From positions 124,001 to 188,000 of the forward strand of contig NC_043013.1 of assembly GCF_006345805.1 (NCBI RefSeq): 64,000 bases of DNA. Reading direction: 5' to 3'. This DNA comes from Octopus sinensis. Lineage: Eukaryota. This document shows positions 1 to 64,000 of this stretch, one piece after another; position 1 is the first letter of the stretch, and each line of letters starts with the position of its first letter. A model generated the notes under the pieces. It made no database searches, was not told the DNA's origin, and was given only the letters and a program-made list of their open reading frames with translations. A program made the position numbers and the translations under genes.

Positions 1-1116
1 AGCCAAGTATGTGCCTGACCATGAAGAAATACTACCTTCCTTAGAAACAAGGGTTGGCAACAGGAAAGGTATCCAGCTGTTGAAAATCTGCCTCAATAAT
101 CTCTGTCCAAACCATGCAAGCATGGAAAATGGACATCAAAATGATGATCACACACACACACACATATCAGTAGTGTTATTTCATAGTACAAAAAGAAAAA
201 AAATACGCTAGTACACAACTATGTTAGAAGTGTGTACAGAATTTGATATATGTTTGTTAAAGCTAAGTAACCAAGATTAGATATCCAGACTTGAGATTAT
301 TTCATCCATTCAGTCTTTGATGTGGATCAATGAATACAGATATTCAGATGTTTTATAGATGTTAACATCACCAAAAGCCCACCAGATGCTAATGACTGAC
401 TACCCCCACCTCACAGACTCCATTATTTGTTGGAATATAATTACCTTATACATTATGATGATGATGATGATTATTGTGGGGGGTGGGGTTAACAACCAAA
501 GCCCCTCCACCAACATATGCATCATTGGACTCATAACTGTGTGACAGGCAATACTCTCTGCAGGTGGATGAAGACACATGAAGGCTTGGATGTATGTGTT
601 TGTCTCTTTGACTTGACATCAAATGATTGTAGTAAAAGAATGGAAATCATTCATTTCCGATATTTTGCATAAACATGTCTGGTTATGGAGAAATATTAGC
701 TTGCTTGGAACCAGGTAAGGGTTGGCAACAGGAAGGGCATCTGGCTGTAAAAAATTTGCTTCAATAAACCCCATCCAATATGGACAGTTAAAAAATTATG
801 ATGATGATGATGATGGTATACACATACACAACCTGGAATCCACATTCCTACTCTGCATTATGGAAGCAATACTTTCCTGAAAAACTTGCCTTAGCATCAA
901 ATTTCATAACATGAAATTAATTTTACTGTTGATTTTTCATGTTATAAACTGACAAACTGATGTTACTCCATGTTTGTGGCACATCGTTTCTTTGGACAGC
1001 CAAGTATAGGAACTGAACTCATTATAAATTGTTCTTGTAATTTTTATGTTACGTTCACCAGCAGGTCGTTATCACTAAAAACTTAAAGACCTTTCCCTAT
1101 GTGCCAAACGTTATCT

Positions 1117-1740
1117 TCATCATCATCATAATCATCGTTTAATGTCTGCTTTCCATGCTGGCATGGGTTGGACGATTTGACTGAGGGCTGGTGAGCCAGA
1201 AGGTTGTACCAGTCTCCAATCTGATCTGGCAAAGTTTCTGCAGCTGGATGCCCTTCCTAATGCCAACCACTCTGAGAGTGTAGTAGGTGCTTTTACATGC
1301 CACCAGCATGAGGGCAGTCAGGCAGTACTGGTATTGGCCACACTCAAATGGTGCTTTTAACATGCCACCTGCACAGGAGTCAGTCCAACGGCACTGGCAA
1401 CGACCACGCTTGAATGGTGCTTTTTTTACATGCCACTGGCACGGGAGGCAGTCAGCAGTCCTGCCAAGGATCACACTCAAATGGTGCTTTTAATGTTCCA
1501 CTGGCATGGGTGCCAATCAGGCAGTATTGTCATCGACCACAACAGCGATTTCACTTGCCTCAACAGGTCTTTACAAGCATAGTTTATTGTCCAATGATTG
1601 AAGGGTACTCTTAAATGGGCTGGTTATACAGCACTGGCATAGGCCACAGGTTATGGTCTCACTTGGCTTGCCAAGTCTTCTGAAGCACATCACATATCTC
1701 CAAAGGTCTCAGTCACTTGTTATTGCCTCAGTGAAGCCCA
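1117..1740 (-). mobile_element. 5'-truncated 3' end of an RTE-clade LINE (family RTE-B) with (GAT)n tail
   Basis: (CAT)n at 1117-1138, the shared GGATGCCCTTCCTAA block, ~60-bp internal subrepeats and the GACCTTTGG..CTTCAGAAGAC region, as in the copy at 53820-54445 that continues into RTE coding sequence. Confidence 0.75.
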
Positions 1741-1744
1741 AATA

Positions 1745-3725
1745 TTCTTTATTGTGTTGAAAAAATTTCTGTATTCTCAATTATATTCTCGTTTGAACAG
1801 CATTATCTCATTAGATAAATGTTCTCTATGAGGATACTAGCAACTCAACCACATCATACTCAATGACTTCTTCAAACCCAACACCCTTTGCAAGTGTCAC
1901 AATATCTTTCTGAATTTCTGTTTGAGGAAAACTTGTCATGTCAGAGATACAGTCTGGCCAAATATGGTTTCAAGCACCATTCAAAGTTAAAGGTTTCACT
2001 TCATTTCATGACTCGGCTATATTATCCACACCATTTATTGTGTTGAACTTCTTCCAGAAGTCTCTAACAATTGCCTTCATTAGCTGTTTAATTGTTCTTC
2101 TCAGATAATATGCATTGAAGTTAACTATCACCCCTCGATCCATTGGCTGAAGCAAAGAAGTTGTATTCTTGGGGATATACATTCTACTCTCACATAACCA
2201 GAAAGTTAATCTAAGTTCACTGGGTGGTTTGGTGGGTTGTCTAAAAGGAGCCATTCTTTGTTGGAAATATGCCTGGACAAATTATGTTTGTACAGCACTT
2301 TTCAGAAAAGCTCTTTCCTACCCATTCTTTCTTATTTGAAGAGCAGCACAGACATAAATTTATTTTTGTATAACCCTTGAAATCCCTTGGATTTTTGGAG
2401 TGACACATTAGTAGGAGTTTTTATTTTATATCACCAGCAGCATTTCTTCCCAGAAGAAGTATCGGATATTTTTGCAAGTTTTAAATCCTGGGTTTTTAAC
2501 TTTTTGAGAAATAGAAGTTCTCGTAGGCACACACTTCCAGAAAAGAGCAATGCCATCAGCACTGTATACTTTCTAGGGTATGTAGCCCCATTTAATAGAC
2601 ACTTTCGTTTTTCTATTCTTTTTCTATTGCTCAGAATAATTAGTAGCAGCCTGTGTATCGGCACAGGCAACTTCACCAATCGTTTCATGTTGTACAAATT
2701 CAAGTGCTTCTTTAACTTTTCAAGGTAGCCTTCAATAACCAGAAAAGGTTTTTCATTACAAGCTTTGGACCTTTACCTTTTGACCAACAGATTTTTAAAT
2801 AATTTTTTGTAACTAAACACTTTCAAACTTCAGACACTGGTAGAATGTGTCATATAAAACATCTTTTACTCTTAGCTTTTTGAGGAGAACTTATATTTAC
2901 GAAGTTATTTCACATTAAAGTATTTCGGTAATTTCAACCAATCAATGACGTGTATTCAGCTGAATAAAATTACTGCCGTTGTTTGTCAACAACAATTATC
3001 AGCAGTGTTTTTTTCATTTGTCACTGTTATTTATGACATCATTCGAGAGTTTGTACTGGTTTTAGCTTTAAGGTTTTAGGGTTAGGGTTAAGGTTTTGGG
3101 GCTAGGGTTGTCATAAATAACAGTGACAAATGAAATATACACCACTGGAAGTTCTTGTTGACAAAAATAGCAGTAATTTTATTCAGCTGAATACACGTCA
3201 TTGATTGGTTGAAATTACTGATTTACGAGAACTTTAACGTGAAATAACTTTGTAAATATAAGTTTTTCTCAAAAATGCTAAGAGTAAAAGATATTTTATA
3301 TGACACATTCTACCAGTGTCCAAAGTTTGAAAGTGTTTAGTTACAAAAAATTATTTCTTAAATCTGTAGGTCATCTCCCTTTTTCTACAAATTGTCACAG
3401 AAACTTTTGGCCTCCCTTTTTTTTTTAATACTGGTTATTAGCACAATGTGTTCTATCTGATCCTCAATTCATGCACCCAAGAGTCATCCAATTTTAAGCA
3501 ATACACAGGTCTATGAAAAATAAGGTCCAAGCAGTTAACAGAGTAACCTCTTGAGTACTTGGCTTAATTGTCTCTCCATTATCATAAATTGTTCTCACTG
3601 TAGATGTGGCAAGCTTTAATGTTTCAGCTACATCACTGATTTTTATTCTCTCCCACATCAAGCCTTCTTAAAACATCAAGTTATATATCCAGTATAATCT
3701 TTTTATGGTTCTTTTTCACACAACT
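1745..3725 (-). pseudogene. Decayed Tigger/pogo (CENP-B-like) transposase, interrupted by a fold-back element at 2781-3373
   Basis: Minus-strand remnants LDVLRRLDVGENKISDVAETLKLATSTVRTIY (N-terminal HTH, ~3580-3690) and PKNTTSLLQPMDRGVIVNFNAYYLRR (pogo DDE region, ORF 2006-2254); many stops and frameshifts. Confidence 0.8.
2781..3373. mobile_element. Fold-back MITE with ~260-bp imperfect inverted arms and a TTAGGG-like spacer
   Basis: 2781-3038 is the reverse complement of 3109-3373 (e.g. CAATCAATGACGTGTATTCAGCTGAATAAAATTACTG vs CAGTAATTTTATTCAGCTGAATACACGTCATTGATTG); spacer contains TTTTAGGGTTAGGGTTAAGG. Confidence 0.85.
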
Positions 3726-4257
3726 GAATTCAATTCCACTTGAGAACTTTGAATTGCAAGTAAGTCCAACAGAAGCAGAAATAAAATAACACCAGGAAAG
3801 AACTGTTTGAGGAGAGCAAAAACATTCTTATTCCAATGGATGTAAGAAAGGAAATGAAAAGATGAAACTGAAGGAATAAGGAAGGCTGAAATACTGTGTG
3901 ATTAATTAGTTGAAGGGTTAACAGATTCAAGGGCACATTGTCCCTTGCACCTCTAACTTGAGCTATAAAATCTCCACAGTTACATACACCAATGTGCTAA
4001 CATACAACATATGTAGCTACAGACATGCTGATACAATTAATATTGTTGTCAGTTGGTTATTCAAAAGCTGGTGGGTTTTTAGTAATGGTGGTATTGGTTG
4101 TACATTGGAGACATTGTTGGTGGTGATGATGGTCATATTGTTCTTGCTGTGTCCATGCGACTTAACATTTTGTCGGTTTCTTTCTTACAGAAACCGACAA
4201 AATCACATTAAGTCACATTGGGGCCAAATCAAAGTGTTTTAAGTAATAATAATAATA

Positions 4258-4305
<48 letters not shown>

Positions 4306-6628
4306 TAGAGAGAGAGAGAGAAAATGAAAGAGATTCCCTGTGACCCAAGAAAATATACACAAACACACAAATATTCAGTCAATGTGTTTATAGTAATGCA
4401 TAGAAATGCATTGTAATTTTTTTTTTTTTTATCAAATCGTTAGAATTTATCCAAGTTCCTGTAAGGGCAAAATTACAGATTGTATCCCGAAATTAGTGGC
4501 TCTACTTGACAATATCCTTCAGTGTAAAATCATGTAACCTTATGTTGCCGTAACATCAGTGATGCTTTTGTGCGTGTATATGTGTGTGTATACACACACA
4601 TTTCATGGAATTGAAAAAATAATTCTTAAAAAAAAAGTCCCTTGAACATAGTAAAGAAGAGTGAAACGACAAACACTAAGACAAGGAGTTGTGAATGACA
4701 TTAGAGAAGCAAAATGGAAAATCTGGTCTCCACTGTGAAATCTAGTTAACAATTATGATTAATAGATCAGCCCAAGTACGACCAACACAACCGAAAAGTG
4801 TTTGGGTGGAACAGACAGGGAGTCCCTCAAGTACTAAGGTTTAAGTAGATCAAATCTGCTGTGAACCGACCCCCACCTCACTGTTAAGTGGACCAAGTGT
4901 CCAATAAGTGTTAAGGTTAAGTAGATGAAACAACCTACTAAATATTAGGGTTAAGTAGGCTTAACACCAGCCCCCTCCACCCTCCCCTACTTGTCATTCC
5001 TTATCTTTTTATTATCATCAACAACAAATATTTATCAATGTTGACATTCAAACTATTAATGTAATAAGCAGTGTAACAGGAAAGAGGAGTGAGTTTTTGA
5101 TAATTTCACACTTGGTGTACAACATACTTGTTATTTACAGCAAAGAGTTGACTGCTTGGTTAATAAATAACCTTTTACACTTTAAGATCTATTTCACACT
5201 TTGAGTTTCCAAGAGACATCTCAAAGAGCTACAAAGCTGGTATAACAAGAACTATTATCATTAAAAAAAAACCCATTGTTTGAGAACAATAAATAACATT
5301 TCAGGTTTTAGTTTGTTTTGTTTTCTTTAAAATTGGCTGGCATTTTGAATTTGCCATTCATTACAGCCAAAGTCTGCAGGAAAAAAAAGAACAGTAGATT
5401 GATTGGCAATTTTGAACATTTGTTCCTTCTCTCCAAAGAAGAAGAAATGTCCGAAATGTTGGGTTTTTCACTCCCCACAAGTAAATCAACTCACTGAAAT
5501 CTATTTTTCTGCCAATTTTTATGGATTAACTTTTGTCCATGCCAACTGCCATCAATTTCCTTGGATTCCAGATCTAATAACAATCAAATACTAATGCATC
5601 GCATTCACCAAACACTGGTACATCACTGACACCAAACACTAGTTTATTATTTACATTCATCAAACACTAATAATACATTAAATCCATCAATCAAACACTA
5701 GTACATTAACCACATTAATTAAACACTGGTATGTCATTTAGACTCAACAAACGCTAGTATATTGATCATACCAATCAAAAAGGAAGACACTAAAACTAGC
5801 TTATGAATATTAATGTAGCAAATCTACTTTGGCACCAGACAAATAATGGTAACGAATACTAGAGTTACAGCTAGACAATATTGTCATGCTAGTTTCTTAT
5901 AGCATGGCACTAACATGTGCATTAGTACTTACTTCAAATACCAGTTTCTGTTTCAGGTGTCAGGTTGTTGAGATAGATGACACTTCTCACCTGCAATATC
6001 TTCTGCATATTCTGGCATTAACAAAAAAATATCTTATTTTTATTCTATGAGCCTTAACAGAAGTTATCAGCCTGAGGAAATTATGTTATTACCAGAAATG
6101 TGGCACATACAAACCCACTTCAATAATGAAAGTATAAATACTACTAACAATTATGTTTCTGGACAAAAACGTATTCTGTCTCTAACACTGGAGTGATTTC
6201 TCATTGCTTTCTCCAGTTAAGTACAAGGCCAAATAAGGTGGCAGTGTAACACACTTGCCTTTCGCAAAGACATTAATAAGTAAAACAGCTGCAACTTAGA
6301 TTTGGAACCAGACTGCAGACTTCTTGCATGGAAACTTGTCTTCTACTTTAGAGCATCACAAAAATGAAGTGGAAATCACGTAGAGTGAACTGGTTTCAGC
6401 TACCAAATTCCAGGGCAACAACCACATTCATCACCAAACACTAGTCACGTCTAGGAAATATATTAAATGTCCCAGCCAACAGACAATACTAGTAGTAATA
6501 GTAGTAGTACCAGTTGAAATTTCTAAAAGGAAGCCTCTGTACAGTCACATGATCTGCTAGGAACAACATCCAAATAAACCAGGAATCACATCTTACCATC
6601 TTTAAAAAAATAGAACACACTGTAGTAT

Positions 6629-6850
6629 AACCCTTTATCATTTAAACCAACCATATCTGGCCAAAATAATCTACCTTTCACAATGTTCAAACTGGTCAGA
6701 TTTGGCCTTTCACACCTATCCTACAATGCCATTTGAAAAATAAACACTCACATCATCGGAATCTGAAAACTACAAGATAATGCCTGATTAATTCGAAAGA
6801 ATGGAAAATGAGCATTCCATTTGACAGAGTAATCAGAATGCTAAAGGGAT
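6629..6850 (-). mobile_element. piggyBac-type (TTAA) MITE, decayed copy
   Basis: Reverse complement of the 18388-18596 element; ends (T)AACCCTTTA...TGCTAAAGGG. Confidence 0.65.
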
Positions 6851-8944
6851 GCTGCTGCCCTGGAATCATTGCATCTGCAAAATAGGATAGAATGGTCAGA
6901 GCTGGAGTACTTCTAATAACAGGTCTGACCATTGGCTGAATGACATAAATATAGCAATTTTTGTTGCAACTGGATACTATCAAAAAAGGTCAAATTACAG
7001 AATAATGACCTGAGCTCGTGTCACTGTAACCCAAGCTGCTCTGCACTTTAACAAAGCCATGACACTTGGTTCAGTCTACCTAGCTGTAAACAGGTGCCAT
7101 GTGCAGGTAGGTAAATGTGAATATGGTAAGAAGCAGGGAAATTACTAAAATTAGATTGCAATGTTGAGTTGAAGTCCTCTGGAAAAAAGCAAAGGAAAAT
7201 CCTTTCCAGACCAAAATCCTCCAAAGAGTTTGATGGGAACAATTGAATGCTACCCTAATGGTTGGCCCTAGACAAGGGACCCAATCCTCTTTGTCTATTT
7301 TGCCTTCAGTTCCAATACCAGACCCTGATGCAAGCAACAACAGCAATCATAACAAGATCCATCTTATATTTCATTAAACTCCTCCCAAACGGGTGTCCAC
7401 TACAAGATAAATACCTCACTAAAGCACAACAGATACAACAACAACTACTACTACTACATGTATTTGTTTTGGAGAATATCAGTTTTCAGCTGTAGTTGTT
7501 ATGATTCCATCCAACTTTCTCAAAGTGTTGCTACACTGGAGTGATATCCTGTTACTTTCTGCAAGTAGTCATGAAACTTGTTGGTTTTTTTTTCTTTCGG
7601 TGGGGTGGGGGGGACTTGGGAATTGATAATATTCATACATTTCCCCAGTGCATAGTAACAATATAGCTGAAGTGAAATTAACAACAACTGGGAAATGAAA
7701 CCAGGTCAAACACTCAAGAGACCTGAAACTTTCCTTCCACACTAAGGCACTTTTCACTATAACTGCTATTGCTAACACTGCTATCATTATTACATTACTA
7801 TGACAACTACTATTATTCTACTACTGCCACCACTACCCAACAATTGGTAAAGTGCCTGCAGGTATGTCTTCTCTGTAGTATAACGATCTACTTTTAAGCA
7901 TCTGTCTCTCATTTTCAATTCCTCAGGCCTGATACCCAAACCCTCCAAGTAATATTTCTGGTGAGAACTTAAACAGTAGGAAACTTATATTATGGTGAAA
8001 TCTGTGCCATTTTAGTTGTTTATTTTTGCATAACAGATAACGTCTTCCTTAGCACCATTATTGTTGACTTGCAGGTAACCAACCGTCAACTAATAAACAT
8101 ACCTTTCTCCTCCTTTTCATAAGAAACCCACAACCACCTCGCTGCCCTAACCATATTCAAATTCTGTCGATATTGTTGGAGTCCATTACATCATAATTTC
8201 CAATCAACCAATAATTTCCATGAGTGTATTGATTTGGACATGAAATGGTAATTAATGATGCATAAGGCATGAGAAAGTGTTGTGGATTTAGCTGTGGTAG
8301 GAGAAAACTTGAAAAGAAGTAGTTCGAAGGAACTAAAGAACAATGAAAATTGCATGATAGAATCTGCACCATTTTATTTTCTTATCATCATCACCATTTA
8401 ACGTCTGCTTCCAGAACAGATAATGATATTTCTCTTGGTATAGTAATTAGTAGATAACCAACCCTGTTATTAGAAAACACAGTTCAAATCAAAAGGGTTC
8501 TTGTAAGAACTCTGCTCCTGCTTAGGTTTTATACATTGTTTCACTCAAGTCCCTAACCAATAAATATATTTTCTATTTCCAAGGCACCAAACTTCTCTAA
8601 TTATTGATCCTTCATTCTTACCTCACTTTCATTTCAGTTTCCATTCAAGCTCAGCCATGCTCATATATTTTTGGTTCTTAATCCAACACTGTGACCTTTG
8701 GAGGCCTTCATAGACTGGAGAGGTCAAATCAGCTAATGATCATCTTAAATTTCTGCAAAAATGTTCCAGAGAGTTGTAGTTCTGGGAGTATTTGGTGTAG
8801 GGTTTTGATGAGTGAAGCACAATAGGAATTACAAGAAGAATGGATATAGTTTACAACTAGCCTAGTTCAAGAGTCAAGACTTTTGTAGTAACACAAGAAG
8901 AATAAGATGGAGGATACAACCAATAGGTGGGATTACATGTATTT

Positions 8945-9196
8945 ATTTCTTTATTGCTCACAAGGGCCTAAACATAGAGGGGACAGACAAGGGCATTGAC
9001 CCCAATGTGGTTTGAAATTTCCCCATGACAACAAACAAGATGAGGACAAATATCCTTATTTAATCGACCCCGAAAGGATGAAAGGCAAAATTGACCTCGG
9101 CGGAATTTGAATTCAAAACCTAACGGCAGACAGCAGACAAAATACAGCCAGGCAGTTCGTCCGTCCTGCTAACATTTCTGCCAATTTGCTGCCTTA
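8945..9196 (-). mobile_element. tRNA-derived SINE family S2, carrying a foreign insert at about 9007-9055
   Basis: Colinear with the copies at 25318-25540 and 40170-40395 (ATCGACCCCGAAAGGATGAAAGGC...CGGCGGAATTTGAA). Confidence 0.8.
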
Positions 9197-9725
9197 TTAC
9201 ATGTATTGGTAAGTGCAAGTCAATGACCTTTTAGGGGAGTATGCAGTCAACAATGCCTTCATGTGTAACTCAGATGGGAGCAGTATTTTTATGTAAGTTG
9301 TACCTGTATTTTGCACAATACCTGCAAACATTCAGTGTGTCTTGATGCAGTTGCAAGAGACTAAGTGGTCACATCGTCATTGCATGACATTACTCATGGG
9401 GTTAGCGCACATCAGTCGTGAGGTGTGTGGGCTGTGAGTGGATAGTGACATAAAAAGTAAAGGGCTGTATTATTTGCATAAGAGTGTTGCACAGAAACTG
9501 GTTGATGCCAAGTTGGAAAGAGCGTAAGTTGAAGAATGAGAAACACTTATGATAGACAATCACCAATGGAGATTTGAAAGAAAAATACTTTGGAGGAAAC
9601 CTTGAACCTCAACACTGAGACTGGAAAATCTAGACTAAGAATATGAAGAAAACCAACAGCAACCCAAAGACCTGGGGAAAACATGCAACAGATCGCAAGT
9701 TCCACAGAGAAACCATTTCAACTAG

Positions 9726-10095
9726 TACAGTTTTATATTTAAAATATGAGGAATTATGTACATTATTTACATTTGACGGATATTTGTCCTCATCTTGTTT
9801 GTTGTTAACACAACATTTTGGCTGATATACCCTCCAGCCTTCATCCGGTGTCTTGGGGAAATTTTGAACCTGGGTTCTTATTCCTAAGGTATTTTTCGAT
9901 GTTATTATAATTACTATTATTATTATTATTATTATTCAGGTCACTGCCTGGAATCAAACTCGGAATCTTGGAGTTAGTAGCCCACGCTCTTAACCAATAC
10001 GCCATATACCTGTGGGCATATGGCATAGTGGTTCGAAATTTCCCCATGACAACAAACAAGATGAGGACAAATATCCGTCAAATGCAAATAATGTG
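9726..10095 (-). mobile_element. Family A tRNA-head + hammerhead element: full minus-strand copy plus a head-to-head, internally deleted plus-strand copy; 11-bp TSD
   Basis: Minus strand has a tRNA-like head (~9940-10010), (AAT)n, and a mutated HHR (CGGATGA...AAAATGTT, ~9807-9852). Inverted terminus at 10050-10095. CATTTCAACTA at 9714-9724 and 10096-10106. Confidence 0.85.
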
Positions 10096-11089
10096 CATTT
10101 CAACTACTGTAAAACAGTTTGTAAAAATCCTATAGAAATGAATTGAAGAAATGAGAAAGACGAGAAATTCAGCAAAGCCAACTACATCTAAATCTGACCA
10201 TCAAATGCAGCTTGTGCACTGTTTTGTGCAATGATCAGTTATGTCAGTCATCAGAAATATTAAGCACAATGAATGGTTTGTCTGAAGAAAACTAAACTTA
10301 CATGGAAAGCTGCAATTTGATCAATGAATCATAAGCAGATAACACGCATATATGAGTGATTGGGGCCGCATTTGGTTAACAATCTGAAATTGTAACAACA
10401 AACTACGAGTGGACTGTGCAACATGTCTAATATGTGCTGAGAGAGCATGCATGAATGGTGTCCTAAATGAACAAATTGTATAGTGAGTGAACAGTTTTTC
10501 TGAAGAAAATTATATTCAACCAACAAGCTGAAATTCAAACAACAAACCACAAATAAACTATGCATGCATATAAGTGGCTGCAAATACCCAAGTACGCATT
10601 TCATATAACTTGCAAATCTTTATATTTTATAGGTGAAATAAACATCAGAGATGCTTTGCTACTCAGAGGTTTTGCAAGTTCTTCTGAATCCATTACAATG
10701 ATGGAAAGCCTTCTGCATCAAAATTAGGTTAAGTATTATTTGTTAAATACAGTTGCTTTGAATTTGCTTCAGAAAGATGTTTATGGTTGTGATGGCTAGT
10801 TGGAGTGGGAGTGCTGGGAATGTGGCCTGGGTGTCAAAGGGGCAGCAACCCGAAAATATTTGGGAACCACTGGCACAAGTGAAGCGATAATTTGTGCAGA
10901 AGCCAAACAGTTGTCTGATGATCTTAGAGTGAATTCTGCCAGTGGAAGTGATACTATGAGTACTGAATTTTCTTGCTTCGAAGAACTGGTTTACCAGATT
11001 CCATGCCATTGTGAGGTGTGGTGAGTCTGCTACTGCAAACACTAAACCAACTCATGAGTACCACATTGTGCTTTTAAACATCAGTGACA

Positions 11090-12060
11090 AGGGTAGCTTT
11101 GTTTCACAACCAAGATAAAACACCAGCTGGTTTACAAAACAAAAAATATCAGCTCTATTATTTAAAAAAAAATACGGCTGGTTCTATGCCTCATAGAACA
11201 CAAGTCATATTAGAGAATTTGTGCAAGGCCACAAAGTGATGAAAGACCAGCTGACCTTACTTTCTATACAAATGCTTCTGAGGATTTGTAAGCTAAAATC
11301 TTCCCCCATTTACCATTCAGGAACCTAATCCCACTTCCCAAGAATTCAAAAACATTCATAAGAATCATCTTGATGTTTTCTGGCAGCTGAATTACAAGGC
11401 TTTGATGACTAAGAATCTTTTCACTGAGTGGTTGTTTGAAGTGTTTGGCCCTACTGTGCATGAATACCTTAGGGACAATAATCTTCTCCTCAATGCCCTT
11501 TTGGTCATATATAATATCCCAGCCTACCTTCCATATTTTGATAGACCAATTACTGGAACAGATCAGATTTGTAAAAGTGCCTTTCCTGCCTCCCAACACA
11601 ACTTCCTTTCTCTGGTCCAAAGGACCAGTAAGCCATTTCTAATATTAAAAAAAAAACTCTATAAAGGCTCTCTTTAGAAAATGTTTTCAGGCCACTGACC
11701 CTTGGAAAAGTCAGTTTAATATTGCTGATGCAGGGAAGCTTGGAAACCAGTTTCAGTGTGCTGTTTGCATGCCACTAGGTGGTCACTGTAGCCTGAGAAC
11801 ATGCTTCTAAGAAACTTTGGTAGGACCCTATTGTGCAAGAAGTTGTCAGTCTGAGAAATTCCAGGAATCTGGAAAGGAAAATATTCTTACTTAGTATCAC
11901 AGAGATTTGTCTGGTTGTTGGAATAAAATCTCTAAATTAACCATTGAATATGTCCCTGACAGAGCTGCTGTGGAGCTGGGCTTGAATCACTTCAATGGCA
12001 CAGTAATGTGCCATTCAAGTAATGGCCTAACTTTTGGAAGCAATCAACCCTGGATGCCTT
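11090..12060 (+). pseudogene. Decayed Tigger1-like pogo transposase fragment
   Basis: Remnants GHKVMKDQLTLLFYTNASEDL, MTKNLFTEWLFEVFGPTV..ALLVIYNIPAY and FLPPNTTSFL match Tigger DDE motifs; frameshifted. Confidence 0.8.
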
Positions 12061-13449
12061 TTTTAGGAAGAAGATAATCTTCGACCATTCAGAAGAACCA
12101 GAAGAATGTGTACACAAGATGTCTATGAAGGAGGGCACTTCTCCTCCAACCTTTTCTCATTAATGTCCTCCTCCTCTACCTTTTCTTTGCATCCTCAACA
12201 CTTTGCTACACTCAAGTAGGATACATTTATTTACAGGCATTATTACTTTATTGATTTATTCCTTATGTATTTCTTCATTTGTTCAGCATCCATTTTCCCA
12301 TGCTGGCCTGGATTCGGACAGATATTTCATTAGGAACAGGATTTTACAGCCAGGTCTTTCCTGTCACTAATCTTTGTTTTCAAGTAAGGGATATCATTTT
12401 ATTCTACAGCTTTAGGATTTTCCTTGTCTATGAAACAACGGTCAACCCAGACGTCCCTTCATAAAGAATTACAGACAAGTTGAAGCCAAATATACATGTA
12501 AACATAAACAGTTCATTTACAATTATTGCAAACATGTTTAGACAAAGAGAAAAACAGACACGCATGCAAACATACACTTATTTATATGCTTAGGTATTTT
12601 ATGCATTTGTTACTGATGGAAGGATGATGAGAAAAAAAACACCATTTCATGCCTCTATGTAGAGTTTGGTTGCAGCTTTGAATAGATTACTTCTACTTAT
12701 ATGTATTTCAATTACTGATGTAACGAATAATATGGCTAATGAACAAGACTCCAGAATGGATTAACTTCATTTATAGAGACTTCCCTGCAATCACAAATGA
12801 AGAAATGCTGTCACTGACAATAATTATATTTAAGTCCAAAACGCTTCTGTACAGTTTCCGTCTACCAAATTTTGCTGACAAGATTATGGATGGAAGATTA
12901 TTAATAAAGTGCTGCTGCTTGGTGAGACTGAACTTGGAACCACTTGGTTGCAAAGTAACCATTTTGAGTGGAGAAGGCACAGCTGGTCGACACAACCCTT
13001 AAAATGTAATAAGTACTCATTTCATTGCTCACCTCCCCCCCTCCCCAACCAACCCAATACAACCAAGGATGAAAATCAAAGTCAACTGCAATAGTAACAG
13101 AACTCAGAGTGCAAAAGAATGGAGTCCAGCACTTCACTGATTCTTCTAACTTGACATCAAATAATAAGGACAGCTTTTACAGGGTCACTTAACAGGCTAG
13201 AAATAGCAACCAAATCTCTCTCATATAACACTCAAACACCTTGGAAAAAGGAGACTTTGGAAAATATGGTTCTGTGTTCTTTGCACATAAATAAAAGATA
13301 GGAGACTGACATCTCTAAAGTCTTTAATCACAGATCTGCTGAAGTTAGAAACCAGAAATAGTTTCTAACATAAGCATAAGACCAGAAACTTGGATGAGGG
13401 GTTGGTTGAGTAATTCAACCTTAGGTATTGCACTGGTACATTAAGACAG

Positions 13450-13765
13450 ACTCACAAACAAAGCCTTGTGGGAAGCAGGTGAACCAGGAATCGATTGAAA
13501 CCCAGAACAAGAGGAGGAAAATGGAGGGTCTACCTTGTAATGCTTCCAACATTATAAGGCAAACAAAACCCTCTAATGGACACCCCCAAGGGAGATGGAA
13601 GCATGGCAAACCAAAAACAATATGGACCAAAGTTCACAGAAACTGAAGCATTGCCAGGTGATTACACTTGGAGACAACTGCAATCTGTTGCCAAAAGACC
13701 AACACAGATGGAACTCTGCTGGTGCCATATGTTTCGCATGGAGCCAAAAGAGTAAGATGAAGAGA
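13450..13765 (+). pseudogene. Decayed 3' fragment of an RTE-like LINE ORF
   Basis: SNIIRQTKPSNGHPQGRWKHGKPKTIW resembles the RTE C-terminal motif (PQGxRxRGRPKxTW). Confidence 0.55.
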
Positions 13766-14933
13766 AACATGAAAGGGAAAGGTGACTTCAGCAGGATTCT
13801 GCAGCAAAGCAAAAAAAGACAAAAAAAAAGGGCAGTGGGTATTTTTAGATTCCCCTGCGTTATTAAGAACAGGCAAAATAGAGAATGCGTTCCCACAATT
13901 CACTCTGCCTTGGTGCCAGATCATCATCATCACCACCACCATCACATGTCTACCATGCTGACATGAGAGTTGGACAGTTTGACGGAGCTGGTAAGGCCAG
14001 GATCTACATCGGGTTCCACTGACTGTTTTGGAAAGGTTTCTACAATTGGATGCCCTTCCTAACACCTATCATTTTACAGAGTGCACTGGGTGCCTTATAC
14101 ATGGCAGCAGCAGCACCAGTGCTTTTTATAAGGCCCTAAAGAAAATAAAAATGAATACAAAAAGTATGGGGCTCAAACCCACAACATTCGCATAATTAGC
14201 AGAATGCTCAAAACAACTGAGCAAACCAGCCAGAGATATACCAAGATGGCTGTAAAGAATGGCAGTAAGTGGAAGCGCCAGAAAGCTGTGAAGGAAACAG
14301 AAACATACTGGAAGCAATAAGTGATTGTTGGTTTATGTTCCGAGTTCAAATTCCGCCAAGGTCATCTGAAGGAAGCCAAACAGCAGGACTTGGAGCTTTC
14401 CCACAAGATCCGTCTGCTATTTCCAGCAGAAGATTGGTTTAAAGCTCATACAACTGAAGACAGTCACCAAGGAGATAGGTATAGCAGCTGAAACAAGCTC
14501 AAGGTAACTGTGGGTGACAAGGAACTGCAGAAGGAACCATTCTGCAGGAAAAGGCTAATCCATTCCTTGTTGCCCCACATGAGTGAAGTGTACAGGCCAA
14601 GGGGTGAAAAGCTTGTGACCTTGAGATACCTGATGATACAGAAGGGTTTCTGGCACAGTATTGGGTTTAATCAGCAGCAGAAGGAGAGCTTGCAATATCT
14701 CTCAAATAGCTCCATGCAGTTTCTGCATGGAGCAAAGGATATCTGATGTTTATTTCACCTTCAGTTAGTTACCTCCTCACTGCTATTAATCTGTTCAAGC
14801 AATGTTGGCCTGACCTGGGTTATTCCCCAGTTTCAAGGAGAACAACAACAACAACAAACACTACTGCCACTGCCACCACCACCACTCTGATATAAAAAAT
14901 GAGCGTCCACAGAATATAAAATAAAATAAAATC

Positions 14934-14978
<45 letters not shown>

Positions 14979-15559
14979 AGACAGCAATATTTTTCTTCCA
15001 CCAACCGCTGGAAAGTGATCCATGATTATAAATTATTTAAATATAAAATTAAATGCTTCAAATGAGTTCTTGATAAATGGAGGAGTTTGTTAGCTAAGTA
15101 GGACAAGGCTTAGATAATTAAAAATAAATTAATAAATTATTTGAAATAAAAATAAACAAGTACACAAAAAGATGGCTGCTTATAAGTTCCTTTTAACTGA
15201 GAGAGAAAGAGTAAGATGCATAAGTGTCTTGTGTGTACATAGGTGTATATAACTATATGTGTGCATATATAGTTTAAGAGAGAGAATGTGCAGAAATGTG
15301 TATCTTGCTCAGTAGTTGTATCATGTCCAACTCAGTAAAAACACGATGCCCTGTTTCATAATCACACCAAGCTCTGCTTAATAACTGCATCACACTCTCC
15401 TCAGTAAGCCTGCTATGTTCCATATTATATTGCTCTCAGTAACCATGGATCGTTATGCATATTAACAATCATCATCATCATTTTTCCATGCTTGTATGGG
15501 TTGGACAGAATTCACAGAGGCAGATTTTCTAAAATGGGAGATGCCCTTCCTGTTGAAAT

Positions 15560-16156
15560 AATACATTTCTAAATTTCTCATTGAGATTTATGCAGTAGCA
15601 GCATGATGAAGTGATAGTATGTCTTCAACTTAATGTGGCAGTCCCATAAAAGGGAAGAATGATACTGTTATTTAGCCCTAGGAAACACCGTTCCCTGTTG
15701 GACTCGACACTTTTCCTGTGCCCTTGTGTTTTCAAAATGGAGTCAAGCACCTCCACCTAGGGCTAAATAACAGCAGCATTCTTCCCTTTCATGGGACTGT
15801 CACATTAAGTTGACAACATACCATCACTCTATCGTGCTGCTACTTCATAAATTTCTCTGAGAGATTTAGAAATGTATTATTTCTATTTTCAAAATCAGTG
15901 GATGTATTTCACTTGGAATATATATGTTTTCAAAGGCAGATAGGCATCTCCAGGTAGCAAGCCATGCTACTCCAGACTGATGATGAGCAATGACTCTGAA
16001 ACTAGTCTCTGGGTGCTGGCTTTGCTTGGTGGAGGTGCTAGTCTCCACTTTGAAAACATAAGAACAAAGGAAACAGTGTTTCCTAGGGCTAAATAATGGT
16101 AGCATTCTTTCCTTTCATGGGACTGTCACATTAAGTTGACAACATGCTATCACTTT
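15560..16156 (+). mobile_element. Family B Penelope-like/retrozyme-type insertion: inverted unit + partial direct unit + HHR-containing unit
   Basis: 15560-15680 is the reverse complement of ~15757-15880; the unit recurs in direct orientation at ~16030-16156 after the HHR; another copy lies on the minus strand at 45490-45660. Confidence 0.75.
15972..16012 (+). ncRNA. Minimal type-I hammerhead ribozyme (intact core)
   Basis: CCAGA-CUGAUGA-uGAGcaaugaCUCu-GAAAC-UA-GUC-UCUGG; stem I CCAGA/UCUGG, stem III ACUAGU palindrome, GUC cleavage triplet at 16005-16007. Confidence 0.85.
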
Positions 16157-16581
16157 GCCCTTCATATTGTCAACCCTCACTGGTTTCCAAGCAAGATATG
16201 TTTCTCACAGACAATTGGGAACAAACAGCACTACTTGTATAACAGTGATGCCTGTTTACAACCATCATTTGATGTCAAGACAAAAGAATACACACACACA
16301 CGACAGGCTTCTTTCAGTTTCCGTCTACCAAATGCTTTCACAAGGCTTTGATCAGCTCAGTGTTATAATAGAAGATACTTGCTCAATATGCCAGACAGTA
16401 GGACTGAACCTGAGACCACCTGACTGGGAAGCAAGCTTCTCAACCACATAGCCATGCCAATACCTTTTAATGTATAATCGGCAAATATAGTTTATTAACA
16501 GAAAATAAGGGGACATGAATAGGGGGGACTAAAAACAAAAAGTTTTTATAATAACAATAACACATGCCTACGGAATGACGT

Positions 16582-16955
16582 AGGCGTGGCTGTATGGTAA
16601 GATTGCTTCCCAACCACATGGTTCCAGGTTCAGTCCTACTGTGCAGCACCTTGGACAAGTGTCTTCTGCTATAGCCTTGGGCTGACCAAAGCTTTGGTAG
16701 ACAGAAACTGAAAGTCTGTCATATATATGTATGTGTGTGTGTGTGTCTTTGTGTCTATGTTTGTCCCCTATCGCCGCTTGACAACCAATGCTGGTGTGTT
16801 TACATCCCCCATAACTTAGCAGTTCAGTAAAAGAAACCAATAGAGTAAGTACCAGACTCTAAACAAAAATAAGTACTGGGGTTGAAACATTTGACTAAAA
16901 CCCTTCAAAGTGGTGCCCCAGCATGGCCACAGTCAAATAATTGAAACAAGTAAAA
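16582..16955 (+). mobile_element. tRNA-derived SINE family S1, near full length
   Basis: A-box GGCGTGGCTGTATGG, B-box GGTTCAGTCC, CCTTGGACAAG core, internal (TA/TG)n, tail TGAAACAAGTAAAA; further copies or fragments at ~16290-16460(-), 20100-20435(+), 39275-39630(-), 43995-44155(-), 57640-57860(-). Confidence 0.85.
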
Positions 16956-17973
16956 AAAAAATACACAACCCAACATGTACAAATACATAAAATATACAGA
17001 AACTGTATCGATTTATGTAGAGTAATGTGTATATAACAAGTTGCATGGCAGAATGGTGAGGGTGTTGCACTTCCAATTTGTAAGATCAGGGTTTCAATTT
17101 CTAGTCCAGGCAGTGCATTGTATTCTTGAACGACACATTTCATTTCCCCTTTGCTCCATTACATGCTGCTGTAAATGAGTTCCAGGAATAACCCAGAAGT
17201 TAACCATGCCACAAGCAATCATCCAATTCAACAAGGACTGTCGTAATCTCAGACACTTATACGCCCTGGAACCCAGGTTAAGCTCCAGCCTTAAGCATCA
17301 TAGGGCTCACAACAGACCTAATGTCTATGCAACAGAAAATACAAAACCAAAACAAAACACAGACCCGCTCAAGGCCCACACGGTTGTGCTCAGCAGTGAA
17401 AGCAGGCAATAAAAATAAGATAATGATAATAATAGAGTGTATCAACAAGAGCACTAAACATTAAATAACTAAGTGGTTTACAATAAAGGCAAATAACTTT
17501 AAAAATGCAGAGAATATATGCAAATAACCTTGGAAAGATATATATGAAAGATTAAACAGTAATAATGAAAGAGATATAGGTAGAGCTTAGCGGGCTTTTT
17601 TGGAGGATTTTATTATCTTTTTTTTCTCCAGGACTATTTATTTTATCATTTTTATTTTCCTCTTAATTCTGACACAGTAAATCCAAAGTGATTAAAATGG
17701 ATTATGAGGAAAATAAAGTGATTAATTCACTAATTTACTCATTTAATACACCAACCTCTTTCTCATAAAATATAAATGTGTGTGTGTGAATGTATGTAAC
17801 AAAATAAATCAATAAAAATAACTAGATCACTTCATCAGACCCATGAAGCTGTGTGTGTGCGTAAATGTACATACATTAGTTCCTGTTTAAAAAAACAAAA
17901 AAACATGTGAAAGAACCCCTATATCAATGTATTTGGGGGTTTGTTTCTGAAATTGGGGAAATAATATGATTAG

Positions 17974-18237
17974 TACATTATTTACACGGACATATGGTGT
18001 AGTGGTTAAGAGTGCAGGCTACTAATCCCAAGATTCCAAGTTCGATTCCAGGCAGTGACCTGAATGATAATAATAATAACATTGAAAAATACCTTAGGAA
18101 TGAGAACCCAGGTTTAAAATTTCCCCAAGACACCTGATGAAGGCTGGAGGGTATATCAGCCGAAACGTGTTAATAACAAACAAGATGAGGACAAATATCT
18201 GTCAAATGGAAAGAATTCCATGTCTCTTAAAGAACTG
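17974..18237 (+). mobile_element. Family A tRNA-head + hammerhead element with a short inverted 3' end at its 5' junction; 12-bp TSD
   Basis: A-box TGGTGTAGTGG and B-box GTTCGATTCC (~17987-18058); HHR CTGATGA at 18134-18140 and GAAAC at 18162-18166 (3-nt deletion at the cleavage site); TACATTATTTACA at 17974-17986 is the reverse complement of the family 3' end; TAATATGATTAG at 17962-17973 and TAATATGGTTAG at 18238-18249. Confidence 0.85.
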
Positions 18238-18387
18238 TAATATGGTTAGGTTCTACTCTGGCATAAATGGACGCATTTCAGGTTCCAGGCTCAGTCCTAC
18301 ATTATCTTATCTTCTAAGACAGCCCTAAACCCTTCTTCACTTGGCCTTTCTCTTCTGTTAGGCCTAGTAAACCCCAAACTGCTTTAA

Positions 18388-18596
18388 CCCTTTACCATTC
18401 AGATTCCTCTAACAAATGTAATCCTTATTTATTCGCACCTTTTTAAATTAATCATGTATTTTCTTGTAGCGTTGAGATTTTGATGATGTGACTACATATT
18501 TTTAGAATGACATTGTAGAGTAGGTGTGAGAGGTCACATTTGGCCAGTTTGAATATAAAACCGGTAGAAATTTTGGTCAGATTAAATGCTGAAGGG
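18388..18596 (+). mobile_element. piggyBac-type MITE
   Basis: TTAA|CCCTTTACCATT...AATGCTGAAGGG|TTAA termini with TTAA TSD; further copies at ~22377-22600, ~39868-40064(-) and ~50123-51045 (interrupted). Confidence 0.8.
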
Positions 18597-19656
18597 TTAA
18601 ATGCTTCCTTTGCCCTGAAAACCTTCCACTCGTCTTCACCCATCATGCATTATCTGCTTGCTTTTCATGCTCATATGACCAGCAAAAAATATATTGATGA
18701 CTGTAATTCCTTCAATAGGAACTTCATAATTCATCAGTATCCTGTTCCCTTTCTCCCCCAGCACACACACACACTCTTATATTCTGTAAATGTTTGGTAA
18801 TGCAAACAGGACACTGTTATCCTCTGTGTGTGTGTGTGTGTACTCACAGGTGTATGTGACTGTTAATTGCACATTTTCATTAACAGCATTTGAAAAACAG
18901 TGACTGTTAAGTTCTACAGTAAACCAAAATACCAAAATTTAGTGGTTTCATCAGTTTTGATGTGTGAGGACAAGTGGAACGAAAAATACATATGTGAAAA
19001 TAAATGTGGCTTAGCAACAGAAAGGGCATCTGGCTATAGACAATGTCTTCGTAAGTCTTAACTTGTGCCAGCATTAAATTAAGGATATTATATATTGTGT
19101 GCATGTGTGTATTTGTCTTTGCAAATCTTCATGCTGACATCATTTCTGTCTCCTATAAACAAAATATCTGGCAATCATTTAATATGCAAAAGTATGAAAC
19201 AAAGTGCCTTGCTGGAAAAAAAAACAGACTCAAGTCAGGAAGAGCATTTGAGTATAGGATACAGGCTCAAGACAACTCCAACCCATGCCAGCAGGGAAAA
19301 GCACATGTGAAAACAATGATGGTGATGAATATTCTTAGACTATTGTTGCGTATATTTATCATCACTGTTGGTTGATGTCCACTTTTACTAAACTTGCAAG
19401 GGTCAGATGGAACTGTTGAGACAGATTTTCTACAGCCAGATGCCTTTCCTTTCACCAACCATTACTTGTTTCTAAGAAAAAAAAATATTTACCCCACCCC
19501 AATGGCCAGACATGTTTTTCAAGGAAAACTGGATGTGAATAATATCATTGGTATGGTGGTGAGGTTTGTTTGCAACCGGCACATGATGTCCAAGACGGTA
19601 CACAAACACACACACACATAGACGATGGGTTTCTTTCAGTTTCCATCAGTCTAGGG

Positions 19657-19970
19657 CAAAGGCTCTTAAAGTGAGCGCTGCCATCACCACCACCTCCACC
19701 ACCCTGGTGGGCATTGAGACGGTCCTAAGGGGGCAGTAGAGAAAAAGAGGTGTTGGGAGGAAGGCAGTGGTTTGGCTGACACTATCAATTTATGATATTA
19801 TTACAGTATTGTATATAAATTATATAACATTATATTAAATATAAAATGATTCAAAGTATAAATTAGTAAAATATAAAATATTTATTTATACATAAAAGTA
19901 GGGATGGGGGCACTGGGGGTATTATGTGGCCATGAGCAGGGCAGTGGCCCAAAAAGTTTGAGAACGTCTG
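19657..19970. mobile_element. hAT (Charlie-like) MITE inserted into an S1 SINE
   Basis: Imperfect TIRs CAAAGGCTCTTAAAGT / AGTTTGAGAACGTCTG; decayed 8-bp flanks GTCTAGGG / GTCTGGTT; SINE sequence resumes after it. Confidence 0.55.
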
Positions 19971-22900
19971 GTCTGGTTTAGTAGAAGACACTTGCCCAAG
20001 GTGCATCACAGTGGGACTGAAACCAAGACCTTAGGGTTAAAAAGCAAGTTTCTCAACTTCACCACCACAACTGAAAATGAAATTGCAAGGTATTAAGTGT
20101 AGGTGTGGCTGTGTGTTAAAAAGTTTACCTCCCAACCATATGGTTCTAGGTTCGATCCCACTATCAAGCATCTTCTCTAGCCTCAGACCAACCAAAGCCT
20201 TGTGAATGAATTTTATAGACAGAAACCAAAAGAAGTCCTTTGTATGTGTGTGTGTGTGTGTTTTTGTCCTTCACCACTGCTTGACAACTGGTGTTGGTGT
20301 GTTTATGCCCCCGTAACTTAGCAGTTCAGCAAAGAAACCAACAGAATAAGTAACGGGCTTAAAAAAAGTAAATTCCTGAAAGCAGTGCCCCAGCATGGCC
20401 ACATTCAAATGACTGAAATAAGGGAATAAAAGAATGAGGCTACATTGTATACATTGTATAAAATTTCAATCTGTGCTCATGTTTACTGTTGGGTGATTTG
20501 GCAACATGCTTTGGTGGCACACTTTCAAACATTACACCCCACCAGACAGAACTCATAACTACATGCCTCAGTCTACCCAGCTGACAACAGACACTACACT
20601 AAATGGTCAACATGAGGTAAAATACTCTGTTATGAAAGAACATTGACACCAAAGCAATATTTAAAAGACAACATTTACACATATAAACACAATACTCAAC
20701 CCATGTTAGTAGGAATATACGAATGTAAAACGCTAAAAAAAAAATAAGAAGAATTATAAATAAAATATAAAGTCTAAAGCAGGCAGTTGTAATCAGATTT
20801 AAGAGGCAACATCATCTAAGATCATGGATGAAAATTCATTAAAAAAAAGGTAAATATAAACTGAAGATCACTCATCAAAAAAATCCATACAATTTAATCT
20901 TCTTCTTAATATTCATTTTCAGATTTCAAAGAATTTTTCATTCTTACATAGAATTAATCAGAAAGGTCTCTTCAATTACATGATTAGAAGCAACATGAAA
21001 CATGCAGGCAGGCACACACTCACAGATTCATACATTCATGTATGCAGAAATATGCTTACATAGCTGCATGTGTATATGCACAAATATGCATGCATTCATC
21101 ACATGTGCAGACATACAAATACATGCACATTGTTATCTAGGTCCACGAAAACAAATTATTACTCTGTCCAAACTGCCTGAGTGACATTAATGTAATGAAA
21201 AAAATGCATAAATGAGGCCATTTTATGATCTGCTGGGGAGTATTTCTCACCCCCATACGTAAGTTAATATCAATTACTGCTGCTACATCTATCTATATAC
21301 TGACCCCTGGGAAGAAAGATAAGCAGGAAAGAGGGATACACAGAATAAAAAAAGCAAGAGTAGAAAATATAACCATTTCAAATGAGTAACCATAAAAAGA
21401 AATTTAGATGAGGGGATGGTGGTCATGGTTGGCTTGAAATTAGAGTCTGGTGCAATTCTCTACCCAACCCATGCCAGCATGGAGATGGAGGAGGGGTGGG
21501 GGAGGACAGATCATCATGCATTGTATTCAAACTGATGATGCTCAAATCTCAGTAACCAAGTCCATCTTGCTTGAGATAGGTACCACAGAATAAGTATACT
21601 TTGACAGTAAGCAGGAGAAGCACTGCAAAATGAACAGACGTTCAGTGTTGTGTATAACCAATCTTATGAGAAAAAGTGGGTTGGAAGATATTGAACCAGA
21701 GACCTTGAAACTGAAAGAGAAATGAATGAGACAGGAAAGTGTACCAAATCCATGTGTGTCAGTCAGCATGGAAGCTTTTTTGAGAGTTAAAAGATGAGCA
21801 TTAAGCAAAAGGAATCACCAAAACAAGAGACTCTACACAGTGCATTTGGCTCACTGTGACCTAGCATAAGCCTGCAAAGCATGGGTTGGACAGAATTTAT
21901 TGAGACAGATTGTCTACGGCCAAATGTCCTTGCTGTCACCAACCCTCACCTGTTTCCAAGTAATATTCCTTCATGGTTAGACTTGGTCTCACAGAATATC
22001 AGAAAGGAATGCCAATGCTTGCAGGGCAACAGCAGATGACACTTGCCCAAGTGTTGCAGTAGGTCTGAACCTGAAACTATGAGGTTGCAATGCAAGCCCC
22101 TCACCCACAACAGCCATGCATGCACATATAGAAGAAACATGATGCAATGGCTATGAAGTTCTAAGGAAGACCCCACTTCAAATTGGTCACTTCTTCCTTC
22201 AATGATGTAACAGAATGTGCAAAATTGAAGATCAAACCTAGCATCACATATATTCGTGAAAAAGACTTTTTAACTCCACAGCTCCACTGCACCTAGTGTA
22301 ACACATATATATATATATTGCGTGTGGCCTTGAACAGAGCTGAAAACGGTGACTGATAGAGGCAAAGTGAAGACATTAACCATTTAGTGTTCAGATTACT
22401 CTGTCAGAGATAATGTTTATTTATTCACCTTGTTTGGAATGAATCATGGCTTATCTCACAGCATCAAGATTTCAATGATGGGATTGTTTTAATCTTAGAA
22501 CGACTTTGTAGGATAGTTTGGAAAGGCTGGATTTGGTTAGTTTGAATATAAAACCAGTAGAATATTTTGGTTAGATACGGGAGGTTTAAATGAGTTGAAA
22601 GGATGAAGGAGAGCAATTATCAGAGTTGTCCATCAGATTTTGCTGGATATCATGGTTCAGAAGTCTAAGGAGGAACAACATACCATACAGCTGATTCATC
22701 CAAACCATGCTAATATAGCAAAACAGATCTAACGTAGGAGAGTTGAGTCCATGACAGAATTTAATTTTTATGGAACCATTTGCCTCTACAGAAATTACTA
22801 ATGCTTTTTGAAAAGGCATTAACATCACAATTTCCAAATCTTCTGATAAAAGGTTCTGTCTGTAATAAAGAACGACTGAAAACAAGTGATAGACAGTGTA

Positions 22901-23101
22901 TCTATGTAGCCTTCAATCTTACCAATATAATACTGAAACCTGTAAACACTCTCAATACCCTATTAAACCCTTTTGATACCAACCTGCCAAAGACCACCTT
23001 TGATTCTAAAGTGATCTTGATTTTGAAAACCTTTATTCAAGATTTCCCTGTTATGTTCCAAACACCAGCTTAATATGATTGTAATGTTTTGGTGACAATG
23101 C

Positions 23102-23140
23102 TTTGCTGAAGAGGTTTAATAAGACTGAAATATGTCCAAA
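23102..23140 (+). ncRNA. Minimal type-I hammerhead ribozyme
   Basis: UUUG-CUGAAGA-GGUUUaauaAGACU-GAAAU-AU-GUC-CAAA; stem I UUUG/CAAA; GUC at 23134-23136. Confidence 0.75.
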
Positions 23141-24180
23141 TTCTTTACCACAGATCTTAATTTTAGGGACAACTGAAATTTCTAGAGTTCTCCCTTTTGC
23201 TCCTTTTGATAAATTTCCATCAATACTAATGACTTCCCTTCACATTACAATAATATCAGATGAAAGTAAAGATAAAAACAAAAATAAGATTAAAGAGCTA
23301 GGATGACCATTTACTTGCTAAACGGTCATCCCAGCTCTTTAATCCAAGCTAAAGTATGCATGGTCAAACTTTTCAACTGATTAAAAATCATTTTCATTTC
23401 ACTACAATAAATGTCAGCCTGCACTTAACTATATGCTTTTTGTGCAGAAGGAATCCTGGGAATATACATTGCCCTGAAAATGGCACAACAATTATCCTGT
23501 TCAACTGCCCTGGTTCAGCTGTGAAGGGAGATCTGAGTGGCTGGTTGTATGAACCAACTACCAACAGAATTGTAACACTGGGTTGGAAGGAAAGGAGGAG
23601 CAAATGCTGTGGAGCAGTGGGTGGAGGCTGTGACAATGAAGTAGATGTGAAGGGGTGGTAGAGAGCTAAAGGGAACTTGAAATCTGTCTGTTTATATTTC
23701 CCATCTGATGTTTAGGTCTATTGAGGTGACTTACACCTCTCAATCACAATGACTTCATATTCTTATAATATAGTCAGAATAAAAACTATTTTTATACTAT
23801 AAAGAATATGGCACAAGAGGCTCCAAAGAGCCAAAACTAACCTACCAATTCTAATGTTTACTGGTCCATAAGTACATTGGGCTGTCAACACTGTATCATT
23901 ATGTAAATTAGTTGTACTTAATGCAATGCTGTTTGTATTTTAACGAGTGGGCCTCTCAATAATGCTTGACAGCCTCAACGAAAGAGGTAATAAAAGTTCT
24001 AAGTTCAATTTTTATCTAAACTGCAGAAAATAAATAACAAACTGTGGTTTAACCATGGATCTTAAATTCACAATGTGACTAAATATATATAACTCAGTAA
24101 ATATTTATGCAATGAGTTGTTTTTTTTTTTTCCAGCAAAACTTATATACTCATTGTGTGATCTGCTGTTTTGGTGACTGC

Positions 24181-24219
24181 TTCGCTGAAGAGGTCTAACA
24201 AGACTGAAATATGTTCAAA
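24181..24219 (+). ncRNA. Minimal type-I hammerhead ribozyme (second family C copy)
   Basis: UUCG-CUGAAGA-GGUCUaacaAGACU-GAAAU-AU-GUU-CAAA; GUU at 24213-24215. Confidence 0.7.
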
Positions 24220-25317
24220 CTTTCTACTATACCTGCCACAGATCTTAATTTTGGTGGCAATTGAAATTTCCAGAGTTCTCTCCTTTGATCCTTAAATTTC
24301 CATTAATTCTAATAACTGGCTTACCTACTACGATTATAATTTCAACCGATTGAAAATCATTTTTGACTCACGTTAAATATGTCAGCCTGCACTTAACTCT
24401 ATATTTTTCAAGCAGAAGGCATCACTGAGAATATTTATTCATAAAATTTAAATATTGTCCACTGAAGAAATATAACAAAAACGATTGCAGAGATTTCAAC
24501 AGTGAAAGCATAAAAAAGAGGCGGGAAAACCAGTTTACTTCAAAAGGTTTACTTAGAAAGACTACATTTAAAAATAGAATTCCTGTGGCGTAGAGGTTAA
24601 AGGTCAAACTCGTATTTTGATTCATTTCAAGGCATTTTATGTATCAACAACACAAAAAACAAATTCCACTCCTTCTCGCTTATTTTTCTCTATCTCCTAC
24701 TAATACTCATTTCACGGTCGAGTGGGTCGTGTCACAAAAGGCACTCAACTGTTAAAAATTAACGGAAAAACATCTGCTTTAAGAATACATTACAGAATTA
24801 ACGAATTTGTAGGAATATCCAACCTCTGAATTTAAAAATCTAGTTAAAATCTTATTAATAAAAAATAATATCGGAAAATTATTTAAAAGTTTAATTCCTA
24901 CAGGCGATTCATTTTTACATTGATACAAGATCTCTGATATAGGATTGGAGGGGAGTCGGGGTGATTTTTATGCTTTAAAATAGCACAAACACATTTACAT
25001 ATATAGAAAATGAGGTAAAACCTTTTTCAACACGAAGTCATATAAGTCATATACTGTTAAACATGATTTGCGTTAGATTTCATATTTGAAAGCAATACAA
25101 ACAAATGACCTGAAGGAGCTTATTATGTGATCGCTCAACCTGCTAGAAAAAGCAGCCAAATTAACCTCAATTTACACTCTGTCGTCTTTAATGAAAACAC
25201 AACGAGCAATGTAATTTTTGATATACTTTAAAAAAAAAGACATGAGTACGAGACAAACAACAGATTAGTAGAAGTCGACGTAACGAAGTTTCCACCGTTC
25301 AAATAAGCTAAAAATAG

Positions 25318-25540
25318 CTATTTCTTTACTACCCACAAGGGGCTAAACACAGAGGGGACAAACAAGGACAGACAAACGGATTAAGTCGATTACATCGACC
25401 CCAGTGCGTAACTGGTACTTAATTTATCGACCCCGGAAGGATGAAAGGCGAAGTCGACCACGGCGGAATTTGAACTCAGAACGTAGCGGCAGACGAAATA
25501 CGGCTACGCATTTCGCCCGGCCTGCTAACGATTCTGCCAA
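25318..25540 (-). mobile_element. tRNA-derived SINE family S2, CpG-intact copy
   Basis: Minus strand TGGCAGAATCGTTAGC..GAGTTCAAATTCC (A/B boxes), then GCCTTTCATCCTTCCGGGGTCGATAAAT central domain (resembles the Meta/Sauria-SINE domain from memory). Confidence 0.85.
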
Positions 25541-28500
25541 ATTGACCCAACGCTCTAACTTCTTAACGACATATAAGATTATGTAGCTCTATAGACATCC
25601 TTAGTTTGGATGGTCACGGCTGATATGACTATGACCATGGAAACTCCTTAATGGCTTCGGGTGTCGTTTAGTCTGAGATCAGTATTGATATGGCACTAAA
25701 AACAAATAAATAGCAGTAATATATTTGGGTCGGTTTAATAAACTACGCATCGACAGAAATTGGGTTTGGGTCACCGGAAGAAATCAATACTAAGTTACAC
25801 ATGCGAACCACTAATGGAGACTTACTGTACCAGGAGAAGAAAAAACAAAAAATTCCCTCAAATCACAACCAACTGGCTTTATAATATATAGAATTAAAAC
25901 GGGGTGGTCATGATTAAAATACCAATTAGGTCCGACCGGGATCTAAACAACACATGGAACCAACTGAAAGTCTCTTTATGCTCGTATTATCTGCTAGAAC
26001 TAAAAGCCAAATTTCTATCAAAGTCACATCTTCTATAAGACAAAGGAAGTGCATATTGAGTATTGTAGTCTGAGATAAATAATTTCTCAGAAAACAGAAC
26101 GAACAAGAACAGAAAGCATTTGATCATAAATAAGGTCTGCTCAATAAGAGTGGACCAGGTGCTAGAAAGTACAGAACGTTGGTGTACTGACGACCATCTC
26201 TGGCAGGATAAACCCGCTTTCAATCCACGGATCTAGATACATGTCTCAACTTCGAAATGCAATCGTTTATCAAATTATTAGTGTAACGGTCAGTGCATGT
26301 TGCATTTTCTCTACAGTCTGACTTTCATACACAGTATGTGTATATGTTTCCCCATTAGTCCCATCGCGACAGTCGTGCTTTCTCCTAGGGAGAGTGGATT
26401 GCCCCACCAACGCATTCTTTTCTAAGAAGGTACAGTGTGAATTAAGGAAGACTTGGCTGTTATTTCCAGCAAATCGAGTGACTTCATAAGTTGAATATTT
26501 TAGTTTCTGGAAATGGCCACAAGTGAAGTAGACATGGAGTGTAGTCGATTTGAGTCTGTACTTGCTGTGTGTCTAGACTGAGATGTAGGGTTAATGCTTT
26601 ACAACGGTGAGTAATGTTGTTGGGTGTTAGGGATAAATCAATGTTAATAGTTGATGGGTCAGAGTTTATTGCAATAACAGTCTCGCATGTCCATGCTGAT
26701 CTTTCATTTTGAGTACTTTTATTTCATTGTTTGTAGGTGATCGTTGTGATCTACAGACAGAAGATGATGATGCGAAGTGCACTATTTTGTTCTTGGGAGT
26801 GTGTCCGGCCCAGTTAGGATTGGCATAATCGATGAAGGATAGAAATGTATCGTTTGTACACTCACTAACGAAAGAGCTTGATAGTCTAGAATTAGCAGCG
26901 AAATACTAGTCAAAATACACCTTGGCATCTTAAAAAGAGAAACCTTTGAAATGTCTCAATCCTCAAACGAGACGGAACAAGTCACAAAGACAAGAGAAAG
27001 CATCTTCACAACAGTTCTTTTCTTTCTTTTTACTTTTAATAAAGCGATCCCCGACTGCGTGTCTAGACTAGGGTTACTTGATACGTTCTGAAACAAGGAG
27101 TGGGCCCCACTTCTATACTTACTTTACTCTTCTGGCACCCCCTACACAAAATTAAAATGAGATCTTGCAGAGAAGGGCGATCGACCGTCGGCGGGATTTG
27201 AACTAACAATGTATGCATGTTCTATCATTCATACCAACAAGCCTGGTAATTTGATCTTATTGCCGACATACTTCTCTCTAAAATAATTTTATATATAAAA
27301 AAAAAAAAGGTCTGATGCAGGAGGGGGAGCATGATGTTTAAATTATCATAAAGAAGATGAAAAACAACCAACTTATAAGAAATTTCGAAACAAAATTAAA
27401 AAACTCTGAATCCCGAAACAAATACAATAACAATTTTCATCAATATTTTTTTAAAGAAGTTTATGGTTAACCGCTGCAAAATTTGAACTCCAAAACTAAA
27501 CTGAGGAAGAAGAAAAAAAAGGAAAATAAGAGAAAAAAGAAAAAGTCAGAGCAAATGTGAACAGAAAGTTGCGAGAGTGATAAAATAGGCAAAAAGAAAA
27601 GAAATGAAGAAAATGAAAATAAAAGTGAATGAATGAATGAACGGCTGGACGGGTCTTACAAACATTTTGACAAAAGAGTTGAACAGTTTCAACTGTGAAA
27701 CTATTGAAACCCACGTGGGACGAACGATCAACAATCTTTCTTTTAATTTCATTTTTAAATAGACATGTGGCCTCTAGATTTATACACACACGCGAAGATG
27801 GTGGAGATAGGAGGGTGAATCTAGACATCGGTGCCTTTTTGAAGAAAACGATTTAAAGATGCAAGAAAATTATATCATTTTCCTAATACATAAAACAGCT
27901 ATTAAGGAGAAAGTAAAAACGAACATAATCCAAAATTCTGTATACGGACCTAAAACACTCAAATGGGGGTGGACGAATTTTAAATCAATAAAATTAGAAT
28001 TGATAGAACGACAAACTGTTTTAAGTCCTTTTGGCCGAGATCGATAAAAGCAGTCTCAATCATCCCCAAATGCTGATTTAATTATCTTCTCACCTTTTAT
28101 AATTTGAACTTTTAGTGCTTTTTAGATACAATTATTATTATTATTGTTATTCAGATCACGCCGAGCGCTGTTCGTCCTTTGAATAAAAAGAAGTACCTGT
28201 CTAGCAGTGGAGTCCAAACTAACGCATCCCCTCAAAATTACTGGTCTGCGCCTAAATTGGAAGCAATTAATTATTAGGGTCGAGGCACGTTCTGAACTCA
28301 TCGGCAACAACAAGACATGTCTGAGTCCCTTGAGAAAATCCAGAACGTTACATAAATAGACCTTCCCTTGCTATCGAGAAGTAGAGACAGCAGCAAAGAG
28401 CAGAATAATGGGGTTGATATACAATAAATACCAGTAATATACTGAGAAAATGTGTAAGCAGCTATACTCGCTATCAGAATTGACGTTGTGTCTACCCATA

Positions 28501-31500
28501 AGAAATCAGTGTCATTACTGTTTATTTATTTATAGAACTTTTAACGACAGATTTAGAACTTGAGCCAGCATATTCTATGGATATAATAGTAATTAACAAA
28601 AGTAGGAGTAAGCTAAGAATAAAAATGTATTCACATGCTTAGAAAATGAGTATATAGTAATTATTTCCCGGATGAAATAAGTGTGTACGCAATTTCATTT
28701 GCGCACGAATATACAAATATAGGTAGGAGGATTCAAATTTTCAACGCATTAATGTAAACTAGATAGACTATAGTTATTATTATTATTATGGTTGCAAATT
28801 TTGCCACAAGGACAGCAATTTGGGAAGAGGGGGTGAGTCGGTTACATCGACCCCCAGTGCTCAATAATAAAATGAAAGTATGTAACAAAGTTTGAAAAGA
28901 AGTAGCTGACATAACGGAGATGATCTATTTTATGCAGACATATGATTAAATCAAGATTATGTATACATACATACATACACACACATTTCTAAGCATGTCT
29001 GAAGCGTCATCAACATTGCATGGTGCAATGATCGGCGCGAAACTGACGGTAATATTATGCCATACGCCATAACCAGTAATATACTGCTTGCGTGTGTAAT
29101 CGATGCAACAGGCTCTATGAGCTGTGTCGCGGATTTTGTGACTATGTCGTTGTTTGGTCCCAGGTCAGTCCCGATTCAGCAGGCTTGTAATAATTAATGT
29201 TCCAGCCATGACCATTCCATATTTTCAATATCCAGGTCATTAACCAATAACTGGAGGTGATGAAAGAATTTGACTGCTACTTCTGGCAAGTCGAACGACC
29301 GCCTGGTTCCCTCCCCGGTTCGTCAAATAAAGTTGCTATGTCATACACAATGTTTCCCGAAATCCAAGGGCGCCGAAAACATCAGTTTATTATAAAGACA
29401 AAATTCCACTTCAATATTCTGGATTGGACGCTAGTCCACCACAGACGTTTTTGGAGAACTTTAAGAAGCTAAAAACTATTTTCGTAGAAACCGAGGCAAG
29501 ACGTTAAGTGTTGATCGGCGACGAACTCCGGCGTGTATATAAGCAACATGTGTGTGTGTAAATAGTAGTTTGTTTAGCATACTAGTAAAAACTGAACATT
29601 CACAAGTAAATAAAAAACAAATAAAGAGTGGAAAAAGAGAGGTGGGCTGATTATTCTGCGAACAGGAACTGGCCATCAGCTTTTTTTTATGAATGATTTT
29701 AAGTTAAGGTGTTGAGAAAGCAAGCTACTATACTATGTATACTATATAAAAATCAGCAGTAGCTCGCTAAAACAGCGTGGTTTCACTGAATGAAAATAAA
29801 AATTAACTGTTGGAAAATAAGAAGGGCGCCAGGAGGTTATCAACATAATACAAAAAAACATACATCGCTCCAGTAAATACAGAGATACACACATTATTGT
29901 AACTCAATTCTTATTGAGTACTTGACCGTTATGTCTACTGCTAGAGAAAATTGATCGAGCAATACATACATCTATGCATATTATAGTGTGCATCGAGGTG
30001 TGTGCAAATTATACACACATCTGGGGTTTACAGGTAGACGAACGAATGAGATTTAAGAAGCAGATGCTTCAGAAATGGCTACGCATTTCTTTTAAAAGGT
30101 AAACGAAGAACAATATGACATTACACAAAACTCGCTTTCTAATAACGAAAGCCTGTGTGAGAGAGATGGGACTGTGTGTAGGAGTAGGAGAAAAAGTATA
30201 ATGTTAGATCACTGGAATTTGTTGGCAAAGAGACAAGCCCTTGCCATATTCCACGTGGTGAATGCCAGCCGTAAATATGTCTGTAAACGCATACACTATA
30301 TATATATATATATATATTTTACACATTTGTGTGTATATTTTATATATATGTTTTCCATATAAAAAACTTTTTCGAAGTTTGGGCAAATATCAAAGAAATC
30401 GAGAAAAGGATGTCTGAGCATTTTACCTAAAAAAAAAAAAAAAAAGGCTGCACGTACAAAGACAAGAGAAAGAGATATCAATTACATAAGTTAAAAGCTG
30501 CACGCATGTAGGATGCACGCGTGCATGCATGTGTGATAATGATTCTATGCACAGATTGCAGCTAACGTTTTATGCATATTGTGCAGACGTGCTTAAATGA
30601 GCTTTGTGCATATTAAGTAACGATGACCATTTTTTTAAAGAAAGCAACAATCAAAAAAACAAATCTTAGCAAATATTTTTAAAAAGAAAACTTTAGTGCA
30701 ATCGAATAAAACGAAAATAGATGAAATCTCCAAGAAATTAGACAAATGTACGTGAAATCAAGCTGAAATTTTTTTTTCGATATTTTTCAAAGAAAAGAAA
30801 AATATCAGCTCTGACAAACTCCTTGTGCATATATAGTTTGGTTGAACTAACCTGTATATTATGAGTGGTAAGTTATTTGCAAGTACCTGCAGATTCACCT
30901 GTAATTAACAGTCAGCCATGTTGAAAGCAAACAGGAAGTGTGAGACTCGGTGAGAGAGAGATTAATAACACGAAATAAATGAAGTAATTAGCAAAGTTGA
31001 TTAACGAAGGAAACTAGACTCTCTTTTAAAGCCTGCACTTGTCAATGTTGCTCAACGGGTGGACCTGGCTTTTTTACAGCAGAAACATTTATTAAAGATC
31101 GCTTCGTCAAGTGTTTTTAAAATAGAAAAAAAAAAAAAACTAAGTTAATGATGAACGGATGCAGCCGAGTTGGAGCAGACAGACTTTCTCGCAGAACGAT
31201 AGGTGGATCGAAGTATTCCTACAGGATCGTGTCATTGCAAGATAAAATAATTTATATCACCTAACAACATTTTTTTCTTTCTTTATCATGAAAACGTCGA
31301 AAGAATCTGGAGGAAAAAAAGCAATGGCGATTTGGAGTGGAATCATTCTGTGAGAACACCTGGATCGAACATTCGATTCAGGTGAAAATAGGTAAACGTG
31401 ATTAAGAAAGATGATTAATTTACATGAAAACTTCTCATCTCAACTACGTTACGAGTAATTAATGCTTTTGTTTTCTTTTTTAAGACAATATGGCCACTGT

Positions 31501-31556
31501 TGATTCAATAAGATCGAGAATTTCTTCTGACGAGACTCAACACTTCATATTTATAG

Positions 31557-31628
31557 AAGAAAGCAAATGAGATTGTGCAAAGGTGCGAGCGGCGTGAGTG
31601 GAGTAAAACAACTGGGAATCGAAACCGG
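31557..31628 (+). other. Candidate 72-nt spliced exon, product unknown
   Basis: CTTCATATTTATAG acceptor and CGG|GTAAGA donor; frame 0 is open (KKANEIVQRCERREWSKTTGNRNR); no recognised homology. Confidence 0.3.
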
Positions 31629-32446
31629 GTAAGAGTGTCGACTCGCCGGGGCAGTTTACCTCTGCTCTACGGCGCACACTGCAGGTGATGATGATGATGA
31701 TGATGATGAAACAAAATTTATAGGTTTTTTTTTTTTTTGTTTTGTGTTTTAATATACGTTCGTAGGATAGGTATGATAACATTCAACCTGCTACTAATTA
31801 TTAAAGGTGACGGTAAAAAAAACCTACGTCGGTAGTGGAGCCGAGCTGAAATTTGAATGGTGAAGCCACCTATTATGGATGAAAAAGTGTAACAACAACA
31901 ATAATAACAGCAGCATCACTTACCTACCTGCTTCATCTAGGAAGGAGAATCGAAATCGGTGTTGGATGAGAAAATATTCCTTAAGATTAAAACATCCAGG
32001 CCAAGCACTAATTTTTTTTTCTACAGGTATATATTACCTTCCATCCCAAGTTAAATCTAAAGAAATTTAAAATCTTATTTAAATATCAACAATTAGATTA
32101 ATTAGTGATTTTATTTATATATTTCATCATCGATGTATATGAAGGGAGTAAAACTTAAGAAAAAGCTATAATATACGGGGTTTTTTTTTATATTTGGATC
32201 GGAGAAAGAGATGTAGGGAGAAAAACCATCGTTTTGCTTTGTAATTTAAAATCAAATTCCCCTAAAAACCGAACTACTTTTACATGATGTTGAATATATA
32301 TTTTGTGTTGTTATTGTAAGTAATTATTTAGGTTTATTTTCGTTTTCTAAACTAATTTTTACTGATCTAACAGAGCTACATGGAAAAGTTTACAGTCGGT
32401 CATAATAAGAAAAATAAGGGACAGATCGATACATATACGTATATAT

Positions 32447-32495
<49 letters not shown>

Positions 32496-32597
32496 ATATA
32501 TATAAAACATCCACATACGCGCACACACACACATATATACAGTACCTTCTCTCCGCAGCAAGAGATGATATCCTTTTTCTGAGACAGAGAAACATCA

Positions 32598-32720
32598 GCT
32601 GCAGCAATAGTTGTAGCAGCGAAGGCGGCGGCGGCGGCGATGGTGGTGGCGGCGGCGGTGATCGTTATTATCGTCGTCATAATAGTGGTGGCGGCGGTGG
32701 TGGTGGTGGTGGTGGTGATA
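32598..32720. repeat. (GGC/GGT/GCA)n trinucleotide repeat
   Basis: Direct reading. Confidence 0.9.
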
Positions 32721-33770
32721 GTAATTCCAACAGACAGTACCTGAACTATTATTCCTGGTAGCGCGAGAGGAGGGTATAAAAAAATACCCTCTTGTAAATA
32801 ACAACAAAAACAACAAATTATGCAATCAACAGGAAAACGGAGAAGTTGTTACATAATTTGGTAATTCTATTGATTCTTACATTAGATCCAATCCAAATAA
32901 CATTTTATTTATTTTCTCTTACCTCCACACAACATTAATAAACTGAAGCCGTGAAGAACAGGTGCGTGGGGGGGAGGGGTGCGAAGAAAGAGATGAAGAA
33001 AATCAAGTTTTTAAAAATCGCATTTTATTATATAATTACAATATTTGACGCTGTTGTTGTTTGTAGTGTTGTTCAGATCAGCGGTGATCTAGCGATCCTA
33101 TGATCAAAAGTGTTCCAGCCATGACCGTCCCGTCTTTGTTCAAACTTATAATATATCCTAAATATCCATTTGCAGTAGGTCAGCAGTGATTTGAGGGAGA
33201 TTTGCTTCTATTTCTAGCAAGTCGAACGGCGGTACAAGAATCCCAGCTTTGCTCATACTGTTGGTGTTGCTGCTGCTGCTGATATCGCTGTCTCCTTTCG
33301 CGCATTTGGTTTCGTTTCTTAAATATCAGACAGTATTTTCGTGTTGCTGGGTGATTCCACAACCAGCTGTGAGGTCGTTGGTTTCAATCTCCTGATCATT
33401 AAACCATATTAAGTTCTTGGTCAAGATATTCAATCTAAACAAATCTGTCTACCAAACTCTATTGCTATCCTTTAGCCCTAGGTCAGCTCTGAGTAAGCAG
33501 ATTTATGATCAAAAGCGTTTCCCTCACGCATTTCATATACAGGACTACATTATGATCATAATGAATGCCCCCTTTTCAAAACAGTATAGTATAATTTGGA
33601 GAAAATTTAGTTGTTATTTCTAGCAGATTCAACAATGCCATAAGACCAATCATGAGCAACCTACAGTCTTCGAAACTTTTTCAGTGGCCGAATGGCCTTA
33701 ATGAGAAATTACTTTGCATTTTATGTGGCACCGGTACCTGTAAAGGACAAGCCTGTACGGGTGGAGGACA

Positions 33771-34350
33771 GTGGTTTTACTTAAATGATTCTAAAGTGCA
33801 GCTCACATGAAGATGGGCCATGTCTCATACAGCCCGTTTCACAAAAACAGGTTGTGGTTTTACTTAAATGATTCTAAAGTGCAGCTCACATGAAGATGGG
33901 CCATGTCTCATACAGCCCGTTTCACAAAAACAGGTTGTGGTTTTACTTAAATGATTCTAAAGTGCAGCTCACATGAAGATGGGCCATGTCTCATACAGCC
34001 CGTTTCACAAAAACAGGTTGTGGTTTTACTTAAATGATTCTAAAGTGCAGCTCACATGAAGATGGGCCATGTCTCATACAGCCCGTTTCACAAAAACAGG
34101 TTGTGGTTTTACTTAATGATTCTAAAGTGCAGCTCACATGAAGATGGGCCATGTCTCATACAGCCCGTTTCACAAAAACAGGTTGTGGTTTTACTTAAAT
34201 GATTCTAAAGTGCAGCTCACATGAAGATGGGCCATGTCTCATACAGCCCGTTTCACAAAAACAGGTTGTGGTTTTACTTAAATGATTCTAAAGTGCAGCT
34301 CACATGAAGATGGGCCATGTCTCATACAGCCCGTTTCACAAAAACAGGTT
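33771..34350. repeat. 83-bp tandem array, 7 copies
   Basis: Units start at 33771, 33854, 33937, 34020, 34103, 34185 and 34268; identical except a 1-nt deletion in unit 5. Confidence 0.97.
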
Positions 34351-35139
34351 GCCTATGCCTACCATGGATGCTCTTTGTTGATCTGCTCACTATTGTAGTT
34401 GTATAACCCTGGGTCAGCCCTGATCAAGCAGTCTCATTATAGGTGTATAATGGTATCTGCCAAACCAGATACCACTATACAACTTTGTTCTTCAATTTAA
34501 CAATTCTGCCAGTCTCCATCTTAGACCAATATCTTTTTTTTTTATTAACCTCCGAGCACAGATAGAATGCCACAAGGTATTTCATCAGACATCCTAATGA
34601 TTCTACCAACTTGCCTTCATATATATGTATGTATGTGTGAAGGCTTGTGGTTTAGTGGTTAGCGTATTCGGCACATGATCAAAAGGGCAGTGAGTTCAAT
34701 ATCTGGTGATGCATTGTGTCCTTGAGCAAGACCCTTTATTTCATGTTGCTCCAGTTCACTCAGCAGGCAAAAACAAGTCGTACAAGTAATTCAAAAGGGA
34801 CCAGCCTTGTCATGTTGGATATCCCTGAGAACTGCATTAAGGTTACATGTGTCTGTGGAGTGCTCAGCCACTTGCATGTCAATTTCACGAGCAGGCTGTT
34901 CCTTTGATTGAATCAACAGAAACCCTTATCATCATAACCAAAGGATTTTCGGTTGTATGTATATGTGCAGGATTATATAATACCCATACGTGCATCTATA
35001 CATTATTGCATGTTATGACTATTTAGCTAAGCTAGCACAAGAATCCACAATAACGGACCTTCTACATGCTTACCTGCTCTGTTAGAAATAGCAGCTGGTG
35101 GAGCATTAAAAAAAATCAACCTTTGCATGTTGGGCCTTA

Positions 35140-36630
35140 CAGAAACAAAGCGGCTGAGTACCTTTCAAGCGTTGGGCCTGACGGAGATAAAGTGGCTGAG
35201 TTCCTTTTGAGCATTTGGCCTCATGGAGGCAAAGTGGCTGAGTTCCTTTCGAGCATTTGGCCTCATGGAGGCAAAGTGGCTGAGTTCCTTTTGAGCATTT
35301 GGCCTCATGGAGGCAAAGTGGCTGAGTTCCTTTCGAGCATTGGGCCTCATGGAGGCAAAGTGGCTGAGTTCCTTTTGAGCATTTGGCCTCATGGAGGCAA
35401 AGTGGCTGAGTTCCTTTCGAGCATTTGGCCTCATGGAGGCAAAGTGGCTGAGTTCCTTTTGAGCATTTGGCCTCATGGAGGCAAAGTGGCTGAGTTCCTT
35501 TCGAGCATTGGGCCTCATGGAGGCAAAGTAGCTGAGTTCCTTTTGAGCATTTGGCCTCATGGAGGCAAAGTGGCTGAGTTCCTTTCGAGCATTTGGCCTC
35601 ATGGAGGCAAAGTGGCTGAGTTCCTTTTGAGCATTTGGCCTCATGGAGGCAAAGTGGCTGAGTTCCTTTTGAGCATTTGGCCTCATGGAGGCAAAGTGGC
35701 TGAGTTCCTTTTGAGCATTTGGCCTCATGGAGGCAAAGTGGCTGAGTTCCTTTTGAGCATTTGGCCTCATGGAGGCAAAGTGGCTGAGTTCCTTTCGAGC
35801 ATTTGGCCTCATGGAGGCAAAGTGGCTGAGTTCATTTTGAGCATTTGGCCTCATGGAGGCAAAGTGGCTGAGTTCCTTTCGAGCATTGGGCCTCATGGAA
35901 GCAAAGTGGATGAGTTCTTTTTGAGCATTTGGCCTCGTGGAGGCAAAGTGGCTGAGTTCCTTTCGAGCATTTGGCCTCATGGAGGCAAAGTGGCTGAGTT
36001 CCTTTTGAGCATTGGGCCACATGGAGGCAAAGTGGCTGAGTTCCTTTTGAGCATTTGGCCTCACAAAGGCAAAGTGTCTGAGTTCCTCTTGAGCACTGGG
36101 CCACATGGAGGCAAAGTGACTGAGTTCCTTTTGAGCATTTGGCCTCACAAAGGCAAAGTGTCTGAGTTCCTCTTGAGCACTGGGCCACATGGAGGCAAAG
36201 TGACTGAGTTCCTTTTGAGCATTTGGCCTCACAAAGGCAAAGTGTCTGAGTTCCTCTTGAGCACTGGGCCACATGGAGGCAAAGTGACTGAGTTCCTTTT
36301 GAGCATTTGGCCTCATGGAGGCAAAGTGGCTGAGTTCCTTTTGAGCATTGGGCCTCATGGAGGCAAAGTGGCTGAGTTCCTTTTGAGTGTTGGGCTAGAT
36401 AGCTGAGTTCATTTTGAGTGGGCCTCATAGAGGCGAGGTGGAGGTGGCTGAGTTCCTTTCGAGCATTGGGCCTCACGGCAGCATATTGGCTGCATTCTTG
36501 GGCCACATAGAGGCAAAGTGGCTGAGTTTCTTTTGAGTGTTGAGCCTCACAGAGGTAAGGCAACTGAGTTCCTTTCAAACGTGTCTCACAGAAGTGAGGT
36601 GGCTGAATACCTTTTGAGTGTTGGGCCTCA
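35140..36630. repeat. 42-bp minisatellite (~30 well-conserved units plus several degenerate ones) expanded inside an RTE-B LINE 3' region
   Basis: Unit GAGCATTTGGCCTCATGGAGGCAAAGTGGCTGAGTTCCTTTT; runs into RTE-B 3' sequence at 36630-36927 ending in (GAT)n. Confidence 0.95.
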
Positions 36631-36930
36631 AGGAAGCAATGACCAAAACCTTTGGCATTATGTCATGCTTCAGAAGAAGATCCATCAAGCTAAGCAAAAC
36701 CACAGTCATGGTAGATACTGGTCTCATGCAAATTGGCATGCATGCCAGTGGCACGTAAAAGCACCTGTTACATTCTCAGAGTGGTTGGTGTTAGGAAGGG
36801 CAGCCAGCTATAGAAAACCATGCCAAATCAGACTGAATCCTGGCACAGCCTTCCAGTGTGCCAGCCCAGTCAAACTGTCCAACCCATGCTGGCATGGACA
36901 GCAGACGTTAAATGATGATGATGATGAACT

Positions 36931-37793
36931 GGTCTGATTAATAAGTGTCTGGACTGTTGCCATAGTAACGAAGCTAAAGCACACAGAGTAAAGCTGCTTG
37001 GCACAGATTGACGTTGAACTCTGTTGTGCATGCGCACTAAGTTTCAACATTCTAGCTCTATTCCGCTGTTTACAGTAGTGCTTGGAAGGAACATGTGTAG
37101 CATGTGATTGTTGCATTGACCCTGACAGAGAAAGTTGAGCAGAGAATCTGCATCATATTTTGCCAAAAGCTTGGTGATACCTGCTTAAGGACCTACGCAA
37201 AGTTTTCATCATTCTCAACACAATCAAAGAGATCTTGTGCAACTGAAACCCAAGAGTCTTTTTGATCAGCCGAAAGTAGTTTTGGCACAAACTTGGCGGA
37301 CACGCCTCTCATACCCAAATCTTCAGTGATAATGGAATGAACTGAACCGTAACTTATCTGCACATCCTCTGATAACTCACAGATAGTGATTCGACAATTT
37401 CCCTTCACTGCTGCATGCACACCTGTGATATTTTTCTCAGTTCAGGTCTCACAGAACGTTCATCAATATCAACAGTCTTTCAACCATCTTGGAAACGTCT
37501 GAACCAATGGTGTGTAGCTCATACACTCCTCTCCATACACTTTCTGCAACTTTGTGTAGGCTTCTGAGCAGGTGTTGCCATGACAAATTTCTCTGTCATG
37601 GACAATACTAAGATCACACGCTAAACACATTCCTTCCAAGCGCTGCTGTAAACAGCGGAAGTGAGCTAGAACATTAAATCTTAGTACACATGCACAGCAG
37701 AGTTCAAGGTGAATCTTTGCCAAGTGGTTTTGCTCTACAAGTTTTAGCTTTGTCACTATGGCAACAGTCCAGATACTTATTGATCAGACCTCA
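36931..37793. mobile_element. mariner-derived palindromic element built from two 5' ends
   Basis: 36931-37205 is an inverted repeat of ~37545-37790; the minus strand encodes a mariner N-terminus (..KLQKVYGEECMS..WFRRF..ITICELSEDVQISYGSVHSIITEDLGMRGVSAKFVPKLL); TA follows the right TIR. Confidence 0.85.
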
Positions 37794-38469
37794 TATGTAT
37801 CATTTAATATTTGCAATTTACAAAAAAGGTACAAATAGTTTCATGCTAATTTATTGTACTTCTAGAGCATGAAACTCTTCGTAGCTCCTTTGTAAATTGT
37901 GAATGTTAAAGGATATTTATCTCTCACTGGATGGAGGTCTTACACAGCTGATCCTATATATATATATATATATGAGTGTCTTTGGTCATCAGACTGCTTA
38001 GTAAGGGTTGGCATAACTAGAAAATCTTTGATCATGAGTCTACCCAGAAAAAGCAGACATGTGACTCAACAACAACATTCTCATTAATACAGTTTGCTAA
38101 TTAATTCAAATGAAGCTAAACATATTTTGGGACTTTCGTTCATGCAATAGGGTTCACAATGAATATGATTATTTGTAATATTTGCAACAGAATTACAGTA
38201 GCAGAATGCTATGGGCTGCAGCCCATGCTGGGGCAGAGCCTTAAAGATAACTGTTAGACTAGTGCAGGGTAATTTTATATAAGTACACCCAGGTTAAAGG
38301 TCATACATAGTCTCACTGTGTCGTTCTGTTTCACTTGATTGCAATTTCATAATTTCCAATTACACTTTAACTGCTGTGTGAGACCCTTAAACAACTTACC
38401 TTTACTCAGTTTACCTGAGAGGTGAAACACAAGTTGTACTCCAACTTCAAAGTTGAAGGATTAATACAG

Positions 38470-38630
38470 AATGGTTCCCAACCTGTGATCCATGGACCCC
38501 CTGGTGGTCCATGAACTAAATTCAAAATTTCATACACACACACACACACACACACATATTTATACACATAAAGATAGGCAATAGGCATATTAAAAGGGAT
38601 TCTTGGTAGTGGAAAGGTTGGGAACCACTG
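38470..38630. mobile_element. Small Charlie/MER5-like hAT MITE
   Basis: TIRs (G)AATGGTTCCCAACC / GGTTGGGAACCACTG. Confidence 0.6.
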
Positions 38631-40169
38631 GATTAGTAATAAAAACAACAATACAGGAGGGAGCTCAATATGGTAAATTGATTCATTAGAAATAGCAGCC
38701 AAAATTCTCATAAATCATATCCTGCCATCTTAAAAACAGGTAATGACACATGGAGTAATGTAGATTTTGAGACAATATGCCTGAAGTAAAGGGTAAAAAA
38801 AAAAACCAGGGTGCTTATGGCTCAAATGATTTCAATCATAGGTCTGTTCTAAATACTAACAAATATTTTTTTTTAAATGGCAAAAGCTTTCACAAAAATC
38901 CTATCCAGCAGCTACAAGAATGAGAAGAAGAAGAAGAAGAAACAGATGTAAAAACAATTAAGAAATAATTGTAAGATTAAAAAAGTAATAGACATAAAAA
39001 CACTTAAAAGAACAGCATTCAGCCATTGTTGATTGTTTGCTGGATGAGAAGCTTCAGCATGCTTATTGCCAGATGGGTTCAAGACCTAGGCTTCCACACT
39101 GGCCAATTGTGTGTTTGAGGGTCAGGGGATTAGCTCCAGCCACAGACTGAGAGAATTTAAACTCAGAATGTAAAGAAATGGAATAAATTCCTGCGCCAGA
39201 CATTTTTCAGTCTTTGACCCCTTAGATTGTGGCCATACTGGAGCATCACCTTGAAGAGTTTATTTTTTGTCTTTTATGTGTTTCAGTCATTAGACTGTGG
39301 CCATGCTGGGGCATCACCTTGAAGAATTTTTAGTTGAATGAATCAACCCCAGTACTATTTTTTTTTAAGCCTGATAATTATTTTATCAGTCTCTAGTGCT
39401 GAACTGCTAAGTTATGGGGATGTAAACACACCAACACCAGTTGTCATAGATATATATATATATATATATATATACATGACAAATTTCTTTCAGTTTCCAT
39501 CTAGCAAATCCACTCACAAGGTTTTGGTTAGCCTGATGCCATAGCAGAAGATACTTAGCCAAGGTGCCACACAGTGGGACTGAACCTGGAACCATGTGGT
39601 TGAGAAGCAAGCTTCTTACCTCACAGCTAAGCAAACTGAACTCAGTCCATATTCTTTTTCTTAGTCTCATACTCAGTTCATCAAGGTCATTTGCTGAACT
39701 GCTACATTACAGGGACATAAACAAACCAACACCAGTTATCTAGTAGTGACTGGGACAAACAAAAAGGCATACATTCATATACTTATATAAGAGGCTTCCA
39801 CACAGTTTCCTTCCACCAAATTAACTTGCAAGATATTGGTCAGCTTGGGGCTATAATAGAAGACACTCTAGCATTTCAACCAGCCATATCCAACCCAAAT
39901 ATTCTTTTTCATGTTGAAAGTGACCAGATCCAGCCTCTCACACCTACCCTACAATGTCATTCTAAAAATAAACTTGAAGCTACAGGGTGAGGCATGATTA
40001 ATTCCAAACAAAGCGATTAACAAATCATTTTAATTGACTGAAGAATTTGAATGTTGAAGGGTTAAGATGCTATGGGTGGAGGTTGATCCCCAAAATGCAA
40101 GGGGTTGCAAAATAAATTTCCAAGCCACAAAGTCATGCCTTGTCCCCTTGTTCCATTCTCTAACAATTC

Positions 40170-40395
40170 TTATTTCTTTTCTGCCCACAAGGGGCTACAC
40201 ACAGAGGGGACAGACAAATGGATTAAGTCGATTATATCAACCTCAGTGCATAACTGGTACTTATTTAATCGACCCCGAAAAGATGAACGGCAAAGTTGAC
40301 CTCGGCAGAATTTGAACTCAGAACGTAGCAGCAGGCAAAACACCGCTAAGCATTTCGCCCAGCGTGCTAACGTTTCTGCCAACTCCTCGCTGCCT
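40170..40395 (-). mobile_element. tRNA-derived SINE family S2
   Basis: Colinear with 25318-25540. Confidence 0.85.
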
Positions 40396-41197
40396 TAACT
40401 CTCTGACTCTTCTGTCGACCCACAGCCCTGGATGGGTTCTTTATTTATCAACTAAAAACGATGAAAAATAATGTCTAACCTCAATAGGATTTGAGCACAG
40501 AAAACCAAAATAAAAAAAAACAATTTGCTACCTTTAAAAAAGAAATGAAATAAATATATTTCAATAGGTGCTGCTATGGCTGTGTGGTTAAGAGGCTTGC
40601 TTTGCAACCAAATAGTTTTGAATTCAATCCTATTGTGTGACACTTTGGGAAGTGTCTTCTACAATGGCCCTGGGCTGAGCTTTGTGAGTGAATTTAGTAG
40701 ATGGAAATTGTGTGACAGCTCATCATGTGTGTGTGTGTGTCTGTGTGTGTTTCAAAATGTGAACAGAAACACAACAAAGGAACAAATAGGGAACTCACGC
40801 ACAGGAGGGACATTGCTTGTTCCTCATCAGTTATCATCCAAAAAGTCCTTACAATTTCATGCCTTTAATGATAATGTTCAGCTTCAGTGGCGTCAGCTGT
40901 GAAAAGCTGCTGGGAATAATGACAAAAACAAACTCAACAAAATGTGAACATCACAACCAAAATAAAATTCAAACTATTCTACAGATAAAATAAGGCTTTA
41001 TGGCTCGAAGACAAGATGGAATGATGGGTGACACAAGGAAGATGTCCTATAGGACTGGAAATTTATTATTTAACGAAATGCCATGCATGCTACTTGTTTC
41101 TTTTTTTTACCTATTCAATTGTGTATGTATATATTCTTTTATTCATTTACTTGTTTCAGTAATTTCGACTGTGGCCATGCTGGAGCACCACCTTTAG

Positions 41198-42958
41198 TTG
41201 AATGGCAAAATTAGTAAACTATCTAAAGAGCACATTAGTAAAAAACACCATCTCGCCTGGAAATCCATCGAAGACCTATCAGTCAAAAATTCTGGGTCAT
41301 TAATTAGAATTAAAGGGGGATCAGCTAAGAAGCGTTTAGAAAATTGGTCAACCCATTTTAAAAACCTTCTTGGGAAGAATGCCAAAATCCCTGATAACCC
41401 CACTCTTCCAAGTGTGCCTATATCAGACACGCTGGACATCAACACCTCCCCTTTTACCATATTTGAACTAACAGCAGCCACCAAGCAACTAAAAGCCTCG
41501 AAAGCATTTGGTCCCGACAACATCCCAGCTATAATTTGGAAGGATGATAGATTTCACACACCTTTGCTCAACCTCTGCAACCACACACTTTCCACCTTTG
41601 TTGCTCCAAAGATTTGGCACCAATCTCAAATCATCCCAATATCCAAAACAGGCGACTTATCCCTCGTCACCAACTACAGGGGTATATCTCTAATGTCAAT
41701 TGCTGCAAAACTGTACAACAAACTGATCCTAAATCGTCTTGTCCTTTTTGTTGAACCTTTGCTCCAAAAGAACCAAAATGGATTCAGACATGGGCACTCA
41801 ACACTGAGCCAGATACTATGCCTACGCAGATTTATTGAAGAATCAAAAGCATTTAATCGCGATTTTGAAATGGTAGTTGTAGACTTTTCTAAAGCGTTCG
41901 ATTCTGTAGATAGGTACAAGATGTTTGAAATCCTTCAGCTCTATGGGATACCAGACAAAATCATTTCTGCCATCAAGGTCCTCTACACAGATACGTCTTC
42001 AACCATCTTAACCCCTGATGGAGAAACATCATCTTTCTCAATCAAAGCCGGAATACTGCAGGGAGACACGCTCGCCCTATTTCTTTTCATCATTGTTGTT
42101 GATTATGTGCTACGTATGTCAGTTGATACCATCTCTGGCAAGGGCTTTGAAATAAAACCAAGAAGAAGTTCCAGACACCCAGCTGAGTACTTGACAGACA
42201 CTGACTTTGCTGACGACATCGCTCTTATCAGTGATTCTCTCTCCAATGCCCAGTCTCTTTTACAATCTCTTGAACAAGCCTCAAATTGTGTAGGTTTTTA
42301 CCTCGATGAGGCCAAGACTGAATACATAAACAAGTGCCTGTCCAACAGTGATTGCATCATCCATACTCTCAACAATGCCCCCTTAAATATGGTTTCTGAT
42401 TACAAATATCTTGGGTCATACATATCATCATCTGGAAAAGACTTTCTAACTAGAAAGGGTATGGCCTGGTCAGCCTGTAATGACATGCATAAGATCTGGT
42501 CATCAAATCTAAGTAGAGACTTCAAACTTGAAATCTTCAAAGCCACAGTTGAACCAATTCTACTATATGGCTCAGAAACCTGGACGTTATCAAAGAAGCT
42601 TGAGAGGCGGTTGGATGGAACCTACACTCGCCTCCTTATGAGAGCTCAAAACCTCTCGTGGAAGCGCCATCCAACCAAAATGCAAATATATGGGAAACTA
42701 CCACCTGTGTCATCTCTTGTGAAAGGTAGGTGAGTCCAGTTTGCTGGACATTGTTATAGAGCTGAAAACGAGGCAATTTCTACTCTTCTCCTCTGGAAGC
42801 CATCTACTCGCAATACCAGAGGGCGCACACTCTCCTACCCTGATGTAATCTCCAGGGATACAGGCATCCAGCAACAGGACCTCCGTAATGCCATGATGGA
42901 CCGTGAAGTCTGGCGTAGCATGGTAAATTGCATTGTCTCGACCACGGTCGAACAATGA
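41198..42958 (+). pseudogene. LINE reverse transcriptase ORF, with the APE domain lost and one premature stop at 42731-42733
   Basis: RT motifs GPDNIP, NYRGISL, QNGFR, VDFSKAFDSV, GILQGDTL and DFADDIAL, plus YKYLGS and LLYGSETW; after the stop the frame continues VQFAGHCYR...MMDREVWRSMV..VEQ* to TGA at 42956-42958. Confidence 0.93.
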
Positions 42959-42967
42959 TGATGATGA
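41205..42967 (+). mobile_element. 5'-truncated RTE-clade LINE (family RTE-A) with (TGA)n tail and 10-11-bp TSD, inserted into an S1 SINE
   Basis: TTAGTTGAATG at 41194-41204 and 42968-42978; the S1 SINE is split on either side (41140-41204 and 42968-43130). Confidence 0.92.
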
Positions 42968-44740
42968 TTAGTTGAATGAGTTGACCCCAGGACTTATTCT
43001 TTGTAAAGCTAGTACTTATTCTATGGTTCCTTTTACCAAACCGCTAAGTTACGGGAATGTATACACACCAGCATCGGTTGTGAAGCAATGGTGTGGGACA
43101 AACACAGACACACAAATACATACATGTGTGTGTGTGTGTGTGTATATGTTTTTACACAGGAAGCTGAATTTGGACTATATCCTACAGTCCCTTAATACTT
43201 TTCTGAAATAGCCGTTTGGACTGATCCTTTTTAATCACCTCCTTTAATATACTTTCTACTTTCATGATACCCCTTATATACATTTTCATGTTTTTTATGT
43301 TTATTTTTTATTTTTTATGCTTTTTATTTTTATTTTTCATTTTTTTATTTACATTCTTATATTTTTATGTGAGAGCACCATCCGAGCGTGTTGTTGCCAG
43401 AGCAGCTAACTGGCATCCGTACCAGTGGCATGTAAAAGGCACCATTCAAGCATAATCGTTACTAGCGTCACCTTACTGGCACTTGTGCTGGTGGCACATG
43501 AAAAAAACATTTGAGTGAGGTCGTTGCCAGTGCCGCTGGACTGGCTCCTGTGCAGATGGCACATAAAAAACACCGTTTGAGCGTGGTCATTGCCAGTACC
43601 ACCTGACTGGCCCTCGTGTCAGTGGCACGTAAAAGCACCCACTATACTCTTGGAGTGGTTGGCATTAGGAAGGGCATCCAGCTGTAGAAACTCTGCCAGA
43701 TCAGATTGGAGCCTGGTGCAGCCCCCTGGATTTCCAGACCCTGGTCGAACCGTCCAACCATGCTAGCATGGAAAGCAGATGTTAAACGATGATGGTGATC
43801 ATGATGACGACGACGATTTTTATACTTTTATATTTCTACATTCTTAGTATCTAACTCTTAATATAAACATGTGAATATTTGTATGGAATAATGCTTCTTG
43901 TCAGACATCTGAATTGTGAATTTGCTTGTCTGAATGTTTAAGACAATTATTTGAAATTATCATCATATACTAAATTTTATATGTATATGCATATATGATG
44001 GGTTTCTTTCAGTTTCCATCTACCAAATCCACTCACAAGGCTTTGGTCAGCCCGAGGCTATAGTAGAAGATATTTGCCCAAGGTGCCATGCAGTAGTACA
44101 GAACCCAGAACCATGTGATTGGGAAGCAAGTTTCTTACCACACAGCCACTCCTATAATATATGTAAGATTCAATTGAATAAGGTAATTAAGTTGATGCAC
44201 CTAGTTAAGGCGGAATAATATACATACACAACAATAATTTGCAAATATCAACCTTGGTATTTAAGTACCGGCAGAATGAAATTCCTGTAGGGCTTGCAGA
44301 AAATCAGATTCAGCCGAGTCTAGAATCCCCTCTTGAGCCATTCAGACATGGACACTATTAAATGTACAGTCTATAATAAACTTCAGAATATGTGGAGGGC
44401 ACATTCTGAGACAGGTGAATGATATATAAATAAATAACAAATGAAGGACAGGTGTCAATCCATCATATGTATATTGGGTCATCCTATAAATAATGCAATT
44501 TTTTATACATCTTTTATATTTCAAAATTAAGATAAACAAAGTTCTTTTTTAATCTAAAATATACTTTCCTTCATTTTCTACAATGCTCTTCCATCTATCT
44601 GGTAGACTTGCAAGGCCCTTCTTCCAAAATTCACTTATCCGTGACAACAAATATTTACATTAGGATACATTTGTAATACTCAGAATATATAGACATGTGT
44701 ATTCCAAACGTATCCTAATGTAAATTTTATTGTCCATTGT

Positions 44741-44845
44741 ACACCCTGATGATTTTCCATACAAGGTAATTAAAATGCAAAATTATATATTTATATATAT
44801 TTTGTAATTTTAATTTTGCTTGTGAAATGAAACAATTGTTGGGGA
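44741..44845 (+). ncRNA. Minimal HHR with long AT-rich stem II (family D); stem I decayed
   Basis: CTGATGA at 44746-44752, ~75-nt self-complementary stem II, GAAAC-AATT-GTT at 44829-44840 (ACAAUUGU palindrome). Confidence 0.65.
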
Positions 44846-44890
44846 ATATGATGATTAATTAATAAATTAATTTGTATCCATTAGATCTCA

Positions 44891-45486
44891 CTGTTTTCTA
44901 ACTTAATAATGTTTGATATTTTATGATATTTTATATAATATATTCATTGAAGAATCGTCTCTTCGAAATTTATTTTATTAAACCAGTGTATCTTGGATAA
45001 ATATCCTTATAAGAGGTTTGAATATCTTCATTCTGACTAATATATATATATATATTCTTTTATTCTTTTATATGTTTCAGTCCAATGACTGTGGCCATAC
45101 TGGAGCACCGCCATTGTGATCATCTTTCTACTTTCCACCTTTGTCGGAGCGGCTTTTGGTGAAGGATGAAGTTCAATGCTACTGTCCTCTTTTGAGTTTC
45201 TTGCTTAGATATTGGTTCATCCTGGATCTCGGTGAGCCAGAGTTCAAGTTCATGTTTGAAAACATTTACATCCACTCCATGAAGGCTCCTCAGATGCTTC
45301 AGCAGACAATTAAACAGCTGTGGGCTCCTGAAACATAATATATATTAGTCACAATGAAGATATTCGAACCTCTTATAAGGATATTTATCCAAGATACACT
45401 GGTTTAATAAAATAAATTTCGAAGAGCCGATTCTTCAATGAATATATTATATAAAATATCAAACATCATTATTGAGTTAGAAACAG
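44891..45486. repeat. Inverted repeat with ~150-bp arms (44891-45045 and 45340-45486) downstream of the family D HHR
   Basis: AAACCAGTGTATCTTGGATAAATATCCTTATAAGAGG vs CCTCTTATAAGGATATTTATCCAAGATACACTGGTTT. Confidence 0.85.
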
Positions 45487-45669
45487 AATAATATATTTCT
45501 AAATCACTCAGGGAGATTTATGCAGTAGCAGCACGATAGAGTGATGGTATGTTGTCAACTTAATGTGACAGTCCCATGAAAGGGAAGAATGCTACTGTTA
45601 TTTAACTCTAGGAAACACTGTTTCCTGTTGGACTTGACACATTTCCTGTGTACTTATGCTTTATATATA

Positions 45670-46205
45670 CACAGACATGCAGGAAGTAGACACCTTCAAT
45701 TTTCAAAATCTTTTATTTGATATTAATTGGTTGAAGGGGAGGTTTTCTTCTAGCTGCTCGTTAATAATACTCAAGATTATGCACATATGTAACACACATT
45801 CTTGGACTAACTTCTAGCTGTTTTGCAATGTCAGAAGCCTTCAAATGGGGTTCGTTTTCCACAGTTCTCTTCTAACAGCAAAGTTCCTTTCTGAGGGCCC
45901 ACGTCAGCTGGACAAGAATCTGTTGATTCTTTTCCTTGGCTTTTGAATTGCACTATAATTCTATTAACAATAGCAAGAGGGATTTGAAGATTGCCCAACA
46001 ATACAGCCTCTTTGAAAATCTGACAGTTCTGCTGAATTTTTTGTGCGTGGCATGGTTACTCTTCGCAAATGTTTAATATAATGGCACCTGGAATGAAAAA
46101 GAATAATTACATTGTAAATTCTACATCACTGAAAACATAATAAGACGATTAGATCAGAAATTTTGAAAATTAAAAATGTCTATTTACTTCCTGCATGTCT
46201 ATGTG
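45670..46205 (-). mobile_element. Internally deleted Tc1 transposon
   Basis: TA|CACAGACATGCAGGAAGTA..TTTTCAAAAT TIR with its inverse at ~46160-46205|TA; minus strand from ATG at 46053 gives MPRTKNSAELSDFQRGCIVG ... ASDIAKQLEVS..RAARRKP (Tc1 paired-like HTH). Confidence 0.85.
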
Positions 46206-46218
46206 TATATACATGTGT

Positions 46219-46513
<295 letters not shown>

Positions 46514-46804
46514 TCCATGCTGGTGCCATGTAAATAGCACCCAGTAGACTCTGTGAAGTGGTTGGCATTAGGAATGGCATCCAACTGTAGAAACAATGCC
46601 AAAACAGAGTGTTGAGGTTTGGTGCAGCTACTCAGGTTTGCCATCCCTTGTGAAACCATCCAATCCATTGGACATGGGAAACAGACATTAAACAATGATG
46701 ATGATCATCATATTTTTGTATATGTAAATGTGCGTGTGTGTGTGCGCACGCCTATAGATGGATGGATGGATGGATTTTCCCATTTTAACTGCCTTTTTCT
46801 CTTT

Positions 46805-46842
<38 letters not shown>

Positions 46843-47899
46843 CCTCTCGTTCTCATGCACCCTCTCTTTCTCACTTTCTATCCTCTACATATATTTTGAT
46901 TGCTAAACCAACTAGGTAGCCTCTGCATCATAACTCAGTCTAGTTGAAATAGCAGCAAAGTCTCTCTCAAATAACAGTCAACCAATATATAGAAGGACAC
47001 AACAAATAACTTTGTCCAAGATAGACTAATCCAGAAAAAACTTGGACATGATCATGGCTGGAATGGTCTTTGATCATAAATCTTTTAACTTCTGTCAGTG
47101 CTGACCTGGGGTTAAACAACAACTGAAATGAAATGACCAAATAGATGCATATTGAAGCATCAGATCATGGGTCTGAAGTTGGCTTTCATTGCCAGCAATT
47201 GTTGTGTATTTGTCGAGTGTTGGGCCTCACAGAGGCAATGACCAACACCTTTGGCATTATGTCGTGCTTGAGAAGAAAACCCATCAAGGCGAGCAAAACC
47301 GCAGTTGTGGCAGATACTGGTGTCATGCAAATGGTGCCCATGCCAGTGGAAAGTAAAAGCACCGATTAAACTCTCAGAGTTGTTGGCATTAGGAACAGCA
47401 TCCAGCTGTAGAAAACCATGCCAAATCAGATTGGAGTCTGGTGCAGCCTTCCGGCATACCAGTCAAACCATCCAACCCATGCCAGCATGTACAACAGACA
47501 TTAAATGATGATGATGATGCCGATGCCGCCGACAACGACGACGACGATGATGATTTTGAAGTGCAAATAACCATTGTATCTCTTTGCTGCCTCGAATAGA
47601 GATCAGACAATTTGAAATATTACCTAAAACAGACCAATTTACATAACTATAGTTTGTATATATCTTCCAGTCGTTTAATGTTATTAACACATATTTAAAT
47701 TGCACCATCAGTCATCAAAATTCGTTTGGGCTTTCACACACATACATACACACACACATACATACATGTATCTGGGACTATAAAAATCTAGAAAACCTTC
47801 TTAAGATTCAAAGGAGGATGAATAAAGCAAGATGTTTTCCTTTTCAACCTTGCTGGCGAATAGGTGGCCAGTCAAAATTTATTCTAAATTAAAAAGAGA

Positions 47900-49092
47900 A
47901 ACAGAACACACACACACACACACACGCACGCGCATACATACTTTTAATAATGTACATACATACATACATATGCATACAATATACACACATACGTACAAAC
48001 ATTTATATACACATTCACACACCCATAGATGCACACACACACACACACATGCATTTATGTGCCCAGAGATCCACAGACACATTTTCAGTCTATCTTCTCC
48101 ACCCCACCCTCACTACCTTCTTATTCTCAGATATATACAATTATACTCAACATATACACAGGTTCATTTCTCATATGACTACATACAAGTATATTTATAT
48201 AGAAACAACAAAAAGAAACAACGCATATACATACATGTATATATACATACATATACATATACATACATGTACTTATATTACAACAGCCTTTCATAAGCTT
48301 ATCCCCCCCCACACACACACACTTAAACATGTTACACATGTATACATATACATATATGTATTCCCATTACTTTATACATACATACATATATATATATATA
48401 CACCCTTACAGCTTCCCTACACACCTACACTAATTTAATCATAACCCATATTTATGCATACACCTGGTTTTACATACCAATAGACAAATACACATACATG
48501 TTCACTCAACACACATATACAAGCATGAAGATACACCCTTAAAGCACTTATATACACTAATTCCATTCTACAAACACATATACACACATAAACTATTATG
48601 TATATACACAAGTTTTATCCACTCTGTCATAAAATGCACAAAACATGCAGATACCTCTGCACATTCATTAGAACCAGAAATCACAGCATTCATACACCCA
48701 CACGAATACATTTTTCAAACTACACACACACACAAACACACACACACACAGAGGCATGCCTACATGCACACACATACAGTCTACCTGAAGACACAAACAG
48801 TCAATAAATAATGCAAACACATGTTTAGCACTTCATATCCACACAGACATTTTCATAAGGTATGCATATATACACAAAGTTACACACATGTAATAGATAC
48901 AGGCACACTGATGTTAACCTACATGAACGGGCAACCACACATGTATACTGATTCTTTGATAAGGTGCACATGCACACACACACACACAGACGCAAATACG
49001 CACATGTATAACTGCACACCTACATGCCACACACACATTGAATCTTCCAGCAGACAGACATATATATACATACATATATATATATACATATA

Positions 49093-49133
<41 letters not shown>

Positions 49134-49865
49134 CACACGCACACACACACACACACTCACATAGGTACACTTACGTACATATGTATTGTAACATGCCTAT
49201 ACAGCATGAATCGTTCATCAGACACACACACACACAGCCACATACCCACACCAACACTGCTGTGCACTTTGGTAATTCCCCACCTATAACTTCCTGTACA
49301 GCTCCGTATCGATTAAAACGCAAGCAATATATCCTTTCTAAAACTCAAACTATTGATTGCACGTCTTTTTTTTCTCTTTTCTTTCTATAGTTTTGCTTTG
49401 TTTTTGTTTTGTATTTATGTGTGTGCTCGTGTGCGTATGTGTGTGTGTGTGTGGTTATGCATAATGTATATTTGTATGTATGTATATACATATTACATAT
49501 GTATAACATATGAATATATACATATATATATTTGTATGTATGTATTTACACGTGTGAGTGTATGCGCGAGTGTGTATGCGCACATGTGTGTGTGTGTGTG
49601 TGTATTATATGATAGTCTTTTAAAGAGTGAGACTTGAATTTTTCTAAATTGATTCTCTTCAAAGTCTCAAAGACTCAATTCTTTAGTATTGTTCTTCCTT
49701 TCGATGAAAGACAGCAAGAAATAGCATTTTCTTTCTTGCACATACATACACACACATACATTCCTACCTACCTACTTAACTACCTAACTACATACATACA
49801 TACATACATATATACATATTGACATACACATACACACACACATATATATATACATACATACATTC
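47900..49865. repeat. Long degenerate (CA/TA) low-complexity tract
   Basis: Direct reading; source of many spurious H/T/Y/I-rich ORFs. Confidence 0.85.
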
Positions 49866-50339
49866 TTAGATTTAGAGTCACATTCATACGAACTATTCTA
49901 CTTACTTCCATAGCTACGCATCTTTTCAGTAAAATTAAATAAAATGATTTTCCTGTGTCTGGCTGTTAGCAGTGGGGTGGGGATGTGTCCCCTTTGGTTT
50001 ATATCTCCCCATTTGAACACCAAAATCTAAATCTAGGCTCAGGGTTAATGTCTCAGGGATAACTAGGGCTAACCTTAAGACACGTAAACTAATTTTCCCT
50101 TTCATGCTCCAAATACCAAACCTTAACCCTTTACCATTCAGATTATCCTTTCAGATTATCCCTTACCATTCAGATTATCTTTTCAGATTATCCCTTTACC
50201 ATTCAGATTATCCTTTCAGATTATCCTTTAGCATTTGTATTATCCTTTCAGATTATCCCTTTACCATTCAGATTATCCTTTCAGATTATCCCTTACCATT
50301 TGGATTATCCTTTCCAATGTAATCCTTATTCACCCACAT

Positions 50340-50870
50340 TCATCATCATCAACATTTAATGTCTGTTGGATGGTTCGACTGGGCTGGCATGCTGGAAGGC
50401 TGCACCAAACTCCTGTCTGATTTCGCACGGTTATCTATGGTTGAATGCCCTTCCTAACACCAACCACTCCAAGAGTGTGATGGTTGCTTTTACAGAACAC
50501 CGGGGTGCGTTTACATGCCACTGGCACAGGTGCCAATTTGTGTGACACCAGTACCTAACACGACTGTGATTTTGCTCAGCTTGACAGGTCTTCTTCTCAA
50601 GCATGACATAATGCCAAAGGTTTTGGTCATTGCCTCTGTGAGGCCCAACACTCAAAAGTCACTCAGCCACTTTGCTTCCGTGAGGACTAACGTTCAAAAG
50701 ATGTTCTTTACATGCCATCAGCACAGGCTCACTTGGCTTGATGGGTCCTCTCGAGCACAGCACATCTTCAAAGGTCTCGGACACCAGTCATTGCCTCTGT
50801 GAGGCTCAAGGTTCGAAGATCATGCTTCACCTCGTTCCCATGTCTTCCTGGGTCTACCTCTTCCTCAGTT
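50340..50870 (-). mobile_element. RTE-B LINE 3' end inserted into a piggyBac-type MITE whose left end carries a (TTCAGATTATCC)n expansion
   Basis: Minus strand GRGRPRKTW coding remnant at ~50835-50865 and (CAT)n tail at 50340; MITE halves at ~50123-50340 and ~50877-51045. Confidence 0.75.
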
Positions 50871-51179
50871 TCTCTCCTGAATTAATCATGTTTTATTTTT
50901 TAGCTTTGACATTTTGATGATTTAATTGTTTATTTTTTAGAATGACATTGCAGAGAAGGTGTGAAAGGCTGGATATGGCCAGTTTGAACATAAAACAGGT
51001 AGAAGATCTTGGACAAATACGGCTGGTTTAAATGCTAAAGAGTTGACTTGTTGATATAGATTAAGTCCAAGGTGGTGAGCTGGAAGAATTGTCAGCAGAC
51101 TGAGCGAAACACTTAGCAGCATTTCACCTGTCTTTATGTTGTGGGTTCAAATTTCACCAAGGTTGACTTTGCAGTCAAA

Positions 51180-51258
51180 TAGATAGATGGATGGATGGAT
51201 AGAGGAATGGATGGATAGAGGAATGGATGGACAGGTAGAGAAATGGATAGATAGATAT

Positions 51259-51291
<33 letters not shown>

Positions 51292-51300
51292 GAGACAGAC

Positions 51301-51372
<72 letters not shown>

Positions 51373-51408
51373 AGACGGACGGACGGACGGACGGATGGAT
51401 GGACAGAC
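51180..51408. repeat. (GATG/GATA/GACA/GACG)n tetranucleotide tract following an S2 SINE head
   Basis: Direct reading. Confidence 0.9.
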
Positions 51409-52522
51409 AATCTCCCGTCACACATATAAAACTTCCCCCATCTATCTCCCATGTCTCTCTCTTCTCTGATACCTTCTTATATCTTGAGATGCTCTGGCAT
51501 CTCACCACCACAACCATTTCTATTTCCTTTCCAGCTCCTCTTACCCACCCTCATATAATGTGGGGTAGCCTTCTATCTCATTTCCCAGACATCTGGGCTT
51601 GTCCTATCATCATATTCTACCTTTTCAGCTCTTGGCAAAGAACCATCGCCTCCACCTCCCATTTTGTCAAGGAAGCTTTTCCCTTTTTGCCCTTTCTCCT
51701 AATTCCCATTCTTTATTTGTTTTATCATTTGGGATCTCATTATTGGCAGTGACTCAAAAGAAAGCACACAGGAAATGGTTGGCATTAAGAAGGGCATCCA
51801 GCCATAGACAATCAGAGCCTGGTGCAGCTCTTGAGCCAGCTAACTCCCGTCAAACTGTCTGTCCCTTGCCAGCATGGAAAAATAGACATTAAATGATGAT
51901 GATGACGTACTCTGTCACTCTCTCTCCCTCACTCTTCCTCCCTTGCTCATGTGGCTCCCACCTGACCATCAACCATCTTTCTTTGTTCTCCTAACATGTG
52001 TTTCTTTCTTTCTCTCCGTTGTAGCTCGAACAAGGACGTGTTCATCTCTGTCTCCTGTCCAAGCCTGATTTCTGCGTTTGCCACAACAAGCTCATTTAGG
52101 CTTAGCAGCCCTTCCTGTTTGTTTTCACTGTCCTGTTTGTGTTACCAATTTTGAACCTCCACAAAATCCCAAATTTTATTTAATTTGCTTTGTGGGAACA
52201 ACTGTTTTATCGAAAGCGTATATTGTTGTTAAATGCTCGAAATACAAGAGTAGAAAAATAGCCAACGACTGATGAAGGGTCGTTCTTTATGTTGTTTGTC
52301 TTGTTTTCCATTTGTGTCTTACATTGTTCGAAAAATAGTTCATATTCCATGTACTCGTGCTTCGTACTTTTTTTGTTGTACACATTTCATGATATCCTGT
52401 GCGCACATATGCATATATATATATTAGAAGGTTTGGAGATGATGTACAGGTATTATATACTAGAAGAAATAAGGTACTCAGAAATCTGGATAGTTTTATA
52501 TTTACAGATATTTATTAATATG

Positions 52523-52564
<42 letters not shown>

Positions 52565-52971
52565 ATACACATATATATATAACTCCCAGAAAGTTAGAGG
52601 TTGTGAATCCAACCCACTAAGGGATAATATATATCCAATATACTGCTGGTAGAATACCCAATTATTAATGCACAAGTTTTTTTTATTGCATTACAATTAC
52701 ATTACCAGTGTACTAAATGGGTGAAGGTAAAGAGATATTTTACCATTAATTTATAGAGCAATAAGAAAATGGAGGGGATCAATAGGTGGTTCATCAACTT
52801 TTAGACATTATATTATGTTAACTTATTTATTTATTTACTAAACTGATAGTTACAATAATATACATACATATTACATATTATGCTTTACATATAAGATATA
52901 AAATATAGTATTATATAAGGATACCAGTAATTATTATAAAATAAAATAACAAACATGGATATAAATTGGGA

Positions 52972-53100
52972 AAATAACATACAGCTGTTTCAGCTAATAG
53001 ATAAAAATACCTCATTCTACCTTTATTACTCAAGTGGAGTGAAGTAATAGGTAGATGAAAATAAGGTACTTGGGTATATCTCTAGGCTTTGTCAGAGATT
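52972..53100 (-). ncRNA. Degenerate minimal HHR with ~95-nt stem II (family E)
   Basis: Minus strand CUGACAA (likely CUGACGA with CpG decay; 53089-53095) ... GAAAC-AGCU-GUA (52980-52991; ACAGCUGU palindrome); stem I poor. Confidence 0.5.
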
Positions 53101-53819
53101 ATAAAGTACATAATGTTAAGTTATAAATAAATATAAATATAAACATAAATATAAAATAAATAAAATACACACACGTTTGAATACTTATATATATAGACAT
53201 ACATATACATACATATATAGATATACATAAATACCTATATATATACTGAAATATACATACATATTTACATCTATAAACATATACAATAATATGTTATTAC
53301 AAATATTGTTAATATTAGATGCATTCTGTTATTCACAATAGATATAATATAGTATATAGAATATAATATATAAACAGATATTTTTGAAAGTTATAAGGAT
53401 AGTCATTTTACAATCAATATATCAATCTATCATAAAGTTATTACAGTTGTGTCAAAACTAACCTGCTTACACATGAGAACATAAAAAAACAACAAAAGCA
53501 TGGAAAACAAACTTTCTTTCGGACAACGAAAGCACCAAATAGAGAAATGAGACAGGCAACATAAAGAACAATCCCTTCATCAGTTGTCCACTGTTTTATC
53601 TAATCCGTGTTTCGAAGGTTAGGACAAGATACGACTTCATTATATATATATATATATACACACACACATACATATATGTGCCCGTGTATATTATATGTAT
53701 ATTATATGTATATTATATTATCTTTTATCTTGTTGCTTGTTTCAGTCATTAGACTGTGGCCATGCTAGGGCACCCTCCTGATGGTACATATTTTCTTTTG
53801 CCTGAGACCTTGGGCAAGT

Positions 53820-54445
53820 ATCATCATCATCTAGCATCTGCTCTCCTTGCTGGCATGGGTCAGATTGTTTGACTGGAACTGGTAACCCTGCACCAGGTTT
53901 CAATCTGATTTGGCATGGTTTCTACAGCTGGATGCTCTTCCTTCTGCCAACCACTCCAAGAGTGTAATGGGTGCTTTTCACATGGCACCAGCATGGCTGC
54001 CAGTTACATCACACCGGTAACGGCCACGTCTATGACTTCATGGGTGCTATTTATATATCACTGGCAATGGCCATGACGACAATTTCACTTGGCTTGATGA
54101 GTCTTCTTCTCAAGCACAGCATATTGCCAAAGGTCTCGGTCACTGGTCATCACCTCCATTTGTCCCAACATTCAAAGACCATGCTTTACCACCTCATCCC
54201 ATGTCTTCCTGGGTCTACCTCTTCCACAGGTTCCCTCCACAGTTAGCGGTCAGCTTTTCTTCACACAACTGTCCTCATCCATACACATCACATGACCATA
54301 CCAGTGCAGTTGTCTCTCTTGCACACCACATCTGATGCCTCTTATGCCCAACTTTTCTCTCAAGACACTTACGCTCTATCACTCATGCATACTAACAGTG
54401 CACATCCAGTGAACTATACAGGCTTCATTTCTCTCAAGCCTTCAC
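53820..54445 (-). mobile_element. RTE-B LINE 3' end including the ORF C-terminus
   Basis: Minus strand LREKLGIRGIRCGVQERQLHWYGHVMCMDED..VEGTCGRGRPRKTWDEVV, followed by the 3' UTR and (GAT)n tail shared with copies at ~43370-43815(+), 47215-47552(+), 56022-56492(+), 61486-61810(-), 62412-62860(-) and 63162-63456(-). Confidence 0.85.
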
Positions 54446-54502
54446 ATGTCCAGTGTGGTAACTCTGAGCAGACCAAAGCCTTGAGAGTGGATTTGGTAGG
54501 TA

Positions 54503-54790
54503 CATTATTTACATTATTTACATTCAACGGATATTTGTCCTCATCTTGTTTGTTGCTAACACAACATTTCAGCTGATATACTCGCCATCCTTCATCAGGT
54601 GTCTTGGGGAAATTTCAAACCTGGGTTCTCATTCTTAAAAAAAAAAAAAACACCTTAGGAATGAAAACCCAGGTTTGAAATTTCCCCAAGACACCTGAAG
54701 AAGGCTGGAGGGTATATCAGCCGAAACGTTGTGTTAACAACAAACAAGATGAGGACAAATATCCATTGAATGTAAATAATGTAAATAATG
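54503..54790. mobile_element. Family A fold-back: two 5'-truncated, head-to-head copies, each with an HHR
   Basis: Arms 54503-54636 and ~54655-54790; plus-strand HHR at 54690-54735 GACAC-CUGAAGA-aGGCUG..CAGCC-GAAAC-GUU-GUGUU (intact); minus-strand HHR at 54558-54603 (GAAAU variant). Confidence 0.88.
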
Positions 54791-54889
54791 AAAATGTTGT
54801 ACTGCTGGCATTCACAGTGGAAGCTCCAATACGAGCATTTCAGAGTGTTTGGGTGTCAATCTGAGGACATGTACCAAAAGTCATAAAAA

Positions 54890-55542
54890 TCAAACATCCA
54901 GTCAACATCATGGTGTTTGGAGTGATCACTAGTGATGTTGATGTTATGCCTCCATTCATCTTCCCACATGGCCTCAGACTCAGCATGGAGGCCTACATCA
55001 AGTGCCTGGAGGAGGTAGTGCTGCCTGGGTTAAGAGAGTGGCTGCTGGAAGACCAACAGGACTCTGCACCATGCCACACAAGCAGGAGAACCCATTCATG
55101 GCTTTCAGACAATTTCTGCGACCACGCCACCTCTAACATCTGGCTACCAAACTCCCCAGACTGCAACCCCCTTGATTATTATGTGTAGGGCGCAGTTGAG
55201 TGAGAGACCAACAAAACTCCTTTGTAACACCAAAGATGAACTGAAGGAAAGGGTTATGGCAGCATTCACCAACTTAAACAAGGAGACTGTCCAGAAGAGT
55301 TGCAGGAGATTTGGAAGTCGTCTGGAGGCCATGGCTAAAGCCAATAACGATTTTATAGAATAAATTTACTCTTGAGTATTTCAAGATATTTTTATGCAAT
55401 TTTGGTAAATGACAGCATCGTCCAACCCATGCCAGCATGGAAAGAAGACGTTAAACAATGATGATGATATCTGTTAAAATGAGATGTCAGTGTTATTTTC
55501 ATTTTTGCATATTTTAGACAACAGTTTATTCACCACACCCTC
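54890..55542 (+). pseudogene. DD37D (maT-family) Tc1/mariner transposase fragment with right end
   Basis: MVFGVITSD..QQDSAPCHTS...WLPNSPDCNPLDYY; 37 residues between the second and third catalytic D; C-terminus SRLEAMAKANNDFIE. Confidence 0.85.
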
Positions 55543-55585
<43 letters not shown>

Positions 55586-57579
55586 TCATCATCATCATCA
55601 TCGTTTAGCGTCTGTTTTCCATGCTAGCATGGGTTGGACGGTTCTACTGGGGTCTGTGAAGCCAGAAGGCTTCATCAGGCCCAGTCAAATCTGGCAGTGC
55701 TTCTACGGCTGGATGCCCTTCCTAACGTCATATATATATTTATATATATATATACATATATATATTTATATATATATACATATATAAAGATATACATACA
55801 CGTGCTAGCACGGAAAACGGATGTTAAACGATGATGATGATGACATATATATATAATTGAGATTCAGTTGAATTAGGTACTGAAGATGAAACACTAAGTC
55901 AGTCCAGTATTATCTATACAGTTCGAAGTAAGGTGAATAAAATCAAAATAAGCAACAGGATATCAAGAAGTGATGCAGTACGACCGTCTCAAGCAGCTGC
56001 ATTTAATTGAACAATGACAGAACCGCCTGACTGGCACCCGTGCTGGTGAGACGTTAAGAACACCATCCGAGCGTGATCATTGCCATGGCCGCTGACTGGC
56101 TCCGATGCCAATGGCACATAAAAAGCACCATTCAAGAGTGATCGTTACCAGCATCGCCTTACCGGCATTGTGCCAGTGGCACGTGAAAAAAGCAACATTT
56201 GAGCGACGTCATTGCCAGTTCCGCTGGACTGGCTCCTATGCAGGTGGCACATAAAACACACCATTTGAGCATGGCCGTCACCAGTACTGCCTGACTGGCC
56301 CTTGTGCCAGTGGTATGTAAAAGCACCCACTACAATCTCGGAGTGGTTGGCGTCAGGAAGGGCATCCAGCTGTAGAAACATTGCCAGATTGGATTGGAGC
56401 TTGGTGCAGCCATCTGGCTCACCAGGCCTCAGTCAAACCATCCAACCCATGCCAGCATGGAAAGCGGACGTTAAACAATGATGATGATGATGATTTTAAC
56501 AGAGCAAGAAAATGGAAGAAATTCATGTTGTAGCTAAGAATAGAATACATTTCCAAGAATTGCATGAAGCCTATTGGGGTCATAGTGTTGTTCCATGAAT
56601 ACATGACACATTCAACCAGTATCCAAAGTTTCAAACAGTTTAGTTAAAAAAATTAAGTAAAAAATCTGTGACAGATTGAATAGATCCGAAAGCGATGCCC
56701 CAGCATGGTCGCAGTCAAATGACTGAAACACGTAAAAGAATAAAAGAATACACACACACACACATATATATACCAGGCTTCCATGTAGTTTCCATCTTCC
56801 AAATTCCCTCACAAGGTATCAGTTGGCCCAGGGCTATAGTAGAAGACACTCACTCAAGGTGCTGTGGAGTGGAACTGAACCCAGAATTATTTGGGAAAAG
56901 AACCAGCTTCTTAAGCACACAGCTAAGCCTGCACCTAGAATAGCATTGATAACTTTAAGGGTGAGTCATGATGGCCACCATTAAAGAGGGTAATGACCAC
57001 CATTATTACTACTACTACTACGATGATGATGATGACGATGATGATGATGATGATGATGATGGCAATGCTGGTCACTGCTTTTCTCTAATTCTTCTTCCCA
57101 TCCCCATCTTTTAGACTAAGCTTTTTTTCTTTATTTCTTTCCATGAAGCTGGATACTTGTTTACACCATGTTCAGTCATGCATTTCCACCCACCCCTCCC
57201 AACACCATCTATGTATTTTAGCTTCTCCATTTGACCTTTGTGACCTTCCTCCCTTCTTATTTCCATGGACCCTTTTCTTGTTGCACCCCCCCCCCCCCCC
57301 GCACCACCACCACCACTACCACCATGCTAACCCTTCCTTTCCTCTTTAGCTCTGACCAGAAACATATTCAGGTGGGTCTCAAGGATCTCAATCAACCTTT
57401 GTGTGTGTGTGTGTGTACATATATTCATACATACACACACACCCACAAACATGCATACATACATACACACACACACAGAGTCAGGCAGACCAATGGAGAG
57501 ATTCTATATTAATCTTTATGTGAAAAGTGTTCACTTATGGATGCCTTTATACATGTCTTTGACAGTGCTTCGCTCTCTC

Positions 57580-57622
<43 letters not shown>

Positions 57623-57858
57623 GATATATATATATATATACTCTTTACTCTTTTACTCTTTTACTTGTTTCAGTCATTTGACTGTGGCCATGCTGGAGCA
57701 CCGCCTTTAGTCGAGCAAATCGACCCCGGGACTTATTCTTTGTAAGCCCAGAACTTTTCTATCAGTCTCTTTTGCCGAACCGCTAAGTGACGGGGATGTA
57801 AACACACCAGCATCGGTTGTCAAGCAATGCTAGGGGGACAAACACAGACACACACAAC

Positions 57859-57939
<81 letters not shown>

Positions 57940-57940
<1 letters not shown>

Positions 57941-58363
57941 TCTTTTACTCTTTTACTTGTTTCAGTCATTTGACTGTGGCCATACTGGAGCACCACCTTT
58001 AGTTGAGCAAATCAACCCCGAGATTTATTCTTTGTAAGCCTAGTATTTATTCTATCGATTTCTTTTGCCGAACCACTAAGTTACGGGGACGTAAACACAC
58101 CACCATCGGTTGTCAAGCGATGTTGGGGGACAAACACAGACACACAAACATACACACACACACATACATATATATACATATATATATATATAGATATATA
58201 CGACAGGCTTCTTTTAGTTTCCGTCTACCAAATCCACTCACAAGGCTTTGGTTGGCCTTGGGCTATAGTAGAAGACACTTGCTGAAGGTGCCACACAGCG
58301 GGACTCAACCCAGAACCGTGTGGTTGGTAAGCAAGCTACTTACCACACAGCCACTCCTGCACC
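57940..58363 (-). mobile_element. tRNA-derived SINE family S1, full length, preceded by a partial copy at 57640-57860
   Basis: Reverse complement of the S1 consensus from head to (AAGAGTA)n tail. Confidence 0.85.
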
Positions 58364-58383
58364 TATAAATATATATACATATA

Positions 58384-59018
58384 CTAGCAGTATCGCCCGG
58401 CGTTGCTTGGGTTTGTAAGGGAAATAACTATATAAGCATTTTTAGAGAGTTATAGCCAAAAAATAGCAAAAAATGCATTAAAAATGGAAAAAATATGATG
58501 GTAAATTTTTTTTTTAAATCGTTGACTCATCGTAGACATTTTTAGAGAGTTACTTCCCTTATATAATAGCGAAAAAATGCATTAAATGGAAAAAAAAAAC
58601 GATGGTGAATTTTTTTTTAAATCGTAGACTCATGTAGACGCTTTCTTAGCCATTTCTGTTTTGGTGTCTTCAAGCCATGAAGTCGTTGTTCTAAAAGAAC
58701 ACTGGTCTCCTTGACAACGCATTACGACGTTGATTTCCTTACACTCCCTTCCCCACAGGTGCTGGTGTGAGCGTGGACGCCACACTCCGCCGCCATCGAC
58801 ACACGAAAATTATGCATAAAATGGAATAAAAAATGATGTTAAATTATTTTTAAAATCGTAGACTCATCGTAGACGCGCGCTAATACTCAGACGGGCTCGA
58901 TATGAATCACGACTATAAGCTACCCGAATTTGGTTAAACTGTACCGCAAAATGTGGGAGTAAGGAATCTAAATCGAAGGGGACAGACACTCACACAACTA
59001 CAGTTTTATATATATAGA
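58384..59018 (-). mobile_element. Non-autonomous Helitron
   Basis: Minus strand A|TCTATATATATAAAA... subterminal hairpin CCCAAGCAACGCCGGG ...ACTGCTAG|T; 5'-TC and CTAG-3' ends in an AT target; internal ~120-bp direct repeats. Confidence 0.85.
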
Positions 59019-59709
59019 TATACATAGCGCAGTAGTGGTGAGATATGACAGCAAAGAAAAGCATACATTCACTCTCTGCATGCAATTAGACTCGGAAAGT
59101 TCGTGAGGAACCCATTGACCCAATTTGCTGACTTTTCCGATAGCACACAGGTGTCAATGAATGGTTGAATGACCAAATCCAAGCTTCTCTGCTAGTTCCT
59201 CAACAGTTACGATGATATTTTGTTCCACCAGGGTTTCACAGGATGTCCTTGTCGAGTTCTACAGATCTTTCAGGATGAGGCTCGTCTTCTAGGCTGTAGT
59301 TTATGGCTCAGGATTTCTGGAACCACCATTGACACTGCCTTACGCTTAAAGCCAATCCCCATATACTGCATTAATATTTCTTGTACTTTGCACACATTTA
59401 TATTCTGTTATTCTTTTATATGTTTCAGCCTTGAGGTTGTGGCCATGCTGGATCATGTGTGTGTGTGTGTGTGTGTGTGTGTCTATCTGTCTGTCTGTCT
59501 GTATGTATATATGTTATGTATGTGTGTGAACAATAATATTTTTCAACAGATGTGTTGCAAATGTATCTGATTGTTCTCAAGCTTCAATACTGTGTGTGTG
59601 TTGTATGTGGTGTGTATGTATGTATGTATATGTATTTGTATGTATATGTATGTATGTATGTATGTGTGTATGTATGTATGTATGTGTGTGTATGTATGTG
59701 TTGTGTGTA

Positions 59710-59740
<31 letters not shown>

Positions 59741-60521
59741 ATGTATGTATGTATGAGTGTATGTTTACTTTATTACTAATTACTCTCTTCCAAGAACATT
59801 TTCACTCACTCTTAGCTCTTAGCTTCCCATACATTTTACTCATGTATCTATCAGCGTCATAGACAGAATACTTTCACTTTAGTCTTCCTCAAATCACTCT
59901 GTCGCTATTTACTTTCATTTTATTCGTTGCCCACTGTGTGTGTGCGTTTGCGTGTGGTGTAAACCAGACTAAGAAAAGCATTTGACACACACACCAGAAT
60001 GTGAGTTTTCTGTAAATTTTGCTTAATTGGAGTTTAAATTTTAAAAACTGGACCTGGCATGACGCGATGCATTGTACTCTTAAAAATGCTATGTAAATTG
60101 TAATTGAAGAAATCCTATATTGTAGATTTGTATAACTCCCAAAGGGAGGCAGATAAAATCTGCCTTTTATAATAAGAGATACATACACACACACATATAT
60201 CATCATCATCATCATCATCGTTTAATGTCCATGGGTAAAATTAATTAATTAGTAATTAATAATTCCACCAAATAGTATTCAGCATGTTAAAAGGACCATT
60301 TTCGGTATATTTAAACAATGTGTTTTTATAATTATGAGTATAATTATAATTAGGGTTCAGCAAAAAAATTTGCTTAACCACATACCGAACTTTAGAAATA
60401 GCAACCCAAAAACTTAGCTATTTCTTCTACTATAAGAAGCAACTCCCAGACAACATATACTTAAACCAACCAACGTAGGCATAGAGGAAAAAAACAACAA
60501 AAATTCACTCAGTATTAGATT

Positions 60522-60604
60522 ATCTGTGGACGCGTTTCTGAGTTAGATATGGAAATGCAAAATTCACATTTTACATTCAATCATTCTCTTCATCAGCACA
60601 AGAT
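60522..60604 (-). ncRNA. Minimal type-I HHR (family F, intact core)
   Basis: Minus strand AUCUUGUG-CUGAUGA-aGAG...CUCa-GAAAC-GC-GUC-CACAGAU; ACGCGU palindromic stem III. Confidence 0.8.
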
Positions 60605-60662
60605 TTCAAGCTTTTAAATTTGAGAGCACTAAAAATATTAAACATACCTATATATATATATA

Positions 60663-61460
60663 TATACAATAATATGTTACATTACTCGATAGTCAAGATA
60701 AAACTCTGAGTTTCAGATGCCGAAGTGGAAATCCACAACACCATCTCTTCGGTTATCTGGCTATTTGAAAACGCTATGAAAAAATACCGTTATATAAAGG
60801 GAAATTACTGTGTTATAACTCTGCTTGCCTGCGTACTTATACATCGCTCGCATTTTTCGTCATAAAGATTATATAAAAATACATTAAAAATATATAAAAA
60901 TATATAAATCTTCTTGGACATAACATAGAAAGCATGTTCTATCTGTTTTCTTTAGGGGACCAAAACGTAACAGAAATTTAGTCACATGTGGCATGATCCG
61001 AAAAGCAGCTTAGACCCTACTACATGTCTAAACACAAGGACAGAGCTTTTCGGATCATGCCCACATGTGACTAAATTTCTGTTACGTTTTTGGTCCCCTA
61101 AAGAAAACAGATAGAACATGCTTTCTATGTTATGTCCCAAGAAGATTTTATATATTTTTATATATTTTTAATGTATTTTTATATAATCTTTATGACGAAA
61201 AATGCGAGCGATGTATAAGTACGCAGGCAAGCAGAGTTATAACACAGTAATTTCCCTTTATATAACGGTATTTTTTCATAGCGTTTTCAAATAGCCAGAT
61301 AACCGAAGAGATGGTGTTGTGGATTTCCACTTCGGCATCTGAAACTCAGAGTTTTATCTTGACTATCGAGTAATGTAGCATATTATTGTATAGATAAATT
61401 TCCTCTATTTACATAATATTGAGGTTTCTTTCTTTCTTTTGTTATCTTACCGTTTTACCA
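60663..61460. mobile_element. Family G fold-back insertion: ~345-bp arms, 38-bp spacer, unpaired 3' tail, HHR in each arm
   Basis: Arms 60663-61006 and 61045-61392; HHR at 61298-61358(+) GAUAA-CCGAAGA-GAUG..CAUC-U-GAAAC-UCAGA-GUU-UUAUC with its mirror at 60697-60757(-); flanked by (TA)n. Confidence 0.88.
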
Positions 61461-62379
61461 ATATATATATATATATATATATATATCATCATCATCATCA
61501 TCATCATCATAGCGTCCGTTTTCCATGCTAGCATGGGTTGGACGTTTCAACTGGGGTCTGTGAAGCCGGAAGGCTTTATCAGGCCCAGTCAGATCTGGCA
61601 GTGTTTCTATGGCTGGATGCCCTTCCTAACGCCAACCACTCCGTGAGTGTAGTGGGTGCTTTTTACGTGCCACCCGCACAGGTGCCAGACAGAGCTGGCA
61701 AACGGCCATGAACGGATGGTGCTTTTACATGCCACCAGCACGGGGACCAGGCAAGGCTGGCAACGGACACAAACGGATGGTGCTTTTACGTGCCACCCGG
61801 CACGGAGGCCAGACGGGGCGGCGCCGATCTGTAGCTCTCCTTTCATCTCCTTCTCTCATACATTAACCCTCACTTAACATAAAGACACCTACCCACCCCT
61901 ACCCCTGTATGGTTCTCTTACAAGCTGTATGGCTACCTCAGCAGTGTCAATGGCATGAATAAAAGCATCCAGCACATGCTGTGGAGAAGTCAGCATTTGG
62001 AAGGGCTTCCAACTGTAGAAGCTAGGCATAATGCAGCATGATGTAATGCTAGACTCATTGGATCTTTGTCTAAACCGTCATGGAACATAGATAACATATG
62101 ATGATGATGATGATGATGATATATGTATGTATGGAGGTATATATATATATACATATATAATATATATCCAGCTGTAGAAATACTGTCAGATCAGATTGGG
62201 ACATGGTGCAGCCTCCTGGCTTCCCAGACCCAAGTCGAACCGTCGAACCCATGCCAGCATGGAAAATTGACATTAAACGATGATGATGATGATAATATAT
62301 ATAATAAATAATATATAATCTATATATATATATATGTATGTATTTATGTATGTATTTATATATATATATATAATTTATT

Positions 62380-62415
<36 letters not shown>

Positions 62416-63123
62416 TCATCATCATCATCATCGTTTAACGTCCGTTCTCCATGCTAGCATGGGTTGGACGGTTCGACCGGGGATCTGGGAAGCCAGAAGG
62501 CTGCACCAGGCTCCGGTCTTATCTGGCAATGTTTCTACAGCTGGATGCCCTTCCTAACGCCAACCACTCCGTGAGTGTAGTGGGTGCTTATTACGTGCCA
62601 CCTGCACTGGTGCCAGACGAGGCTGGCATCGGCCACGGTCGGATTGGTGCATTTTACGTGCCACCTGCACGGAAGCCAGTCGAGGCGGCACTGGCTTCGG
62701 CCACGATTCGGATGGTGCTTTTTACGTGCCACCGACACGGAAGCCAGTCGAGGCGGCGCTGGCATCAGCCATGATTCGGATTGTGCTTTTTACATATCTC
62801 CAGTCCAGGGGTCCTGGCATCTGCCGGGTGCCAGTCATAGGATTGGTTCAACGGAGATGTACTTGCATAGCAAGTGACCTGATTCCAAGATGCAGCATGG
62901 AATTTTGTCAGTGAACAGGTCGTGGTCTCAAAGCGATGAAAATGTTTTGACAAATTATATTTAAATGTGGAAGTTAATCTAATGGATTTTGTGTGTCTCT
63001 TAAATGGCTTACAAACACCTTCCACTCTGCAGCTGTTTTCGTTCCAGCACACGATCTCAGATCAGGTCACTATGCAAGTACATCTCTGTAACATATATAT
63101 ATATATTATTTATTATATATATG

Positions 63124-63155
<32 letters not shown>

Positions 63156-63456
63156 ATATATATCATCATCATCATCATCATCATCATCATTTAACGTCCG
63201 CTTTCCATGCTAGCATGGGTTGGACGGTTCAACTGGGGTCTGGGAAGCCAGAAGGCTGCACCAGGCCCAGTCAGATCTGGCAGTGTTTCTACAGCTGGAT
63301 GCCCTTCCTAACGCCAACCACTCCGAGAGTGTAGTGGGTGATTTTATGTGCCACCGACACAGGTGCCAGACGAGGCTGGCAAACGGCCACGCTCGGATGG
63401 TGTTTTTTATGTGCCACCGACACAGGTGCCAGACGAGGCTGGCAGACGGCCACGCT

Positions 63457-63708
63457 ATGTGACAATTATTCGGTAGCCATGATGAAACTCCGAGTTTCGG
63501 ATGTCGGGGTGGAAATCCACGCTGCCATCTCTTCAGTTATCGGCCAACTGAAGAGATGGCAGCATGAATTTCCACCTCGGCATCCGAAACTCGGAGTTTT
63601 ATCATGGCTACCAAATAATTGTCACATATCACATGTACAGATAAATTCCTCTATTTACATAATATCAAGGTCTCTTTCTTTCTTTTGTTGTCTTACCATT
63701 TCTATCAA
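63457..63708. mobile_element. Second family G fold-back: head-to-head HHRs plus the same 3' tail
   Basis: Palindrome 63457-63627; HHRs at 63481-63541(-) and 63545-63603(+) with CUGAAGA and GAAAC-UCGGA-GUU; tail GATAAATTCCTCTATTTACATAATAT matches 61393-61460. Confidence 0.88.
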
Positions 63709-63718
63709 TATATATATA

Positions 63719-63888
63719 TATAAGTATATGAAAGAATGGAGTTGAACGACTAGATAACAAATATCCTTTATTCTTGACATATGTTTCGAAGGCTGCATAT
63801 TCCTAATTCCGCAGCCTTCGAAACATATGTCGAGAATAAAGGATATTTGTTAACTAGTCGTTCAACTCCATTCTTTCATATACTTATA
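63719..63888. repeat. Near-perfect palindrome (~78-bp arms) containing the 3' half of an HHR (family H)
   Basis: Centre GAAGGCTGC-14 nt-GCAGCCTTC followed by GAAAC-ATAT-GTC (63820-63831) and AATAAA. Confidence 0.85.
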
Positions 63889-64000
63889 ATTTTAAAATAA
63901 ACATACAAATTTCCGCACGAAGACACGTAGTCTATGTCCTAGCGACGTAGCTTCAACTGTGTTCTTTCTTATGTGAATTTGCTACCCAGGTATCGGTTAT

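Follow-up and report, generated by a model that had tools for sequence, protein, structure and literature searches.

Among autonomous retrotransposons, the alternative to Pol II is co-transcription by Pol I, as for R2. Autonomous elements are generally held to need Pol II, which is said outright in the accessible text of a paper on LTR elements with tRNA promoters (PMC10886601). The elements treated there, TRIMp3 (Cassandra, Helenus and Ajax; Kojima 2024, PMC10886601), carry a tRNA or 5S promoter inside the terminal repeat, probably placed by SINE insertion, and their autonomous partners, according to the same text, must use Pol II. SM-alpha and Sj-alpha of Schistosoma (PMC6765202, PMC2770079, PMC8490949) are tRNA-derived, apparently Pol III-transcribed short repeats with a type I hammerhead, and animal non-LTR retrozymes (PMC7229834; bioRxiv 10.64898/2026.07.22.740005) are non-coding hammerhead units related to Penelope pLTRs that are thought to use Penelope proteins. 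For the Penelope/Poseidon element PAc of Anolis carolinensis (Frangieh et al. 2024, PMC11167929), priming at two internal sites, one per strand, was shown in vitro. The Octopus sinensis repeat described here has, like TRIMp3, a putative tRNA promoter inside its terminal repeat, and resembles the schistosome repeats and the retrozymes in the features named.

The window analysed is a 64,000-nt stretch of Octopus sinensis contig NC_043013.1 (positions 124,001 to 188,000). The original prediction described three loci in it sharing a tRNA-like head, an (AAT)n spacer, a minimal hammerhead and a tail, and regarded a tRNA-headed SINE with a hammerhead as an unrecognised category, for which schistosome SM-alpha is in fact a precedent. 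All three loci were re-found by sequence checks with the layout claimed, and their features, with those of a small fourth fragment, are as follows.

9007-9055, + strand: small fourth fragment, sharing its internal deletion junction with the copy 1 second arm
9714-9724, + strand: copy 1 left TSD, CATTTCAACTA, identical to 10096-10106 (11/11)
9725-10017, - strand: copy 1 main arm, a complete pLTR from head start to long (tail) 3' end
9807-9852, - strand: copy 1 minimal hammerhead motif, core damaged
9938-10017, - strand: copy 1 tRNA-like head with A and B boxes
10014-10095, + strand: copy 1 second arm, head-palindrome fold-back with internal deletions, short 3' end
10096-10106, + strand: copy 1 right TSD
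17962-17973, + strand: copy 2 left TSD
17974-17985, - strand: copy 2 inverted second arm, 12 nt, short 3' end
17986-18062, + strand: copy 2 tRNA-like head (A box 17995-18005, B box 18039-18049)
18063-18080, + strand: copy 2 (AAT)n spacer
18100-18237, + strand: copy 2 first Penelope ORF codons (ATG at 18100), with hammerhead and tail inside
18129-18171, + strand: copy 2 hammerhead motif, GTT triplet absent at the predicted cut
18238-18249, + strand: copy 2 right TSD (11/12)
54504-54638, - strand: copy 3 left arm, 5'-truncated pLTR, short 3' end
54646-54789, + strand: copy 3 right arm, 5'-truncated pLTR, ATG at 54661, short 3' end
54690-54735, + strand: copy 3 hammerhead, minimal type I, core intact, cut predicted after 54730 (placed by the hammerhead consensus in PMC4209133)

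The TSDs around copies 1 and 2 were recovered as predicted, matching at 11/11 and 11/12 positions. An inverted piece of the near-3' end at the 5' junction was seen in copy 2 (12 nt), while the corresponding arm of copy 1 proved to be a fold-back of the head with internal deletions and not merely a copy of the 3' end. Copy 3 is the headless fold-back that had been described (54504-54789), and neither a head nor a TSD was found there. The intact hammerhead core at 54690-54735 was likewise borne out; copy 1 has two core substitutions, and copy 2 has no GTT cleavage triplet. ARAGORN and Rfam identified no tRNA and no hammerhead in the window or its short sub-stretches. miRNA matches within the window were rejected as fold-back artefacts.

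The whole unit (tRNA-like head, (AAT)n, minimal hammerhead and tail) is the pLTR of a Penelope/Poseidon element of the same genome encoding RT and GIY-YIG. The original prediction had proposed a search for autonomous Penelope elements with a matching pLTR; such an autonomous-type element is present, and the head lies within that pLTR. The element consists, in this order, of the head, (AAT)n, the ATG, the hammerhead, the two 3' end sites, the rest of the RT/GIY-YIG ORF, the stop, a spacer of 27-37 nt and the head again, so that hammerhead and tail are the opening codons of the ORF. Among 30 loci picked by their ORF-end sequence, head-derived sequence follows the ORF end in 30/30 and the full motif is present in 28/30. 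One natural full-length copy (L062) consists of an inverted pLTR, a partial pLTR, the ORF and a pLTR; in another (L298) 300 codons are open from the pLTR ATG. An 847-aa relative keeps TPD.G..PKRCVNN, the hammerhead read in frame. Among 26 distinct insertions containing the ORF start there are 3 with their 5' end at the head and 4 tandem read-throughs.

The element RT matches RVT_1 (E 1e-9), and an 836-aa relative from Anolis shares 45% identity with it in the RT and 32% in the N-terminus. A single ORF encodes the RT together with a GIY-YIG endonuclease at the C-terminus, and it is interrupted in every copy seen; no uninterrupted full ORF was found among the best 150 and best 88 protein matches, so the family may be dead. 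The RT-EN linker has no extra Zn-finger, a feature that available descriptions place in Neptune/Nematis; a CxxxxCxxC motif region can be read in the DNA of a Neptune-type control element of this genome. As in other Penelope elements, the pLTR overlaps the ORF start and occurs in tandem and inverted arrangements, with an optional tail of 30-40 nt and a TSD. These features suggest that the element belongs to the Penelope/Poseidon clade, its RT being placed by pairwise similarity alone. The genome searches brought up no second Poseidon family, no closer or headless one was present among 88 matches (query from an outside relative; 11 loci examined), and viral contigs contained no relative of the element. 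The unit has the tRNA-related 5' head with A and B boxes that defines SINE2; SINE2 elements are in addition a lineage separate from their autonomous partner, with which they share a 3' tail only, and in this respect the unit differs, since the whole of it is part of its partner.

Aligned to the tRNA genes of this genome, the head scored 57, against a best score of 31 +/- 4 for shuffled sequences (maximum 46 of 300). Its A and B boxes lie at tRNA spacing, no cloverleaf was found and neither ARAGORN nor Rfam called a tRNA, so by its sequence the head resembles a tRNA without being one. Its linkage to the hammerhead, predicted from the three loci, holds family-wide. A native near-palindrome, or hairpin, spans the head start, and fold-back there could by itself stop cDNA. 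For 16 of 28 distinct tRNA genes, exactly four T make up the first T-run that follows, which is compatible with T4 termination, though weakly, as the genome is AT-rich.

The genome search gave 3261 first-look candidates, and 13 pieces at 12 sites were found in 1.15 Mb of arbitrarily chosen genome. Most copies, an estimated ~28,000, are solo pLTR pieces, often head-to-head. No copy was present in 251 kb flanking unrelated loci, and therefore the density is uneven. The TSDs of the family are 9-15 bp long, and 28/42 two-armed insertions had a TSD score of at least 8, against a mean of 1.2 insertions with shuffled flanks. In 39/42 of these insertions one 3' end was long and the other short; both end sites fall inside the Penelope ORF start, and no LINE-derived end, poly(A) or simple-repeat tail was seen, which confirms that the tail is of Penelope rather than LINE type. 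Sampled copies are single or head-to-head and not head-to-tail tandem arrays. The 5' ends of 46 insertions (13 random and 33 from a 3'-only query) were inside the unit in 21, at the head in 22 and further upstream in 3, so that 22/25 head-reaching copies stop at the head; many single-arm copies begin there without a long fold-back. The two arms match at the polymorphic N7 position of the hammerhead in 30/35 pairs, and the same two sequence haplotypes occur in solo and ORF-linked copies.

A more unusual feature, which lies beyond the coordinates of the original prediction, is an ORF free of TTTT. A natural copy of 2633 nt has 0 TTTT and 25 runs of at least three T, where 5.9 TTTT are expected from mononucleotide composition (P 0.001) and 3.6 from dinucleotide composition (P 0.028). 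The majority sequence of 2285 columns also has 0, and the T4/T3 ratio over 102 pieces is 0.04, compared with 0.33 (15 TTTT) in the Neptune-type element of the same genome. The codon usage of the family predicts 97.5 TTTT where 18 were seen (control ORF, 7 against 7.9). LINE ORFs have 11, 11 and 17 per 2.3-2.6 kb and, in one case, 1 in 1.1 kb. TTTT is present in 77/79 Penelope loci of other organisms; the two exceptions, over 1.4 and 1.9 kb, have no A/B box after the ORF; the A/B-box pattern is matched in 4/79 control loci, and T-poor Penelope families have only 0.6-1.5 TTTT per kb. At 46 sites a change to T would give rise to TTTT, and T substitutions were rarer there (P 0.009-0.016) but not at sites where TTT would arise. 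In 11 loci that overlap the earlier sets, and hence are not an independent replicate, 9 TTTT were counted in 20.3 kb, against 9.5 per kb in the flanks. Because the copies descend from few masters, the result is essentially that of one lineage at P 0.001-0.03 and not of thousands of trials.

The pLTR contains a minimal type I hammerhead motif, a ribozyme predicted from sequence, with an intact core in only 37/157 arms; the sole common core variant outside CpG is at the free N7 position. For the copy 3 motif, the minimum-energy fold includes stems I and II (z = -1.3, alone not significant). A 3-nt deletion of GTT at the predicted cut site was found in 38/167 arms, compared with 4 for the neighbouring AAC. 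It occurs on both haplotypes (p 0.55) and differs between the arms in 7/31 pairs. This recurrent deletion may be a scar of ribozyme cleavage in vivo. The 5' starts were not enriched at the predicted cut (7/53, p 0.19), and for the anole element the accessible text reports no reads ending at the hammerhead cut site (PMC11167929).

Most likely, as the original prediction also held, the short copies move by means of the Penelope protein from a Pol III-type promoter. It is further likely that two products come from the tRNA-derived promoter, a short RNA like that of a SINE and the coding RNA of full length, the latter because the whole coding strand lacks the TTTT stop signal. On balance, and with somewhat less assurance, the element appears to have replaced a Pol II promoter by one of tRNA origin and had its 2.6-kb coding strand purged of Pol III terminators; it would be wholly transcribed by Pol III, its end repeat would be a built-in SINE, and the GTT deletion would record cleavage in vivo. 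TFIIIC and Pol III would start a few bases before the head, and Pol III, meeting no T4 terminator, would read through the 2.6-kb ORF into tandem copies or the flank. Short RNA would come from every pLTR whose boxes are intact, whether it stands solo or forms an element's 3' end, and thus solo pLTRs may multiply like SINEs and outnumber ORF copies. The element protein would nick both target strands 11-14 nt apart and prime reverse transcription at the two internal ORF-start sites, about 25-35 nt apart, one per strand; poly(A) would be unneeded, as any flank transcribed beyond these sites is dropped. Head-to-head joining of the two cDNAs, mostly from one source locus, would follow, in many cases through fold-back at the palindrome GCCC-NN-GGGC of the RNA 5' end. 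The hammerhead might sometimes cut the RNA, and an RT jumping the break via 2-nt microhomology would delete GTT. Contigs from four runs (X1, X2 and X4, guessed to be RNA, and X16, of uncertain kind) cover pLTR and ORF and are silent on starts, strand, level and splicing; no joint was present among the matches listed for X1, X2 and X4. A point against the model is that Pol III RNAs are uncapped and normally short, according to the text available (Kojima 2024, PMC10886601), and Pol II read-through of some copies might be the source of the protein instead.

It is possible, though doubtful, that the head is a SINE or tRNA relic serving Pol III in short solo copies only, that full-length RNA is made by Pol II, and that the lack of TTTT reflects chance or another pressure, such as avoidance of splice-acceptor pyrimidine tracts. 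The solo excess and the pile-up at the head would then be explained without an uncapped mRNA, in keeping with the intron-containing or TATA/Inr-type pLTR promoters of Penelope elements in the accessible studies and with the 2/79 controls that also lack TTTT. Yet the depletion sets in sharply at four T, TTT being kept, codon usage does not account for it, variation between copies avoids TTTT likewise, other Penelope ORFs tolerate it, and full-length copies start at the head as well.

A head without any promoter role is improbable. The short copies would in that case be ordinary 5'-truncated Penelope insertions that stop at the hairpin through fold-back and self-priming of the cDNA, as the native near-palindrome across the head start would allow and as is suggested by the palindromes at pLTR 5' ends and the inverted pLTRs that available accounts give as standard in Penelope. 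Many single-arm copies nevertheless start at the head with no long fold-back, the boxes keep tRNA spacing, and TTTT depletion would be left unexplained. The origin put forward in the original prediction, in which a Pol III SINE, itself independent, took over a Penelope pLTR and hammerhead and parasitises a separate, headless Penelope, fits the TSDs, the start at the head and the lack of ORF sequence in most copies. It is nonetheless very unlikely, as head sequence follows the ORF stop at 30/30 loci, both haplotypes are common to solo and ORF-linked arms, and the 88 matches (11 loci examined) include no closer or headless Poseidon family.

If transcription of the entire element by Pol III is true, a natural multi-kilobase, Pol III-shaped ORF would be a counter-example to the Pol II requirement and would raise the question of how uncapped RNA is translated; A/B boxes in a pLTR combined with a TTTT-free ORF would be a simple screen for further cases. 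The divide between SINEs and autonomous elements is blurred by tens of thousands of Penelope pLTRs, which annotation pipelines would probably call tRNA-SINEs, and the family may already be deposited as SINE or Penelope in Repbase, Dfam, SINEBase or the repeat library of PMC13282606. The rule of one long and one short end, and the GTT deletion, offer genome-scale tests of priming on both target strands and of minimal hammerhead cutting in vivo, respectively.

In the literature searched, no Pol III-driven protein-coding retrotransposon was found. PAc, like the octopus element, has a single ORF with RT and C-terminal GIY-YIG, an ORF start at the hammerhead, tandem and inverted pLTRs, two internal reverse-transcription starts that give an optional tail, and priming of both target strands; unlike here, the accessible accounts of PAc and other Penelope elements describe no tRNA-derived promoter, and in the other elements the pLTR promoters studied are associated with introns or TATA/Inr and the ORFs contain TTTT. 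SM-alpha and Sj-alpha differ in having a canonical hammerhead, often in tandem, and the available text mentions no coding partner sharing the unit, whereas the octopus unit belongs to a coding element as its pLTR. Non-LTR retrozymes form head-to-tail tandem arrays and circular RNA and have no tRNA promoter in the sections available (0 mentions of tRNA in those of bioRxiv 10.64898/2026.07.22.740005), while the octopus copies, known from assembled contigs alone, are dispersed and head-to-head. TRIMp3 elements, as far as their available description goes, are non-autonomous LTR elements of 0.3-1.3 kb, defined by true LTRs, PBS, PPT, TSDs of 4-5 bp and no ORF; the octopus family has instead a pLTR, TSDs of 9-15 bp and a coding partner, and the head sits in the coding element itself.

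Inspection of the sequence recovered the three loci of the original prediction (copy 1, 9714-10106; copy 2, 17962-18249; copy 3, 54504-54789) as they had been described: copies 1 and 2, the complete ones, carry target-site duplications (TSDs) of 11 and 12 bp, copy 3 is a fold-back without the tRNA-like head, and the core of the hammerhead motif at 54690-54735 is undamaged. In copy 1 the core is mutated, in copy 2 three bases are missing from the predicted cut site, and comparison of the flanks found no TSD for copy 3. A first-look search of the 2.72 Gb genome with the unit gave 3261 candidates, and 115 arbitrarily placed 10-kb stretches contained 13 pieces of the family at 12 sites, a density of about 10 per Mb, which extrapolates from this sample to roughly 28,000 insertions (Poisson range about 15,000-50,000). 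A 49-nt fragment (9007-9055) about 1 kb from copy 1 is nearly identical to 10029-10077 in its second arm, private deletion junction included, and looks like a locally templated insertion.

Two of the first 30 loci continued on the upstream side of the head with a stretch that encodes a GIY-YIG C-terminus. A query with this stretch gave 2143 genome candidates, and head-derived sequence lies directly after the ORF stop in all 30 ORF-end loci fetched from them (full head motif in 28, internal deletions in the other two). One natural full-length copy of the Penelope with reverse transcriptase (RT) and GIY-YIG, L062, is composed as follows:

inverted pseudo-LTR (pLTR)
partial direct pLTR
interrupted RT and GIY-YIG ORF
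3' pLTR with head

The RT of the element matches Pfam RVT_1; for two other pieces Pfam returned nothing. Among the named relatives is an Anolis protein of 836 aa, presumably of the PAc type, which shares 45% identity in the RT and 32% in the N-terminus. No intact ORF was found among the best protein matches listed in the genome. The unit's tail forms the ORF start: locus L298 is open for 300 codons from an ATG between (AAT)n and the hammerhead, and the hammerhead-encoded peptide is kept in an 847-aa relative. Since the head follows the ORF stop, the tail begins the ORF and the anole element PAc is built alike, with its ORF start at the hammerhead (PMC11167929), the unit is almost certainly a Penelope/Poseidon pLTR. 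A separate SINE with a captured Penelope end, as originally proposed, is argued against by this membership of a coding element and by two sequence haplotypes, both of which are common to solo and ORF-linked arms; the feature itself is real, but it is not a new SINE class.

Several individual copies showed other peculiarities. The palindromic insertion L282/L287 (G000:C4:154068160-154072265) is centred on the head, with both arms extending into the ORF, and the L060 element lies within decayed LTR-retrotransposon pol sequence. A 9-nt repeat at ORF codons 38-45 of the pLTR, the site of the short 3' end, varies in copy number from one up to at least three, and always in frame.

Two arms with both 3' ends outward were found in 42 of 81 insertions examined, 39 of which combine one long end (after the tail) with one short end, and 28 of which have a TSD, versus 1.2 expected from shuffled flanks. 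These features agree with what PAc was shown to do in vitro, namely to prime both target strands and to begin reverse transcription at two neighbouring internal sites (PMC11167929), and with rotifer elements, which are described as having an inverted pLTR, a tail and TSDs of 8-10 bp (PMC3846280). The polymorphic hammerhead position N7 is the same in both arms of 30/35 pairs, so the arms are mostly single-source. Other window repeats (62204-62508, 15555-15883, 36931-37790 and 44924-45461) also form inverted pairs around simple repeats. The near-perfect inverted repeat at 60656-61399 (253-nt arms, 99% complementary, with a hairpin in the 238-nt spacer) is possibly a young MITE or fold-back, and tandem arrays occupy 35004-36521 (42-bp units, about 30 copies) and 33701-34434 (83-bp units).

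The 5' ends were surveyed in 46 insertions picked irrespective of them, 13 at random and 33 (28 loci) through a query restricted to the 3' part. Of these, 21 have their 5' end within the unit; of the 25 others, 22 have it at the head and 3 lie further upstream, where by a simple estimate a constant truncation rate would put about 2 of the 25 in the 25-nt head window. Among 26 distinct insertions selected by ORF start, three begin at the head, four are tandem read-throughs, and the remainder begin within the pLTR or are rearranged. The head aligns with the genome's own tRNA genes better than all 300 shuffles, and its A and B boxes have tRNA spacing; no distinct parent emerged among those genes, and tRNA calling and fold prediction gave no foldable tRNA. 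A native hairpin at the head start could also halt cDNA, so that the pile-up alone is no proof of a promoter. The short copies quite probably derive from Pol III transcripts.

The only common non-CpG variant of the hammerhead core is at the unconstrained N7, and the core is intact in 37/157 arms, but its conservation is not creditable to catalysis alone, given that this stretch encodes protein too and the majority of copies are decaying neutrally. At the predicted cut, 38/167 arms have lost 3 nt, against 4 with a nearby AAC deletion; the 3-nt deletion is recurrent, since it shows no linkage to haplotype and in 7/31 pairs the two arms of an insertion disagree on it. It might arise if the hammerhead cleaved the RNA and RT jumped the break via a shared GU, with slippage as the alternative source; the predicted cut shows no enrichment of 5' starts. 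Minimal hammerheads of this type cleave weakly and as dimers (PMC4209133).

The metazoan Pol III terminator is T4, and the coding strand is nearly free of TTTT. The 2633 nt of L062 contain 25 runs of at least three T but no TTTT (P 0.001 with one shuffle model, 0.028 with the other); over 102 pieces of the element (79 kb) T4/T3 is 0.04, with zero TTTT in the column majority. The genome background is 8 TTTT per kb, and the control, a Neptune-type element of the same genome, has T4/T3 of 0.33 and, in about 2600 columns that include some flank, 15 TTTT. The deficit is not a product of codon usage, which predicts 97.5 TTTT in the family against 18 seen, and 7.9 against 7 in the control ORF. The ORFs of four LINE families contain 11, 11, 17 (2.3-2.6 kb each) and 1 (1.1 kb), and TTTT is present in 77/79 Penelope loci of other organisms. 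The other two, Penelope ORFs on metagenome contigs (L362, L373), lack TTTT over 1.4 and 1.9 kb and have no A/B box after the ORF by pattern search, and several T-poor Penelope families have <1 TTTT per kb. Variation among copies shuns 46 sites where T would make TTTT (P 0.009-0.016), with no such avoidance where T would make TTT. As copies are non-independent, this amounts to moderate evidence, one lineage and one partly independent test. A Pol III origin of the full-length RNA is slightly more likely than not. The control family (L114:9626-9997 and L275 in the source genome) is a second, younger Penelope, Neptune-like with a Zn-finger linker; of its 1721 candidates, the 40 best matches share about 97% identity.

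Neither a Penelope with a tRNA-derived pLTR nor a Pol III-transcribed autonomous retrotransposon appeared in full-text literature searches judged from listings and the openings of abstracts, mostly outside subscription journals. The family is a Penelope variant with a probable polymerase switch. Schistosome SM-alpha is an earlier case of a tRNA-SINE with a hammerhead (PMC6765202, PMC2770079, PMC8490949), and retrozymes and non-autonomous Chlamys elements are earlier Penelope-dependent non-coding units. TRIMp3, non-autonomous LTR elements with a Pol III promoter, already place a tRNA promoter inside a terminal repeat (PMC10886601), but they are non-coding, whereas the present element is coding.

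Follow-up and report, generated by a model that had tools for sequence, protein, structure and literature searches.

Within 64,000 nucleotides of the Octopus sinensis genome (RefSeq assembly GCF_006345805.1, contig NC_043013.1, forward-strand positions 124,001 to 188,000; hereafter, the window), there are 15 hammerhead ribozyme motifs, 14 full and one half, which raises the question of what kind of genetic elements carry these motifs and why so many lie together. A preliminary description, made from the sequence alone, considered them an unusually dense set of non-autonomous ribozyme retroelements from about 8 unrelated families. A check of the sequence recovered all 15 at the coordinates and on the strands reported there, and self-BLAST sorted them into 8 families, denoted A to H. 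The answer that we favor, with a probability of roughly 0.7, is that minimal hammerheads reside in the 3' ends of at least 8 families of Penelope-like elements (PLEs), left in the genome as 5'-truncated, often palindromic stubs, and that a tRNA-like segment within the 3' tail of one of these families, A, likely gave rise to a Pol III SINE.

Denoted by start position, the motifs at 9807, 18129, 54558 and 54690 belong to family A, 15972 to B, 23102 and 24181 to C, 44741 to D, 52972 to E, 60522 to F, 60697 and 61298 to G, 63481 and 63545 to G2, an older subfamily of G, and 63788 to H. Three pairs of motifs are the two arms of single palindromic insertions (54503-54790, 60656-61399 and 63456-63628), so that the 15 motifs represent 12 insertions. 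The elements in the window are the following.

9729..10035, minus strand: family A short element, with a 5' fold-back hairpin (~10011-10035), tRNA-like head (9935-10010), (AAT)n, broken hammerhead (9807-9852; U4G, G12A) and tail
10049..10098, plus strand: inverted partial copy of the family A tail, beside the 5' end of the 9729..10035 insertion
15555..16155, plus strand: family B insertion, an inverted arm and a more-than-unit-length copy of a ~347-nt non-coding unit
15971-16013, plus strand: intact family B hammerhead within 15555..16155
17985..18237, plus strand: family A short element, with head (17988-18064), (AAT)n, hammerhead (18129-18171) and tail
23085..23465, plus strand: old, divergent family C copy; hammerhead 23102-23140 passes the descriptor
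24166..24434, plus strand: another family C copy, lying 1,081 bp downstream at 79% identity; stem I of its hammerhead (24181-24219) is weak
44643..45047, plus strand: stub of family D with (TA)n at its end; its hammerhead (44738-44848) has a long stem II
52560..53430 (limits approximate), minus strand: family E stub ending in (TA)n; hammerhead 52972-53100 with G8A
54503..54790, both strands: palindromic family A insertion truncated before the head; hammerheads 54558-54603 (minus) and 54690-54735 (plus), the latter identical to the family A majority
60233..60650, minus strand: stub of family F, whose closed non-coding unit measures ~600 nt; its hammerhead (60522-60604) is intact
60656..61461, both strands: 3' end of a family G PLE (Hydra clade, by motifs), arranged as an inverted pair that (TA)n runs enclose, with a tail of ~60 nt on one side
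60697-60757 (minus) and 61298-61358 (plus): family G hammerheads, both U4C
61001..61111, plus strand: last 37 codons of the family G PLE ORF (tblastn, 100% identity)
63456..63708, both strands: G2 inverted pair; hammerheads 63481-63541 (minus) and 63545-63603 (plus), canonical CUGAAGA
63719..63900: family H palindromic stub truncated inside stem II; half motif at 63788-63831

By family majority, and with the exception of G, the motifs have the CUGANGA and GAAA core and the UH cut site of minimal type I hammerheads. No Rfam hammerhead family matched the window at E values up to 10, and the motifs were therefore counted with custom descriptors. The window contains 3 matches to a strict descriptor, compared with a mean of 0.03 (maximum 1) in 40 local dinucleotide shuffles, and 6 motifs with a score of at least 9, compared with 0.05 (maximum 1) in 20 shuffles. 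These six motifs are 15972, 23102, 44741, 54558, 54690 and 60522. The other nine fail the scored descriptor on account of two core changes (9807; U4G, G12A), a 3-nt deletion at the cut site (18129), a weak stem I (24181), G8A (52972), the family-wide U4C (60697 and 61298), a stem II one base out of register (63481 and 63545) or 5' truncation (63788). The core is kept in family majorities: those of C and H have it, and those of A, B, D, E and F satisfy the whole descriptor; the G majority departs from the core by U4C. The self-complementarity of stem III was borne out as well without being demanded: when only the core and stems I and II were required across 664 kb, stem III was a perfect palindrome in 8 of 15 matches, and in 13 of 15 when G.U pairs are included, whereas five-fold shuffles of the same DNA gave 2 matches, none palindromic. 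The stem III self-duplex has an energy of -1.7 to -11.1 kcal/mol, and the monomer hairpin is either impossible or at +2.1 to +6.0, which leaves stem III unable to close stably within a single copy. The identification of the motifs as minimal type I hammerheads with a self-complementary stem III, coming from many unrelated families, is supported.

The insertions that carry these hammerheads share a common shape. The 3' end of the stubs is constant within a family whereas the 5' end varies, and inverted partners adjoin the 5' side; such a copy lies upstream at 20/30 loci of family A, 21/30 of G, 6/20 of D, 6/20 of F, 4/20 of B and 1/20 of E; the hallmarks of PLE insertions, namely, 5' truncation, an inverted 5' copy and a one-sided tail, are all present. 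The 3' end is marked by (TA)n in 13/20 copies of D, 15/20 of E, 15/18 of F, 22/28 of G and 11/11 of H, against a background of 7-21%, and in 1/29 copies of A and 3/20 of B.

Contrary to the preliminary description, in which no PLE coding region was visible, positions 61001-61111 (plus strand) encode, with 100% identity, the C-terminal 37 residues of a PLE protein of 717 aa. Family G, the source of this fragment, has at least 1,938 first-look candidate copies, the best of which are 98-100% identical; the unit is 2,590 nt long, and full copies have open 717-aa ORFs. Direct hammerhead repeats flank the ORF at all four widened loci (L281-L284), and family H has a locus (L271) with a hammerhead-ORF-hammerhead arrangement and a Hydra-like ORF. 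[quoted passage not shown] The 5' ends of 28 G copies are spread from -107 to -1607, with truncation anywhere and no pile-up. Pfam support for G is thin (GIY-YIG at E 0.039 on one copy, and no GIY-YIG match for the full G protein), a PDB search gave little, and the 120 listed of 825 homologues of the G protein (E<=1e-20) bear no informative names, so that the clade assignments rest on motifs. Judged by motifs read in its 717-aa ORF (RWK, DKT, a CxCX5C linker, CxxC and CxH near the end, no CCHH) rather than by a tree, family G belongs to the Hydra clade. The hammerheads of G, H and A sit in the 3' ends of protein-coding PLEs, so that the stubs of these families are truncated elements of the autonomous type.

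The view that the hammerheads belong to non-autonomous elements holds for part of this collection. Families B and F are closed non-coding units, as seen from partial tandems with a period of ~347 nt in 5/20 B loci and 583-617 nt in 4/18 F loci, and most copies of A are short and non-coding; it does not hold for G, H and A in that these have coding parents. At least two tandem hammerheads were found at 1/20 B loci (L117) and at none of 18 distinct F loci. No sense-strand PLE ORF was found upstream of C, D or E (10, 20 and 20 loci, respectively), no ORF within ~300 nt upstream of D and E, and no PLE ORF between the two C copies in the window (23085..23465 and 24166..24434). The PLE ORFs that adjoin D and F at loci L269 and L270 point the opposite way.

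The supposedly unusual density of motifs is weakly supported: with 6 matches per 64 kb, the window is on the high side of the mean of 2.2 (0-6.4) but is not exceptional. The same descriptor gave 14 matches in eight arbitrary 50-kb stretches (400 kb), or 1.3, 0, 3.8, 0, 1.3, 1.3, 6.4 and 3.8 per 64 kb, and 5.3, 7.5 and 2.4 per 64 kb in the neighbouring 200 kb. The comparison of the window with the controls yields p = 0.048, before allowing for paired motifs and for the choice of the window by its density. Counting by homology gives 16 versus 3.8 (0-11.5) per 64 kb, with a library biased towards the window's own families. The abundance of TA microsatellites was rejected as the cause of the excess, the window having 37 (TA)6+ runs per 64 kb within a control range of 12-107. 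The conjecture that such motifs make up a large part of the genome fared better: extrapolation from the 14 matches in 400 kb gives ~95,000 descriptor-passing motifs (95% Poisson range 52,000-160,000), and the 1.98 Mb of genomic DNA examined contains 37 sequence clusters of hammerheads. The density of motifs would follow from many families, each with many stubs.

Two accounts that dispense with PLEs as the common source can be weighed against these results. A chance origin of the motifs in AT-rich repetitive DNA might be entertained given that 9/15 window copies fail a strict descriptor and Rfam has no match, but it is already refuted by the shuffle controls (6 versus 0.05), by the membership of every motif in a dispersed family whose majority keeps the fold, and by the palindromic stem III, and we consider its probability negligible. 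The other account, that all eight families are non-autonomous retrozymes spreading via self-cleaved circular RNAs and that the window is a special hot spot, accommodates the closed non-coding units of B and F with their more-than-unit-length copies, the lack of an ORF within ~300 nt upstream of D and E, and the elevated count in the window (6 versus a mean of 2.2, p 0.048). Nevertheless, it appears very unlikely in view of the coding parents of G, H and A, the rarity of tandem arrays (only L117 among 20 B loci), and the two other stretches that match or exceed the window, with 6.4 and 7.5 matches per 64 kb; partial tandems, moreover, are also a normal shape of PLE insertions as described by Craig et al. 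2021 (PMC8557442).

Dense and diverse hammerheads are a known signature of PLEs; the less ordinary part of this locus is family A, which has both a coding parent and a tRNA-like segment in its tail. Copies of A elsewhere in the genome comprise coding sequence for RT and GIY-YIG followed by the head, (AAT)n, hammerhead and tail, with the tRNA-like A/B-box segment ~30 nt behind the stop codon. At the 30 best endonuclease loci, one of them the query's own, the head is directly downstream in 27 and the hammerhead tail is present in 26. An RT fragment of the parent matches RVT_1 in Pfam (E 1.2e-9). All widened copies are broken, with no intact ORF among them, and the upstream direct repeat was likewise not seen in these copies. 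The motifs that can be read in broken copies (L300, L302 and L306), namely DKG, a GxKF-like motif and CCHH in the endonuclease, with no CX2-5CxxC linker, assign the parent to the Penelope/Poseidon clade, again by motifs and not by a tree.

The head aligns in register with genomic tRNAs, best with tRNA-Arg(TCT), with 49-51 identical columns of 77-80 (z 7.4-7.9; 6 tRNA isotypes compared). The Rfam tRNA model (RF00005) does not match the family A head, ARAGORN detects no tRNA in it at the default setting and 2/30 at a relaxed threshold, and no T4 run precedes the tail end in 4/4 copies checked. All of the 30 best head matches have 5' ends at -19..+1 and none runs into the ORF; the tail follows in 28 and an inverted partner is present in 24. 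This set includes the query and two apparent duplicates, and, because its members were ranked by their identity to a short copy, it may be biased towards such copies. Among 38 head matches from tail-selected and unselected DNA, counted after 12 duplicate loci were dropped, 1 extends into the ORF, whereas the start lies at -10..+5 in 19. A further 1.52 Mb of DNA, chosen without regard to A, contains 16 heads, 13 of them followed by the tail, and 0 endonuclease matches. Like tRNA-derived SINEs, the short form has a tRNA-related head with A and B boxes at its 5' end and a 3' tail in common with an autonomous partner (26/30 endonuclease loci), but this partner is a PLE, not a LINE. The possibility that a PLE tail landed in the (AAT)n tail of a separate SINE is rejected because the tail follows on from 13/16 unselected heads and 28/30 best heads, and because this junction also occurs in the parent. 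It seems probable that the 3' tail of a Penelope/Poseidon element took up a tRNA-derived Pol III promoter, releasing a ~300-nt hammerhead-bearing SINE that would use PLE, not LINE, enzymes and now outnumbers its parent, at roughly 4e4 short copies genome-wide as estimated from a small sample. A literature search by titles and starts of abstracts, with few subscription journals and no repeat databases covered, yielded no PLE-mobilised tRNA SINE and no octopus hammerheads. Ohshima and Okada are said to have described, in 1994, the tRNA-Arg-derived octopus SINEs OR1 and OR2, which family A resembles, by description and not by sequence, in its tRNA-Arg-like head and its abundance; repeat libraries may already list family A under one of these two names.

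On the model of PLEs in the literature, the endonuclease would nick the target, RT would copy from the RNA 3' end, usually stopping early, and fold-back or template switching would make the inverted arm; the hammerhead, being 50-500 nt from the 3' end, is kept by almost every stub. For family A, Pol III would start ~3-8 nt upstream of the tRNA-like head and read ~300 nt, and the proteins of the parent would copy this short RNA since it has the parent's 3' end. Given that stem III cannot close stably within one copy, the hammerheads are predicted to cut slowly and only as dimers. The idea that hammerhead cutting defines the ends of the elements is unsupported by the starts of G copies: of six copies that have a repeat upstream, only one starts where the cut is predicted.

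Two further alternatives leave the PLE origin of the stubs intact and concern family A and the ribozymes themselves. All families could be PLE stubs, with the short A copies being truncations of the long parent mRNA at a hairpin upstream of the tRNA-like segment, where RT falls off or folds back, and no separate short RNA. The parent carries the same head, a small 4-bp palindrome at -6..+4 of the head might on its own cause frequent truncation, a fold-back of the head stands at the start of many short copies, and sequence variants are, by eye, common to short and long copies. However, a structure should stall RT at its 3' side and not past its 5' end, and the observed ends fall at the Pol III start expected from the A box; furthermore, family G, which has no head of this kind, shows truncations scattered over 1,500 nt and no pile-up, and unselected DNA contains 16 heads versus 0 endonuclease ends, which together make the truncation scenario unlikely. 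Somewhat less doubtful is the proposal that the motifs are catalytically dead relics, or protein-binding or packaging signals in PLE tails, with no role in mobility, which can be combined with the origin of the stubs from PLE 3' ends. The youngest family, G, which has intact ORFs, shows U4C in 28/28 copies, an A9 that could extend the pairing of stem II and an alternative hairpin in which GAAA is sequestered, and integrated 3' ends all run through the cut site uncut; low activity is reported in Cervera and de la Pena 2014 (PMC4209133), and in the account of Craig et al. 2021 (PMC8557442) the function of hammerheads is unclear and Naiads thrive without canonical ones. Conversely, the descriptor is satisfied by the majority sequences of A, B, D, E and F, the core, stems and palindrome are kept in 37 unrelated clusters, and U4C, although less active in vitro, is described as sufficient in vivo for a viroid (PMC3088659).

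The origin of the stubs from PLE 3' ends agrees with what has been described in other animals. Minimal hammerheads are known in the pLTRs of metazoan PLEs (Cervera and de la Pena 2014, PMC4209133), and those covered there share with the window the type I fold, a palindromic or absent stem III, a stem II that is bulged at its base, a multitude of families in one genome with mostly single truncated copies, and opposite-strand pairs 100-700 bp apart. Density and diversity being the pattern of that study, the window is not surprising in kind; a stem II of up to 100 nt in some families differs from its description. The estimate of ~1e5 motifs, about ten times the maximum given there (~9,000, Xenopus) with different descriptors, would place this genome among the richest reported for hammerheads. 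Family G resembles the Hydra clade as characterized by Craig et al. 2021 (PMC8557442) in its length below 3 kb, single ORF, RWK, DKT, CxCX5C linker, CxxC and CxH towards the end, GIY-YIG at the C terminus, (TA)n targets and hammerhead, but differs in the U4C core of its young copies; the H ORF has DKT, but the copies examined are without the CxCX5C linker. The Hydra family list in supplement S1 of that paper may include cephalopods. The parent of A is similar to the Penelope/Poseidon PLEs of the same account in DKG, the GxKF-like motif, RT, the lack of a CX2-5CxxC linker, two cysteines between GIY and YIG, inverted 5' copies and the one-sided tail, but differs in the tRNA-like A/B-box segment and in the short copies that far outnumber ORF-bearing ones.

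The short form of A, in turn, is comparable to the Schistosoma Sm-alpha and Sj-alpha repeats (PMC6765202), in which a Pol III promoter (predicted in A) is followed by a hammerhead within a short repeat. The schistosome repeats are in tandem, with no mobilising partner named in the available text of that source, whereas family A is dispersed, inserts as inverted pairs and has a partner identified by sequence. Families B and F are short non-coding hammerhead units like the non-LTR retrozymes, which have been put forward as non-autonomous derivatives of PLEs (Cervera and de la Pena 2020, PMC7229834; Li et al. 2026, preprint 10.64898/2026.07.22.740005); B (~347 nt) is within the retrozyme size range and F (~600 nt) is longer. 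Unlike the retrozymes of these accounts, B and F occur chiefly as single copies or partial tandems, carry minimal hammerheads, and are known here from DNA. The words "tRNA" and "promoter" do not occur in the main text of the Li et al. preprint.

If family A is a Pol III SINE, the rule that SINEs depend on a partner would extend from LINEs to Penelope elements, and the intermediate, an element of the autonomous type carrying a SINE promoter in its tail, would be at hand; with parent and parasite both preserved, this would be the birth of a SINE from inside its partner and would offer a concrete type of partner for hammerhead SINEs like Sm-alpha. This genome also allows a direct test of the role of PLE hammerheads, because the young family G, with intact ORFs, has U4C, whereas the older G2 has the canonical core.

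The hammerhead feature of the window is real. All 15 motifs of the preliminary description are located in the window as described, and self-comparison of the window resolves them into 8 families (A to H) and 12 insertions, three pairs being the arms of palindromes. A strict descriptor gives 3 matches in the window vs 0.03 in 40 shuffles, and a scored descriptor 6 vs 0.05 in 20 shuffles; the 9 window copies that fail the descriptor have an altered core, a deletion, a stem that is weak or out of register, or a truncation, and the Rfam search of the window returned no hammerhead match. When a palindromic stem III is not required, 664 kb contain 15 matches, 8 with perfect palindromes and 13 counting G.U pairs, and five-fold shuffles of the same 664 kb yield 2 matches, 0 palindromic. 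Stem III energies predict that these hammerheads cut as dimers only. The reported half motif proves to be a family H copy truncated inside stem II. Family majorities, collected via homology independently of the descriptor and with duplicate loci removed, retain the fold in A, B, D, E and F. An additional, heavily decayed hammerhead remnant, overlooked in the preliminary description, lies at 55963-56016 (-) and is 85% like a family from a control stretch.

Copies that pass the descriptor, by family
A: 25 of 29
B: 18 of 20
D: 11 of 20
E: 15 of 20
F: 10 of 18
G: 1 of 28

Across the 2.72-Gb genome, eight arbitrary 50-kb control stretches contain 14 matches in 400 kb (mean 2.2 per 64 kb, range 0-6.4), the 200 kb adjoining the window give 5.3, 7.5 and 2.4 matches per 64 kb, and the window itself (C17:124001-188000) gives 6; the 36 density shuffles yielded 1 match in total. 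Counted by homology, with a library biased to the window's own families, the window holds 16 copies vs 3.8 per 64 kb, and 1.98 Mb of fetched DNA contain 163 distinct matches in 37 clusters. The control, neighbour and cluster counts therefore indicate that density and diversity are genome-wide traits, with the window in the upper range. The claim that both are unusual here holds as a moderately high local level (about 2.7-fold over controls, p 0.048, raw for motif pairing and window selection); beyond that, dense and diverse hammerheads are an already known pattern of Penelope-like elements (PLEs). Extrapolation gives about 95,000 motifs genome-wide (52,000-160,000). Control stretches on contigs C1, C2, C9 and C12 are low (0-1.3 per 64 kb), and C5, C20, C26 and the end of C17, the contig of the window, are richer (2.4-7.5), in a sample too small for a trend with chromosome size or chromosome end. 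PMC4209133 describes hammerheads in PLE repeats, with many families per genome, truncated single copies and opposite-strand pairs, and PMC8557442 covers PLE clades and inverted insertions; a squid genome is credited with 235 Rfam hammerheads in PMC6962438, and PMC13282606, the main text of which does not mention ribozymes, presents 30 Penelope families with recent activity in an octopus.

Family G comprises at least 1,938 first-look candidates, with top identities of 98-100%; its copies all end at the same 3' position but begin anywhere from -107 to -1607. Upstream of its tail lies an ORF with a reverse transcriptase (RT) and GIY-YIG, 717 aa open in several copies, which is flanked by direct hammerhead repeats in four loci elsewhere in the genome (L281-L284) and of which the window copy retains the final 37 codons (61001-61111). 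Its sequence motifs (RWK, DKT, the CxCX5C linker, CxxC plus CxH), its unit length of 2,590 nt and its (TA)n targets fit the Hydra clade as defined in PMC8557442. Full-length family H copies pass the descriptor, and one H locus (L271) has the layout hammerhead-ORF-hammerhead, its ORF sharing 39% identity with the G protein across the N-terminal part. The core change U4C, treated in PMC3088659, occurs in 28 of 28 young G copies; the older subfamily G2 has the canonical core, and in G and G2 alike the active hammerhead fold faces competition from a hairpin containing GAAA. Among the 6 G copies with an upstream repeat, 1 starts at the cut site (+1), 1 at -12 and 4 at least 188 nt upstream. The family G data are compatible with hammerhead cleavage being dispensable. 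U4C is also present in a family at C17:30M and is thus not confined to family G. Beside the window (C17:64001-124000), three identical U4C-core hammerheads at offsets of about 10328, 14607 and 18875, spaced by about 4.27 kb, are likely a tandem array.

The proposal that the elements are non-autonomous survives for families B and F, closed non-coding units of fixed period, and is not supported for G, H and the parent of A, the tails of which adjoin ORFs. In B and F, the sequence downstream of the hammerhead reappears upstream at a period of about 347 nt (B, 5 of 20 loci, the window copy included) or 583-617 nt (F, 4 of 18 loci), and neither unit matched a PLE protein; PMC7229834 and the preprint 10.64898/2026.07.22.740005 treat retrozymes as PLE derivatives. 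Family C is an old family of few copies (10 matches). Families D (652 candidates) and E (1,050) both terminate at (TA)n, and no sense-strand ORF was found upstream of their loci. At 45338-45662, an inverted family D 3' end is fused to a family B fragment, both devoid of hammerheads; these are PLE-type stubs inserted side by side.

In 18 of 30 family A loci selected by the hammerhead-bearing tail, the tail is preceded by a 78-nt tRNA-like head with A and B boxes and an (AAT)n run, as in two of the window copies:

9935-10010 (-): family A head, with (AAT)n and tail behind
17988-18064 (+): family A head, with (AAT)n and tail behind

Aligned with tRNAs of its own genome, the head stays in register and matches Arg(TCT) best (z 7.4-7.9; 28 distinct tRNAs, 6 isotypes); neither Rfam nor ARAGORN at default settings identifies it as a tRNA. 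At one locus (L014), the upstream sequence enters an endonuclease coding region, and this peptide, used as a query, recovered 3,968 candidates; among the best 30 loci, 27 have the head downstream and 26 the hammerhead tail. Longer copies contain an RT (RVT_1), DKG and two cysteines between GIY and YIG, lack the zinc-finger linker, and have every ORF broken; judged by sequence against published clade accounts, the parent is of the Penelope/Poseidon type. Small internal deletions are frequent in the head and hammerhead region of the ORF-bearing copies (L289-L318).

The best 30 head matches all begin at -19 to +1 relative to the head, 1 of 38 other head matches extends into the ORF, and 1.52 Mb unselected for family A contain 16 heads and 0 endonuclease matches. 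The main competing explanation of the short form, preferential truncation at a small palindrome (-6 to +4), appears improbable, at perhaps one chance in five. The pairing of a coding parent with a probable SINE in family A is likely new. An internal Pol III promoter would produce a short RNA carrying the 3' end of the parent. Six tail matches in the 400-kb control correspond, as a rough figure, to 4e4 copies genome-wide. OR1 and OR2 are octopus SINEs. PMC6765202 reports Schistosoma Pol III SINE-like repeats bearing hammerheads, and titles and abstract openings in the literature yielded no description of a PLE-mobilised tRNA SINE. More generally, reverse transcription by PLEs, primed at the target and beginning at the 3' end of the RNA, would stop early and fold back, leaving palindromic stubs in which the hammerhead is nearly always retained, and (TA)n-seeking families would gather at shared microsatellites.

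Other repeats in the window
41198-42733 (+): open 511-aa non-LTR (LINE-type) RT frame (RVT_1, E 1e-26), not PLE, with no connection to the hammerheads seen
11264-11677: DNA-transposase remnant, DDE_1 match at 11297
2381-2772 and 54865-55363: DNA-transposase remnants, Tc1/mariner-like by eye, without Pfam match
33771-34351: tandem array, 83-bp unit x7, 99% identity
35146-36387: tandem array, 42-bp unit x30, in which three long repetitive frames stay open
62204-62508: palindrome of about 300 bp, its arms another abundant repeat and its centre (TA)n/(ATC)n
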